DNA from: Stegostoma tigrinum
Taxonomy: Eukaryota
Assembly (NCBI RefSeq): GCF_030684315.1
Contig: NC_081387.1
Location: 26,592,647-26,656,646, forward strand
Direction: 5' to 3'
Length of the DNA: 64,000 nt
Notes under the pieces: model-generated
Seen by the model: only the letters and a program-made list of their open reading frames with translations
What the model was told of the DNA's origin: nothing
The model's database searches: none
Program-made: the position numbers and the translations under genes
Shown here: positions 1 to 64,000 of the stretch, piece after piece
How positions within the stretch are numbered: position 1 is the stretch's first letter
Layout of the letters: every line of letters begins with the position of its first letter

Positions 1-845
1 CAGATGAAACACAATATAGCAAACTGAGGTGATTGAATTTGGCAGGAAGAATAGAGATGGGTGTTATTTAAATGGAGAAAAACTGTAGGTAGCTATGGAA
101 CTCAGGGATTTTGGAGTACTCATCCAGGAATCACAAGAAAAGAGCATCCAAGTTTAGAAGATTATAGGGAAAGTGAGATTGAATGTTGGTCTTTATTTCA
201 AAGGGAATGGAATGTAGAAGTAGGAAGCTGTTAAAACTGTTGTTTGTTGGAAGCAGTTGTTAAAACTGTACAAGGCACTAGTCACACCACAGGTGGAATA
301 TACTGTGAACAGTTTCGGTGCCATAGGAAGAGAACAATATATTGGCATTGGAGGCAGTCCAGAGAAGGTTCACTATGGTTATTTCAGGGATGGAGAGATT
401 ATGCTATGAGGCATGGTTGAATAAACTGGGCCTATACTTGTTGGAATATTGAAGAATGTGACACGCCATTTTTGAAACATGCAAAATTCCTTGTGGACTT
501 ACTAGGGGAGATATGGAGACATTGTTTCCCATTGTGAGAGAGTTGAATGACCACAGGGTATATTCTCAGACAAGGGGTTACGCATTTAAAACAGAGATGT
601 GGATGAACTTCTTCTCTCAGAAGGTAGTGAATCTATGGGATTCTTTACTGCAGAGGGCTGTTGAGGATGGGTTGTTAAGTATATTCTAGTCTCAGGCAGA
701 CATTTTTTTTTAATCAGGAAGTGAATCAAGAGTTAGAGGGAAAAGGCAGGGAAGTGGAGTTAAGGATTACCAGCTCAGCCACGATCTCATTGAATAATGG
801 AGCAGACTTGATGGTCTGAATGGCCTCCTGCAGCTCATCAATCTT
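1..845 (+). mobile_element. Degenerate CR1 LINE 3' fragment
   Basis: Decayed RT C-terminal coding sequence (caaggcactagtcacaccaca..., cagagaaggttcact..., ttcttctctcagaaggtagtgaatct) and CR1-type tail, similar to other copies in the window. Confidence 0.7.
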
Positions 846-1474
846 AAATCTTAACCTTGTGCCAAACCCCCTCAGTTTAAATGAAACACACACTGTTTAT
901 TCTCTCCACAGATCTTTGTAGATCTATCAAGTATTTCCTGTTCTGTTTTTGTTTTTATTTCAGATTTACACAAACCTTGACATTTTTCTTTGCAAAAGTA
1001 GTGACTTCATTGTAAATAATAAATACACTCATTTTTTTCTTCAATATTGACTGGAAATTATTGGTCATGTCCAAATACTTCCATCTGGTCCATGGGAACA
1101 CATAACAGTCAATATGGGGACACACGTCAAGGTGGTAATTCAATGTGCTACACAACAGTCACATCTCCATCTTAACGTTCTCCCCACTTACAGAAAGGAT
1201 TCTCATCTGAAGTGGGGGTAATGTCTCCTCAGGGTTATTGCAAAGATAGACTTTGCTGAACGTGCAGGAAATGGATTGTCATCTCCACAGTGAGCACCAG
1301 CTGACTCCACCCCCTCACTACTCCTCCCTCCCCAATGCGCAGACAAAGCTTCATTCCCAGATTCCCTGTCCTGACCTTGGTCACAGTCATGAGGGTGACA
1401 CACAGCAGGGAGATGTACCAGGGAATAAGGATTGGAGAGGAGGAAAGGTTCAGCTGGGAAGGGTGAGGTTTTCA

Positions 1475-2165
1475 CAACATAAATTTCGTGAAGTTTGACG
1501 TTTACATAAATGATTTTGATGTGATTACAGGAGGCATGGTTAGCAAGTTTGCGGAAGACACCAAAATTAGAGGTGTAGTAGACAGCGAGGAAGATTACCT
1601 CAAAGTACAATGGGACTTGATCAGATGGGCTGAAGAGTGGCAGATAGAGCTTAATTTAGATAAATGTGAGGTGCTGCATTTTGGAAAGGCAAATCAAGGT
1701 GGGACCTACACACTTAATGGTAAGGTTCTGGAGAGTGGTGCCAAACAATTAGAAACCTTAGAGTGCAGGTTCGTAGTTCCTTGAAAGCACAGTCACAAGT
1801 AAATAGGATAGGGAAGAATGTGTTTGGTATGCTTGCCTTTATTTGTCATTGCATTAAGTATAGAAGTCGATGTCATGTTGCGACAGGACAGGACATTGGT
1901 TAGGCCACTTTTGGACTACTGTGTGCAAATCTGGTCTTCCTGCTATAGGAAGGATGTTGTGAAACTTGAAAGGTTCAGAAAAGATTTACAAGGATGTTGC
2001 TGGGGTTGGAGGGTTTGGCCAATAGGGAGAGGCTGAATACGCTCAGGCTATTTTCCCTGGAGTATAGGACACTGAGGGATGACATTTGGGATGTTGATAA
2101 AATCATGATGGGCATGGATAGGGTGAATAGCCAAGATCTTTTGTCCAGAGTAGGGGACTCAGGCA
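1475..2165 (+). mobile_element. CR1 LINE RT fragment
   Basis: ORFs read YINDFD...VSKFAEDTKI...WQIELNLDKCEVLHFG and LVRPLLDYCVQIWS, typical CR1 RT C-terminus; frameshifted. Confidence 0.85.
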
Positions 2166-3031
2166 GAGGGGTTCCTGTCTATTTGCTGTCCTTGCCTTTC
2201 TAAATGTTTCAGGTTGCATATTTGGAAATTGCTGTCTGAGTTACTGTAATTTTTTTTCATGGTACACATTTCTACAACTGTGTTTTGATGGTGCAGGGAG
2301 TGAATGTTAGAGGGGATCGATAGGGTACCATTCAAGCAAGCTGTGTTTTCCTGGATTATGTTGAGCTTCTTGAGTGCTGTTGGGGCTGCACTTATCCAGG
2401 CAAGTGGAGATGCTTCTGATTTGCATCTTGGAAATTGGGGATAAGCATTGGGGAATCAGGGGTAAGTTACTGGCTGCAGACCATTCAGCCTCTTGTAGCT
2501 ATAATGTGCATATGGCTGGTGAGTTCAGCTTCTGGTCAGTGATAACCTCCAGAACGTTGATACTTGCTGCAGTTGGACAATGAAAGGTTTCAGTATCTGA
2601 GAAGTTACAAATAGTGCTGAATATTGTGCAATCAGCAGTGAATATTCCCAACACCCCTACTCTGAACTCACGATAGAGGCAAGTTCATTTATAAAGCAGC
2701 TGACAATGGTTCGCCCGAAGACATTACTCTGACAAACTCCTACAGAAGTGTCGTGGAGCTGAGATAATTGATCTTGAAAAATCACAACCATCTCCCTTTG
2801 TGCTCTGTATGACTCCACTTTTCCCCTGATTCCTAGTGACCGCAGTATTACGACGGCTCCTTTCTGCTGCACCAAGTCAAATGTTGTGTCAATGTCAGGG
2901 ACAATCAGAGCACCTGCTAACCAGCCTTCTTTATACCTCAGTGCTTAATTATACCATCTTTGATTTTTACACACATACTAATTCAAATAATAAAACATAA
3001 ATCAGTACAAAGGTACTTATCTGAACTTTAC

Positions 3032-3147
3032 CAGGTTTAATGGCGTCCAGCATTTCTTTCCACACAGGAAATGGTAAAAGCCTATCGAATTTTTCAGTAG
3101 ACAGGATACCATCTGTAACTGACAGCGTTTTACCCTCTTCATTAATA
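3032..3147 (-). CDS. TRIM gene exon 5 (116 nt; INEEGKTLSVTDG...PVWKEMLDAIKP)
   Basis: cag acceptor at 3150-3148, gtaaag donor at 3031; phase continues from exon 4; WKEM..I.P linker typical of the exon preceding B30.2 in class IV TRIMs. Confidence 0.8.
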
Positions 3148-3249
3148 CTGTAAATGTTTAATATTAATTGAATACAAAATCACCGGAAATACCACAACCG
3201 GAGTAATTTCACCAACTTGCACTGAGTGTCAGTAAAGTGCATGTCCTAC

Positions 3250-3272
3250 CTCGTCTTCCAAGATGTTTCCTC
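3250..3272 (-). CDS. TRIM gene exon 4 (23-nt micro-exon; EETSWKTS)
   Basis: tttcag acceptor, gtag donor; a 23-nt exon is the conserved size in RBCC-B30.2 TRIM genes. Confidence 0.8.
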
Positions 3273-3844
3273 CTGAAATAAACAAAACACCAATCTCAGC
3301 TGACAGAGACTGACTGTCCAGATCCAGAAAGCAGCAATTACACTCACATTGTTACAAGCTGCTGACTACAGCCAATTCTGATTGTTGGAGATATTGTAGA
3401 AAAAGGTGTGAGACAAAGGATATCAAAGACCAGAAACATGTATAGAAAACTTCAGTTATTGCAAAGGATTGAAGGAAACATTAGTACATTGTACTGAGTA
3501 AAGATCTGACTTGGATGTTTAAAATTATGAAAGGGGTCAAACTGATAGATGCAATCTAAATGTTTCCACTTCGAGGGAATCTGATAATGAGTCTGTGAAC
3601 ATCATCTAGTTACAAATAAATACAATGGGGAGTTCAGGAAAAAGGTATTCATCATGAGAGTGATGGACTGTAATCACTGTGCGATTGTGGAAAATGTACT
3701 GAACAGGAAAGTAGAGAAACACGAGGAAGAAAGGGCCGGAAAGAGATATTGACAGGGAGAATGAAGGAGGACGGTGTCTGCATCTCATTGGGGGCTGATC
3801 ACAGTCACACTTTCACTGAACTAAACTGAAATACAATCCCTCAC

Positions 3845-4078
3845 CTTCAGAAATATAACTTCATTTTTCTGTTCCAACTGTTCTTCCAACTTTGAGACTT
3901 GCTCCTGAAGAGAATTTAAATTGTCTTGAATTTCAACAAGATTTTGCTCCATTGTTTTGAGAATGTTTGCCTCTTGTTCCCTGATATCTTGGATTAAACT
4001 CTGCTCTTTCTCAATGAAAATCTGGTGCATTTTAACGAACTCGAATTTGATATGGGTCTGCAGTCGGCTGGATTCCTC
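3845..4078 (-). CDS. TRIM gene exon 3, coiled coil (234 nt)
   Basis: tag acceptor, gtgagg donor; EESSRLQTHIKFEFVKMHQIFIEKEQSLIQDIREQE...VIFLK, heptad-rich. Confidence 0.85.
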
Positions 4079-4168
4079 CTATCAGGGCAAATATAAATAC
4101 AATGTGTTTCTGCAAAAAAAAATAAACGACCAAATCAAATGTTGAAGCTGAGTTCAGGGAGATTTTAC

Positions 4169-4264
4169 CTTAATTTTGGAAATCTTCTGTTTCTGCTGCT
4201 GCTCCATACCTAGAAACACCCATTTCTTCTCAGTGTGAGAAGCTAAAGAAGATTTAACCCGGTC
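4169..4264 (-). CDS. TRIM gene exon 2, coiled-coil start (96 nt)
   Basis: cccag acceptor, gtaaaa donor; DRVKSSLASHTEKKWVFLGMEQQQKQKISKIK; 96 nt is the canonical TRIM exon-2 size. Confidence 0.85.
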
Positions 4265-4354
4265 CTGGGATTGGGAGAGAAAACCGAAAAATAAAAGTGA
4301 GAGACCATGAAAATGTGATGAAATAATTGGGAGATGAAATCTGATTCATTTTAC

Positions 4355-4753
4355 CTTGTACATTTCAACAGCTTCTTTAATCGGCATGAAGTTGTGAGAT
4401 TTGTGATGCCGAGAATCTCGACAAATCAATTTCTTGTCAGTTTCACAAAACAGCTTCAGTTCTTCCTGATGTTCCACACAGTGAAATATATGCCACTCTT
4501 GCGGATTCAGACTTAATTTTTGAGCTTTCTTGGCTAGACTTGCTAAGGTTAGATTGCCTCTGAGGTTTATTGTCGGAAACGTCGTTCCACATACCGGGCA
4601 GGAGTTTATCCCTTTATATTCCCAAGTCTGAGTGATACAGGAGCGACAGAAGCTGTGGCCACACTCCAGTGAAACCGGATCAGTGAACAAATCCACACAA
4701 ATTGAACAACTTACATCCTCAGTCCAACTGTCTCCTAGCTGTTTGGAGTCCAT
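4355..4753 (-). CDS. TRIM E3 ligase first coding exon: C3HC4 RING + B-box2 (TRIM39/A33/xnf7-like)
   Basis: ATG 4753; CSIC...CGHSFCRSC...CPVC RING; CVEHQEELKLFCETDKKLIC...H..H B-box; gtaaaa donor at 4354. Confidence 0.9.
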
Positions 4754-4768
4754 GTTCACACTCAAGCC

Positions 4769-4814
4769 ACTTTCAGTTTCAACATTGTCACGCTGAGGAA
4801 CATGTCACTTCCTC
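4769..4814 (-). promoter_or_regulatory. ISRE/IRF-E (GAAACTGAAAGT, 4780-4769) and ETS/PU.1 site (GAGGAAGTG, 4814-4806)
   Basis: Exact consensus matches about 15-60 nt upstream of the TRIM ATG. Confidence 0.55.
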
Positions 4815-5164
4815 AGGATGCCCACTGCAACACTCAAGAGATTCTCATCTCTATCCCGCCCACTCTGCGAGTTGGAGACAACCCCCAGAGCAGAATAAGG
4901 AATAAACAGTGTTAGAGCAGTGACAGGGAATTATTGAAGCTGGGCAATGAGAGGGTAGATCTGTTGGGAGTGGGTGCTGGGTGGAGAGTTTGGGAGGTGT
5001 TGGGTATTTTGTCATGGGAGTGACTGGCAGCCTGCTGCTTTTCTTCACATCCTTCAGTTCCAAAGCAGCCCCATGCCTCTTTTTGCATGGTGCCTCACCA
5101 ACTGGGAACTGAGGTGTGACCTGGAAGGGCAGGAGGAAAAGGGAGAAATCAATATATTTCATAT

Positions 5165-5970
5165 TGTGATGGCAGAGTTTCCACATCGGAAAATCGGATT
5201 ATAATGCCTGTGACAAGATATGCCTTTAAGAATTTATGCCATTTTGTTTCTTTTGAAAGCAAGTGTTGTAAACTTGGAGTCAAACTGTCTGCTCTGCACC
5301 CAACAGTATAGCTAGCTTTTTTTTCAAAACTGCAGACAAAAGAAGCATAAGTGGGAGGAGTTAATAATACACAGGCCCAGAATTTTGCAGATTTTGCTGT
5401 TCTGCTTAAGCTTGAATTTTGGAGGAGGACACAGCTCTTTCTCTGCAAAAGCTTGTTTACTCCTTACTGCTCGGTTTGTGTTTCCGAGTTCTCCTGAATG
5501 TGGCTTTGCCAAGTGTGTTTACAGGATGCTGTTACATTGAACAGTCAATCAGCAGTACTTTAAATATATATATATTATTTCAGTAAGCATTTTGACAGTT
5601 ACTGTTAAACTAATTCTTTTCTCTTATGCTTATTTCATATGTATTTTAAGTTCAGTGTAAGAATAAAGTGGGATTTGCTTGAAGCTGAGTAGTTTGGCCA
5701 ATCAAATTGCACTGAGAATGCAAAATCTTGTACATATCTTTAAAATATGAAAAGGTTCGGGTCTTGGCTATCGCCTTGAGAGGTTTTGAAGGGGTTTGGT
5801 CTGGTTCATAACAAACTGGGGACTCTTGCCGTGATTACAATCTCTAATTCTGGGTTGGGTTGAGAGTTATTGGACTTAGACACAGCGACTGGTGAGGGTT
5901 GGTGTTCTCATTTTGCATTCGGTTGTTTCAAATAGGGAATGCTTTATGTCATAATGAGCTGGCGAAGATG
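5165..5970 (+). mobile_element. Possible decayed Gypsy-type LTR (TG 5165...CA 5813) with tRNA-Pro-like PBS
   Basis: Starts tgtgat, has AATAAA at ~5662, ends cataaca, followed by aactggggactcttgccgtgat (resembles PBS TGGGGGCTCGTCCGGGAT). Confidence 0.4.
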
Positions 5971-6192
5971 AGAATATCAAAACCAATCCTCCCAATGCAA
6001 TCAGGCTGAAATGGGGAAGTCTTTGGTATTTCAGGTGGACAAAACCCCATTTGGGTTCTGATGAAAAGAGCATCATTGAAAATATCATTCACTTGTCTTT
6101 TCCCATCACAGACACTTATGTACTTCCAGACAGTGCTAGGATTTCCACCATGCTTTCTTGGAGGAACAATTCCCCAATGAGACCTATCACGT

Positions 6193-6280
6193 GCTGGCTC
6201 AGTGGTTAGCACTGCTGCATTACAGTGTCAAGGACCTGGGTTTGATTCCAGCCGTGGGTGACTCTGTCAAGTTTGCACAC
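6193..6280 (+). mobile_element. Truncated tRNA-derived SINE head
   Basis: tggctcagtggttagcactgctgc A box, gggtttgattcc B box. Confidence 0.7.
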
Positions 6281-7242
6281 TGATTTGAATAAAATTGAAT
6301 TAGTTTTATTGTCCCATGTACTCAAATGAATACAGTGAAAAGTTTTATAAGTCACCATTTACAGTGCCATCTTAGTTACAAAGATACCGACCTCCAGCCA
6401 AGTATCTCAATACAATCCACAGTTACAGAATAGAGATATTAAGTAAGAAAAGTTACAGCTTAACACAGTTAGAAAGACAAATATCTCCATCTCTCCCCAA
6501 GGGATTTCTGCAGAAGACCAACGCAGGGGGCCTCTATGTGTGTGACTGCTTTTTGCTATCCCCAGGGGGCAACATGGCCGAACTGTGCTGCTGGTTTCCC
6601 TGCCCCAGCATTCTGATCACTGGCTTCGCTGCTTTGGGCATGTAGGTTGCTGCTTTTCTGTGTCTGCATGGGTCTCCCCTGGGTGCTATGTGCCAGTAAG
6701 CTGGGTAGCCACGGTAAAAGCCCCATGTAAATAGATTGTCTTCTGGGGTTCCTCAGACTTGATGGGCCAAACAGTCTGATTTTCCCCGTTTGAACTGGGA
6801 ACTGATGTGTGACCCACGCGGGCCAGAGGAAAATGAAGAAATGAGATATTCCACACTATCCCAGAGATATTACATGACGGACATCAACCCTCAATACAAG
6901 GTACACCTCTGACCAGAAATTCAAACCCGTTTCCAATCACGCGATAAGACGGTTTTTCCTCAAAACGAGAACAGAATCGCAACTCAAAAATCCTCAAACA
7001 GCCCAAACAGTGTGTTTCATTCCCCTACCTCCCAAGTTTTCCGTGCAGCACTGTCCCATTCCTGGACACTCCCTGACAATCCTGGACATTTGGTGAACCC
7101 CCTCCTCACAGCTCACACCGGCCCGCCCCCACCGTCACTCCGGGATCCAGACCCTGTCCCCAGTACATCCCACTCCCATCCTTTTCCCCGGTAGAGGGGG
7201 GGGGCTGGATCATGGGGAGATCCCGCTGGAAACTGCCGCCCC

Positions 7243-7445
7243 TTTCCAGAACCTTCTTCCACCGACTCGCTCCTTCCAGAACACTCTCGGGCTCTCGCCG
7301 TCTCGCGGACCCGCCTCGCTCGCATTGGTCGCCGCTGCAGAACCTTCCACAACATTCCGACCGTGACCTCACCGACCCGCTCTCTCATTGGTCCGCGCCG
7401 CCGTCAATCACCCGCCCGCTGCCGCCCACACACAATGCATAAAGG
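7243..7445 (+). promoter_or_regulatory. Heat-inducible promoter of HSP70-1: 3 HSEs, 2 inverted CCAAT, TATA-like
   Basis: TTCcaGAAccTTC 7244-7256 (perfect); TTCcaGAAcaCTC 7274-7286; GAAccTTCcaCAAcaTTC 7340-7357; ATTGG 7324 and 7387; cataaa 7438; CpG-rich. Confidence 0.85.
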
Positions 7446-7577
7446 GCCGCAGCTCAGCCGGAATCGTCACAATCACAGTCGCCAGGTTCGATTGGACGCC
7501 ACGTGCCAGCTCCATCACTACGACAGGAGACATTCCACGGCAGAGGAGAGGACTCAGTGATACACACTCTCATCAAC

Positions 7578-9509
7578 ATGTCCCCTGCAGCTCAAGGAAC
7601 AGCCATTGGTATTGACCTGGGTACCACCTACTCCTGTGTCGGGGTCTTCCAGCATGGCAAGGTGGAGATCATCGCCAATGACCAGGGCAACCGCACCACC
7701 CCCAGCTACGTGGCCTTCAACGACACTGAGAGGCTCATCGGAGATGCTGCCAAGAACCAGGTAGCCCTGAACCCACAGAATACCATCTTTGATGCCAAGA
7801 GGCTCATCGGAAGGAGGTTTGATGACCCAGTCGTGCAGTCTGATATGAAGCACTGGCCCTTCCGGGTGGTGAATGAAGGAGGGAAGCCCAAGGTCAGGGT
7901 CGAGTACAAGGGTGAGAATAAAGCCTTTTACCCTGAGGAAATCTCATCCATGGTGCTGACCAAAATGAAGGAGACAGCAGAGGCTTACCTGGGACACCCT
8001 GTCAGTAATGCTGTTATCACAGTGCCTGCTTACTTCAATGACTCGCAGCGCCAGGCAACCAAAGATGCTGGTGTGATCGCTGGCCTCAATGTCCTCCGTG
8101 TTATCAATGAGCCAACGGCAGCTGCGATTGCCTATGGCCTGGATAAGAAGGGCAGAGGAGAACACAATGTTCTCATCTTTGACTTGGGGGGTGGCACCTT
8201 TGATGTGTCTATCCTCTCCATTGATGATGGTATCTTTGAAGTGAAATCGACAGCGGGTGACACCCACTTGGGAGGAGAGGACTTTGATAATCGCATGGTC
8301 GATCACTTCATTGAGGAGTTCAAGCGTAAATACAAGAAGGACATTAGTCAGAACAAGAGGGCAGTGAGGAGGCTGAGGACAGCCTGTGAAAGAGCCAAGA
8401 GAACCCTGTCTTCCAGCACACAAGCCAGCATTGAGATTGACTCCCTGTTTGAAGGCATTGACTTCTACACCTCCATCACCAGGGCTCGGTTTGAGGAGCT
8501 GAATGCTGACCTTTTCAGGGGCACTCTGGAACCAGTGGAGAAATCTCTGAGAGATGCCAAGTTGGACAAGTCACAGATCCATGATGTTGTCTTGGTTGGG
8601 GGCTCCACCCGCATTCCCAAGATCCAGAAACTGCTGCAAGATTTCTTCAGTGGCAAGGAGCTGAACAAGAGCATCAATCCTGATGAGGCCGTGGCCTATG
8701 GGGCAGCTGTTCAAGCAGCTATTCTGATGGGGGACAAGTCCGAGAATGTTCAGGACCTACTTCTCCTGGATGTTGCTGCCCTGTCGTTGGGTCTCGAGAC
8801 AGCAGGAGGTGTCATGACTGCACTCATCAAGCGCAATACCACCATTCCCACTAAGCAGACCCAGATCTTTACTACCTACTGTGATAACCAGCCTGGTGTG
8901 CTTATTCAGGTGTATGAAGGAGAGCGAGCCATGACCAAAGACAACAATCTCCTGGGGAAATTTGAGTTGAGTGGCATCGCTCCTGCCCCTCGTGGTGTGC
9001 CACAGATCGAGGTCACCTTTGATATCGATGCCAATGGCATCTTGAATGTCTCTGCCATTGATAAGAGCACTGGCAAATCGAACAAGATCACTATCAGCAA
9101 TGACAAGGGCAGGCTGAGTAAGGAGGAGATTGAGAGGATGGTGCAGGATGCGGAAAAGTACAAGACTGAAGATGAAGCCCAACGGCAGAGGATCGCAGCC
9201 AAGAACTCTCTGGAGTCCTACGCCTTTAACATGAAGAGCACAGTGGAGGATGAGGACGTCAAAAATAAGATCAGTGAGGGAGATAGGAAAAAAGTAATTG
9301 AGCAGTGTAACCAGGCCATATCCTGGGTGGAGAAGAATCAGACGGCAGACAGGGAGGAGTTTGAGCACAAGCAGAAAGAGCTGGAAAATGTCTGTCGGCC
9401 AATCATTTCCAACCTGTACCAAGGAGGGGCAGGTGCAACAGGGGGATCTTGCAGAACCCAGGCTGGAAATGCCACTTCCACAGGACCAACTGTGGAGGAG
9501 GTGGATTAA
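7578..9509 (+). CDS. hsp70: Intronless cytosolic HSP70 (copy 1, 643 aa), inducible type
   Basis: True ATG at 7578 (ORF track starts at an upstream GTG); [32 protein letters not shown] signatures; ends GPTVEEVD; AATAAA at 9638 and 9793. Confidence 0.97.
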
Positions 9510-10038
9510 AACACAAAGAAACTTCACTGTAGTGACTTGTTAAATTCTGTGTGGCTGTTTGCACTGTTTATCCTTGTGTGCAACACAGTGGAAGTATTTT
9601 ACTGTTACTTCATGAAACTTTCATTCCAGTTGGAAGGAATAAATATTTTACTGTGTCATGCATTTTCCGTCAGCTCCGAGGTTGTGTTGCCACTCTGTTT
9701 GTTTGTATTTTGATCCATGCTGCTGTTTTGTTTTAACTTATTTTCTGGTATTATATGTCTTTGTGAAGTGCACTCCAAAACCTAACGCTTTCAATAAATT
9801 TTTGGTTCGAATGCTCTTTTTCTACTGTTAGATTTGAGCTGTACTTATGGGTTAGTCAGCCCTGATGAAGGGTATAAACCTGAAACTGAGTTTCCTGCAA
9901 CTCTGCTGCCTGACATGCTGTGTTCCTCCAACTCCACACTATTTGGACTGGATGTAAGGAATTATTTTCAAGTTGACAGCAATACCTCAAAAGGAATGTT
10001 AAATTAATAAATTGTCACGTCGTTCCTTGACAATCCAA

Positions 10039-10259
10039 TGTAATATTTTTAAGAGGGAATAGGAACTGCAGATGCTGGAGAATCCGAGATAACAAGGTGT
10101 AGAGCTGGTTGAACACAGCAGGCCAAGCAGCATCTTAGGAGCAGGAAGGCTGATGTTTTGGGCCTTGCTAGGTCCGAAATGTCAGCTTTCCTACTTCCAA
10201 GATGCTGCTTGGCTTGCTGTGTTCATCCAGCTCTACACCTTGTTATTTCTGTAATATTT
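10039..10259. mobile_element. Mini fold-back Penelope-derived element, 10-bp TSD
   Basis: Inverted arms (ataacaaggtgtagagctgg...; ...ccagctctacaccttgttat) flanked by tgtaatattt at 10039-10048 and 10250-10259. Confidence 0.75.
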
Positions 10260-10344
10260 CTTATTTGCTTACTGGTAGTCCTAGTTATGTTGATAGATAA
10301 GTATGGAACCGGAGTGTGTAACTTGTCTCATAGCTAGCTATAAG

Positions 10345-11030
10345 TCACAGAACTGTACAGCATAGAAACCGCCCCTTTGATCAAATGCATCCTGACCAAC
10401 CAGACATCCTAAATAAATCTAGTCTCATTTGGCCCATGTTGCTCTAATCCCTTCCTATTCATATACCCATCCAGTTGCCTTTGCAATGTTATAATTATAA
10501 TCAGCTTTACCCACTTGTTTGGGCAGCTCATACCCACACCGTGTGGTAATGTTACTTTTTGGGTCCCTTTTAAATCTTTTCCCCCAACTTAAATCTATGC
10601 CCTCTAGTTTTGGATACCGCTACTCATGGGGAAAGACCTCGACTTCTCGCCATGTCCATCCCATACAGGCGTCTAAACCTCTACAATGTCACTCCTCAGC
10701 CTCCAGAGAAAATAATCACAGCCTATTCAGCCTCTCCCTGTGACTCAAACCCTCCAATGCTGGCAACATCACTGTGAATCTTTTCTGTGTGCTTCCAAAT
10801 TTCACAACATCCTTCCTAAAGTAGAATTGCACACATTATTCAAAAGTTGCCTAATGAATGTCCAGTACAGCTGCAACAGTACCTCCCAACTTTACCAACA
10901 GTAAAGACAAGCATACTAAATGCCTTCTTCATTATCCTGCCTGCCTGCGACTCCACCTTCACAGAATTATGAACCTGCACTTCAAGGTCTCTTTGTTAAG
11001 CAACACTTCCCTAGGACTTTACCATTAAGT
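10345..11030 (-). mobile_element. CR1 LINE 3' fragment
   Basis: Reverse complement of CR1 tail/RT end, matches other copies. Confidence 0.7.
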
Positions 11031-14000
11031 GGTTTACAATTAAGGATTCTCCTTAGCACTCTTTGCCGAAGCCATCTCCTATCTCATTTGTGACCTGATT
11101 TCCCTCAAGTATATTCCTACTGCCTTTCAACTCTCCTAGGGGATCACTTGATCTCTACTGTCTATACCTGACATATGTTTCCTTTTCAGTCTTGACTGAA
11201 ACCTCCCTTTCTCTGGTCATCAAGTATTCCCTACACTTATCAGCCTTGCCTTCCAAAATGCTCCCTCACTGACACTTCAGTCACCTGCCCTACTTTATTT
11301 CCCAAGAGTAGGTCAAATTTTGCACCTTCTCCAGTAGGTACATCCACATACTGAAATCAGAAAATTTTGTTGTACACACTTAACAAATTCCTCTTCATCT
11401 AAGCCCTTAACACTATGGCAGGCCCAGTCTATGTTTGGAAAGTTAAATATGCCCTACAATACCCACCCGATTATTCCTATAGATGACTCAGGTATCCTTA
11501 TAAATTTGTTTCTCAATTTCCTACTGATGATTGGGGCTGTTCTTTTTTTGGTGGTTGATTGAATATTGCTTGGGAAAATAGGATAATACTTTATTGTACT
11601 TTGGTGAGATGAAATGGCTTGAGATCATGATATGGTAGCATATAGGGTCTCTGATTTCACATAACTGAATTGAGACCACAGAACTTTTCAGTTTGGAATC
11701 ATAGAATTATACCAGTGCAGAAGGAAGCCATTCAGTCCATCGTGTCAGCACAGATTCAATCATTCCCCAATGCCAACCTCTGCATTTTCCCCATATCCCT
11801 GCATAATATATCTATACAATGCCCTCTTCAATGCCTGAGTTGAACCTATCTCTACCATATTTCCACGCAGTGCATTCCATACCCTAAATATTTGTTGTGT
11901 GAAAGGTTTTCTTCTCATAGCACTCACTTCTTTTGCATGTCACTTTAAAGATATGACATCTCATTCTTTCTAGCCTTTTCCAACTGGAAAAAAACTTCTC
12001 TCTCTCTACTCTTGTCCAGTCTGCTCATGATTTTGAAAACCTCTATCTGCCAATTCCACTCCAAGGAAAATAGTTCCAACTTCTTTTTCAACAACAACAC
12101 CAAAAATAAAGAACTAAGAACGCTGGAAATCAGAAGCAAAAGCAGAAATTGCTGGAAAAACTCAGCAGGTCTGGTAGCATGTGGAGAGAAAGAAGATTAA
12201 TGTTTCAGGTCCAGTAAGCTGTCTTCAGAAGTTCTCCCAATTTCTTCAGTGTGTTCTCATAACTGAAGTTTCACATTTCCGTAATCCTTCTTTGTAGGTT
12301 GGATGGTGGGAGACCATTGTGTTCCCCCTGTATTTTAGTCATGTAGATTGAATATTGGAATATATAGTAAAATTTCAAGGTCTGACAATGAGGCTAAATT
12401 TGGAGGCAAGGATGACACAAATTAACTGCAGCAAGACATGAGTAAACTAGGAGACAGGAGGTTGATGGAATTTAATACAGAAGTGAGATGATGGACTTTG
12501 GCAGAACACAGAAGGGAATGCAATACAGACTTCATAGCACAGTTCTGGTCAGAGGGACTTGGGAGTTCATGCACATTGATCTTTGAAGACTGCAGGATAG
12601 TTAATGATCAAATGATGTAGGATCTCTGGTTTTAGAAATGGTGGCATTGAGTTCAATATCCTACAGTTTATGCTGAACATTCACGAAGCTTTAATTATGC
12701 TACAACAAGAAGATTGTGCACCAGTTCCAGACATTACTTTTGAGGAAAGGTGTGAGGGTCCTTGAAGGTGCAGAGAAGAATGGTCAGAATATTCCAGGGA
12801 TGAGAAGACAAGGTTAGCTATAAGGTTTTGCTGGAGAATCTGGAGCCGTTACTCTTGAGGCAATGGACATTGAGGGGAGGTTTGACAGAGATGAACAAGA
12901 TTCTGACTAGATTAGGTGAAGTAGGCATTTCATCTGTTCCCATTAGTTAATGGTCAAAGGACTAATGCAAAAGGTTTGATGGTTCAGGCAAGAGATTTAG
13001 GCTAGTAGTGAAGGCTATTTTTCTTCACACAGTGAGTGATAATGACCTGGACTTTGTGACTTACTAACCTTTTACAAACCTCTGCTTCAGAGAAACATGG
13101 CATGGATTTAGGAGTCTGCATGGCCATCTTGAGTGCCAAAATTACTCTCTTGATGAATGGATGAGTGTTGGTAACAAACAGAGCAGTTCAGGATTTTTCT
13201 TATTCATCCATGGAATGAGTATATTGGTTGCTAAGCCAGCATTTATTGCCATCTCTAAGTACCCTAAGAGGGCAGGTAAGAGTCAGCCACATCGCTGTGG
13301 GTCTGGAGTCACATGTATGCCAGACCAGGTAAGGATGGCAGTTTCCTTCCCTAAAGAACATTGGTGAACCAGATGTGTTTTTCCAACAATGGATTCACGG
13401 TCATTCAGTTTGCAAATAGATAACTTGCAATTGGGTTCCACAATTATGAAGAAGATGGAGCGGGGGCACAGGAGGCTTCATTGCACTGCTCATGACTGCA
13501 ATGTTTATTTTTTTGACGAATTGCAAATTGCTTGGGAGTGGAATTGGAAATTGTGCAATGACTGGCCTTTAGTGCCTATTAAAGGGGTAGATCAAAACAC
13601 TTGTTATGTTGTAAGGATCTAATATATGCATCTTTTCCCATATACATTTCCAGTTATGTAACAACATTTTGTTTCTAACCTTTCCTCTGTTGTCTTCATT
13701 TTAGTTTTGCATGGAATGTGAAACATGAATCTCTTAATAATAGGCAACAATTTATAAAGATATGAAATGGTTTACAAGAAAAAAAGGCTTATTCAACAAG
13801 AACATACATCCACAAACATCTACTACTGACACTCCTTTGTCAGCACCTTCCAAATTTATGACTGCCACAACCTAAGACACCAAGCCAATGGGTATATGAG
13901 GACACCATTTATAAGAACAGACATCTGAGGACACCTGCAAGTTTCCTCCAAGCCACTCACCATCCTCAGATTGGAAAAACTGCAAATGCATTGTTCCTCA

Positions 14001-14475
14001 GTGACACTGGATCAAAATCCTGGTGCTCCCTCCTGAAAAGCATTGGGGGTGTGTTCACACCAAATAGACAGTGGTGAATAATAGGTGGACCGACCAGCGA
14101 AGCGCACATCTCCTGAATGATTAAAAATAAATACAAATCTACTTTAGAAATTGTGAATATGCTTCCACATTCACAGGTAGGCAACAGCGTGGCCTCTTGT
14201 TGTTCCTTTTCATGTGTTTGTACATTGACATTTTTAAATGATGCATACAAATTAGGAAAATATTTTCAGAATTTCTGCAATAATTTATGTTTATATAGCA
14301 CCTTTAACATAATAAAAATGTATCTAAAGATATTTCATTCAGCATTATAAAACAAAGTATGACAGTGAGGCACTTAAAGTCATACTTAGACAAATGTTTG
14401 TTCAAAGACATTGTTTATTCTGAGTCTTTAAAAGGAGGATTATGGTATGATAACTTTGGAATATAGATAGAATAT

Positions 14476-14785
14476 TAGATTTCCTACAGTGTGGAAACAG
14501 GCCCTTTGGCCCAACAAGTCCACACCGCTCTTTGAAATATCCCACCCAGACCTATCCCCCTATAACCCACACACCCCTGAACACTACGGGCAATTTAGCA
14601 TGGCCAATCCGCCTAGCCTGCACATCTTTGGACTGTGGGAGGAAACCGGAGCACCTGGAGGAAACCCACGCAGACACGGGGAGAAGGTGCAAACTCTACA
14701 CAGATAGTCGCCTGAGGCTGGAATCGATCCTGGGTCCCTGGCGCTGTGAGGCTGCAGTGCTAACCACTGAGCCACCGTGCTGCCC
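14476..14785 (-). mobile_element. Full-length tRNA-derived SINE (HE1/V-SINE-like)
   Basis: rc gggcagcacggtggctcagtggttagc A box, ggatcgattcc B box, V-core-like ctccccgtgtctgcgtgggtttcctcc, CR1-like tail. Confidence 0.85.
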
Positions 14786-16835
14786 CTATGTGATTGCCTA
14801 CCGTACCTTGACTTAAAAATTATATCTATTCAGGATTGCATGTTTCTGGCATGAACAGATCTTGCCGATGTCACAGTCACATTCATGACTTTGATCAGAG
14901 TTTTTCTGGTTCTCTGGCTGGGACAGAAGTCTGATGGGGCAGATTCAAAGATGAATGAAGGAAAGGCAGGAATGGATTTGGGGATGATGATGTGTAGTTA
15001 GGTGCTTGTCGTTTGGTACCATGGGTTTAAACAGCTTCTTTTTTGCTGTAAAACTCTACAATTCTAAAGCCTTTTACATGCTATGAGTGATGCTACCACA
15101 CCGTTCTGTGTCTGTAAAATCTTCTTTTGTTTTGTTTTGACACCAACACCTTGATAAATTGTTATGATCTCTCTACCTTAATTAGTCTGTACAGTTTTGG
15201 ATTACTCGTTGCTTTGGTTAGACCCTCAGTATGCAGCTCTTATACCTATTATGTTATTCTAGTCACTCGGTTTGTCTCCAGCACCACCTTATTTTTAATC
15301 TTTTGCAATTGTTTCTCTGCCTCATTTAATCGGATTATAGGTCATCCCTTCACTTGTTATTCAGCTATTGTTACTTTACTCACACCGCCTGACACACTTG
15401 ACCACCTACAGAGGCCTATTATTCAGCCTGTTGACACTCCACTCATGCTATTTGCATGATCATTTGATCTTCCTGCACATTTATTTCTCTACCTATAAAT
15501 TCTGAGCCTGTGTGCTTCTCTCTCACTTCACCAGATGAAGGGGCTACACTGTGAAAGCCTGTGGTTTCAAATAAATTTGTTCACCTAATACCTGGTGTCA
15601 TCTGACTTCTGACCTTGTCGAGCCCAGTCCAACACTGGCACCTCCACGTCCAATCTAAGGAAGAATAGATTTACTGGCCTAATTGCCCTTGGATTATAGT
15701 TAAGAGTTAACCACATCACTGTGGGTCCATAGCTCATGTCAGCCAGAGCAGATAAAGACAGTAGAATTCCCTCTCTAAATGGCATTAGTGAATCAGATTT
15801 TTTTTAAAAAGGGCAATCAATTATGGTTACATTTGAGGAACTCTTTGAGCCATAATCTAAATGAATGATAGAGCAAGCTGAACAGTCTACTCCAGGCTCT
15901 ACATTCCTACAGACTGCACTTTTTAAAAAGGCAATTAAGGATGGAAAATTAATTATGGTCTTGCTTGCAATGCCAGAATCTCTTAAAACGAATATTAAAA
16001 ATAGGATAGGTCTTTCATAGGACCACCAGAGTGGTGGTAATATGAATATCCTAAACCCAATATCTTGTCTACCATAGTGAAACTTCTTTGATGTATTTGA
16101 CAAATCTTTCTGCAAAGTGGAGAAGTTCTATTCTCAGGTTTATATTAAAAATAATAAATAGGAATCCTGTAGCAAAAAAATAATATTTTCACTCATTAAT
16201 TTTCATCATTAAGTTTCTTTTGGGGCTCAAAGGTTACAGGGAGAAGGCAAGAGAAGTGGTTTGAGAAACATGACAGTCACAATGGAGTGGCAGAGCAGAA
16301 TTGATGGACTGAATGACCTAAATCTGCTCTGATATCTTTTGGTCTGTTGTGCAAAAATAGTTCAATGTAGTGCTAGGATGTATAGCTTTGGAAAGTATTT
16401 TTATGTCATTGGTCACTTTACTGTGAATCCTTGTGGTGCAATGACTGAAAAAATTATACTTTTATTTGAAAAAGGTGGTGGAAGTTTTTTCCAATGGAAG
16501 CAACAATAAGGCTTAAATCATTACCCTTAAAATTGTATGCCTCAAGGTGGGTTAAAGATAGCGTGATGGAGGAGGTGGGGAATTGACTTTGAATAGAAAT
16601 CAGTGGCTTACTCTTCCTGGTAATATTCTAAGGTGCCTCAGGAAAATACGGTGCCTTTCCAAACCCACAACTATTCACATGTAGAAAGACCAGGGATACA
16701 CCACTGTTTGCAAATTTTCATCAAACCATTCACCATTCTGATTTGGAAATATGTCACCGCTCCTTCATTGTCACTGGGTCAAAATTATGGAAACCCTCCC
16801 TGACAGCATTGTGGGTCAACCTACATCAAACGGAC

Positions 16836-18991
16836 TGCAGTGTTTGAGGAGTGATAAAGGGAACTGCAGATGCTGGAGAATCCAAGATAATAAAGTGTGA
16901 AGCTGGATGAACACAGCAGGCCCAGCAGCACCTCAGGAGCACAAAAGCTGACATTTCGGGTCTAGACCCTTCATCAGAGAGGGGATGGGGTGAGGGTTCT
17001 GGAATAAATAGGGAGAGGGGGGAGGCGGACCGAAGATGGAGAGAAAAGAAGATAGGTGGAGAGGAGAGTATAGGTGGGGAGGTAGGGAGGGGATAGGTCA
17101 GTCCAGGGAAGACGGACAGGCCAAGGAGGTGGGATGAGGTTAGTAGGTAGGAAATGGAGGTGCAGCTTGGGGTGGGAGGAAGGGATGGGTGAGAGGAAGA
17201 ACAGGTTAGGGAGGCAGAGACAGGCTGGGCTGGTTTTGGGATGCAGTGGGGTGCAGGGTTCCCAAGCGGAATATGAGTTGCTGTTCCTACAACGTTCGGG
17301 TGGTGGCATTGTGGCACTGCAGGAGGCCCATGATGGACATGCCATCTAAAGAATGGGAGGGGGAGTTGAAATGGTTCGCGACTGGGGGAGTGCAGTTGTT
17401 TATTGCGAACTGAGCGGAGGTGTTCTGCAAAGCGGTCCCCAAGCCTCTGCTTGGTTTCCCTAATGTAGAGGAAGCCACACCGGGTACAATGGATACAGTA
17501 CACCACATTGGCAGATGTGCAGGTGAACTTCTGCTTAATATGGAAAGTCATCTTGGGGCCTGGGATAGGGGTGAGGAAGGAGGTGTGGGGGCAAGTGTAG
17601 CCTTTCCGCGGTTGCAGGGGAAGGTGCCGGGTGTGGTGGGGTTGGAGGGCAGTGTGGAGCGAACAAGGGAGTCACGGGGAGAGTGGTCTCTCTGGAAAGT
17701 GGACATCTGGGATGTGCGGGAGTGGAATGCCTCATCGTGGGTCTCACCTATCTGGACTCCATTTTCTTCCCTTTGTCCAGATGTCCAAGTTCTTCAAGGA
17801 CCGCAACTTTCCCCCCTACAGTGGTCGAGAACACCCTTGACCGCGTCTCCCGCATTTCCCGCAACACATCCCTCACACCCCACCCCCGCCACAACCGCCC
17901 CAAGAGGATCCTCCTCGTTCTCACACACCACCCCACCAACCTCCGGATACTACGCATCATCCTCCGACACTTCCGCCATCTACAATCTGACCCCACCACC
18001 CAAGACATTTTTCCATCCACACCCTTGTCTGCTTTCCGGAGAGACCACTCTCTCCGTGACTCCCTTGTTCGCTCCACACTGCCCTCCAACCCCACCACAC
18101 CCGGCACCTTCCCCTGCAACCGCAGGAAATGCTACACTTGCCCCCACACCTCCTCCCTCACCCCTAACCCAGGCCCCAAGATGACTTTCCTTATTAAGCA
18201 GAGGTTCACCTGCACATCAGCCAATGTGGTATACTGTATCCATTGTACCCGGTGTGGCCTCCTCTACATTGGGGAAACCAAGCCGAGGCTTGGGGACCGC
18301 TTTGCAGAGCACCTCTGCTCGGTTCGCAATAAACAACTGCACCTCCCAGTCGCGAACCATTTCAACTCCCCCTCCCATTCTTTAGGTGACATGTCCATCA
18401 TGGGCCTCCTGCAGTGCCACAATGATGCCACCCGAAGGTTGCAGGAACAGCAACTCATATTCCGCTTGGGAACCCTGCAGCCCAATGGTATCAATGTGGA
18501 CTTCACCAGCTTCAAAATCTCCCCTTCCCCCACCGCATCCCAAAACCAGCCCAGTTCGTCCCCTCCCCCCACTTCACCACACAACCAGCCCAGCTCTTCC
18601 CCTCCCCCCACTGAGTCCCAAAACCAGCCCAGCCTGTCTCTGCCTCCCTAACCTGTTCTTCCTCTCACCCATCCCTTCCTCCCACCCCAAGCCGCACCTC
18701 CATTTCCTACCTACTAACCTCATCCCACCTCCTTGACCTGTCCGTCTTCCCTGGACTGACCTATCCCCTCCCTACCTCCCCACCTATACTCTCCTCTCCA
18801 CCTATCTTCTTTTCTCTCCATCTTCAGTCCGCCTCCCCCTCTCTCCCTATTTATTCCAGAACCCTTAGCCCATCCCCCTCTCTGATGAAGGGTCTAGGCC
18901 CGAAGCATCAGCTTTTGTGCTCCTGAGATGCTGCTGGGCCTGCTGTGTTCATCCAGCTTCACACTTTATTATCTTGCAGCGTTTGAGGAGT
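16836..18991. mobile_element. Penelope-like element with inverted 5' arm; GIY-YIG endonuclease ORF 17683-18651; 17-bp TSD
   Basis: CTSANVVYCIHCTRCGLLYIGETKPRLGDRFAEH (PLE GIY-YIG) on both strands; inverted pseudo-LTRs; tgcagtgtttgaggagt 16836-16852 / tgcagcgtttgaggagt 18975-18991. Confidence 0.9.
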
Positions 18992-19481
18992 CAGCTCACC
19001 ATCACCTTCTCCAGGGCAACTAGGGAGATGGAATAAAAGCTGGCCAAGTCAGCTGCACCCACGTTCCTTGAATGGTTTTTCTTGAAAAAAAAATCCTTAA
19101 GTAAGTTTTCTTCAATAACCAGTGTGCGGGTGCACAGAACAGAAGAACAAAGAACAGCCCAGTGGGGTGTGTGTTCTTCTGGAACTCCCCGTCACAGAGA
19201 GCTGTGGGGCAGGCTGTTCATGTATAATTAAGGCTGAGATAGATTGTTGATAAGTAGGGTTAAGAGAGTCCAGTAGCTTCAGATGTAGGATCAATAGAAT
19301 CAAGGGTTAAAGGGAAACGGCAGGAAAATGGACATGAGGAATGTCAGATCACCCAGGATTCTGTGCTTGCGGGTGGAATGGCCTACTCCTGTTCTTATTT
19401 CTTATGGGCCAATGGAGGATCCAGTTTGGGACTGAGAATTGTTTATTGGATCGAGCTTGAAAGCAGCACCTTTAGCTTTCA

Positions 19482-19693
19482 CTGAATTTGAAAGTTGTTT
19501 CAGAGATATTTACATTTGCTGGAGAGTCTGAGATAACAAGCTGCAGAGCTGCATGCACACAGCAGGCCAAGCAACAAAGCTTATGTTTCGGACCTAGACG
19601 CTTCTCGAAACGTCAGCTTTCCTGCTCAACTGATACTGCTTGGTCTGCTGTGTTCATCCAGTTCTACACACCTTGTTGTCTCTGAATTTGAAA
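19482..19693. mobile_element. Mini fold-back Penelope-derived element, 12-bp TSD
   Basis: Inverted pLTR-end arms; ctgaatttgaaa at 19482-19493 and 19682-19693. Confidence 0.7.
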
Positions 19694-20050
19694 ACTGCAC
19701 AGTTTACGCTGGCGTATATTTTCAGGATGGAATGAGGTAAAGTTGCTACAGTCCCATCAGAGAACGAGGGACCACTGGCGGTGGTTTAACCTAAGGGTCA
19801 GCACGCTTCAAGCCAGGGAACAGTTAAGGATAGTCCTTCACAGCCCGTGTAAGAACCGAACTCATTCTACTGACACCACCTTTCAGCACAGACTAGCCGT
19901 CCAACCAATTGTGCTGGTCGACAATCAGTGGCTGCTTGGTGAACCGAAAGCGCCAGGTCAATGCAAGTAACAAATAAGACCAACCACTCAAGGAGATTGA
20001 GCATGGGCTCCGGAATCTCGCACCGCGAACTGTAATGATGCGATTGCCCG

Positions 20051-20200
20051 GTCGTTATGGCAACAGTCTAACGAACTCGGGCATTGGCTCGTGCCCTGTC
20101 GCAGCGTTCTAAAGGCGGGGACGTTCGGCCTATGATTTGCTACAACTGCTGGACGTTCGACAGGAACGTTCCCGAACACTGCCCTCTATCTGCAAATAAG
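20051..20200 (+). promoter_or_regulatory. HSP70-2 promoter: RFX X-box, CCAAT, GC box, perfect HSE, TATA-like
   Basis: GTCGTT-AT-GGCAAC 20051-20064; ATTGG 20083; aggcgggg 20113; GAAcgTTCccGAA 20164-20176; caaataag 20193-20200. Confidence 0.75.
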
Positions 20201-20282
20201 CAACTGGTCGGTGTCAACGGCGGCAGAAGGAGCGTTAGCCTGGTGCAGTTAGTCACGGATGGCCGTCCCGAGATAGGAAATC

Positions 20283-22193
20283 ATGCCAGCAGCCATTGGT
20301 ATTGACCTGGGTACCACCTACTCCTGTGTCGGGGTCTTCCAGCATGGCAAGGTGGAGATCATCGCCAATGACCAGGGCAACCGCACCACCCCCAGCTACG
20401 TGGCCTTCAATGACACTGAGAGGCTCATCGGAGATGCTGCCAAGAACCAGGTAGCCCTGAACCCACAGAATACCATCTTTGATGCCAAGAGGCTCATCGG
20501 AAGGAGGTTTGATGACCCAGTCGTGCAGTCTGATATGAAGCACTGGCCCTTCCAGGTGGTGAATGATGGAGGGAAGCCTAAGGTCAGGGTTGAATATAAA
20601 GGCGCCAGTAGATCTTTTTACCCCGAGGAAATCTCTTCCATGGTGCTGACCAAGATGAAGGAGACAGCAGAGGCTTACCTGGGACACACTGTCAGTAATG
20701 CTGTTATCACGGTGCCTGCTTACTTCAATGACTCCCAGCGCCAGGCAACCAAAGACGCCGGGGTGATCGCTGGCCTCAATGTCCTCCGTGTTATCAATGA
20801 GCCAACGGCAGCTGCCATTGCCTATGGCCTGGACAAGAAGGGCAGAGGAGAACACAATGTTCTCATCTTTGACTTGGGGGGTGGCACCTTTGACGTGTCT
20901 ATCCTCTCCATTGACGATGGTATCTTTGAAGTGAAATCGACAGCGGGCGACACCCACTTGGGAGGAGAGGACTTTGATAATCGCATGGTCAATCACTTCA
21001 TTGAGGAGTTCAAGCGTAAATACAAGAAGGACATCAGTCAGAACAAGAGGGCGGTGAGGAGGCTGAGGACAGCCTGTGAAAGAGCCAAGAGAACCCTGTC
21101 TTCCAGCACACAAGCCAGTATTGAAATTGACTCTCTGTATGAAAGCTTAGACTTCTACACCTCCATCACCAGGGCTCGGTTTGAGGAACTCAATACCGAC
21201 CTGTTCAGAGGCACTCTGGAACCAGTGGAGAAAGCTCTGAGAGATGCCAAGTTGGACAAGTCACAGATCCATGACGTTGTCTTGGTTGGGGGCTCCACCC
21301 GCATTCCCAAGATCCAGAAACTGCTGCAAGATTTCTTCAGTGGCAAGGAGCTGAACAAGAGCATCAATCCTGATGAGGCTGTGGCCTATGGGGCAGCTGT
21401 TCAAGCAGCTATTCTGATGGGGGACAAGTCCGAGAATGTTCAGGACCTACTTCTCCTGGATGTTGCTGCCCTGTCATTGGGTCTCGAGACAGCAGGAGGT
21501 GTCATGACTGCACTCATCAAGCGCAATACCACCATTCCCACCAAGCAGACCCAGATCTTCAGCACCTACTCTGATAACCAGCCTGGTGTGCTTATTCAGG
21601 TGTATGAAGGAGAGCGAGCCATGACCAAAGACAACAATCTCCTGGGGAAATTTGAATTGAGTGGCATTGCTCCTGCCCCTCGTGGTGTGCCACAGATCGA
21701 GGTCACCTTTGATATCGATGCCAATGGCATCTTGAATGTCTCTGCCATTGATAAGAGCACTGGCAAATCGAACAAGATCACTATCAGCAATGACAAGGGC
21801 AGGCTGAGTAAGGAGGAGATTGAGAGGATGGTGCAGGAAGCAGAAAGTTACAAAGCCCAAGATGATATGCAACACAAAAAAGTCTTGGCTAAAAACTCCC
21901 TAGAGTCATATGCATTCAACATGAAGAATTCAGCAGAGGAAGAAAAAATAAGCAGCAAGATTAGTGAGGAAGACAAGAAGAAGGTAACTGAAACCTGTAA
22001 CCAAGCAATATCCTGGCTGGAGACACACCAGGATGCAGAGAAGCATGAGTATGAAGATCAACTGAAGAAGTTGGAGAATATCTGCAACCCCATTATTGCC
22101 AAGTTATATCAGGGAGATGTGCCTGTTGGCTTCGGTGACCAGGCTGGTAAAGGAAATGCCTTTAGTGGCCCAACAATTGAGGAAGTTGATTGA
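20283..22193 (+). CDS. hsp70: Intronless cytosolic HSP70 (copy 2, 636 aa)
   Basis: All three HSP70 signatures; C-terminal GPTIEEVD; AATAAA 22514. Confidence 0.97.
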
Positions 22194-24164
22194 ATTCTTT
22201 CCCAAACTTACATCTTTCCCTGTCCCACCATCTCTATTCCAACCATCATCTCATTACCCCACTTTGGCATCCCTAGTTTAACTAACTTTGTAAAACATTG
22301 ACATGATCAAAGTACTCGGTTGCCATTTGTAGAGATGACATATTTCTCGATTAAGATACTGCCTTTGATGGTTCACAGTTGGCTTTATGATAATGAGTTT
22401 TCTTTCAGTGAACTTTGTTGTTTTTAATGTGATTATTCTGGATTGCTCAGTTACTTTCCTGGTTACATTTGCTTGTCCACTTATGTACATTGAGTACATT
22501 TATGTAAAAGGCTAATAAAGTCTTGTGCTAAAATCATTTGGTCAGGTGTTTAGTTTTGAATACCTTTCTTCTTTCAAGCACTGTGCTCTGAAAGCGCTGA
22601 CAAGTACTTCAGCCCTGACAACGTACTGCTGCCACTTCTATCTTTAGATGGCTGGACAGGGTTCCCTATTGTTCACAGCACCTGAATGTGCTGTGTGTTA
22701 GAATAACATTAAACGTTGATGTTCAACCTGCTTGTCTGCAATAAAGAATGCACCATAGGTTCTTGAACTTGGATATTCTAGCTCAGAGACATTCCCCTCT
22801 ACACCACAAGACCTCCAATTTTAATAGTGACTGCTACAGAATATGCATTTCTGTTGAGTGGCAGTGCTCAGAATCATACACAACACTCAAGATGGGTTCA
22901 GATGACATCTTTGTGCACTGGAAGCATAAATTCCTACTCTCACTATTGCTGCCCACTTGAGTCACAAGCCAGCTTTCCATTAACCTGTTGGGCTAATGTG
23001 TGCCTACCTCTCCTTTCTGTACTTGGACATCCAAATCTCTCATCGCCTCCTTTCTTCCTTTTTCTAAGCACATTGAAAATACTCTGATTTCTCACTGTTG
23101 TATCCAAAGTCAATTATCTCGCACTTTACAAGCAGAATAGCAGTCTCCACTGCTTTGCCCACTTGCATGATTTCAAGTTACCATCCATAAATAAATGCGC
23201 TGCCTGCCATTTATTCCAAGCTTTCCTCTGGAAAAGGTATGTGGATGCTTGAAACACTCAGCCCGAGCAGAAAGAGCGGAAAGAGAAACAAGTCGAGTGT
23301 CAGTTGATGACCTGCCACCACAAGATGGCATGCAAGAAATGAGGAAGGCAAATGGTATGTTGGCCTTTATTACTCAAGTATTCAATACAGGAGTAAAAAT
23401 GTCTTGCTGCTGTTGTATAGAGCCTTAGCAACACTGCTTGGAGAATATTTTGTGCAGTTTTGATGTCCCTAGCTAAAGGAAAGATATATTGCCATATTCG
23501 GAGGGCAGTGGAAGTTCACTAGATTGATTCCTGGAGTTGCGGTAATGTCTACGAGGAGAGATCAAGAAGACAGGGCTTATATTCTCGAGAGGTTAGAAAG
23601 ATGAAACGTGATCTCGTTGAATGAGACAGAAGTTCTTACAGGGGAGATGGGGGCATTATATCAATATCACTGGACTAGAGGCAAAGGATAACAACGTGAA
23701 ATTCAGATATAATTTCCCAACACTGCAGCTGCTGAAAATTAAACTCAGTTTCCATCTAAAGGGAGTCTCAGCGATGGTGACCATCAAAATTATCACTGAC
23801 TATTGTAAAAATGCCTAATGTCCTTCAGGGAACAAAATCTGCTGTCCTCACCAGGTCTGGCCTATACATGACTACAGACCCAGAGCAATAGGGTTCCCTC
23901 TTAATTGCCTTCTGAAATTATTAGCAAGCCACTCAGTTCAGGGACTGTTGGGGATGGGCAACAAATGCTGGATCTGCTGATGACATCCTCATCTGATTAA
24001 AAGAATTCTGAAAAATAAAAGATGCTAGGTGATTGGTTCCCCTGATTGCAGGCACTATGGCTTGGGTCAAAGTCTCAGATTAGTGGTTGGACCTTCAAGG
24101 ACTGAGGTGAGTGGGGACTTCTTCACTTCTAGGGTGGTGAATCTTTAGACTCCTTTACCCCAGT

Positions 24165-24670
24165 TCTGATCTCCCTGCTACAGGAAAGATGTTGCTATTA
24201 CTTGAAAGGGTTCAGAAAAGATTTACAAGGATATTGCCAGGGTTGGAGGGTTTGAACGAGAGGGAAAGGCTGAAATCGGCTGCAGCTATTTTACCTGGAG
24301 CGTTGTAGGCTGAGTGGCAACGATTTAGAAGTTTGTAAAATCATGAGGGGCATGAAAAGGGTGAATAGTCCCCAAGGTCTTCTCCCCAGGGTCAGGGAAT
24401 CCAAAACTAAAGGGTATAGGTTTAAGGTGAGAGGGGAAAAGATTCAAAAGGGACCCCAGTGTTGACTTTTTCATGCAGAGGTCGATGCGTGAAGGCTGGT
24501 ACAATTACAGCATTTAAAAGGCATCTGGATGGGAATGTTAATAGGAAACTTTAAGAGGGATATTGCCAAATGCTGGCAAATGGAAACAGATTAATTTAGG
24601 ATACCTTGTTGACATGGATGAGATGGAGGAAAGGGTGTGTTTCTGTGCTGTACAACTGTATAACTCTAGA
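24165..24670 (+). mobile_element. CR1 LINE 3' fragment
   Basis: cttgaaagggttcagaaaagatttacaagg...gggtataggtttaaggtgagaggg...tail. Confidence 0.75.
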
Positions 24671-25497
24671 ACTATAATTTCAAATTAACAAGGTAGTTTA
24701 TAGGAAACAATTGGTTTCTATCTATCTAGTCTTTATTCATTTTTGTGAGATTAATAGTGAGCAGTTATTATCATTTCAGGCATAATGAGCTTCAACAGCT
24801 TCCCTTTGTTCAGGACTGGTTGGGGAAAGCTGTCATTTGACTCTGTAGACTGCAAGGTCCACACATTGCAATTTTGTGACATGCCAGGATGATGATGGTT
24901 TTGTTCTGTCCTGTAGCTACTGATTGGAATCTATTTAAAAATTGTGGTCAGTTTGCATCACGTGATCAATAGTGGCATGCTTTAGTTCAGCAAAATCCAT
25001 TTAATAATTTAAGCAAGTACAGCTTTTAAATCAATTAATGACCTGTTGATGTTTTGAGGATAAAGCAATATCCATGAAAGAGACTGATAGATTTCCATAG
25101 GATAAGGACATCAAGAGATATGGGGGTAGAATGTAAAAAACAGTTGGATGTAGAAAAGCAACACTGAATTTATTGAGTGGTAAAGCAGGCTTGAGGGGTG
25201 AATGGCCTGCCAAGTATCTCCAGTATTTTCTGTCCTGAATCATGCAGGAATGAGGTTGTTAAATTACATAATTTTTCAGAATTTTTTTCTGTTTTTCACA
25301 ATACAGTAACAAAATTAGAAATATACAGAAGACCAAAGCTTTAAAAAAGTCCATGGAGAGCATAAGATTTAAACATCCTGAACATTTATCACTTTTGCTC
25401 CTCACTTGAAGGCAAGCTTATCACAATTAAATACTTTAACTAAGGTATTTTAACCCACTACACTTGCTCAACTATTAGATCAAAGTGAACCAAGGAG

Positions 25498-25650
25498 AAA
25501 TTTATACAGAGATATTGGGAACTGCAGATGCTGGAGAATCCGAGATAACAAAGTGTGGAGCTGGATGAACACAGCAGGCCAAGCAGCATCTTAGGAGCAC
25601 AAAAGCTGACGTTTCGGGCCTAGACCCTTCATCAGAAAAGCAAATTTATA
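25498..25650 (-). mobile_element. Solo Penelope pLTR end with intact hammerhead (25608-25635), 9-bp TSD
   Basis: aaatttata at 25498-25506 and 25642-25650; rc CTGATGAagggtctaggcccGAAACGTC. Confidence 0.8.
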
Positions 25651-26291
25651 TAAGTCATCACTATATTGGTAATGAATATCTGAGCTTCAAATAATGCTGC
25701 TTCGGGGTTCTTGTTTTGCAGTGGGACAGAAGGTCCAAGTGCAAGTCTCATCTGCCCCATTGGTTTGTCACAACATGCCTGAACAGGTTGGTTTTAAAAA
25801 AAAGCCTTTTAGGCAATAATATTTGTGGCTGAGCAACTAAGGTTGTAGACTTGAAACCTAAAAGTGCTTGTGTAACTTAGTGGCCACATGATCAAAACTC
25901 CATTCTCTATCAAGTCATGTCACCTAATCTCCCACTGCTAAGTGTGCGGGTGATTAGCCCTGTTAAGTATTTTGATGGAAAGTTGCGTAATTCATACTTG
26001 TTGGTGTGTATCATTCCACCAAGTACTGATACATTTAGTTTCCATGGTGGCTTAGTGATTAAGATTTGTACTCCTACTGCTGTACCCTACATTCAATTTC
26101 CAGGCAAGGAGCAACAATTTTTAAACAGTCTTCTGATGCAGTGGCAGGGTGCCCATCTGTCTTGGAAGTGTGTCACAGTTCCAGTCGATTTACTTGAATT
26201 TTGAGAGAAGCTTGATTTAGCTGTCAATGATCCCTCACTATTGTCTTTCCATGGACTGAAAAATATTTACTCCCCTTTTTTCTCCTGACGT

Positions 26292-26326
26292 CACCTGACG
26301 AAGGAGCAGTGCTCAGAAAGCTTGTG
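26292..26326 (+). ncRNA. Minimal hammerhead ribozyme motif, second family
   Basis: cac-CTGACGA-aggagc agt gctca-GAAA-gctt-gtg; followed by a conserved ~85-nt tail shared with 15529-15650. Confidence 0.55.
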
Positions 26327-27450
26327 ATTTCAAATAAACATGTTGGACTATAACCAAGTGTTGTGTGACTTCTTACTTTGTCCACCCAGTCTAACACTGA
26401 CATCTCCACACCAGGTTCCCCTTTAATGGATGGGAAAAACTTCCATTTGACACCCAAGCTAAACTGTCCCTAACTGAGCAGCCTGCTAGGCTATTTGAGA
26501 GCACTGTTAATAACCACATTGCTAAAGGCTCATGTGGTGCAGATGTAGAGCTCCTACTCCTGGATCGACAGGCCCACGTTCAAGTCTCACCTGCTCCACA
26601 GGAGTGTAATAGCATCTCTGAGCAGGTTGATTTTTAAAATAATTTATAACCATGTTGTTGCTCTAGGTCTAGGTTCACACAGACATGACCAAGTAAGCAT
26701 GTCAGACTTCCTTGCGAAAACATACAATGGCCAGCTGGTATAATAACAACATTTAAAAATGCATCTGGGTAGGTGTAGAAATAGGAAGGGTTTAGAAGAA
26801 TGTGGGCCAAATGCTGGCAAATAGGGCTAGATTCATTGAAGACATCTGATTAGCATGGAAGAGTTGAACTGAAGGGTCTGATTCCATGCTGTACAAGTCT
26901 ATGACTCTATTTCATCGCTACAAAGCTTTTAATTCCAGATTTAGGAATTAAGTTTAAAGTCCAGCAGATACCATAGAATCATATGATCCCTACAATGCAG
27001 AAAGAGGCCAGTCAGCCCATCGAATCTGCACTGACCCTCTGAACAGCATTCCTCTCAGACCCATATGTTTATATAATTGCCATTGCAAGTTGATTTGAAT
27101 GAACATAGGTGACAGTGGGAATAGTACATTTCTTGACCATTCTAGTTCTTTTCCTTCGGGTAGACACCTTTACTTTGCAGAAAATGCAAGTGACCTGCTC
27201 TGCTACTTCAGAAGCCATTATTAGGTAGGAGTCAAGTGTGGGGGCAGCGTTAACATTTCAGACTCTGAACCTCAGGACACTCCCTATCTCTTACTGAAAC
27301 AGTTGGAATTTTAAACAAGCCTTGTAGTCTTGGGTGTGAGGGAGTGGAAATGGTACAATTTATTGGCTGTAATTTGAGAACTCTTGAAACGTTAAACCAG
27401 AAGTACTCTTCAGGGGACAAAAGTGTAAAACAAAATTCAAATCAGTGACG

Positions 27451-27827
27451 GTTCCCATGGCAACTAGTACCGGGCAAACGTCATTACATCGCAATAATGG
27501 TTTAAACATGATGAACTAGCCCCCAGTCTGTACCACTTTTAACTGGAGGCCATTTCTTTTGGGCCTAACGGTGCGAATCTAACGGTTCATATTCAATTCA
27601 AATTTGAATTCGTCCAGCGTCATCTCTACACGTGCTGAAACTTTCCATAGGCGCCAACGTCACAATCGGCGGATCGCGCCCACGCACTGGTCCCGTCCCC
27701 GTCTGCCTTAGTCCGGTCGGTCATTGGTCGAACCGTTGCTATGGTGCGGTGATCTGTCACGGCCATTGGACGACGAGCACGTCAATCCAGTGGTTGGTTC
27801 CCACGACGGGCGCCGAAGGCTATAAAT
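27451..27827 (+). promoter_or_regulatory. HSP70-3 promoter: RFX X-box, 3 CRE/ATF half sites, 2 CCAAT, TATA; no canonical HSE seen
   Basis: GTTCCC-AT-GGCAAC 27451-27464; ACGTCA 27478, 27657, 27779; ATTGG 27723, 27765; partial X-box GTTGCTATGG 27735; TATAAAT 27821. Confidence 0.75.
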
Positions 27828-27956
27828 CGGCCTTAGACGGGTGCGGGGTGGCAGAAGAAGACACGAAGAGGTGGGGGTTAGAAACAGAGTGCTACGGCGT
27901 GGTGGTGTGGCCGAGCTATTGCAGCCCCAGGAGGCCGTTTGAGACAGGTTTGATAG

Positions 27957-29876
27957 ATGGCAAGCAGGGGGACAGCCATTGGTATTGACCTGGGCACCAC
28001 CTACTCCTGTGTCGGGGTCTTCCAACATGGCAAGGTGGAGATCATCGCCAATGACCAGGGCAACCGCACCACCCCCAGCTACGTGGCCTTCAATGACACC
28101 GAGAGGCTCATTGGAGATGCTGCCAAGAACCAGGTAGCTCTGAACCCACCCAACACCATCTTTGATGCCAAGAGACTCATTGGCAGGAAATATAATGACC
28201 CGGTTGTCCAGTCTGACATGAAGCACTGGCCCTTCCAGGTGGTGAATGATGCAGGGAAGCCAAAGGTCAAAGTCGAGTACAAGGGTGAAGATAAGACCTT
28301 TTACCCTGAGGAAATCTCTTCTATGGTGCTGACCAAGATGAAGGAGATCGCTGAGGCCTACCTAGGCTACACTGTCACTAATGCTGTTATCACAGTACCT
28401 GCTTATTTCAATGACTCCCAGCGCCAGGCAACCAAAGATGCTGGTGTGATCGCTGGTCTCAATGTCTTACGGATCATTAATGAGCCAACAGCAGCTGCCA
28501 TTGCCTATGGCCTGGACAAGAAGGGCAGAGGAGAACGCAATGTTCTCATCTTTGACCTGGGGGGTGGCACCTTCGATGTGTCTATTCTCACCATTGACGA
28601 TGGTATCTTTGAAGTGAAATCGACGGCAGGTGACACCCACTTGGGTGGAGAGGACTTTGATAACCGCATGGTCAATCACTTCATTGATGAGTTCAAACGT
28701 AAATACAGAAAGGAGATCAGTGACAACAAGAGGGCAGTGAGGAGGCTGAGGACAGCCTGTGAAAGAGGCAAGAGAACCCTGTCTTCCAGCACACAAGCAA
28801 GTGTTGAGATTGACTCTTTGTATGAAGGCATTGACTTCTACACCTCCATCACCAGGGCTCGGTTTGAAGAACTGAATATCGACCTGTTTAGAGGCACTCT
28901 GGAACCCGTGGAGAAAGCTCTCAGAGATGCCAAATTGGATAAAGCTCAAGTTAATGATATAGTCCTGGTTGGAGGCTCCACCCGCATCCCCAAGATCCAG
29001 AAATTGCTGCAAGATTTCTTCAATGGCAGAGATTTAAATAAGAGCATCAATCCTGATGAGGCTGTGGCCTATGGGGCAGCTGTTCAAGCAGCTATTCTGA
29101 TGGGGGACAAGTCTGAGAATGTCCAAGATCTACTGCTACTGGATGTTACTCCGCTATCATTGGGTCTGGAGACAGCAGGAGGTGTCATGACCACACTCAT
29201 CAAGCGTAACACCACCATTCCCACCAAGCAGACACAGATCTTTACCACATATTCTGACAGTCAACCTGGTGTTTTGATCCAAGTATATGAAGGAGAGAGA
29301 GCAATGACTAAGGACAACAACCTCTTGGGCAAATTCGACCTCAGTGGGATCCCTCCTGCGCCACGTGGTGTACCACAGATTGAGGTCACCTTTGATATTG
29401 ATGCAAATGGCATCTTGAATGTGTCAGCTGTGGACAAGAGCACTGGCAAAGAGAGCAAAATCACCATCACTAATGACAAGGGCAGATTGAGTAAGGAGGA
29501 GATTGACAGGATGGTGCAGGAAGCAGAAAGATACAAAGGACAGGATGATATGCAGCGTGAGAAAATTGCAGCCAAGAATTCCCTGGAGTCATATGCATTC
29601 AACATGAAGAGTTCAGTGGAGGAAGAGAAAACGAAAGGCAAGATCAGTGAGGAAGACAAGAACAAAGTCATTGAAAAGTGTAACCAGGCCATATCTTGGC
29701 TGGAGGCAAACCAAGCAGCAGAGAAGGAGGACTTTGAGCAGCAATTGAAAGATTTAGAAAAAGTATGCAAACCCATCATTGCCAAACTCTACCAGGGAGG
29801 TATGCCTGAAGGGCCATTCTCAGAACAAGTCAAAAAGGACCCTTCTGGTGGACCAACAATTGAAGAAGTTGATTGA
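27957..29876 (+). CDS. hsp70: Intronless cytosolic HSP70 (copy 3, 639 aa)
   Basis: HSP70 signatures, canonical [13 protein letters not shown] linker, GPTIEEVD end; ATTAAA 30063, AATAAA 30365. Confidence 0.97.
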
Positions 29877-31225
29877 AACTTTAACTGTCTTGAATGTAAT
29901 ATCTTTTTCAGTTGGTCTCTCTTCTCCCCCAACCTCCCTGAATTTGCAGCTGTCCTTTAGAATGTTTGTGTCCTTCGTAAATCCAGCTGATTTGGACAGT
30001 GTTTGCGTGGTTCGATAAATGATTGCATACATTTCCAATGTTTAGGTGTTTGGATGGTGGCAATTAAACGTGTCAATGGTGATTTTTTTTCTGCAAACTG
30101 TTTCCTGTATGTTTTGTACATTGAGTGCTTTATGTTCCTTTAGCTGGTAATGGAGGCAAAGAGCATTCTCAGTGCTTTCTTAGTTTTCTGCATAACTACA
30201 AGGATGCACCATATGATTCAGAGATTCAGTCACTTGTCATTAATCCTGAGATATTAATGTTAGGACAGGTTATACTTGCAGTTAAGCTAGTCAGCTATCT
30301 TTTTTTGTCATGTAGAACACACGAAGAATTAACCTGAGATGTAGTTGGAATACTGTTCCCTTATAATAAACAACATAGATTCCATTTTCATATGGGCCAT
30401 GAAAAGGTGACATTACAAGAATTGGCAGTCTTTGCAGACTTAATTTGCATGCAACTACTGGGGAAAATAATCACATCTAAAAATCTTTGTTGGAAAATGC
30501 ATAACATCCGAGCAGTAGCTATAAATATTAGTTTCTCTCCGTGTACGACCAATTTTCAGATGATGTCCTCTGTACTCCACAAAAAGCTTGTATAACAATT
30601 TGAATGATTTCTTACTCTAAACATGAATGCTAAATTCTATTGTATAATATCGCTGTAACCTTAGGGTTTGTTTTTACTTTGTGATCATGTATTAAACTTG
30701 CCTCATTATACATTACTGTACCCAAAATAACTTAATTCTAATTGGATGTAGAACATATAATTTTAGAAAACTATCCTTGTGACTTCCTCTGGCAACTTGA
30801 TTTTCTCAAACTACATGAAATTTAAAGTCACCCGTGATAAACATACTGTCTTTTTTTACAGGCTCTTATTTTCTCCCTGATCTATTCTCTGTCCTAAAGA
30901 AAAGCTGCTAGTGGGTTTGTAGACTACTCCCAGCAGCAGCATTTTCCCATTGTTATTTCTTTAGCCTCCACTTATATGGATTATACAGCACGAGTTTCCA
31001 AGATCATTTCTTGTTATTTGTACTTATTGCATCTAAACCAATAACAAAGCTATCCCATGGGTCTTCCTGCATGTCTTTCTGAATAATCACATACCCCACT
31101 ATATAGTTCCCAGCTTTATAAAAACATTTCCATAATGTCCATGGGATCACACTCATTCATCTCTATTTGTGCCATTAATTCATTAATTTTGTTCTCAATA
31201 CTTAGCAGTATACCTAAAAACAAAT

Positions 31226-31520
31226 GGTGGCTCAGTGGTTAGCATGGCTGCCTTGCAGGCCTAGGGACATGGATTCCATTCCACCCTTGGGCAACTGTCT
31301 GTGTGGAGCTTGCACATTCTCCCTGCGTCTGCATTAGTTTCTTCCCACAGTCCAAAGATGTGCAGATTAGGTGGGCTGGCCATGCTAAGTTGCCTGTAGT
31401 GTTCAGGGATGGGTAGCATAGGTGCGTTATAGGGGGATGGCTCTTGATGGGATGCTCCAAGGGTCAGTGTGGACCTGTTGTGCTGAAGGGCCTGTTTTCA
31501 CACTGTAGGGATTCTATGAT
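31226..31520 (+). mobile_element. tRNA-derived SINE (HE1-like)
   Basis: ggtggctcagtggttagc head, same core and tail as 14476-14785. Confidence 0.8.
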
Positions 31521-31959
31521 TCAAACTCTGTTTGCACACTATAAAATCTTCACTGACTGTCAGTGCTCCATTGCAATGAGTTAAAAAGTTAGTTAAAGCA
31601 GAAAGATTTTTAAAAAATTCACCTGTGGGACCTGGGTGTCGCTGGCTGGGCCAACATTCAGTGCCTGCCCTTGACTAGGTGGTGGTGATCTAACTTCTTG
31701 AACAACTGCAGTCCACATGCCATAGGCAGACTCTCAATGCCGTTTGGGACAGATTTCCAGGATTTTGACCGAGCAACACCGAAGGAGTGGCAATATATTT
31801 CCAAGTCAGGATGGTGAATAGTTCAGAAGTAACTTACAAATGTTGGTGTTCCCATGTATCTACTGCCCTTGTCCTTCTAGATGGTAGCAGTTGTGGGGTT
31901 GGAAGGTACTTTCTAAGGATTTTTGGTGCATTGCTGCAGTGCATCCTGTGATTTTTTTT

Positions 31960-32510
31960 GTGGCTCTGATTACAGGAATTGGGGCATCATGTTATATGAA
32001 ACATTGATATGGCCATATCTGGATTAATCATATAGTCCTAGTTGTCTTGCAGTGAGAAGGAGGTTATTAAATTGGAAAGGGTGCAAAAAAGTTTTGCAAT
32101 GATGTTACTGATACTGGAAGATTTGAGGCAGAAGGACATGCTGGGACTTTTCTCCCTGGAGCATAGGAGGCTGAGGGATGACCTTATAGAGGTTTATAAA
32201 GTTGTGAGAGGGCATAGATAAAGTGAATAGCCAAGGTCTTTCCCCTGAGGTAGGGGAGTCCAAAACTAGAGGGCATAGGTTTAAGGTGAGGGAAAATATT
32301 TCACACAGGCTTGGTTTGTATGTGGAATGAAATGCCAGTGCTAGAGACAGGTACAATTACAACATTTCAAAGAAATTTGGATAGGTACATAGGAAAGTTG
32401 AGAGGGATATGGGCCAAACTCAGGCAAATGGGACTAGTTCAGTTTTGGAAACCAGGCTGGCATAGATGAGTTGGACCAAAGGGTCCATTTCTGTGCTGTA
32501 TGACTCTATG
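31960..32510 (+). mobile_element. CR1 LINE 3' fragment
   Basis: ttctccctggagcataggaggctgagggatgacc...tail tatgactctatg. Confidence 0.75.
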
Positions 32511-33389
32511 ATTGAACGAGCTGCAAATCAAGTGGGCTACTTTGTGCAGGATGGTGTCACACTTTCCGAGTGTTGTTGCTGTGCAATTGGGTCCTGGTCA
32601 TGCTGCAAAGCAGGCTGCACCCACTAGAATATTATCTTGTTTTCAGGAAACCTGGACCATTGCAATCCCAATGCCAGTAGTAATAAAATCAAAAAGTGCA
32701 GGTGATACCCATCAATGGGTATAGTGGAATTTTGTTGGATTGTTAATGGGCAATTAAAGTTGTTAATTTGTTGGTTACATTGTTGATTTTGAAGAACACT
32801 GTCAGGATTTTAATTTCTTTGTGTTACACTCTTTGTTGCCTTGTTTGAATCTTCGTTGATAAATGCTGTTAAATATTTGTAGTAAAGTTAATGTTGTAGC
32901 ATTAAAACTGAAAACTTAAAATCTTTGTTGCTTTAAAAGCAGTTTTTTTCAATGTAATGTTTTTCTTCACTGCGCTATTATTGTAAGGTTGTTTCAGGAT
33001 CCTTTAGCTCATACACAACAGCTAATAATGAAGCTGACGATAGTTGGTTTTGGAAAGCTACGCTGTAGAATTCCTGCAGAGATGTTCTGATGTTAAGATA
33101 ACTGGCCTCTGACAAAGACAATTGTCTTCCATTGAGATAGGTGAGGTTAAATGGAGAATTTACTCACTGATTCCCAATGTCTTTAATTTTGCCAGGGCTT
33201 GTTGATGCAGTACACAATTTAATGCTTCCTTGAAGTGAAGGGTAGTCACTCTCATCTCATCTCGGAGAGGAAATCTTTTGTTTATGTTTGGCCTAAGGCT
33301 GCAAAGAGTTCGGCAGCCAAGTGGTCTTGGCCAACAAATGCGCGTTAGTGAGTAGGTTATGTACTGAATAAGGGCTACTTTATCACAGA

Positions 33390-33572
33390 ATAGAATTCCT
33401 GCAATGTGGAAGCAGGCCATTGGTCTATCAGGTCCACATTGACCCTCCGAAGTGCATCCCCTATCCTATCCCTGCATTTCCCATGTGCAAACTCTAGACA
33501 GACAATTGCCCAAGGCTAGAATTGAACCTGGGTTCTCTGGTGCTGGGAGGCTAACCACTGAGCCACATGCTA
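33390..33572 (-). mobile_element. Internally deleted SINE
   Basis: ctaaccactgagccac (rc A box), aattgaacctggg (rc B box), tail. Confidence 0.65.
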
Positions 33573-33984
33573 ACCTTGATAGCACTGTCAATGACAATTT
33601 CCATCGTTTTACTCATGATTGATAGTAAACTGATGGGGTGCTAATTGACAGAAATTAATTTTTCTAGATTTTGTCAATAAGAAACAACGGTGACTTTTCA
33701 CATTGTTGTTAGATAAACGGTAGCATTGTAGCTGTACTAGAACCGCTTGAGCAGAGGTACAGCTAGTTTTGGAGCACAAGCCTTCACTATGACAGCTGGA
33801 ATGCTTTCAGAGCCCATGCATTAGGAACTGCATCGAAGTTGTAACCACAGAAAAAAAAGTTATACACATCACCTGTGGTCCTTTTGCCAATCACTTTAAA
33901 ATCAATGTCCTCTGATACTACTCCTATAAATGGAAACTGTTCTCTCCACTTGCTCGTTCTGGATTCCTCATGATTTTGAACACT

Positions 33985-34740
33985 TATAGAACATAGAACA
34001 TTACAGCACAGTACAGGTCCTTCGGCCCTCGATGTTGTGCCGACCTGTCAGACCAATCTGAAGCCCATCTAACCTACACTATTCCATGTACGTCCATATG
34101 CTTGTCCAATGATGACTTAAATGTACTTAAAGTTGGTGAATCTACTACCGTTGCAGGCAAAGCGTTCCATTCCCTTACTACTCTCTGAGTAAAGAAACTA
34201 CATCTGGCACCTGTCCTGTATCTTTCACCCCTCAGTTTATGCTCCCTCGTGCTTGCCGTCACCATCCTAGAAAAAAGGTTCTCCCTATTAGTGGGCGGCA
34301 CGGTGGCTCAGTGGTTAGCACTGTAGCCTCACAGCACCAGGGACCCGGGTTCGATTCCAGCCTCGGGCAACTGTCTGTGTGGAGTTTGCACATTCTCCCC
34401 GTGTCTGCATGGGTTTCCTCCCACAGAATCCAAAGATGTGCAGGTTAGGTGGATTGGCCATGCTAAATTGCCCACAGTGTTCAGGGTTGTGTGGGTTCAC
34501 AGGGGATGGGTCTGGGTGGGATGCTCCAAGAGGCAGTGTGGATTTGTTGGGCCAAAGGGCCTGTTTCCACACTGTAGGGAATCTAATCTATCCACCCTAC
34601 CTAACCCTCTGATTATTTTATATGTCTCAATTAAGTCACCTCTCAACCTTCTTCTCTCTAATGAAAACAGCCTCAAGTCCCTCAGCCTTTCCTCGTAAGA
34701 CCTTCCCTCCATACCAGGCAACATCCTAGTAAATCTCCTC
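33985..34740 (-). mobile_element. CR1 3' fragment interrupted by a SINE
   Basis: (atagaac)n tail at 33986; RT end [16 protein letters not shown] continues across the SINE. Confidence 0.8.
34293..34590 (+). mobile_element. Young tRNA-derived SINE nested in CR1
   Basis: Perfect A box tggctcagtgg 34304-34314 and B box ggttcgattcc 34348-34358; aatct-type tail. Confidence 0.88.
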
Positions 34741-35454
34741 TCAAATTCCTGTCACCTCAGGGGAACAAAGACAACTTCTCCAATCTTGTCAAATAACTGA
34801 AGTCCCTCATCCCGGGATGTAATCTTTTCCGCAGTGTCATTAATGCTTTCCCAATTTTGTAAAATGCCAAGCCAGGAATTATACACAGTATTTCAGTTGA
34901 AACCAAAACAGTTTCCTTGCTTTTGTACCCCCTGCCTCTATTTATTAAGCCCACAATCCTATTTGTTTTCCAACCACACTCTCAACCTGCAATGTTACCT
35001 TCAATGATTTATGTGCATATACTCCCAGGTCTCTCTTCGTTCACCCCATTAGAATTGTATCCTTTAGTTTGCATTATCTCTCCTCACTCTTCCAATCAAA
35101 ATGCATCACACTACGATTCTCTATTTTTGCTGTCACTTAGTTGTTCATGTCTTCAGCTTCTCTATGCACTCTTGAAGTCTGTCACTAAATGTCTTACTGT
35201 TTCCTTGCTCTGTGTCATCTGCTAATTTCAAGATTGTATCCGTTACACCAAAGAGTAGTCAGTGATATATATTAGGATGAAGAAGTCAAAGTCATTGGGT
35301 AATGCCATTGTTCAACATCCTGCAGTCTGGAAAAAAAAACTGTTCACTAATATCAGAGATAATGGGAACTGCAGATGCTGGAGATTCCAAGATAATAAAA
35401 TGTGAGGCTGGATGAACACAGCAGGCCAAGCAGCATCTCAGGAGCACAAAAGCT

Positions 35455-35482
35455 GACGTTTCGGGCCTAGACCCTTCATCAG
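35455..35482 (-). ncRNA. Minimal hammerhead ribozyme in Penelope pLTR
   Basis: rc CTGATGA-a-gggt ctag gccc-GAAAC-GTC: intact core, stem II, palindromic ACGT stem III, GUC cleavage triplet. Confidence 0.75.
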
Positions 35483-36724
35483 AGAGGGGGATGGGGGGAG
35501 GGAACTGGAATAAATAGGGAGAGAGGGGGAGGCGGACCGAAGATGGAGAGTAAAGAAGATAGGTGGAGAGAGTGTAGGTGGGGAGGTAGGGAGGGGATAG
35601 GTCAGTCCAGGGAAGACGGACAGGTCAAGGAGGTGGGATGAGGTTAGTAGGTAGCTGGGGGTGCGGCTTGGGGTGGGAGGAAGGGATGGGTGAGAGGAAG
35701 AACCGGTTAGGAAGGCAGAGACAGGTTGGACTGGTTTTGGGATGTAGTGGGTGGGGGGGGGGGAAGAGCTGGGCTGGTTGTGTGGTGCAGTGGGGGGAGG
35801 GGATGAACTGGGCTGGTTTAGGGATGCAGTGGGGGAAGGGGAGATTTTGAAACTGGTGAAGTCCACATTGATACCATATGGCTGCAGGGTTCCCAGGCGG
35901 AATATGAGTTGCTGTTCCTGCAACCTTCGGGTGGCATCATTGTGGCAGTGCAGGAGGCCCATGATGGACATGTCATCAAGAGAATGGGAGGGGGAGTGGA
36001 AATGGTTTGCGACTGGGAGGTGCAGTTGTTTGACATTCCACATTAAGCAGAGGTTCACCTGCACATCTGCCAATGTGGTATACTGCATCCACTGTACCCG
36101 GTGTGGCTTCCTCTACATTGGGGAAACCAAGCGGAGGCTTGGGGACCGCTTTGCAGAACACCTCCGCTCGGTTCGCAACAAACAACTGCACCTCCCAGTC
36201 GCAAACCATTTCCACTCCCCCTCCCATTCTCTTGATGACATGTCCATCATGGGCCTCCTGCACTGCCACAATGATGCCACCCGAAGGTTGCAGGAACAGC
36301 AACTCATATTCCGCCTGGGAACCCTGCAGCCATATGGTATCAATGTGGACTTCACCAGTTTCAAAATCTCCCCTTCCCCCACTGCAGCCCTAAACCAGCC
36401 CAGTTCATCCCCTCCCCCCACTGCACCACACAACCAGCCCAGCTCTTCCCCCCCACCCACTACATCCCAAAACCAGTCCAACCTGTCTCTGCCTCCCTAA
36501 CCGGTTCTTCCTCTCACCCATCCCTTCCTCCCACCCCAAGCCGCACCCCCATCTACCTACTAACCTCATCCCACCTCCTTGACCTGTCCGTCTTCCCTGG
36601 ACTGACCTATCCCCTCCCTACCTCCCCACCTACACTCTCTCCACCTATCTTCTTTACTCTCCATCTTCGGTCCGCCTCCCCCTCTCTCCCTATTTATTCC
36701 AGTTCCCTCCCCCCATCCCCCTCT

Positions 36725-36752
36725 CTGATGAAGGGTCTAGGCCCGAAACGTC
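36725..36752 (+). ncRNA. Minimal hammerhead ribozyme in Penelope pLTR
   Basis: CTGATGAagggtctaggcccGAAACGTC, intact core. Confidence 0.75.
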
Positions 36753-37159
36753 AGCTTTTGTGCTCCTGAGATGCTGCTTGGCCTGCTGTGTTCATCCAGC
36801 CTCACATTTTATTATCTTGTTCACTAATATGCTGTGTTTCCTGTCCATGCTGCCATTGTCCCTTTTAGTTTATGGGTTGCAACTTGGCATGTAATCTTGC
36901 TATTTGTCCCTTTGTCAAATGCTGTCTGGAAGTTTATGAACACCACATCCACAGTAACACCCTCATCAACCCACTTTCTGACCTTATTTAAAAAGAAACA
37001 GATTAATTGACATTTCACCATTAACAAGATCATGCTGATTTTCCCTAACTTATCCAAGTTAATAATATGTCCCATATTATTATTATAAAGTAAGTGTAAG
37101 TGTATCTGTGGAATTCTTTGCTGTAGAAAGTTGTCAAGGCTGTATCATTAAATGTATTC

Positions 37160-38600
37160 AAAGAACAATACAGCACAGGAGCAGGCCCTTTGGCCCTCTA
37201 AGCCTGTGCCAACACATTTTGCCCTTCCTCACTAAAGACGTCTTCACTTACAGGATCTATATCCCTTTATTTTCTTCCCATTCATGAATCTGTCCAGGTG
37301 TTTCTTGAATGCTGCGATTGTATCTGCTTCCAACAACTCCTCTGGCGACATGTTCCAGGAACTCAACACCCTTTGTGTGAAAAAGTTGGTTTGCACGTCT
37401 CTTTTAAACTTCCCCCATCGCCCCTTGAACCTGTGTCCCTAGTAATTGACCCCCTCCACCCTGGGAACAAGGCCCACACTTTCCACTCTACCCCTGCCAT
37501 TCACAATCTTATAAGCTTCTATCAGGTCACCATCCAACCGCCTGCATTCCAGTGAAAACAATCTTAATCTATCAAATTGTTGTTCATTGCTAAAATCCCC
37601 CATATCAGGCAACATCCTGGTAAATCTTTTCGGTACCTTTTCCAAAGCATCCATATCCTTCCGGTGGCGTGGTGAACATAAATGTACACAATACTCCAAG
37701 TGTGGTCTTTAAAGTTCAATAAAGCTGCAACATAACTTGCCCATCTTTGTACTTAATGCCCTTTCCAATGAAGGCAAACATGCCAAAGGCCTTTATTATT
37801 ACCTTAGCTACCTGCCCTGCCACCTTCAGTGATCTGTTGATGTGCACACCCAGATCCCTCTGCATACCAATTCCTGAACCTAAAGGTTCTGCCGTTCATT
37901 GTATAATTTCTACCTGTATTTGACCTTCCAAAGAGCATCGCCTCACATTTTGCCCAGATAAAATTTTTCTGCCCATGCCTCCAAATGATTTATATCCTGA
38001 CGTATCCTCTGATGATCCTTCTCACTATCCACAACTCCACCAATCTTTGTATTGTCTGCAAAGTTATTAATTGGATCAGCTATTTGCATAGACCACAACT
38101 AGCAGAGGACTCAGAACTGATCGTTGAACACCACTAGTCACAATCCTCCATTCCAAAAAGCATCCCTCCACCGTTTCCTTCTGTCTCCTATGATTGAGGC
38201 AGTTCTGCATCCACCTTGCCAGCCCACCCTGATACTATCTGACTTCACCTTTTGTACCAATCTGCCACAAGGGACCTTGTCAAAGGCTTTACTGAAATCC
38301 ACACGGACAACATCAAACGCTCTTTCCCCATCAATCATCTTTATCACCTCCTAAAAACACTTGATCAAGTTAGTGAAGCACGACCTCCCTGCAAAACCAT
38401 GCTGTCTATCGTTAATAAGTCCATTTGCTTCAAAACGCATTTATATTTTGGCTCTGAGACTTTTCCACTAATTTCCCTACCACTGATGTAAGACTCATAG
38501 CCTGTAATTTCCAGGATTATCCCTGTTACCTTTCTTAAATAATGGCACAACATTGGCTATTCTTCAGTCCCCTGCGACCTCAACTGTGCCCAAAGATGTC
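37160..38600 (-). mobile_element. CR1 LINE RT fragment
   Basis: VDFSKAFDKVPCGRL and EYCVHLCSP...FSLECRRLDGDLIEAYKI. Confidence 0.85.
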
Positions 38601-40599
38601 CTTCAATGCTTTAGCAATTTTTTCCCTGGCCTCCCTCAAGGCTGAGATAGACAGGATTTAGTCAGTAAGGGAAAGAAGGGTTATGGGAGAAAGGTAGATA
38701 AGTAGTTGAGGCTTATCAGATCAACCATGATTGAATTGAATGATGGAGCACCTTGATGGGTCAAATGGTGTAATTTTACTCCTGCATCTTAATGGGTAAG
38801 CCTTGCAACTTTGCTCTCACGTCACCCTTTTTCATGATGAGGATTGGGCCTCATTACTGAATACTGATGTTGACTTCCTGCTTAATAAACTCTCCTTTAT
38901 CTCCCTAAAACATGCCTGCTGAATCTGAATCCTCATTTACGTCTGTTGTTGGTACCTATATGAACTATGATCTCCAGCTGATCAACCCCCATTTCACCAT
39001 GTTTGCAACTGCCTAGTGACATCCTGCATCCTTACAAAAGAAAGGCACTCTGACATCCTGGAGTAACATCTGTGGGTGAAAGAAAACATTCTATTCTCTG
39101 AACTAAGACGCTTCCACCACTATCACACATCCTGTCTTCTTCTTTCCCTTGACAACTGAGTCACATATGATGCCGTGACCTGTCTCACTGTACTTTCCAG
39201 GAAATGTATCACTTCAGCAGTATTCTGAATGAAATCCTGGTCAGGCATGAACACAGAACTGCACAGCACAGGAATGGGCCCTTCAGCCCACTATGTTGTG
39301 CCAAAAAGGACACCAAATGAAACTAATCCCTTCCTGCCCTTGAAAAATATCCCACCATTCCTTGCATATTCATGGGCTTATCTAAAAATCCTATTGCCTC
39401 TATTGTATCTGCCTTCACCACCACCACACCTGGCAGTACATTCCACCCCAGTGCAAGATAAACAGATGTGGGATTGACGATGACGAGGAAGAGTGAGAGT
39501 AGAAGATGACGACAAGATGGAAGGTTTATGATAGGCTGGAAGGCAGCAGAAATCAAATGAAGAAAAGGATGATGGTACATGGGGTACGCTAAAATTGGGG
39601 TGACAATTAGGTGTGAAAATGCCAAAGGTGTGTGGTGAAAGGATATAAATCAGCATCAAATGGCATTTAAAAAAAGATTTTTAAAGTTACAAAATGGAGT
39701 CAAAAGCTATGATCAGAAATTTCTGTGTGATCTTACAAACTGCCTTATTGAAAGATGAGATAGTAAGAACAGTCAATGCTGGTGTCAGAGGCAGTAAAGG
39801 AGTAGGAAAGTTGATGTTTCAGGTCAGGACCCTTCTTCAGAAATCCAGAAATTCTGAAGAAGCATCCTTACCCTAAAAAAAATCAACTTTCCTACTCCTC
39901 TGATGCTGCCTGGCCTGCTGTGTTCCTCCAGCTCCACACTGCGTTACAATGAAAAGGTAAGTTGCCTAATCTTCAGTTTGCATTCAGCCTCACAGGGAAG
40001 GTGCATTTCATCTCTTCAACCATCTCACAGGCATTCTCTCTTGTTCTTTCCTCTAATCTCCTCTTGCTCTGCCCCTGTACTTGCAGCAAAGTTGTTGCAT
40101 CTCTAGCTTTATCCAGTACTGGATGAAGAGTCATCAGCCTGAATGATTAGCTTTGTTTCACTCATTGAGTCATGAAAGGACAGGAGGTGGCCATTCCATC
40201 CATTTAATCCACGTTAGCTCTAGTACAGCAGCCTTATCAATCTTGTTACTCTGGTCTATCCCAGCATCCCTGCTGGTGTATTTCTCTCAAGTGTTCACAG
40301 AACTTTTGAGTCAAACTCATGCAGCATGGAAACCGACCCTTTGGCCAATTACAGGGCGACCAGGTTTCCTAAACTGAACTCTACCTACCTGCACTTGGAC
40401 AATATCCCTCCTAACCACGTACCCGTCCAAACGTCTTCTAAATGTTGTCATTGTAACTGTATTCGCCTCCAGCAGCTCAAACAACATGTACACCACCCTC
40501 TGCGCGGGAACGTAGCCCCTCGAATCCCTTTTAAATCTTTCCCCTCTCGCCTTAAGCCCAATGTGCAGCCGGATGAATACTTCCAGCCGCTTGGCAGGC

Positions 40600-40751
40600 T
40601 GGTAGCACGTCAATCAAACGAAAAGGCGGGAACACAGGTGACACAGTGGGCAGGGATCGGCGGAATTCTCGCGATATCGGGCGGTCCGTCCGCGCGCAGG
40701 CGCCGCGGGTTTGAACCGGTTTGACTGGGAGCTGCCGTCATTGTCGGTGCC
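40600..40751 (+). promoter_or_regulatory. LSM2 CpG-island, TATA-less promoter / 5'UTR
   Basis: CpG-rich; cacgtca, E2F-like ggcgggaa, tctcgcgata, GC box gggcgg, NRF1-like gcgcaggcgc, CHR-like tttgaa. Confidence 0.7.
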
Positions 40752-40754
40752 ATG
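40752..40754 (+). CDS. LSM2: LSM2 exon 1 coding part (ATG only)
   Basis: gccATG|gtgagt: Kozak ATG directly followed by a perfect donor; completes the 95-aa frame. Confidence 0.85.
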
Positions 40755-40769
40755 GTGAGTGAGAGAGGG

Positions 40770-41010
40770 TCTGAGAGAGACCGGGCCCGGGGGGGAGAGA
40801 GAGTCTCACAGGGACCGGGCCCGGGGAGGGAGAGAGAGTCTCACAGGGACCGGGCCCGGGGAGGGAGAGAGAGTCTCACAGGGACCGGGCCCGGGGGGGA
40901 GAGAGAGTCTCACAGGGACCGGGCCCGGGGTGGGGTGGTGAGGGAGAGTCTTACAGGGACCGGGCCGGGGGGGTTGAGGGAGAGAGTCTCACAGGGACAG
41001 GGACCAGGCC
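40770..41010. repeat. GC-rich minisatellite, ~31-36-bp unit x ~6-7
   Basis: gagagagagtctcacagggaccgggcccgggg(aggg) repeated. Confidence 0.9.
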
Positions 41011-41129
41011 GGGGGGCAAGAGTGAGTGAGTGAGGAGGTAGGAAGTGGAGGGATAGGGACGGAGATAGAGTGTGAGTGACTGTCTCACAGAGACCAGACC
41101 GGGGGACGGAGTAGAGAAGCAGGTTGAAA

Positions 41130-42260
41130 GACCCTACGGTAGGCTATTGCATAAAATGCGGAGGCATGTGATTGAGGGTGATTTAGCGGTTTGGATCAGA
41201 AGTTGGCTAGTTGAAAGAAGACAGAGGGTGGTAGTTGATGGGAAGTGTTCATCCTGGAGACTAGTTACTAGTGGTGTACCGCAAGGATCTGTTTTGGGGC
41301 CACTGCTGTTTGTAATTTTTATAAATGACCTGGATGAGAGCATAGAAGGATGGGTTAGTAAATTTGCAGATGACACTAAAGTCGGTGGAGTTATGGAGAG
41401 TGTGGAAGGATGTGGTGGGTTACAGAGGGACATTAGATAAGCTGCAGAGATGAGCTGAGAGGTGGCAAATGGAGTTTAATATGAAAAAGTGTGAGGTGAT
41501 TCACTTTGGAAGGAGCAACAGGAATCCAGAGTACTGGGCTAATAGTAAGATTCTTGGTAGTGTGGATGAGCAGAGAGATCCTTGTGTCCATGTACATCGA
41601 TCCCTGAAAGTTGCCACCCAGGTTGATAGGGTTGTTAAGAAGGTGTACGGTGTGTTAAGTTTTATTGGTAGAGGGATTGAGTTTCGGAGCCATGAGGTCA
41701 TGTTGCACGTGTACAAAACTCTGCGGCTGCACGTGGAGTATTGCTTACAGTCCTAGTCGCTGCATTATAGGAAGGATGTGGAAGCGTTGGAAAGGGTGCA
41801 GAGGATATTTACCAGGATGTTGCCTGGTATGGAGGGAAGGCCTTATGAGGAAAGGCTGAGAGACTTGACGCTGTTTTCATTAGACAGAAGAAGGTTAAGA
41901 GGTAACCTAATAGAGACATACGAGATGATCAGAGGATTAGATAGGGTAGACAGTGAGAGCCTTTTTCCTCAGATAGTGATGGCTAACATGAGGGGACATA
42001 GCTTTAAATTGAGGGGTAATAGATATAGGACAGATATAGAGGTAGGTTCTTTACTCAGAGTAGTAAGAGCGTGGAATGCCCTGCCTGCAACAGTTGTAGA
42101 CTTGCCTAAGTTTAAGGGCATTTAAATGGTCATTGGATAAGCATATGGATAATAATGGAATAGTGTAGGTTAGATGGGCTTCAGTTTGGTTTCACAGGTT
42201 GGCGTGACATTGAGGGCCGAAGGGCCTGTACTGCGCTGTAGTGTTCTATGTTCTGTGTTC
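41130..42260 (+). mobile_element. CR1 LINE 3' ~1.1 kb (young)
   Basis: [22 protein letters not shown]...SKFADDTK; ttctatg tail. Confidence 0.9.
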
Positions 42261-42289
42261 TAGACAGAGCCCTATAGTGATGGTGAGGG

Positions 42290-42500
42290 GTGGGGGGTGA
42301 GAGGGGGAGGGGGGGGAGAGAGAGAGAGAGAGAGAGAGAGACTGTGTGTGTCTCATTGGGTGAGTAGGAGAGAAGGATGGAAGGAAGAGTGGAGAGTTTC
42401 ACAGATTGGGGGAGGGAAGGAGAGACACAGAGGAAAGGGGGAGGGGAGGGAGAGAGATAGTAAGGAGGCAAGAGAGAGCGCGAAGAGAGAGATTGGGTAA
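42290..42500. repeat. (GA)n microsatellite and purine-rich tract
   Basis: (ga)~12 at 42316-42341 inside G/A-rich sequence. Confidence 0.8.
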
Positions 42501-42617
42501 AGGAGAAGGGTGGTGGCTGTGCTGGTCATTCCCACATTCCATTTAAAGAATTTTTAAAAAGCAACTTAATGTCATAACCATTTGACTCAGTCAAGCGCAG
42601 GAAGTTGTTGAGCTTTG

Positions 42618-43870
42618 CCATAGAACATAGAAAAGTACAGCACAGTACAGGCCCTTCAGCCCACGATGTTGTGCCGTGGAATAATCTTAATCCAAAAATA
42701 AAATAACCTAACCTACATTCCCCTCAATTCACTGCTGTCCATGTGCATGTCCAGCAGTCACTTAAATGTCACTAATGATTCTGCTTCCACGACTACCACT
42801 GGTAAAGTATTCCATGCGCTCACAGCTCTCTGGGTGAAGAACCTCCCTCTGACGTCTCCTCTGTACCTTCCTCCTAACACCTTAAAACTATGACCCCTCG
42901 TGGCATTCAATCCTGCCCTGGGGAAAAGTCTCTGGCTATCGACTCTATCCATGCCTCTCATTACCTTGTACACCTCGATCAGGTCACCTCTCTTCCTCCT
43001 TCTCTCCAGAGAGAAAAGTCCAAGCTCAGTCAACCTCTCCTCATGACAAGCCCTCCAGTCCAGGCAGCATCCTGGTAAACCTCCTTTGCACCCTCTCCAA
43101 AGCCTCCACATCTTTCCTATAATAGGGCAACCAGAACTGGACACAATATTCCAAGTGTGGTCTCACCAGGGTTCTGTAGAGCTGCAGCATAACCTCGTGG
43201 CTCTTAAACTCGATCCCCTTGTTAATGAAAGCCAAAACACCATATGCTTTCTTAACAACCTTATCCACTTGGGTGGCAACTTTGAGGGAGCTATGCACTT
43301 GAACACCAAGATCCCGCTGTTCCTCCACACTGCCGAGAATCCTGCCTTTAATCCTAAATTCAGCATTTAAGTTCGACCTTCCAAAATGCATCACTTCGCA
43401 TTTATCCAGGTTGAACTCCATCTGCCATTTCTCAGCCCAGCTCTGCGTTCTGTCAATGTCTCACTGAAGCTAGCAATAGCCCTCGATACTATCAACGGCA
43501 CCTCCAACCTTTGTCATCAGCAAACATACTAACCCACCCCTCAACCTCCTCATCCAAGTCATTTATAAAAAGTACAAAGAGCAGAAGCCCAAGAACAGAG
43601 CTCTGCGGGACACCATTCAGCACTGACCTCCAGGCAGAATACTTACCATCTACAACCACTCCCTGCCTCCTGTCAGCCAAATCACCCTGTATCCCATACC
43701 TCCTGACTTTATGAATGAGCCTGCCGTGGGGAACCTTATCAAATGCCTTGCTGAAGTCCATGTACACCACGTCCACTGCTCGACCCTCATCAACCTGTCT
43801 CGTGACTTCCTCAAAGAACTCAATAAGATTTGTAAGGCATGACCTGCCCCCCTCAAAGCCATGCTGACTC
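42618..43870 (-). mobile_element. CR1 LINE 3' ~1.25 kb (young)
   Basis: QHGF..GRSCLTNLIEFF...MDFSKAFDKVPHGRL...[13 protein letters not shown]; catagaa tail. Confidence 0.92.
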
Positions 43871-43961
43871 CCTTTATTCACACATGATCCAACAAAGTTT
43901 TAAATTTAGCTGTTTTGATTACACAAGAATTCCTGAGCTCATTCTTTTATCTTTGTTTCAG

Positions 43962-44029
43962 TTGTTTTATTCGTTTTTCAAATCCCTAGTTGGGAAAGAT
44001 GTTGTTGTCGAGTTAAAGAATGATCTCAG
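43962..44029 (+). CDS. LSM2: LSM2 exon 2 (LFYSFFKSLVGKDVVVELKNDL)
   Basis: tttcag / gtaagt; 68 nt; matches vertebrate LSM2 N-terminus. Confidence 0.97.
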
Positions 44030-44698
44030 GTAAGTTCTCCTTGTGCTTGTGTCAGTAGGGTGAAGTGTGGCTGTATAAGTAATGTCATTGGTGAGTGTTG
44101 TGACCAAGCTCTCTACTAGTGGCGTTAACTTTTCTTCAAAACAAAAAGGAATATTGCAATAAATGATGCCTTCATTTATAAGGTGATAAGTGGCTACACA
44201 TACAGTCTAAATGTGACTGCTCAGTGGAATACTGCATGAGCTTATTTAAGATCAGTGTGTTCTTTTTTAATTTGTCTAGCCGTTGCTCTTATTATAAATG
44301 AAGGAGAAGAAAAAATGCATTTGGGAGTAGTGCTTGAACTGTTGATTGTTCAGAACGCTGCGTCTATGTATTTAATTGATTGAAATCAATCCAACTATTC
44401 ATTACGGTGAACAATTGATGTTAAAATCCATCAGATTTTGCTTAAAGAGACAAGAAAATCCCACTTGCGGTTTGAAACTGTTTAAAAGTGCATTGAGGTT
44501 GTAACTGCACCTACTTGGTTGGATCATGGTCATCAAAAGTTGTAGTCTGTCCCCTGAGGTAGCAACACCATTCCAGATAAGGGATTACTGTATCCAAAAC
44601 ACACTTTTGGAAAAGCATATGGACAATGTAAAATGGATGAAGTATTATCTACCTGTTTACTTTTCTTCAGTATTTTGAAGGTAACACATTCATAAGAT

Positions 44699-45050
44699 GG
44701 GTGGCTCAGTGGTTAGCAGTGCTGCATCACAGCACCAGGGAACTGGTTTTAATTCCACCCTCAGGCAACTGTCTGTAGAGTTTACACGTTCTGCCTGTTT
44801 TCTCCCCCAAGTGCTCTGGTTTCTCCCCACAGATGTGCAGCCGAGGTAGACTGGCCATGCTAAATTGTCCATTGTGTCCAGGGATCTGCAGGCCGGGTGG
44901 GTGAGCCATGGGAAATGCAGGGTTTCAGGGATGGGGGGGGAGAGGGGTTGGGTGGTGGTGTTTGGCCCTGGGGACAATACCCTTTGAAGAGTCGATGTGG
45001 ATTCATTGGGCGGAATGGCCTGCTTCCACAGTGTTGGGATTCTGTGACTC
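44699..45050 (+). mobile_element. tRNA-derived SINE
   Basis: A box head, V-core-like middle, tail. Confidence 0.75.
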
Positions 45051-46782
45051 TAAGATGTTTGAGCATTTTTGGAGTGTTGGTGTAGGCTTGGTGGCCCAAA
45101 TGGCTTCTTATCCACACTAGGGATTCTGTGATTTTCATTTTATTCTACGGGCACCTATATCTGAGTAGCAACAAAGCAAACTAACTCCCTGCCAGTAGAC
45201 ACAGGTGACTTTTTAAAGAGAAAATGTAATATCAGACTTTAATAGGTTGAAAACCTGCAAATTGATGTGATGTGAGCAGTGTTGAATAGATCAGCATTTA
45301 TTGTTTATCCCTAATTACCCTAGAGTAGGCATGGTGAGTTCATGAGCTGCTGTAGTTCATGGTGTAGGAACACTCCCAATGCTGTTAAGAGGGGAATTTA
45401 AGATTTTTGACCAAGTGACAGCAAGGGAATAGTGATATATTTCCAAATATAGATGGTGAGTAGCTTAGGAATTTGAATGTCGTGCCTGCTGTCCTTGTCT
45501 TTCTAGGTTGTAAAGGTCATATGTTTGAAAGGCTTCTGTGGAGCTTTTGCATCTTGCTGATGGTATACCATGTGTCAGGAGTGAATGTTGAAGGTGGTAA
45601 ATGTGGTGCAAGTCAAGTGGGTTACTTTGTCCTGGATGGTGTTGGTTTTGTGTTGTTGGAGCTGCACTCATCCAAGCAAATGGCCTATATTCCATCCTGA
45701 TTTGTGCCTTGTAGACGGTGGACTGACTTGGGGAAGTCAAGAGGCAGTTACTTGCTGCAGTATTCCTAGCTTCTGGCCTGGCCTTGTAGCCACAGTATCT
45801 ATGTGGTTAGTCCAGTTCAATTTCAGGTCAGTGATAACTTCCAGAATGTTGATGGGAGTTACATGAAACTGTCTGATGTATGTTAGAGTTCTAGCTGTGC
45901 AACCACTCCTTAGCTAGAGGCATGGTAAGTTCAGGAGCATAAGTCTTTGGTACTATTGCTGAAGTAATTTTACGGCCCGTAGCTGTTGCTTGATACTACA
46001 TGGTTGAAGAGTGGAGATCCTGCCACCATTGATACCAGAGGATGTTAAGGAGGATTGACCATTATTATTTCTGATTATTATGAAGCTGGAGAAGGTTCAA
46101 AAGTCATTTGCCAGGATGTTGCCGAGTATGGAAGGCTTGAGTTATAAGGAGAGGCTGGTTAGGCAGGGACTTTTTTCCCTGGAGCATAGGAGACTGGGAA
46201 GTGACCTTAGAAAGGTTTATAACATGTGGGTGCAGGTAAGGTGAATGGCAGGTGTCTTTTTGCTAGGGTGATTGATTTCAAGACAAGGGGTCATATTTTT
46301 AAGGTGAGAGGAGAAATTTTAAAAAAAGACTTGAGGGGTAAATTGTTTTACACAGTGGCTTGTGTGAGGAATCAATTTCCAGGGGAAGTGATGGATGTGT
46401 TGAAGTTACAACATTTAAAAGACATTTAGATAAGTACATGAATAAGAACTGGGTCACGTGCAGGCACATGGGAGGGATATGGGTCACGTGCAGACAGATA
46501 GGACTAGTTTTCTTTAGGATTATAATCGGCATGAACTGATTGGACTGAAGGATCAGTATCTATGCTGTCTGACTGTCTCGTTAAAGATCGTTGTAACTTA
46601 TTGAAGATGGGGATATTTGTGGAGCCCCTGCCTTCAGAGTTGTTTAATTGTCCACCACTATTCACAACTGGATGTGGTAGGATTACAGAACTTAGGTCTG
46701 ATTCCTTTAGTCTGCCTATTACATGTTGCTTCCATTGTTTGGCACGTGAGTAGTCCTTCACCAGATTGACAACATACTTTTA

Positions 46783-47105
46783 GGGTGGCAAGGTGGCTCA
46801 GTGATTAGCATTGCTTCCTCACAGTGCCAGGAACCCGGGTTCGATTCCACGCTCGGCGACTGTCTGTGTGGAGTTTGCACGTTCTCCCTGTGTCTGCATG
46901 GATTTCCTCCGGGTGCTGCGGCTTCCTCCCACAGTCCAGAGGTGTGCAGGCTAAGGTGGATTAGCCATGCTAAATTACCCCTAATGTTGGGGGATAGGTA
47001 GATTAGGTGGGTTGTAGGGGTAAGGGTCAGGGTTGGATGCTCTGAGGGTTGGTGTGGACTTGTTGGACTGAAGGGCCTGTTTCCACGCTTAGGGATTCTG
47101 TGATC
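46783..47105 (+). mobile_element. tRNA-derived SINE
   Basis: ggtggctcagtg head, gggttcgattcc B box. Confidence 0.85.
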
Positions 47106-49593
47106 TATATCTAGTACTAGTTCTGGTATGTTATCCTTCAGTTTTCTTCCAACCAGGATTGATTTCTTGGCTTGATGTTGTTAGAGTGCAGGCTATGCTG
47201 GGCCATGAGATTGCAGATTGCAGATTGTGATTGTATGCAATTCTGTTGCTGATGACTCTCAGTCCCTTGTGGAGGCCCAGTCTTGAGCTGCGAAATCTGT
47301 TGGAAATCTGTCCCATTCAGCACAGTGGTAATGTCCTACAGGACAGTAGAGGTCATCTTCACAGTGAATATGGGACCTTGTCTCTGGAACAATGTGGTAC
47401 CCACTCCTACCAAAACTGTCATAAGCAGAAGTGTTTGCACTGAGCTCCAGTATATCTTTCCCTCTTTGTTCTGTCACCATTTACCGCAGGCCTTTAAATC
47501 TTGGCCAGCTCAATCAGTGGTGGTGCTATGGAGTCACACTTGGCTATGGCCGTTGAAATTCTTGCCTGTTCTCTGCACTCGCTACCTCAAGTGCATCCTC
47601 AGAATTGTCTTTGACGTGGAAAAATGCTGATCCAAAAACTTGATGCTATGCAGGACAAAGCAACCAGCTTGATAGGTACCACATCCACTCCCTCCTCCAC
47701 CAATACTCAGTACATGAGTGGGTACCTTCTAAGAGATCCACTGCTGAAATTCACCAATGATCCTTCAGACAGTGCCTTCCCAACCTTCACCATTTCGAAT
47801 GACACGGGCAGCAGATCTGTGGGAAGACCATGACCTGCAAGTTCCCCTCCAAGCCCCTAATTCTAATTCTGACTTGGAAATATATTGCCATTCCTTCAGT
47901 ATCGCTGTGTCAAAACCCTGAATTTCCCTCCCTCGTGGCATTGTAGGTCTGCCTACAGCACATGGACTGCAGTGTTTCGAGAAGTTAATTTGCCACCTCA
48001 GGGCAAATAGGATCGGACAATAAAAGTTGGTCTTGGCAGTAATGAAAACAAACTACTGTGGATGCTGGCCATCTGAGATTCAAAAACAAATTGCTGGAGA
48101 AACTCAAGTCTGGCAGCACCTATGGAGAGAGAAACGGTTAATGTTACAGATGGCTGTCGATAAAGTCCCACATAAGAGTTTAGCCTGCAAAACTAAAGCC
48201 CTGTGGGATTGGAGGTCATGTATGAAACAAAACTAGTTCGCAGGAAGAGAATAGCGTCTGCTTTCAGAGTGGCAGGCTTGAACTCCAGCTAGTCACAATA
48301 TATTGACGAATTAGATGAGGAAACTACATGTTATACCTCCAGGTTCGCTGATGAGACAAAACTCTGAGAGGGTTTGCTGTGAGGAGATGCTCTGTGTCCA
48401 GAGATCATCCAGCTTGTTTTGGACAAGTTCAGTAAGTGTGCAAATAAATGGCAGATGCTGAATAATATGGATAATGAGGTTATCCACTTGGGGAAAACAC
48501 AGTCAGATTATCATTTGATGGATTAGAAAAAGAAAATTGTACAACAAGCCCTGAGTATCCAAGCGCACCGGTTGCTGAAAGTAAGTGTGCAGGTGCTGAT
48601 GAAGGCAAAATGTTGACCTTGATAGCAAGATTTGTGTATAGGTGCAGGGAGTCTCGCTGTAACTGTACAGCGCATTGTTAAGACTGCTCCTGGAGTAGTG
48701 TATGCAGTTGTGGCCACCTCGTTATCAGAGGAAGGATGCTTTAGCTGTTGAGAGAGCATGAAGAAGTTTCAACAGACTGACTATAAAGGATCAGAGTTAG
48801 AACTTTTAGGACAGTTGAGAAATTTCTTTACCCAGAGAGTGGTGAGCCTTTAAAATGCTCTGTTACATGAAACTGTTGAGGTTAAAAACGTTGAGGGCTT
48901 TCAAGAAAGATGTAGATATAGTTCATGGGACTAATGGTATTAGAAATATCAACTGTTATGGGGAGAAAGGGAGAACAGTGTAGTGAGTTGGATGATCAGC
49001 CATGATCATTTTGAATGGCAGAGCAATCTCAAGACCTGTTTTTCCTATTTTCTATGTTTGAGTCCACTGTGACTCGTGTTTGGAGCTGGTTTTGCAGTGC
49101 TTGCATCACTTGTTTCAATAAGAAAAGTTGTCACTGATCTGCAACATGAATTGTCTTTGTATCCCCTTCTGCTTGACCTGAGCGTTCCCAGTCTTTGCCG
49201 ACTTCACCTTGGTGCAGATGGTATTTGGCTGTGACTGACTGCGTGTTCTTTTGATAAGTTTGAGTTGTCCGTATAGCACTTGGTCTTGATTGATGGGACT
49301 TGGTCTACAGGCTGTCAATGTAAGACGGTCATTTGTTAGTCCAGTGTGGAATCTGGGAGAAGCTACTTCCTTACTGCCCAGAGTATGATTAGCATGTGGA
49401 CCTTACTGTGACAGAGAGGTGGCTTCTGAGGGTAGGGGCACTCTGTTGGACTAATTGAGCTGAATGACTTGTGCTGTGAATATTTTTAAGACTGACAATG
49501 GGAAGCTGTGTGCTGTACATTTGGAAAGAATGATAATGCCTAAACTCTAATACAAACATAATAATATATTATTTTCCTCCCATTTATTTTTAG

Positions 49594-49624
49594 TATCTGT
49601 GGAACGCTGCACTCAGTTGATCAG
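49594..49624 (+). CDS. LSM2: LSM2 exon 3 (SICGTLHSVDQ)
   Basis: ttttag / gtgagg; 31 nt; Sm1 motif. Confidence 0.96.
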
Positions 49625-50493
49625 GTGAGGGTTGCATGTTTTGGCAGTGAATTAACACTAAAGTGTAGCTTCATTGAACTTCAAAGCTGTGTGGAACAAC
49701 CTTCAAGCTACAAATCAGGGCGAGCATTGAGCGTGTAATTATTTATTCCCTTGAATTTGATGCTTGATTCCAACCTGGACTTAACCTCTTTCCCAAAAAG
49801 CCTTTCTTTTTTTAAAGGAAATGTTTAATCCACTGTGTGTTACTGACCATCTCTTCAAACATATACTAGTGTTTGCTTGGGAGGGGAGCATTGTCCATGT
49901 TGTAGATCCTTGTTACTGGCTCCTGGGATGACTTGCCCTGCTGCCCTGTCACCCTGTCTAAAGTGGGTTTGAAATCTCTGGGGTTTAGAGTGAGATAGAA
50001 ATATACAGGGTTCTGAAGGGGTTTGACAGGGTGGACACTCGCTGGCTGTTTCCTCTTGACTGGGGAATCTTTGAATACAGGTGCTATGGTTTCAGGATAT
50101 GTCTGATCATTTCCCACTGAGATGAGAAATGGCTTCACTCAAGGGGTTTAATTCAGTGGGATTCTCTGCCCCAGGGGATAATCCTTGTCAAATGTTTGGA
50201 AATGTTGGGGGAATCAAGGGATCTGGGGTGTGTGGGGGAAGGTGGAGTTGAACTGACGATCAGCCATGATCTTATTGAGCATGCTTGGCAGATCATATGG
50301 TGTGCTTCTCCAGGTTATGATTTCCATGAGTACTGTGAAAGCATTATTTATTTACTGAACCTCTCTGAAAGTTGAGCATGATCCGAGCATTGGGCTGAAT
50401 GGCCTATTCCTGTGCCAGAAGTATTTCACTCTCCCTGAATGATGTGTAAGTGATATTTTGCAGGACGTTTTCACTGTCTCTTTATCCTTTCAG

Positions 50494-50553
50494 TATTTGA
50501 ACATCAAGCTGACAGACATAAGTGTCACTGACCCAGAGAAATATCCACACATG
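50494..50553 (+). CDS. LSM2: LSM2 exon 4 (YLNIKLTDISVTDPEKYPHM)
   Basis: tttcag / gtgagt; 60 nt. Confidence 0.97.
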
Positions 50554-52359
50554 GTGAGTGCTGTGCACAATTATTGAGCCTCCTGCAGGAATTGTATTCG
50601 AATAAACGTTCGTTCCGGTGGTCTGAAACAAGCTGACAACAAAATGGGGTAAATGGTGGGTGGAACCTGGGGGTCTTTCTCCTGATTTCTGACTCACCAG
50701 GATATTGGTAGTTGCCCTTTGGGGGTCGGTGATAGTAGTGTCTCCTCGTGTGGAAAGACAATACCAAACTCAGGAATTTAGCATTAACTCTGCAATGGAT
50801 GAATGATAGCCAAATGCTGCAAAAATCTTCAGTTTTCTTCTGTCTAACAGATTTTTACAAGTGCTATTTTAATGGGGTAATACAACTATTTGAGTTGTAT
50901 AGACATTTATTAATCTTCTTTAATTATAAGGTAGTTGCAAAGTAATCCAAAAGAGAATGAGAAACCTCTCTACCCAGAGGCTGATTAGAACGTTAAACTG
51001 GTATTCCTGCGTATCTGCAGTCCTTGTCCTTTCCAGTGGCAGAAATCGTGGGATTTTGAAGGGTCTTTTTACAGAGCCTGATTTGAGTTGTTTCAGCACA
51101 TCTAGTTTGGTACACAGTCTTACCAATCTACGCTAGCAGCTGGGGAGTGAATGTTTCAGGCAGTGGGTGAGGTGCTGACCATCTAGGTTGTTTTTGACCT
51201 TGGATTTCATAATCATCTGAGAAAGTGGAGTGTATTCAGTCACGCTGCTGACTTGTCCCTTTGTAGGTTGTAGACAGGCTTTGGGAGTCAGGAGGTGATC
51301 TACCTTTCTTCAGAATTCTCAACTTGTAGCCACAGTATTTATACAGCCAGCCCAGTTCAGCTTCTGGTTCATGGTAACTCCCGCAGTGTGCAGATTGTGT
51401 GGGGTTCAACATGATAATGCCATTGAATATCAAGGGGCGGTGATTAGATTCTCTCTCGTTTAAGAGCACAGAGGTGTTACAGAAGGACCCCACTCAACAC
51501 ATTGTGTCTGCACCAGATTTTCATTGTCTGGTATGTATGTTAATTCCCTCTTGTCAGACCAAGCCTGAATGTTGTCCAGGTCTTACTGCATATGAACATG
51601 TACCGGTTCTATATCTGAGGAGCCATGGATGATGCTGGACATTGTGCAATCATCAGTGGTCAATCCTACTTCTGATCTAATTGTGACAGAAAGCTGACTT
51701 GCAGTTGAAGGTGATTGGATCTGAGGCACTATCCTGAGGAACTTCTACCATGATGATTTTGGACAGAGACAGTCAACCTCTGACAATCACAGCCATCTTT
51801 CTTTGTGATAGGTATGACTGCAGCCAGCAGAGTTGCTCCACCTGTTTCCTGGTCTCCTGTTTTGCGAAATCTCCTTGATGCCCCACTAGGTCTGATGTTG
51901 GTTTGATGCATGGCAAGTAAGATTTGTGCTACACAAGTGCCAGTCAATGACCCTCTCCAAAAAAGGAGAATCTAACCATTGCCCATGACATTCAAGGGCA
52001 TTATCATCACTGTATTCCCCCTCTATCAGCATTCCAGAGGTTACAATTGACCAGAAACCGAACTGGGCAGGCCATATAAGTACTCTTGATGAATTAAGAA
52101 ATTGAGAGCTCATCTCAGTAATGGTTATCCGGCAACATTCCTCATTTTGTTGCAAAAGAACTCATTCGTTTCACTACTGGGGAAAGAAACCTCTAGTCCA
52201 TATGTGGTCTGACCTGAATGTGATTCCAGACCCACAACAACGTGGCTAGCTTTTTGCTGCCCTCGAATGACTGAGCAAGCCAGTTAATTCAAGGGCAATT
52301 AGGGACATGGACAAAAAATGCTGACCGTGCCAGTGATGCCCACACCTCACGAAGGGGAC

Positions 52360-52590
52360 AATTCCAGCCCCTGGTATCTGTCTGTGTGCGGTTTACACAT
52401 TCTCCTTGCCTACGTGGGCTTCCTCTGGGTGCTGTGGTTTCCTCCCACAGACTAAAGATGTCCAAGTGAGTTGGATTAGCCATGAGAAATGCAGGCATAG
52501 GGTGAGAGTTTGAGTCTGGGTCTGATGCTCTTCAGAGAGTCGGTGTGGACTTGGTGGGCAGAATAGTCTGTTCCCACACTGTAGGAATTC
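52360..52590 (+). mobile_element. 5'-truncated SINE
   Basis: Core and tail match other copies. Confidence 0.65.
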
Positions 52591-53068
52591 GGCAATGATA
52601 CTAAAGAGATTAGGATACTGTGGAGGCGCGATCTATGGTAAAAGAAAGTGGGTAAATATGTGGAGGCCAAGATGATAGGGCAAAAGAAAGAGGTGGATAT
52701 GTATAGTATTTTTAATGTTGAAAAGCCTCTGAAAGTTGCAGAAATTTAGGAGAAATGAGCCCTACTGTGTCAGTGTCTTGTTTTTGAAATGGCTTTTATT
52801 TCCTTTATACTTTTGAACAATGATCATTTAGACCTCTAGTTTTGCTTGGGGAAAAAACATGTAGTCAGACATTTTATCTTGCATTCTTCAAGGCAATTTC
52901 TAAGAAATATCAACTCTGAGATTCCTGATTTGATCCTACATCTGTATTCCTTGCAAATTGTCTGAGTGCCTTGCAGAAAGCTTTGGGAACTGTGTCTCTA
53001 TATAAGTAATCCAACTGATTGTTTGCGCTACACTCACCAGCATTAATGCCGAGTATTCTTTCATTCAG

Positions 53069-53194
53069 CTCTCTGTGAAGAACTGCTTTATCCGAGGCTC
53101 GGTAGTGCGTTATGTACAACTCCCAGCTGATGAGGTGGACACGCAGTTGCTGCAGGATGCAGCAAGGAAAGAAGCAATGCAGCAGAAGCAGTGA
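53069..53194 (+). CDS. LSM2: LSM2 exon 5 (LSVKNCFIRGSVVRYVQLPADEVDTQLLQDAARKEAMQQKQ*)
   Basis: ttcag acceptor; Sm2 IRG motif; exons total 288 nt = 95 aa + stop; candidate AATAAA 54191. Confidence 0.97.
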   Translation, partial: LSVKNCFIRGSVVRYVQLPADEVDTQLLQDAARKEAMQQKQ

Positions 53195-54254
53195 AATTAA
53201 ACTGCAGTGTGGACACTATCGAGAAGCAGAGGGGACGGAATGCACGAGAATGGAAATTTACACTGAAACTCAGCTGCCAAATACCAAACCAAAAACCTAA
53301 ATGTCACCAAATTTCTGTTTATGCATCATTGACTGTAAATTGGTTATGTTTATTTCTCTTTCTCAACTGAGGTGTCAAATAGGTTAAGCCTTGTCTCAAC
53401 CACTTCACATGTCCTCAGGAAGGACGCAGTTGTGTTTTTCTCTCTCTCTCTTTCTCTGTCCCATTGCACAGTGACCTAGCTGAGTTTGGATGACAGTGGT
53501 AACCAGTGCTGTCCTTTTAATCCCTGATGAATCAGGAGAGTGCATCACTTCCTGTGTGTCAATTTCAACTACCTTTCCCCGAATACCGGTGTAACCAGTG
53601 TAAATTTCTTTCTTTTTGATTTTTCATCTCTTAAAAATTGTTTGGAATTGTTTTGGTTTTGCAATCCATTTGGAAATACACATTTTTGATCCCTTTTGAA
53701 CTTGTATCAAACTTAAAGAATGATGTGATTTGTGTCAGTTTTCCAAAATTGTTTTCAGCAACTAAACTGAGATATTACTGAATATCTCACCTGTTTTACA
53801 ATTTAACAAGTAGCTGAGATTCTTGTGCCCATTCTGAGGCTTGTTTGTTAGCTGAAATGCAGGGCCAGAGATCCAAACATGAGGTAGCTGTGCTGGATGA
53901 AAGTGACCAATTAGCAGAGTTGCAGGTAGGATAGGATCTTGTTTGGGTTGTTTGCAGATGGTCTAGGCTCAACCTCGGAAATAATCTTTCTTTGTGACTA
54001 ATATTGGTGCATTGCAAAGTGAACTTTAAGTAAATCAGTTTGTCTGACTGGAGGTACAGTTTTTTTTTTGAAAAGAATTACTAATCTGCTATTTTTGTTA
54101 CAATGAAAGTTCAAGTGCTTTTTGATTTTGTACTTACAGCTGGAAGACCCCCTTTTTGAATATTGTGATGTAGCATCACTATAAAATTAAAATAAAATTC
54201 CTGTAACAGATAATTTGGTTTTTGTTGAATTCTTAGCCCTTTCAACTGTGTTAA

Positions 54255-54835
54255 GACCAGAAGACATTAGAGTGGAAGTAAGACCATTTGGCCCATTGAG
54301 TCCACTCTGCTATTTAATCATGGCTGATGGGCATTTCAACTCCACTTACCCGCACTCTCCCCGTAGCCCTTAATGCCTTGCAAGATCAAGAATTTAACAA
54401 TCTCTGCCTTGAAGGCATTTAACGTCCCGGCCTCCACTGCGCTCCGTGGCAATGAATTCCACAGGCCCACCACTCCCTGGCTGAAGAAATGTTTCCACAT
54501 TTCTGTTCTAAATTGACCCCCTCTAATTCTAAGGCTGTGCTCACGGGTCCTAGTCTCCCCGTCTAACGGAAACAATTTTCCAGCATCCACCCTTTCTAAG
54601 CCTGCATTACCTTGTAAGTTTCTATTAGATCTCCCCTCAACCTTCTAAATTCTAATGAGTACAATCCCAGGATCCTCAGCCATTCATCGTACGTTAGGCC
54701 TACCATTCCAGGGATCATCCGTGTGAATCTCTGCTGGACACGCTCCAGCGCCACTATGTCCTTCCTGAGGCGTGGGGCCCAAAATTGGACACAGTATTCT
54801 AAATGGGGCCTAACTAGAGCTTTATAAAGTCTCAA
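54255..54835 (-). mobile_element. CR1 LINE 3' fragment
   Basis: [19 protein letters not shown]...[13 protein letters not shown]. Confidence 0.88.
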
Positions 54836-55269
54836 AAGTTAATAATCCTCATGGGAAAGTGTAATGCCAGAAATAACTGACGAGTTCACTCTTTGCAACT
54901 TTTGCTTTAACTTTAATATCAACCTGATTTGACACAAATTCATGTGAATTGAGGCACGTGATGCATCACCTCAAAGTAAATTTCACTTCAAGTACTTGAT
55001 ATAACCAACATATAGCTGATGTAACCACAGACATTTGACTCGTTCCCTGCATAAATGTGTCACTATGTAGCTGTACTTTTCCACAGAATGTTCTTTATTC
55101 ATGCAAACGAGGCCTGGACTCTGATTCAATAAGACCTCTCATCTTTGTGAAAGATCTTTTATTTCGTTATTTCCTCCTTTTATTTTGGACTGTGGGCTAA
55201 AAAGAGAGGTGCTTCTTTAAACCAAGGTGATATGTGTAAAGATATGCTTGCTGTTTTGAAAATCCTGTT

Positions 55270-55482
55270 TACTAGAGTAGAATGCGAGATAATGGGAACT
55301 GCAGATGCTGGAGAATCCAAGATAATAAAGTGTGAAGCTGGATGAACACAGCAGGCCAAGCAGCATTTCAGGAGCACAAAAGCTGACGTTTCGGGCCTAG
55401 ACCCTTCTTCAGAGAGCCTGATGAAGGATCTAGGCCCGAAACGTCAGCTTTTGTGCTCCTGAGATGCTACTAGAGTAGAATG
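55270..55482. mobile_element. Mini fold-back Penelope element with two back-to-back hammerheads, 15-bp TSD
   Basis: tactagagtagaatg at 55270-55284 and 55468-55482; HHR (-) 55385-55412 and (+) 55418-55445. Confidence 0.88.
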
Positions 55483-55699
55483 TTACCTTTTGCCAGAATA
55501 GCGAGAGGAAAGGCACAGAATGGAGCTGGTTGGTTCTAAACTAGGGGACCGTTGCTTGACAAGTACTTTGATCTGCTTCTGTGGGAGCAGTGTAGCAGAA
55601 ATGTCTATCTTGCAAAGTGCGAGCATCAAGAATTTGTCTTACATGGGGTTGTAACAAAAAAAAATCCCTTGACAGCTAGATGGCTTCCTTCCTGTCACT

Positions 55700-55930
55700 T
55701 TGGGTGCTGTAGTGGTAATGTCACTAGCCCAGACTTCTGGATTAATAGTCCAATGTTCTGAGGACCTGGGTTCAAATCCTATTACAGCATTTGAATTTTA
55801 AGAAAATCTGGAGTAGAGAGTAATGTGTGAACAGTGTTGATTTTCGTAAAAACACATCTGATTCACTAATGGGGGAAGGAAGTGTGCTGTCCTTACCTAG
55901 TCTGGCCTGGACCCACAGCAATGTGGAAGA
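55700..55930 (+). mobile_element. Old tRNA-derived SINE of a second family
   Basis: tgtagtggtaatgtcact head, gggttcaaatcc B box; related copy at ~23650-23990. Confidence 0.5.
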
Positions 55931-57669
55931 CATTGTCAGGGTAGTAACTAGTGGAGCCCATATCCTGTAAATAAAAGAAACAACCCCTCTAGATTGATTA
56001 TCCAGACAGTGATGTAAGGTCCCTGTTATACATTAAATATTCTTTACACCAGAGGAGAAAAGCAGACTGCAAGTGTTTGTATAGTGTATATTTTTTACAA
56101 AAGGACAGATCAAAATAGGAGACAACACACTGTGGAGCTGGAGGCACACAGCAGGCTAGGTAGCATCAGAGGAGCAGGAATGTTGACGTTTTGGGTTGTG
56201 ACTCTTCTTTTGAAATTGGGAGGGCAAAGGGAGCTGGGAAATATAGGAGGGGTGGGGCTGGTGAAGGTAGGTGTGATGGTGATAAGTGAGTGCAGGTCAG
56301 GAGTGGTGGGGATTTGTCAGTGAGGTTGAAGGGGCAGATAGGAGGGACAGAAGATGGACAAGTTGTGTCAGGTCAAGAAGGCAGGGATGAGTGGGAGGAC
56401 TGGACATGAGACGAGGCTGGGAGTGGGGAGATTTAATTTTAAAAGCAGTGAATTCTTTTTCAGTACCTTCTAGCCGTATTTCCTTTCTCAGTACCTGCCT
56501 AAACATGCACTGCGCAAGTTTTATAACTTTAAGAGCTGTAAAGATGCTTCACAGTGATTTGGGCAGATACACTGATAAGTGTGAAGTTGTTTTTCCTACT
56601 GAATGGGCAATGGCAAGTATGATTTTAATGTTGATAGATTGGGAAAGGTCAATGTGCACAGGGACCTACCTGGATGCCCTTGGACGCTGGTCACTAAAAA
56701 CAAACAGTTAGGAAAGTAAATGCTGTGTTGTACGTCATTGCGAAGGGATTTGGGTACAGGAGTAAGGAAGTCTTATTGCTACTTTGTATGAGTGATTGCA
56801 GTAAAATAAAATAGTGTTCCCTTTGGTGTGTTTGATTATATGGGTCAAATCCTGCAGTTTTGGAGAGACAAGACCAGAAGCCACATCTGGCACACTTTTA
56901 TCGTAGCATTAATAACTGCAGACTCCAAAGGCCAAGGACTTCATTGTTCACTTTGCTGCTGAGAAACATGTGCCCAAGATGAGCCAGCTTGCGCTGGGTG
57001 TTTCAAAAACATCCACATGTCAGCGATATTGGGTTTGATCCGGGTTTACAGGGGAATTCAATGACAGATTGGAAATCCTGCGACGTTGCATGGGTGGTGG
57101 GTTTACTGTGCTACACGATGCCTATTGGGATAGCTGTCAGTGTATTTATCCAGCATTGCAGCATTTGCACTTCCCTTAACGCTCAAAGAAAGTCAGAGCA
57201 AGTAACTTTGTATCAGGTTTACTGTGAGCATGCAATTTGCCAAACTTCCAATTTGATCATCCTGCAGCAACTCCATCAGGTTGACATTTGTCATGTGAAT
57301 CTTTCTGCACGATTGTAAGTGAGCGCTGACTCGCCATTGTTGAGAATTGAAATCTATTTTTAATTGCATGATAGGAGGCGTTTCTGTAACTGGCTTGTGA
57401 CTCGGGGAAGAAACTTTGACATACATTGTGTCAGCATGACCTTCCACTTTCCCACTGCTTGTCTGTTCATGTGTCATGGCGAATGGAGCTGTGAACTGAA
57501 GAGGTGGAACGCTGATAGTGTTCTTCTCTGAACCTCAAAGGCATTATCTCACTTTCATCCTCTTCAACTTTTGCTTTCACTCACTTGTGTTTGTATAAGA
57601 CAGCAGCTCTGACTGTCTCTCTCCCCTGTTTCTCTGAAATCACTGCAATTGAGGGAATTAGTGGAAAAT

Positions 57670-58450
57670 GACACAGAGCCATACAGCATGGAAACAGACC
57701 CTTCGGTCCAACCAGCCCATACTGACTGCAGTCTCAATCTGCTTATCCTTGGCTCATATCTCTCCAATCATTTCTTATTCATTTACTTACCTAAATGCCT
57801 TTTAAATATTGTAACTGTACCTGCATCTACCGCTTCCTCTGTAAGTTCATTCCACACACGAAGCACTCTGTATTTTAAAAAAAATTGCCCCTCGTGCCTT
57901 AAATCTTTTTTTCCTCTCCCCTTAAACGTACCCCTAGTCTTGAAAACCCTCGGCCTAGGGTTGAAACAACCTTTGCCGCTCATTTTCTATACGTTACCTC
58001 TCAACCTCCTACACTCCAGTGATAAAAGTCCCAGCCTTTCCTTATAACTCAAACCCTCCGTTCTCAGCAACATCCTGGTAAAGGTTTGCTGAAACTCTCT
58101 TCAGCTTAGTAATATCCTTCCTATAATGGGAGACCAGAACTGGACTCAGTACTCCAGAGGCGGTCTCACTATTGGCCTGTACACCCTCAACGTAGCATCC
58201 TAAGTCCTTTACTCAAAGGCCTGAGCAATGAAGTCAAGCGTGCTAAATGCCTCCTTAATCATCCTATCTACATGTGATGCGAACTTCAAGAATTGTCTAC
58301 CTGAACCTCTAGGTCTCTCGTTCTACAACACCATCTAAGGCCCACTTTTAATTGTATAAGTCTTGTCTTTATTTCTTTTACCAAAATGCAATATGTTGCC
58401 TTTATTGAAATTAAACTCCATTTGCCACTCCACAGCCCATTGACTCAATT
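57670..58450 (-). mobile_element. CR1 LINE 3' fragment
   Basis: rc of RT end and tail. Confidence 0.75.
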
Positions 58451-59459
58451 GACAGTCAAAGGAAAACAAAGTTTAAAGGTGGGGAAACTCCTTTTAAACA
58501 ACGTGCTTTTTTGAAATATATATAATTCACAGAATGTGGGCTTTACTGGCTGGGCCTGCATTTATTGCACACTCCTAATTGCCCAGAGTGTGGTTAAGAA
58601 TCAACTATATTGGTATGGGAGTGGAGTCACATAAATTGTAATGACCATAGGTTTCCCTTCTCTAAAGGAAACCCAACAGATTATTACAAGCATCAACGGT
58701 GTTGCTTTGGCACCATTAAATCAGCGTTTTGATTCCAGCTCTTATTAAATTCCATTGTCACTGTCTGCCCCGAGGGGGTGCACATGCACATCCCTAGAAT
58801 GTTAGCCTGGGGTTCTGGATTATTAATGCAGTGAGATTGTCACCAGGACAAAAAAAAAGAAAAATCTGGAACCTGTGGAGATAGTGAGGAAAATGGTTAA
58901 AAATCTATGCAATCATAGAAACTAGGAGTAGATCGTTAATTTCTTGAGCCTATTCTGACATTCATTGAGATCATGGCTAACCTGATAACTCCACATTCCT
59001 GCCTAACCTTCAATAATCTTTCACTCCCTTTGTTATCACTGTCTTAAAAAATATCCATGTAAACTTCATCCACTGTCCTTTGATGAAGGAAACCAGCTGG
59101 AAACAGATTGATGACCTCACAATATGCTTACCATTAATGTGATAGTTGATGTGTTCACTTTGAACATCAGATTAGCCCAAAGCCCTTTTTCAGGGATACA
59201 ACGGCAAAATGCTGCAGGCGTCAGAAACCTGAAAGAAGACCAGAGAATGCTGGGGTTACTGTACCTAATAGATGGAGGAATGTCTGTGGGGAGTAAACCA
59301 GTGTTATAGGTCAATGGTAGCCCCTTTTCAGAACTGGGTTTGAAACATTAACTGTGTTTTCATCTTCTGGAATGTGGCCAGATCTGCTGAGTTTCTCCAG
59401 CAATTTCTGTTTTCTCTTTGTTTGGATTCAGTAGCAGCAGTTCTTTAAACAGTTATAGT

Positions 59460-60660
59460 CGCAGAGTCATACAGCACAGAAACAGACTCTTTTGGTTCTA
59501 TGATAACAAGGTGTAGAGCTGGACGAACACAGCAGGCCAAGCATCATCATCGGATCAGGAAGGTTGACCTGAAATGTCAGCTTTTGTGCTCCTAAGATGC
59601 TGCTTGGCCTGCTGTGTTCATCCAGCTCCACACTTTGTTATCTCGGATTCTCCAGCGTCTGCAGCTCTTTGGTTTTACGTGCTTGTGTCGACTAAGTTTC
59701 CCAAACTAAACCAGTCCCATTTGTCTATGCTTCGACCATATTCCTCTAAACCTTTCCTATTCATGTACCCACTCAAATGGCTTTTAGCTGTTGTAACTGT
59801 ACCTGCATCTACCATTTCCTTGGCAGCTCATCCCATATATGACCCACTCTCTGTGAAAATGTTGCCTCCTCAAGCTCAATTTAACCATTCTCATCTCACC
59901 TTAAAATTATGCTCTCTCGTTTTGAACTCCCTTTTCCTATTGAAAAGACCTTTGCTACTCACCTTGTCTGTGCCTCTCATGATTTTATAAACCTCTGTAA
60001 AGTCATCCCTCAACCTCCTGCACTCTAGTGAAAAAAGTCCCACCTCTTCCAACCGCCTTATACCTCAAACCCTCCTTTCCCAGTAACATCCTGGTAAATC
60101 TTCTATGCATCATCTTCAATTTAGTAATATCCTTCCTGTGGCAGGGTGACCATAACTGTATACAGTACTCCAAAGGCCTCATCCCAGCTCCTGTACTCAA
60201 TCATCTTAGTAATGAAGGCAAGTGTGTCAGCTATCACCTTTACCACTCTATCTACTATGATGCAACTTTCAATGAATTATGTACCTGAATCCCTATGCCT
60301 CTCTGTTCTACAACACTCCCCAGGGCCCTATTATCATTAACTGTGTAAGTCCTGCCCTCGTTCGTCTTACCAAAATGCAACACCTTGCATATATCTAAAT
60401 TCAACTCCATCTGCCACACCTCAACACATGGGCCCAATTGATCAAGATTCCCTTTGTAGTCCTAGACAACCTTCCTCGCTGTCTGCTGTGCTACTAATCT
60501 TGGAGTCATCTTACTAACCATGCTTCCTATACTCTTATTCAAGTCAATTCCAAGCTAAATTATTGGCGAACAGCAGTGGACCCACCATGACCCCTGAGGA
60601 ACACTGATGGTCGTCGGCCTCCAGGCTGCAAAACATCCCTCCAACAACAGCCTCCATCTC
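59460..60660 (-). mobile_element. CR1 fragment with nested mini fold-back Penelope element (59500-59670)
   Basis: CR1 tail interrupted by inverted pLTR arms flanked by imperfect ctcttt(t)ggtt repeats. Confidence 0.7.
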
Positions 60661-61182
60661 TGGTAAGCTCCACCAGCATCTGATGTGATCTAACTTGATG
60701 AACGAGTCTTCGGTCTTTACTCATTTGTTTCTTTCCTCATCCTTCTCTTTTATTTTACTCACCTTGTTGGAGAGCTTGGTCGTGGCTACTGCACCAGCGG
60801 CTGGCGGACCTAGCGCGGACTTGCGTCAGCTGATTCAGAGGCAACTTTGAGTTCTTGGGGCTTCACTCCATCATTAAGGCAGTCACAATGCAGATTCCTG
60901 GCTGCCGTGGAGGAGTTTGGAGCTCCTGGCAGCTTCTGCGTCCAGCGCAGGTGCATGGTAGTAGCACCTGAGGTGCATTTACACCCAAGACGTGGTGGCA
61001 TCATCAGTGTGGTGGGTCTGAAGCAGATTTGTGGTGGCAGTGGCAGGGTTGGATTTGGGTCAGTATGATGCCAGGCAGCATCGGTGGCATCTGCAGTGGC
61101 ATGGAATGATAGCACTGAGGGTGACAGTGGAGGTGAGATAGTGCCAAAGAGAGGTGTCTTTCGTTCCACTGGTGGCACGGTG

Positions 61183-61982
61183 AAGAGTCATAGAGATGTC
61201 CAGCCCAGACCAACCCATCCACACCGACCAGATATCCTAAATTAATCCAGTCCCATTTGCCAGCATTTGGCCCATAGCCCTCTAAATTCTTCCTATTCAT
61301 GTCTCCATCCAGGTGCCTTTTAAATGCTGTAACTGTACCAGTCTCCACCCACTTCCTCTGGCAGCTCATTCCATACACACACCACTCTCTGTATGAAAAA
61401 GCTGCCCCTCAGGTCCCTTTTAAATATTTCCCCTCCCACCTTAAACCTGTGCCCCTCTAGTTTTGGACACCCCTACCCTCGATAAAAGACCTTGTCTATT
61501 CACCCTATCCGTGCCCCTCATGATTTTATAAACCTCTACAAGGCCACCCCTCAGGTTCCAACGCTCCAGGGAAAATAGCCCCAGCCTATTCACCCTCTCC
61601 CTGTAGCTCAAACCCTCCAACCCTGGCAACATCCTTGTAAACCTTACCTGAACCCTTTCAAATTTTGCAACATCCTTCCTGTAGCAGGGAGACCGGAACT
61701 GAGTGCTGTATTTCAAAAGTGGCCTAATCAGTGTCCAGTACAGCCTCAACATGACCCTCTCAACTCCTATACTCAATGCACTGACCAATAAAGGGATGAT
61801 ACCAAATGCCTTCTTCACCACCCTGTATACCCGCAACTCCTCTTTCAATGATCGTAAATGAATCAGATCCCATTTGCCAGCATTTGGCCCATATCCCTCT
61901 GACCCCTTCCTATTCATGCACCCATCCAGATGCCGCTTAAATGTTGTAATTGTACCAGCCTCCACCGCTTCCTCTGGCAACT
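61183..61982 (-). mobile_element. CR1 3' fragments (two adjacent tails)
   Basis: ORF 61441-61980 RT C-terminus; duplicated tail at 61865-61982. Confidence 0.85.
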
Positions 61983-62116
61983 CCTAAGTTGTGGGTTTGG
62001 CAAGAGAATGAGTTAAGTAAAAGGATCAGGGGTCAGGGTTTGCAAAGAGCAGGAGAAGGGACGCGTTGCAAAGCAAACAGATGCTGTCAATCAGTTGGGC
62101 CTTTTAAACAAGTAGC

Positions 62117-62276
62117 NNNNNNNNNNNNNNNNNNNNNNNNNNNNNNNNNNNNNNNNNNNNNNNNNNNNNNNNNNNNNNNNNNNNNNNNNNNNNNNNNNNN
62201 NNNNNNNNNNNNNNNNNNNNNNNNNNNNNNNNNNNNNNNNNNNNNNNNNNNNNNNNNNNNNNNNNNNNNNNNNNNN
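62117..62276. other. Assembly gap (160 N)
   Basis: Run of n. Confidence 1.
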
Positions 62277-62291
62277 GAGCTGCAGAGAGAG

Positions 62292-62786
62292 ATGGCCTTC
62301 CATCTGCTGCAGATCTCGGAGCAGGACAAGCTGCTGGGCAAACCTGCCTTCAAGGTGCTGGGCTCGCTGGTGCTGGCCACCGTCTTCTGGGGCTTGCAGG
62401 AGATGGCCGAGGTGGGCTTCCAGTGCCCCTGGCTGGCCGGTTACAACGAGGTCTACGGTGTCTCCTTCCTGCTGGTGCCTGCCCTGGTGCTCACCCTCCT
62501 TGGCGTCTTCCTGCACCGTGAGTGCCTGATGGGCTGGAGGGGTACAGCGGCCAAAGGAGAGGGGTGCTCATCCCAGCAGCCCCCTTCTGCCTGTGCACCG
62601 GGCTCCTGGAGGATGGTTACCTCGCTGCGAGTCCTCTATCATGCCTGGGTGTGGATCATTGTGGTGCTGCTGGATGGGGACTGCTACACCTGTGTGCAAT
62701 ACTTCCTCCGTTTGCATGGACCCAGCTCCAGCTCCAACCCCGGAGAGGATTCTGAGCTCATCCGCATCCTGCACTTCGAGTCTCGG
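62292..62786 (+). CDS. CALHM/FAM26-family large-pore channel, coding exon 1 (TM1-TM3; rest outside window)
   Basis: FQCP...YNEVYGVSFLLVPALVL..LG and WVWIIVVLLDGDCYTC motifs; exon ends HFESR|gtgagt, the position of the conserved CALHM intron (xxSQ|) before TM4; ATG 62292 (an upstream start inside the gap cannot be excluded). Confidence 0.85.
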
Positions 62787-63007
62787 GTGAGTTTGCTACC
62801 AGGGCTGGGAAGGCACCATTTCTCTCGGCTGCAAGGCCATTCGCCCCCACCCCATGCTAGCCCTTGTGTAGCCTGGCCCTACCCCACCATCTCCACCCCA
62901 GTCTTTCGTGTAACCTCCTGCACTGGAAGCCTTGTTGCCTTGTTTGCTATGCACAGTAATGCCAACAGTGTGGGTCCAAATCCTGCACCACATCAGGGGC
63001 ATCTCCC

Positions 63008-63120
63008 AACACGTGCACACACACTCGCACACTCATATCCACACGCATATACACACACTTACTCACATACACACACAGACACACACTCAAACACACATCA
63101 CGTGTGCTGCACCCACACAT
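63008..63120. repeat. Imperfect (CA)n microsatellite
   Basis: acacacactcgcacactcatatccacac... Confidence 0.8.
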
Positions 63121-63267
63121 AACCCATTGTCAGCTACTATGTGGTCAAGCAGCGACTGAGATGTAAAAATGACTGTTAATGGGTGTGAAAGGGAGAAAGT
63201 GCCCACACTGCTCAGAGCAAAATCAGCAAGACCGGGATTGTGTGAGCAACTGGAAGAAAACTGAAGA

Positions 63268-64000
63268 AGGCAAACCAGGGCAGGGCTTGTGCTGTTAATG
63301 GTAAAGCTCTAGGAGGGTTGCCAAACAGAGAGACCGAGGGGTATAAGTGAATTGCTCCTTGAAAGTGGAGTTTGAGGTAGACAGGGTGGTGAAGATGGCA
63401 TTTAGTATGCTTGTCTTTATTGGTCAGTGCATTGAGTAGAGGAGTTGGAAGGATCATATTGTACTGTAGAGGACATTGGTTAGGGCCACTTTTCAAATAC
63501 CGTGTTCAATTCTTGTTGCCTTTCTATAGGAAAGATATTGTGAAGGTTGAAAGGTACAGAAAAGATTTACAAGAATGTTGCTGGGAATGGATGGTTGGAG
63601 CTAAGGAGAGAGAAGTTGGATATTTTGGGACTTCTTCCCCGGAGCGTTGGAGGCTGAGGGGTGGTGACCTTATAGAAATTTCTAAAATCATGAGGGGCGG
63701 TGATAGGGTGAATATTCAAGGGCTTTTAATTGGGGTGGGGAAGTCCAAAACTAGAGGGACATAGGTTTAAGGTGCGAGGGGAAAGAGAAAAAAGGGACCT
63801 GAGGCGTAACTTTTTCACACAGAGGGTGGTGTGTGTATGGAAGAGCTGCCAGAGGAAGTGGTGGAGGCTGGTACAGTTACAGCATTTAATTCTTGATTGC
63901 TACCTGAATAGGAAGAGGTGTGGGCTAAATGCTGGCAAACCGGACTAGGTCAGGCTTGGAAAATCTGCTCAGCATGGGCGTGTTGGACAGAGGGTCTGTT
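63268..64000 (+). mobile_element. CR1 LINE 3' fragment (in CALHM intron)
   Basis: ERWRLRGGDLIEISKIMRG...FFTQRVV. Confidence 0.8.

Follow-up and report, generated by a model that had tools for sequence, protein, structure and literature searches.

EN+ Penelope-like elements (PLEs) are described as inserting in a canonical unit that consists of an inverted 5'-truncated copy plus a tail of 30-40 bp on one side (Craig et al. 2021, PMC8557442), and in Adineta inverted pLTRs are reported to be flanked by target-site duplications (TSDs) of 8-10 bp (Arkhipova et al. 2013, PMC3846280). In Chlamydomonas, PLE insertions that arose de novo are reported to have a median length of 128 bp (PMC9977147). Paired minimal hammerheads lying 100-700 bp apart on opposite strands were attributed to truncated PLEs (Cervera and De la Pena 2014, PMC4209133). 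In the Anolis carolinensis Poseidon element PAc, two reverse transcription (RT) start sites bound the tail, both target strands are cleaved and extended, the enzyme is a predicted dimer and the targets are AT-rich; the steps of PLE integration after first priming are described there as unvalidated (Frangieh et al. 2024, PMC11167929).

The locus studied here, a window of 64 kb from Stegostoma tigrinum (NC_081387.1), resembles EN+ PLEs (Penelope/Poseidon, Neptune, Nematis) in its head-to-head inverted 3' ends, a tail of about 36 nt on one side only, short TSDs and heavy 5' truncation, as well as in a C-terminal GIY-YIG endonuclease with CCHH, a Zn-finger-like linker and a hammerhead in the terminal repeat. 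The seven inserts named in the initial annotation, from which we keep the labels (E10039 etc., after the start positions assigned there), and its three older relics are all present in the window, and the two inverted arms that it ascribed to most inserts were found in six of the seven units, E25498 being single-armed. All seven are 3' ends of one PLE, arranged head to head in the two-armed ones. We consider it likely that a Neptune-type PLE left these inserts as 5'-truncated 3' ends, placed head to head between TSDs, each probably formed independently by way of two separately primed cDNAs. As it stands, they are ordinary transposon debris of a described kind. The shark family may already be catalogued in Repbase or Dfam; our literature search found no description of it, of solo pLTRs or of a 5'-end pile-up at the hammerhead.

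Two long inserts carry coding sequence for a CX4CX2C linker and for a GIY-YIG endonuclease with CCHH. E16836 (16836..18991) is bounded by a TSD of 17 bp with one mismatch and an 11-bp exact core (16836-52/18975-91) and consists of a tail arm at 16853-~17741 (element sense -), which carries two internal deletions of about 125 and 240 nt, and a tailless arm at ~17776-18974 (+), with about 35 nt of filler between them, for which the window offers no source, the best match elsewhere in it being 11 nt. A C-terminal fragment of the PLE ORF lies within this insert at 17776..18654 (+) and comprises the end of the RT thumb, the linker (C-NRRK-C-YT-C) and the GIY-YIG endonuclease with CCHH. The long young insert E35341 (35341..36830; TSD 35341-53/36818-30, 13 bp exact) has a tail arm of 680 nt at 35354-36033 (-) that meets the tailless arm at 36031-36817 (+) with a junction microhomology of 2-3 nt, and contains an endonuclease fragment and hammerhead cores at 35455-35482 (-) and 36725-36752 (+). 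The Pfam GIY-YIG model matched both long inserts with E about 5e-4, below the gathering cut-off, while in an alignment of eight sequences the four CCHH positions (two Cys, two His) were invariant and the CX4CX2C linker was visible. The closest of 17 homologues were from Stegostoma (88% identity), Rhincodon (86%) and Chiloscyllium (60%). The RT core is absent from the window copies; shark homologues with 86-88% identity carry the YIDD motif, and P0002 gave a weak RVT_1 match. A CX2-5CxxC linker between RT and endonuclease is described as defining the Neptune/Nematis clade (PMC8557442), and this linker, together with the report of Neptune and Poseidon as vertebrate clades, suggests Neptune as the putative type label. 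A 30-mer of the hammerhead matched seven times in the window and not at all in 100 shuffles; with the GIY-YIG/CCHH endonuclease and the inverted arms, this upholds the annotation's view of a PLE with inverted pLTR-type arms, a one-sided tail and a minimal hammerhead (PMC8557442, PMC4209133). No full-length or partial-tandem source copy of the PLE was found within the 64-kb window, and exact-pattern scans of metagenome contigs and of viral contigs gave 0 loci each.

Positions on the element are given as d, the nucleotides counted from the outer tail end, with window position 35354 as d1. Among the two-armed mini inserts, E10039 (10039..10259; TSD 10039-10048/10250-10259, 10 bp exact) belongs to an older subfamily and pairs a tail arm at 10049-10165 (-) with a tailless arm at 10168-10249 (+), both of which end in hammerhead loop II (d115-117). 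E19482 (19482..19693; TSD 19482-93/19682-93, 12 bp exact), also of an older subfamily, has a tail arm at 19494-19604 (-) with a decayed tail and an internal deletion, ending at d124, and a tailless arm at 19606-19681 (+) ending at d110. E55270 (55270..55482; TSD 55270-84/55468-82, 15 bp exact) joins a tail arm at 55285-55416 (-), ending at d133, to a short arm at 55418-55467 (+) that covers d80-130, and contigs from two same-species runs span both of its flank junctions. E59500 (59487..59674) is flipped, with a shortened tail on the right; its old tailless arm at 59502-59568 (-) ends at d101-104 and its young tail arm at 59568-59667 (+) at d112. The single-arm insert E25498 (25498..25650, strand -; TSD 25498-506/25642-50, 9 bp exact) consists of a tail arm at 25507-25636 that includes a complete hammerhead core (25608-25635) and stops at d130, one base past CUGAUGA, followed by 5 extra nt. 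The relics are an old single arm at 9862..9940 (+) that starts at CUGAUGA, an old two-armed copy at 39798..39940 in which both arms end just past the hammerhead 5' core, and an old single arm at 56120..56256 (-) that passes the hammerhead into the upstream pyrimidine-rich region; a search for TSDs at these three relics found none.

The tail was found on exactly one arm in 7/7 inserts, as had been annotated, with a reference length of about 36 nt (range about 24-43) instead of ~30 nt. With up to 3 mismatches allowed, its 24-mer matched five times, compared with 0 in 100 shuffles, and the remaining two tails, those of E19482 and E59500, are decayed or shortened, yet alignable. Tailless arms usually have their inner end at d35-41, fixed in 5/6 cases, and the ends of the inserts are asymmetric by 24-79 nt. 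The exception is the short arm of E55270, whose start at d80 lies off this standard inner start and counts against our preferred explanation. The annotated size series was likewise confirmed, although the overlap between paired arms ranges from 50 nt in E55270 to about 830 nt in E16836 and not from 60 to ~850 bp. Clear TSDs of 9-17 bp, somewhat longer than the 8-10 bp of Adineta PLEs, hold for six inserts, whereas that of E59500 (59487-97/59665-74) is weaker, a probable TSD of about 10 bp with only 7 nt exact, or 10/11 with one indel. In 3000 random pairs of 30x30-nt windows, matches of ≥7 nt arose in 5.1%, of ≥9 nt in 0.9% and of ≥13 nt in 0.07%. Pooled TSDs are 74% AT compared with 55.5% for the window. 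MITEs have symmetric terminal inverted repeats and a fixed TSD length; the asymmetric ends and TSDs varying from 9 to 17 bp led us to reject a MITE, i.e. a DNA transposon derivative.

If the shark enzyme behaves like the Anolis PLE enzyme, it would nick both target strands and prime two cDNAs, one at the outer tail end and one about 36 nt further in, and these would then be joined at their truncated ends. Both cDNAs would usually derive from the same source lineage, most would stop early at the hammerhead region, and the minis would be dead-end products that do not transpose as units. The shark element shares with PAc an ATG inside the CUGAUGA core and AT-rich targets, and its 3' end positions lie about 90 and 126 nt after the ATG, compared with a PAc start site at +111-118 and a second one bounding the tail (PMC11167929). 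PAc is described as a Poseidon-clade element without the Zn-finger linker, and the shark frame from the ATG closes after 13 codons; furthermore, PAc priming is reported there to proceed without homology, whereas some shark inner junctions show a target-element overlap of 1-2 nt.

The long inserts separate this mechanism from self-priming, in which a strand would snap back at a short palindrome and be copied while the endonuclease trims one end, leaving a one-sided tail. Such a fold-back is raised in PMC3846280, which also notes palindromes at inverted junctions, and, for the tail, in PMC8557442; the private variants common to both arms of the long inserts agree with it. However, the tail arm of E35341 holds 36 nt that its partner lacks and the tailless arm about 149 nt of its own, and in E16836 about 365 nt of the tailless arm are missing from the tail arm. 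In both long inserts the tailless arm extends past a continuous tail arm on the 5' side. Fold-back cannot yield these two inserts with their longer tailless arms, and since neither arm contains the other, its simple form is excluded there and two separately primed cDNAs are favoured. In 4/4 two-armed minis the partner ends level with the tail arm or short of it (tail arm/partner: E10039 d117/117, E19482 124/110, E55270 133/130, E59500 112/104), an observation that counts against our preferred explanation. As the partner lies within the span of the tail arm, self-priming with endonuclease trimming also fits the minis, and the E10039 junction falls at a CTAG palindrome. The junctions of E35341, E19482 and E55270 are asymmetric, though, the discordant arms of E59500 could not be produced by folding back, and in vitro data link the tail to two RT start sites (PMC11167929). 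Taken over all inserts, we judge self-priming unlikely.

Comparison of the arms revealed at least three subfamilies of different age. The E35341 arms differ at 3 of 512 shared columns. None of the 512 columns groups arms across the two long inserts, and the long inserts have 21 private sites common to both arms of each insert, indicating that the arms of each come from the same source lineage. In E59500, by contrast, 15/71 sites differ and the arms belong to different subfamilies, the tail arm differing from E25498 at 1/70 sites and the tailless arm from every full-length arm compared at ≥11/70. A one-step event from a single source leaves arms of such clearly different age unexplained. Formation of the hairpins after integration, through inverted duplication at the DNA level, nested insertion or gene conversion of single-arm copies, would match this pairing of a young with an old arm at the weakest TSD, and also the internal deletions of E16836; it may apply to E59500 alone. 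As a general origin it is most improbable, because five two-armed inserts have TSDs of 10-17 bp tight against both outer ends and because later rearrangement would not give the constant end of the tailless arms.

The initial annotation further proposed MITE-like ribozyme hairpins, possibly a non-autonomous mobile family, while stating that unique junctions would mean independent truncations. In the window, the central junctions of the two-armed inserts were different in 6/6 cases, the arms come from at least three subfamilies, and 3/4 two-armed minis are cut through the hammerhead core and lack a complete one, leaving this proposal unsupported. In the fourth, E55270, both arms match the core pattern, but a predicted duplex of about 48 bp would sequester the core (-104 kcal/mol for the insert as a whole). 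A MITE- or SINE-like family copied as a unit by the PLE enzyme would agree with the similar sizes of the minis (135-201 bp) and with the existence of non-autonomous PLE derivatives, namely the Chlamys-N elements (PMC8557442) and animal retrozymes (preprint 10.64898/2026.07.22.740005). Contig joint tables from four runs, two of them same-species, whose summed depths were not taken as copy numbers, list a few high-depth joints that could be shared junctions, e.g. 55359 to 59588 (2 contigs, 3/4 runs), but their short side has only 20-24 letters and they are flagged unreliable. We hold such a family to be very unlikely, although a subfamily with a shared junction may exist elsewhere in the genome; given that each insert has its own junction, the inserts probably arose as dead ends of an insertion pattern already described. 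Non-LTR (animal) retrozymes are also short, non-coding and PLE-derived with a type-I hammerhead (Li et al. 2026, preprint 10.64898/2026.07.22.740005), but are defined as ≥2 consecutive head-to-tail units with a complete hammerhead in each, whereas the shark inserts have a single arm or two arms head to head, and no strand bears more than one sense hammerhead. Head-to-tail units are absent, the hammerheads of every pair in the window lying on opposite strands, and a retrozyme was rejected.

The hammerhead itself resembles minimal type-I metazoan PLE hammerheads (PMC4209133) in its CUGAUGA and GAAA cores, extra nt before stem II, palindromic loopless helix III (GAAACGUC) and closely spaced opposite-strand pairs; it differs in a helix I that is reduced to 2 bp, a length shared with the D. 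virilis variant, and in a helix II of 4 bp, and its cleavage is a prediction. The complete core pattern occurs in only 6/13 arms, and the ends of 9/13 arms fall within a zone of 34 nt at the hammerhead. Contigs of both same-species runs break at this position too, about 1,300 of them per run, and the pile-up suggests either that the RNA has a defined 5' end or that the reverse transcriptase stops there. Only one of 13 arms (E59500 tailless, d101-104) fits the predicted cleavage site; as the 5' ends of the arms are not clustered there, ribozyme-cleaved RNA was rejected as the general template. The isolated hammerhead region was predicted to fold no better than shuffles (z 0.22; 102/200 fold as well), with the core paired with the cleavage site in the best fold, so a strong RNA hairpin cannot be claimed as the cause of the stop. 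An Rfam search gave six matches at E≤1, none of them a hammerhead and none at the gathering score; the best were to miRNA models, far below threshold, because the inserts form hairpins. The inserts are of use mainly to annotators, who might take hairpins of this sort for MITEs or microRNA precursors.

Tentatively, the short arms could be, instead of random truncations, run-off ('strong-stop'-like) cDNAs that are primed in the 5'-proximal pLTR/tail copy of the RNA and end where the RNA itself has a defined 5' end, a few bases before the hammerhead core, with two RNA templates per insertion that are occasionally of different subfamilies (E59500), a reading to which we give a minor share of our belief. 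If it were true, the genome would keep thousands of records, each of roughly 130 nt, of where the element's RNA starts, and the late steps of PLE integration could be read directly from shark genomes. The value of these inserts lies in mechanism: a high-copy family with clean TSDs allows PLE integration to be tested from sequence alone, including the separate priming of arms, the use of two RNAs and the hammerhead region as RNA end versus polymerase stop. An intact empty site carrying just one copy of a TSD did not occur among the joints listed, and none of the contigs listed for two related organisms, one of them thinly covered, spanned E59500. In a related species, the alignment of one contig starts exactly at 55468, where the right TSD of E55270 begins, and is preceded by 46 unaligned letters, consistent with absence of E55270 from that species.

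Self-BLAST of the window with three inserts as queries recovered the series proposed in the initial annotation, i.e. seven Penelope-like element (PLE) inserts named by window coordinate (E10039, E16836, E19482, E25498, E35341, E55270 and E59500) and three older relics at ~9860, ~39770-39945 and ~56125. Both long two-armed inserts, E16836 and E35341, have coding sequence for a GIY-YIG endonuclease with invariant CCHH residues and a weak Pfam match, and E16836 shows a CX4CX2C linker, a type described as a mark of Neptune and Nematis (PMC8557442). The closest homologues of the protein fragment (17 hits) were those of Stegostoma (88%), Rhincodon (86%) and Chiloscyllium (60%), which suggests a host of carpet-shark type. 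Together with the inverted pLTR-type arms, the one-sided tail and the hammerhead motif, the endonuclease bears out the PLE traits claimed initially.

Target-site duplications (TSDs) measured 10 bp in E10039, 17 bp with one mismatch in E16836, 12 bp in E19482, 9 bp in the single-armed E25498, 13 bp in E35341 and 15 bp in E55270, while that of E59500 was 7 bp exact, or 10/11 with an indel. Given that among 3000 random window pairs matches of at least 9 nt occurred in 0.9% and of at least 7 nt in 5.1%, six TSDs are secure and that of E59500 is probable; the claim of clear 9-17-bp TSDs thus stands for all inserts but E59500. TG opens the TSDs of both young long inserts (inner ends 18974/18975 and 36817/36818), the element continuing with the same two bases, and the E10039 TSD likewise begins with TG, perhaps because the primer pairs over 2 nt or because cleavage favours such sites.

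All arms were placed on a single axis, d, counted in nt from the outer tail end of E35341 (window 35354 = d1), with the inner end at d35-37, the predicted cleavage triplet at d102-104 and CUGAUGA at d123-129. Exactly one arm carries the tail in 7/7 units, as had been proposed for a tail of ~30 nt; its outer end varies, giving lengths of about 24-43 nt. The tailless arm terminates at about d35-41 in five of six cases, the exception being E55270 (d80). The tail motif matched five times and the hammerhead motif seven times in the window, and neither matched in 100 shuffles. PLE insertions are reported often to carry a tail of 30-40 bp and, next to them, a 5'-truncated copy in inverted orientation (PMC8557442); inverted pLTRs are on record with TSDs of 8-10 bp and a tail of 31 bp (PMC3846280), as are minimal hammerheads with a palindromic helix III and hammerhead pairs on opposite strands, 100-700 bp apart, ascribed to truncated PLEs (PMC4209133). 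As these published layouts match, the insert structure is already known; the inserts are genuine and well formed, and belong to a described type.

The initial annotation suggested that the two-armed mini inserts may form a non-autonomous mobile family of ribozyme hairpins. Central junctions lie at d117/117 in E10039, d124/110 in E19482, d133/130 in E55270, d112/101-104 in E59500 and d680/about 829 in E35341, and that of E16836 is complex, the sequence jumping at a TGTC microhomology and including about 35 nt of filler. All six differ from one another, none being shared among the minis, and by diagnostic columns the arms fall into at least three subfamilies. The complete hammerhead core pattern was found in 6/13 arms; a pattern search of the arms of E10039, E19482 and E59500 did not detect it, and structure prediction places the core of E55270 inside a long duplex. 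Within the window, a non-autonomous ribozyme-hairpin family is not supported. A few high-depth joints, e.g. 55359 to 59588 (2 contigs in three of four runs), would speak against this reading, but their short side of 20-24 letters is too short to judge.

The 5' ends of the arms cluster at the hammerhead: 9/13 lie at d101-134 and the remaining four at d680 or beyond (P about 9e-5 by arm and 0.003 by event, 5/7, under the most favourable memoryless truncation rate), values that are optimistic because the limits of the zone around the hammerhead were chosen once the data had been seen. At 55413 (d130), 1338 contigs of one same-species run and 1306 of the other come loose (37% agreement), and 1461 and 1479 do so at the tail end, both positions being among the six largest piles listed per run. 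The pile at 55413 is only partly evidence of true ends, since in related organisms' runs the loose consensus there is G-rich, i.e. continuing copies of another subfamily, and the reference arm terminates 3 nt further on. The clustering could stem from an RNA 5' end at a defined position, from stalling at the hammerhead or in the C-rich tract immediately upstream, or from a subfamily whose unit begins there. A precedent for a 5'-proximal hammerhead comes from D. virilis, in which an intron is described as beginning 46 bp after the transcription start (PMC2377424) and ending at hammerhead helix I (PMC4209133). By fold prediction, the isolated hammerhead region folds no better than shuffles. Short PLE inserts are known, with a reported de novo median of 128 bp in Chlamydomonas (PMC9977147).

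In E35341 one arm bears the tail, and the other outreaches it by about 149 nt on the 5' side. The tailless arm of E16836 has two segments, of about 125 and 240 nt, missing from the tail arm, which jumps about 240 nt to the region of the other arm's start and then meets the filler (17742-17775), for which the window holds no source. Fold-back, as raised in PMC3846280, is compatible with the minis other than E59500, but simple fold-back copying cannot produce this asymmetry, in which neither arm of a long insert contains the other; two priming events would yield the arms of both. Across 512 shared columns, each long insert has 21 private sites common to its two arms, and none of the columns unites arms of different inserts, indicating that both cDNAs of a long insert came from one source lineage. 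The Anolis PLE enzyme is reported to cut and extend both target strands, to prefer AT-rich DNA and to start reverse transcription at two internal sites bounding the tail, later integration steps being called unvalidated (PMC11167929). AT content is 74% in the TSDs vs 55.5% in the window (G+C 44%).

The tail arm of E59500 differs from E25498 at 1/70 sites vs 15/71 from its own partner arm, which implies either two distinct RNAs, nesting of one insertion in another, or gene conversion; a simple one-step origin is disfavoured because the arms differ in age. Our literature search found no published account of the clustered stops or of this mixed-arm insert, the other parts of the feature being already in print. 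For E55270, contigs of both same-species runs cover both junctions, and one contig of a related organism aligns from exactly the right TSD (55468), preceded by 46 unaligned letters. This contig edge fits absence of the insert in that organism, though a single TSD copy is not displayed. None of the contig pieces listed covered E59500.

Four PLE inserts sit between the three intronless plus-strand Hsp70 ORFs of a cluster (7443-9509, Pfam HSP70; 20277-22193; 27957-29876). A second PLE-like family, older and with another tail, has left relics at ~12110-12250, 48064-48149, 59378-59413 and 9364-9388, the one near 12200 showing by eye a decayed hammerhead-like motif. An old inverted repeat (41212-42257/42619-43675, 69% identity) carries RVT_1 fragments unrelated to PLE, its arms probably being LINE copies. 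Another (61249-61851/63356-63946, 78% identity) had no Pfam match; between its arms lies a plus-strand ORF with a calcium homeostasis modulator (CALHM) domain (61950-63122, E 3e-18; 160-N gap at 62117-62276). Related repeats at 31215-31330, 33483-33566 and 34290-34400 have tRNA-like head motifs, and we take them to be probable SINEs. In about 80 contigs per same-species run, joints from 59413 and from 59644 to 55286 bring a young tail end close to where an older PLE copy ends; it is possible that new PLE insertions cluster beside old ones.

Follow-up and report, generated by a model that had tools for sequence, protein, structure and literature searches.

The window, the whole stretch of 64,000 nucleotides analyzed here, carries a TRIM exon, three HSP70 genes and an LSM2 gene followed on the same strand by the first exon of a gene of the CALHM family (Table 1). 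The LSM2 gene, identified by short motifs and by gene order, has a stop codon ending at 53194, and the CALHM ATG lies 9.1 kb downstream. The claim of a first-pass annotation that the CALHM gene adjoins LSM2 thus agrees with the order and strand of the two genes, whereas the physical link between them runs across a 160-N assembly gap. The gap, placed just upstream of the exon by that annotation, is indeed there as the only gap of the window, and ends 15 bases before the ATG.

Table 1. Positions of genes and other features in the window.
Feature	Position	Strand	Remark
TRIM RING + B-box exon	4349..4804	-	Place and strand as for the sawfish 'zinc-binding protein A33-like' genes preceding the HSP70s
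HSP70 gene 1, intronless	7578..9509	+	
HSP70 gene 2, intronless	20283..22193	+	
HSP70 gene 3, intronless	27957..29876	+	
LSM2	40752..53194	+	Candidate ATG exon 40752-40754
Further LSM2 exons	43962-44029, 49594-49624, 50494-50553, 53069-53194	+	
Window-unique stretch left of gap, promoter candidate	61984..62116	+	
160-N assembly gap	62117..62276	.	Sole interruption of the LSM2-CALHM interval
CALHM exon 1 (N-terminal helix, TM1-TM3, second extracellular loop)	62292..62786	+	165 codons
GTGAGT splice donor, phase-0 family intron site	62787..62792	+	Exon 2 (TM4, C-terminal helix) expected past the window end

Gene order and the assembly gap

The gene entered as smx5 in the tables used for comparison of gene order is presumably LSM2. 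These tables were taken from the supplement of PMC10751288, where those for white shark, catshark and lungfish give no product names. The window order of TRIM (-), three HSP70 (+) and LSM2 (+) is the same as that in the sawfish chromosome 34 MHC (PMC10751288); the window carries a conserved MHC class III block. In the same tables the first genes past smx5 are small ones, which the sawfish table calls histones; vars1 comes next, at a distance of 58 kb in sawfish, 125 kb in white shark and 189 kb in catshark. The CALHM gene had been proposed to lie where mammals have VARS1, a proposal that fails since vars1 still follows smx5 in these three elasmobranchs; the CALHM gene is therefore no replacement of VARS1 and, if the gap join is right, its site is between LSM2 and the small-gene or histone cluster. 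The annotated gene-free space after smx5 is 7.7 kb in sawfish, 27 kb in white shark and 56 kb in catshark (PMC10751288). The synteny comparison recovers the TRIM-HSP70-LSM2 order in sawfish, and the tables of the three elasmobranchs show no annotated CALHM immediately downstream of smx5.

The 133 bases left of the gap are unique within the window and had been read as promoter-like. Both of the motifs cited for that reading are present; however, TTTTAAA occurs 49 times on both strands of the window and GTCAATCA occurs 6 times, so the promoter-like reading is weak. The motifs were rejected as evidence, and they do not secure the gap join. Three of the 6 copies of GTCAATCA, at 7403, 40609 and 62086, are located shortly upstream of the starts of HSP70 gene 1, LSM2 and the CALHM gene, which faintly suggests a CCAAT-like box near the three start codons. 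Comparison of the gap region with contigs (4 of the 17 listed runs) revealed no contig spanning the gap. Contig X2 matched 62277-63003 without difference and continued toward the gap for another 43 letters, contigs X5 and X9 from a related shark (organism B) covered the exon and ended near the gap, and the left flank was covered by X1 only, a pattern equally compatible with a right and a wrong join.

The sawfish MHC holds a RefSeq-annotated 'CALHM6-like' gene, LOC127586126, beside flotillin-1 and 2.25 Mb from LSM2, which is listed in the 2023 supplement of PMC10751288 but goes unmentioned in the paper's own text. The idea of MHC-linked CALHM-like genes is therefore already latent in public data, which qualifies the first-pass proposal of an undescribed MHC-linked lineage; what stands of the proposal is that the CALHM gene is genuine, selected and non-canonical and probably adjoins LSM2 in an MHC class III block. 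In the supplement's sawfish table (NC_067438.1, 6,470,789-6,518,256), the CALHM6-like gene is situated between two uncharacterized genes of 3.2 and 4.4 kb, and the three genes are possibly a small CALHM cluster by flotillin-1. Two divergent shark CALHMs are on records of 115,848,844 and 163,470,629 bases, and the white shark and catshark MHC chromosomes, on which the last tabulated genes end at 115,613,256 and 163,380,576, fit those two records in a match of size that involves no mapping and does not thereby place the genes inside the MHC. The catshark MHC chromosome also bears many non-MHC genes (PMC10751288). Overall, several members of a fish CALHM radiation appear to be located on the elasmobranch MHC chromosome.

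The reedfish MHC-chromosome table of the same supplement names no CALHM. An uncharacterized gene of 5.6 kb, LOC114646177 (NC_041394.2, 167,061,531-167,067,149), lies directly after smx5 on the same strand in that table and is a candidate for the bony-fish counterpart of the window CALHM. In the lungfish table (NC_056743.1, 682.8-687.7 Mb) LSM2 and FLOT1 are eight rows apart and adjoin TAP and class I genes, and both shark CALHM-like sites, at LSM2 and at FLOT1, may derive from one ancestral neighborhood.

Homology, fold and selection of the CALHM exon

The ATG that opens the stop-free frame of the exon has A at -3 and is followed by G at +4, and the frame is closed by the donor right after the residues ESR. 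The only Pfam family matched by the translation was PF14798, with a score of 69 bits against a cut-off of 25 and an E value of 4.4e-19, and all 20 matches in a PDB sequence search at E≤10 were CALHM or CLHM chains. An AlphaFold2 model, built from an alignment of 28 sequences, contained an N-terminal helix and three long helices with a mean pLDDT of 67.5. When the model was compared with 48,161 chains, the top five matches were all CALHM or CLHM structures (Z 8.1-9.1, rmsd 3.6-6.6 over 113-141 aligned residues) and the next match had a Z of 5.7. The best 29 rows listed by Foldseek were likewise all CALHM, none at E≤0.001. Searches of the ESM Atlas returned PF14798 clusters only; judged by size and name, the window protein and a protein of Callorhinchus gave identical sets of three. 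In five of the six unspliced gene calls of relatives that were examined, S-Q/R-V was present at the place equivalent to the donor, the V being encoded by the GT of the donor. These results confirm that the frame is exon 1 of a genuine protein-coding gene of the CALHM family and bear out both the family and the intron position named in the first-pass annotation.

The window protein is 95% identical to a whale-shark ab-initio model (P0002) and 90% identical to one from the bamboo shark Chiloscyllium punctatum (P0003), which indicates that the window comes from a carpet shark. Contigs of organism B differ from the exon at 29 positions, 20 synonymous and 9 non-synonymous, with a dN/dS of 0.135; when the 29 changes were placed at random a mean of 7.0 was synonymous, and at least 20 were synonymous in 0 of 100,000 draws. 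The 9 amino-acid changes of organism B are identical to those of P0002, and the two comparisons are therefore a single piece of evidence. Residues 3-79 have no difference from the whale shark and one from the bamboo shark, and the changes in the exon are concentrated in loops. The results confirm that the gene is under purifying selection. The synonymous sites of the exon, with a GC3 of 0.81, differ from organism B by 16% (dS 0.18), and the 228 non-coding bases that flank the exon on its contig (window 62292-62999) show 12 differences (5%); CpG decay or GC-biased conversion may be behind the excess synonymous divergence of the exon.

Only one of the eight listed organism B differences beyond the donor is synonymous in the read-through frame, indicating that coding constraint ends at the donor. 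No TM4 was found in the intron read-through to 63122, where no hydrophobic window exceeds 1.6. A second exon is therefore expected outside the window, and a single-exon gene formed by read-through of the intron was ruled out by the same two results. All four gene models of the sub-lineage to which the window gene belongs lack TM4, the bamboo-shark model ending in 24 non-hydrophobic residues and the other three stopping at or just past the donor. None of 1,450 candidates was a longer homologue of the exon product, no curated full-length orthologue was found in searches of protein databases, and none of 198 pattern matches in metagenome contigs was a relative of the exon. The full-length divergent shark relative P0007 is predicted to form four long helices plus a further helix at the C-terminus, and its model gave 29 matches to structures at E≤0.001, the matches being CALHMs. 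By analogy with P0007, exon 1 is likely spliced to a second exon to give a four-helix subunit.

Disulfides and phylogenetic position

With the numbering of human CALHM1 transferred via the CxC motif, the window protein retains F43, Y55, L60, P63 and W121 in place of F40, Y52, L57, P60 and W114, residues at which mutation cuts or abolishes CALHM current in the work summarized in PMC13183375, and D128 in place of D121, the position at which mutation is reported to block both CALHM1 and CALHM6 (PMC10068325). Residues C45 and C134 are equivalent to the C42/C127 pair and are predicted to form that bond. Position C44 is occupied by W47 and residues 135-165 contain no cysteine; thus the C44-C161 pair is absent. 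Both disulfides are listed among the positions common to all in a 2026 survey of 5,805 homologues (PMC13183375), and the C44S and C161S changes in human CALHM1 were reported to abolish surface delivery and reduce multimers (PMC8560582). The second cysteine of the CxC motif is replaced in exactly four aligned rows, the three carpet-shark proteins and that of Callorhinchus, and is kept in all 29 other rows having the site. The same four rows lack a cysteine in the second loop, which among the other 30 rows is the case in only two, both aberrant CALHM6 models. The paired loss points to a change that is ancient and tolerated, and it favors orthology with the protein from the chimaera. In addition, N-glycan sites are missing from the second extracellular loop of all three carpet-shark proteins. 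Nine other divergent shark CALHM-like proteins (P0005, P0007, P0012, P0017 and P0051-P0055) mostly have three cysteines in the second loop and have a TM2-TM3 loop that is rich in cysteine and variable in length, a trend opposite to that of the window gene.

Outside its own cluster the window protein had 26 matches among 1.84 billion representatives, the best no more than 41% identical, and among these are numerous proteins of sharks and teleosts that are uncharacterized or carry the name 'CALHM5/6-like'. Trees were inferred from exon 1 only, with 34 rows and 167 columns or with 31 rows and 96 columns of conserved blocks, and were rooted on one invertebrate-like row; unnamed rows were labeled by resemblance, and branches are long. 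The canonical rows were CALHM1, 3, 4 and 6, CALHM2 and CALHM5 being unsampled; the rows omitted were P0018, P0024 (a repeat protein that is not CALHM-like), P0026 and isoforms or near-copies (P0029-32, P0034-37, P0039-45, P0047-50, P0056-57); the 31-row tree additionally omits P0023, P0027 and P0055. The canonical rows formed a starred clade without the window gene in both trees (98/96 and 97/94). The three carpet-shark rows paired with Callorhinchus A0A4W3GS98 in both trees (89/86 and 83/63, unstarred) and grouped with divergent shark and teleost rows (88/72 and 75/55, unstarred), a radiation whose members are about 30-40% identical to one another. AU tests rejected placement of the window gene with CALHM6 (p 0.027), with CALHM4+6 and with CALHM1+3 (p 0.044 each); placement with the divergent shark rows alone was not rejected (p 0.089). 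The motifs LDGDxY and AFKVxG are common to the window protein and the divergent shark proteins.

These results place the window gene outside the sampled CALHM1/3/4/6 (AU p 0.027-0.044), CALHM2 and CALHM5 being absent from the trees, suggest that it is loosely tied to the fish 'CALHM5/6-like' radiation, and point to A0A4W3GS98 as its probable chimaera orthologue. The phylogenetic part of the earlier proposal is upheld to that extent. The further suggestion of retention in cartilaginous fish fits the sub-lineage of the window gene; non-canonical CALHMs of the wider group are also found in teleosts, and retention therefore holds for the sub-lineage only. Judged from its sequence, the gene is a CALHM by homology that departs from canonical CALHM1-6 in clade and in the second disulfide.

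The elasmobranch 'CALHM5/6-like' proteins, exemplified by XP_067830150.1 of Heptranchias, XP_038672638.1 of Scyliorhinus, XP_048472928.1 of Rhincodon and sawfish LOC127586126, resemble the window protein in being non-canonical and in LDGDxY, a similar N-terminus, a short second loop and the S-R at the exon end, and both apparently reside on MHC chromosomes. However, the window protein is only about 21-27% identical to these proteins which, unlike it, keep CxC and mostly have three second-loop cysteines and a glycan site. The uncharacterized, partial Callorhinchus milii A0A4W3GS98 is 35% identical over 111 columns and shares the loss of the second CxC and second-loop cysteines and the S-R at an unspliced donor, but it has kept its glycan sites. 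Human CALHM1/CALHM3, an ATP-release channel encoded at 10q24, shares with the window protein the fold, the intron site and equivalents of F40, Y52, L57, P60, W114, D121, C42 and C127, whereas the window protein has no C44-C161 pair, no second-loop glycan site, a second loop of 31 rather than about 57 residues, and a separate clade. Mammalian CALHM6, encoded at 6q22 in human, belongs to the same family and is likewise acidic at the outer TM3 end (mouse E119, window D128), but a joint clade is rejected as given above. CALHM6 acts in the macrophage-NK synapse and has an immune role in mice (PMC10068325).

Interpretation and alternatives

The reading favored here, to which a probability of about 0.58 is given, is that the locus encodes a non-canonical, fish-specific four-helix CALHM subunit, likely in MHC class III past LSM2, that conducts or tunes an ion or ATP pore as a partner subunit or internally. 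Exon 1 would be spliced to an unseen exon 2 carrying TM4 and the C-terminal helix, as P0007 is predicted to fold, and by analogy with known CALHMs the subunits would assemble as a ring into a large-pore ion or ATP channel that may open on depolarization or low external Ca2+. CALHMs form heteromers (PMC11186629), and the subunit most likely acts inside heteromers that include a different CALHM, or else on internal membranes, rather than standing alone at the surface, because the C44 and C161 mutants of CALHM1 miss the surface and the loop glycan site is absent. The gene would be an old paralogue of the fish CALHM radiation. Against this reading, the loss of C44 kills human CALHM1 (PMC8560582), a result also in keeping with a gene that makes no channel or is in decay.

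A gene in decay is the core of one alternative, in which a three-helix, truncated or recently dead CALHM has lost exon 2 and yields a non-conducting regulator or no product. Such a gene would explain why TM4 is found neither in any model of the sub-lineage nor in the read-through, why the window protein lacks a disulfide that human CALHM1 requires and why protein databases yielded no curated orthologue. The dN/dS, the frame intact in three carpet sharks, the intact donor and the end of selection at that donor argue otherwise, and ab-initio models on fragmented assemblies often overlook short, distant exons; truncation or death is decidedly unlikely. It is improbable that the scaffold is mis-joined at the gap, such that a genuine CALHM gene is not beside LSM2. 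The gap is the sole link to LSM2, and the tables of three other elasmobranchs have no annotated CALHM right behind smx5; however, the gap is of a non-round size, suggesting that read pairs were used to estimate its length, relatives appear on MHC chromosomes in any event, and the unannotated 27 and 56 kb after smx5 in white shark and catshark leave room for a gene that curated annotation seems to have missed. Very improbable is a fast-evolving canonical CALHM, such as CALHM2 or CALHM5, that has moved and been drawn out by long branches. The best single matches include CALHM6 (41%) and CALHM1 (34%) rows over parts of the protein, branches are long with AU p values near 0.05, and published trees group CALHM2 and 5 with 4 and 6 (PMC13183375), but the starred canonical clade excludes the window gene in two trims, three canonical placements are rejected, and LDGDxY and AFKVxG are common with the divergent shark proteins.

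The structure proposed in the favored reading is compatible with an MHC linkage that is accidental, the gene serving a non-immune role in taste, epithelium or nerve, and this is judged only slightly less probable than its opposite. Many neighbors in the class III region are non-immune, LSM2 and VARS1 among them. The neighbors here are housekeeping or stress genes, the window gene is no orthologue of CALHM6 by the AU test, and its strong conservation is unlike that of an immune gene in an arms race. On the other hand, members of the sister radiation are diverse and seem to be linked to the MHC, which we consider a common pattern for immune genes, and CALHM6 has its immune role in mice. An immune role for the window CALHM, argued by analogy, therefore has about even odds even if the remainder of the favored reading holds.

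No shark or MHC-linked CALHM was found in the titles and abstract beginnings of the open-access literature, a scope outside which most subscription papers fall, and the words 'shark', 'cartilaginous', 'teleost' and 'MHC' are absent from the main text of the 2026 CALHM survey, from which its supplements may differ (PMC13183375). A wider proposal, tentative and on balance unlikely, is that jawed vertebrates possessed, in addition to CALHM1/3 and CALHM2/4/5/6, a third branch that resided in the ancestral MHC; mammals would have lost it, whereas sharks, rays, chimaeras and teleosts would still have it. The sub-lineage of the window gene would predate the shark-chimaera split and, having shed the C44-C161 disulfide, provide an ATP-release or regulatory subunit of immune cells. 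If such a branch existed, purinergic signaling pores belonged to the early MHC, an ion or ATP channel would become one of the genes known from the oldest living MHC, and shark immune transcriptomes would have a concrete target. CALHMs are viewed as a family of six members, and a gene under selection without one of the disulfides is a natural test of the purpose of that bond. The results also suggest that the names 'CALHM5-like' and 'CALHM6-like' in fish databases may conceal a separate clade.

Minor features were observed elsewhere in the window. Pairwise identity among the three HSP70 proteins is only 85-89%. Heat-shock-element patterns precede HSP70 gene 1 at 7244 and HSP70 gene 2 at 20164, and another lies between the two at 12675. 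A 1.4-kb near-palindrome at 35388-36819 (93% identity) is made of a repeat with more copies at 16850-18976, the frames of which presumably resemble the GIY-YIG end of Penelope-like elements.
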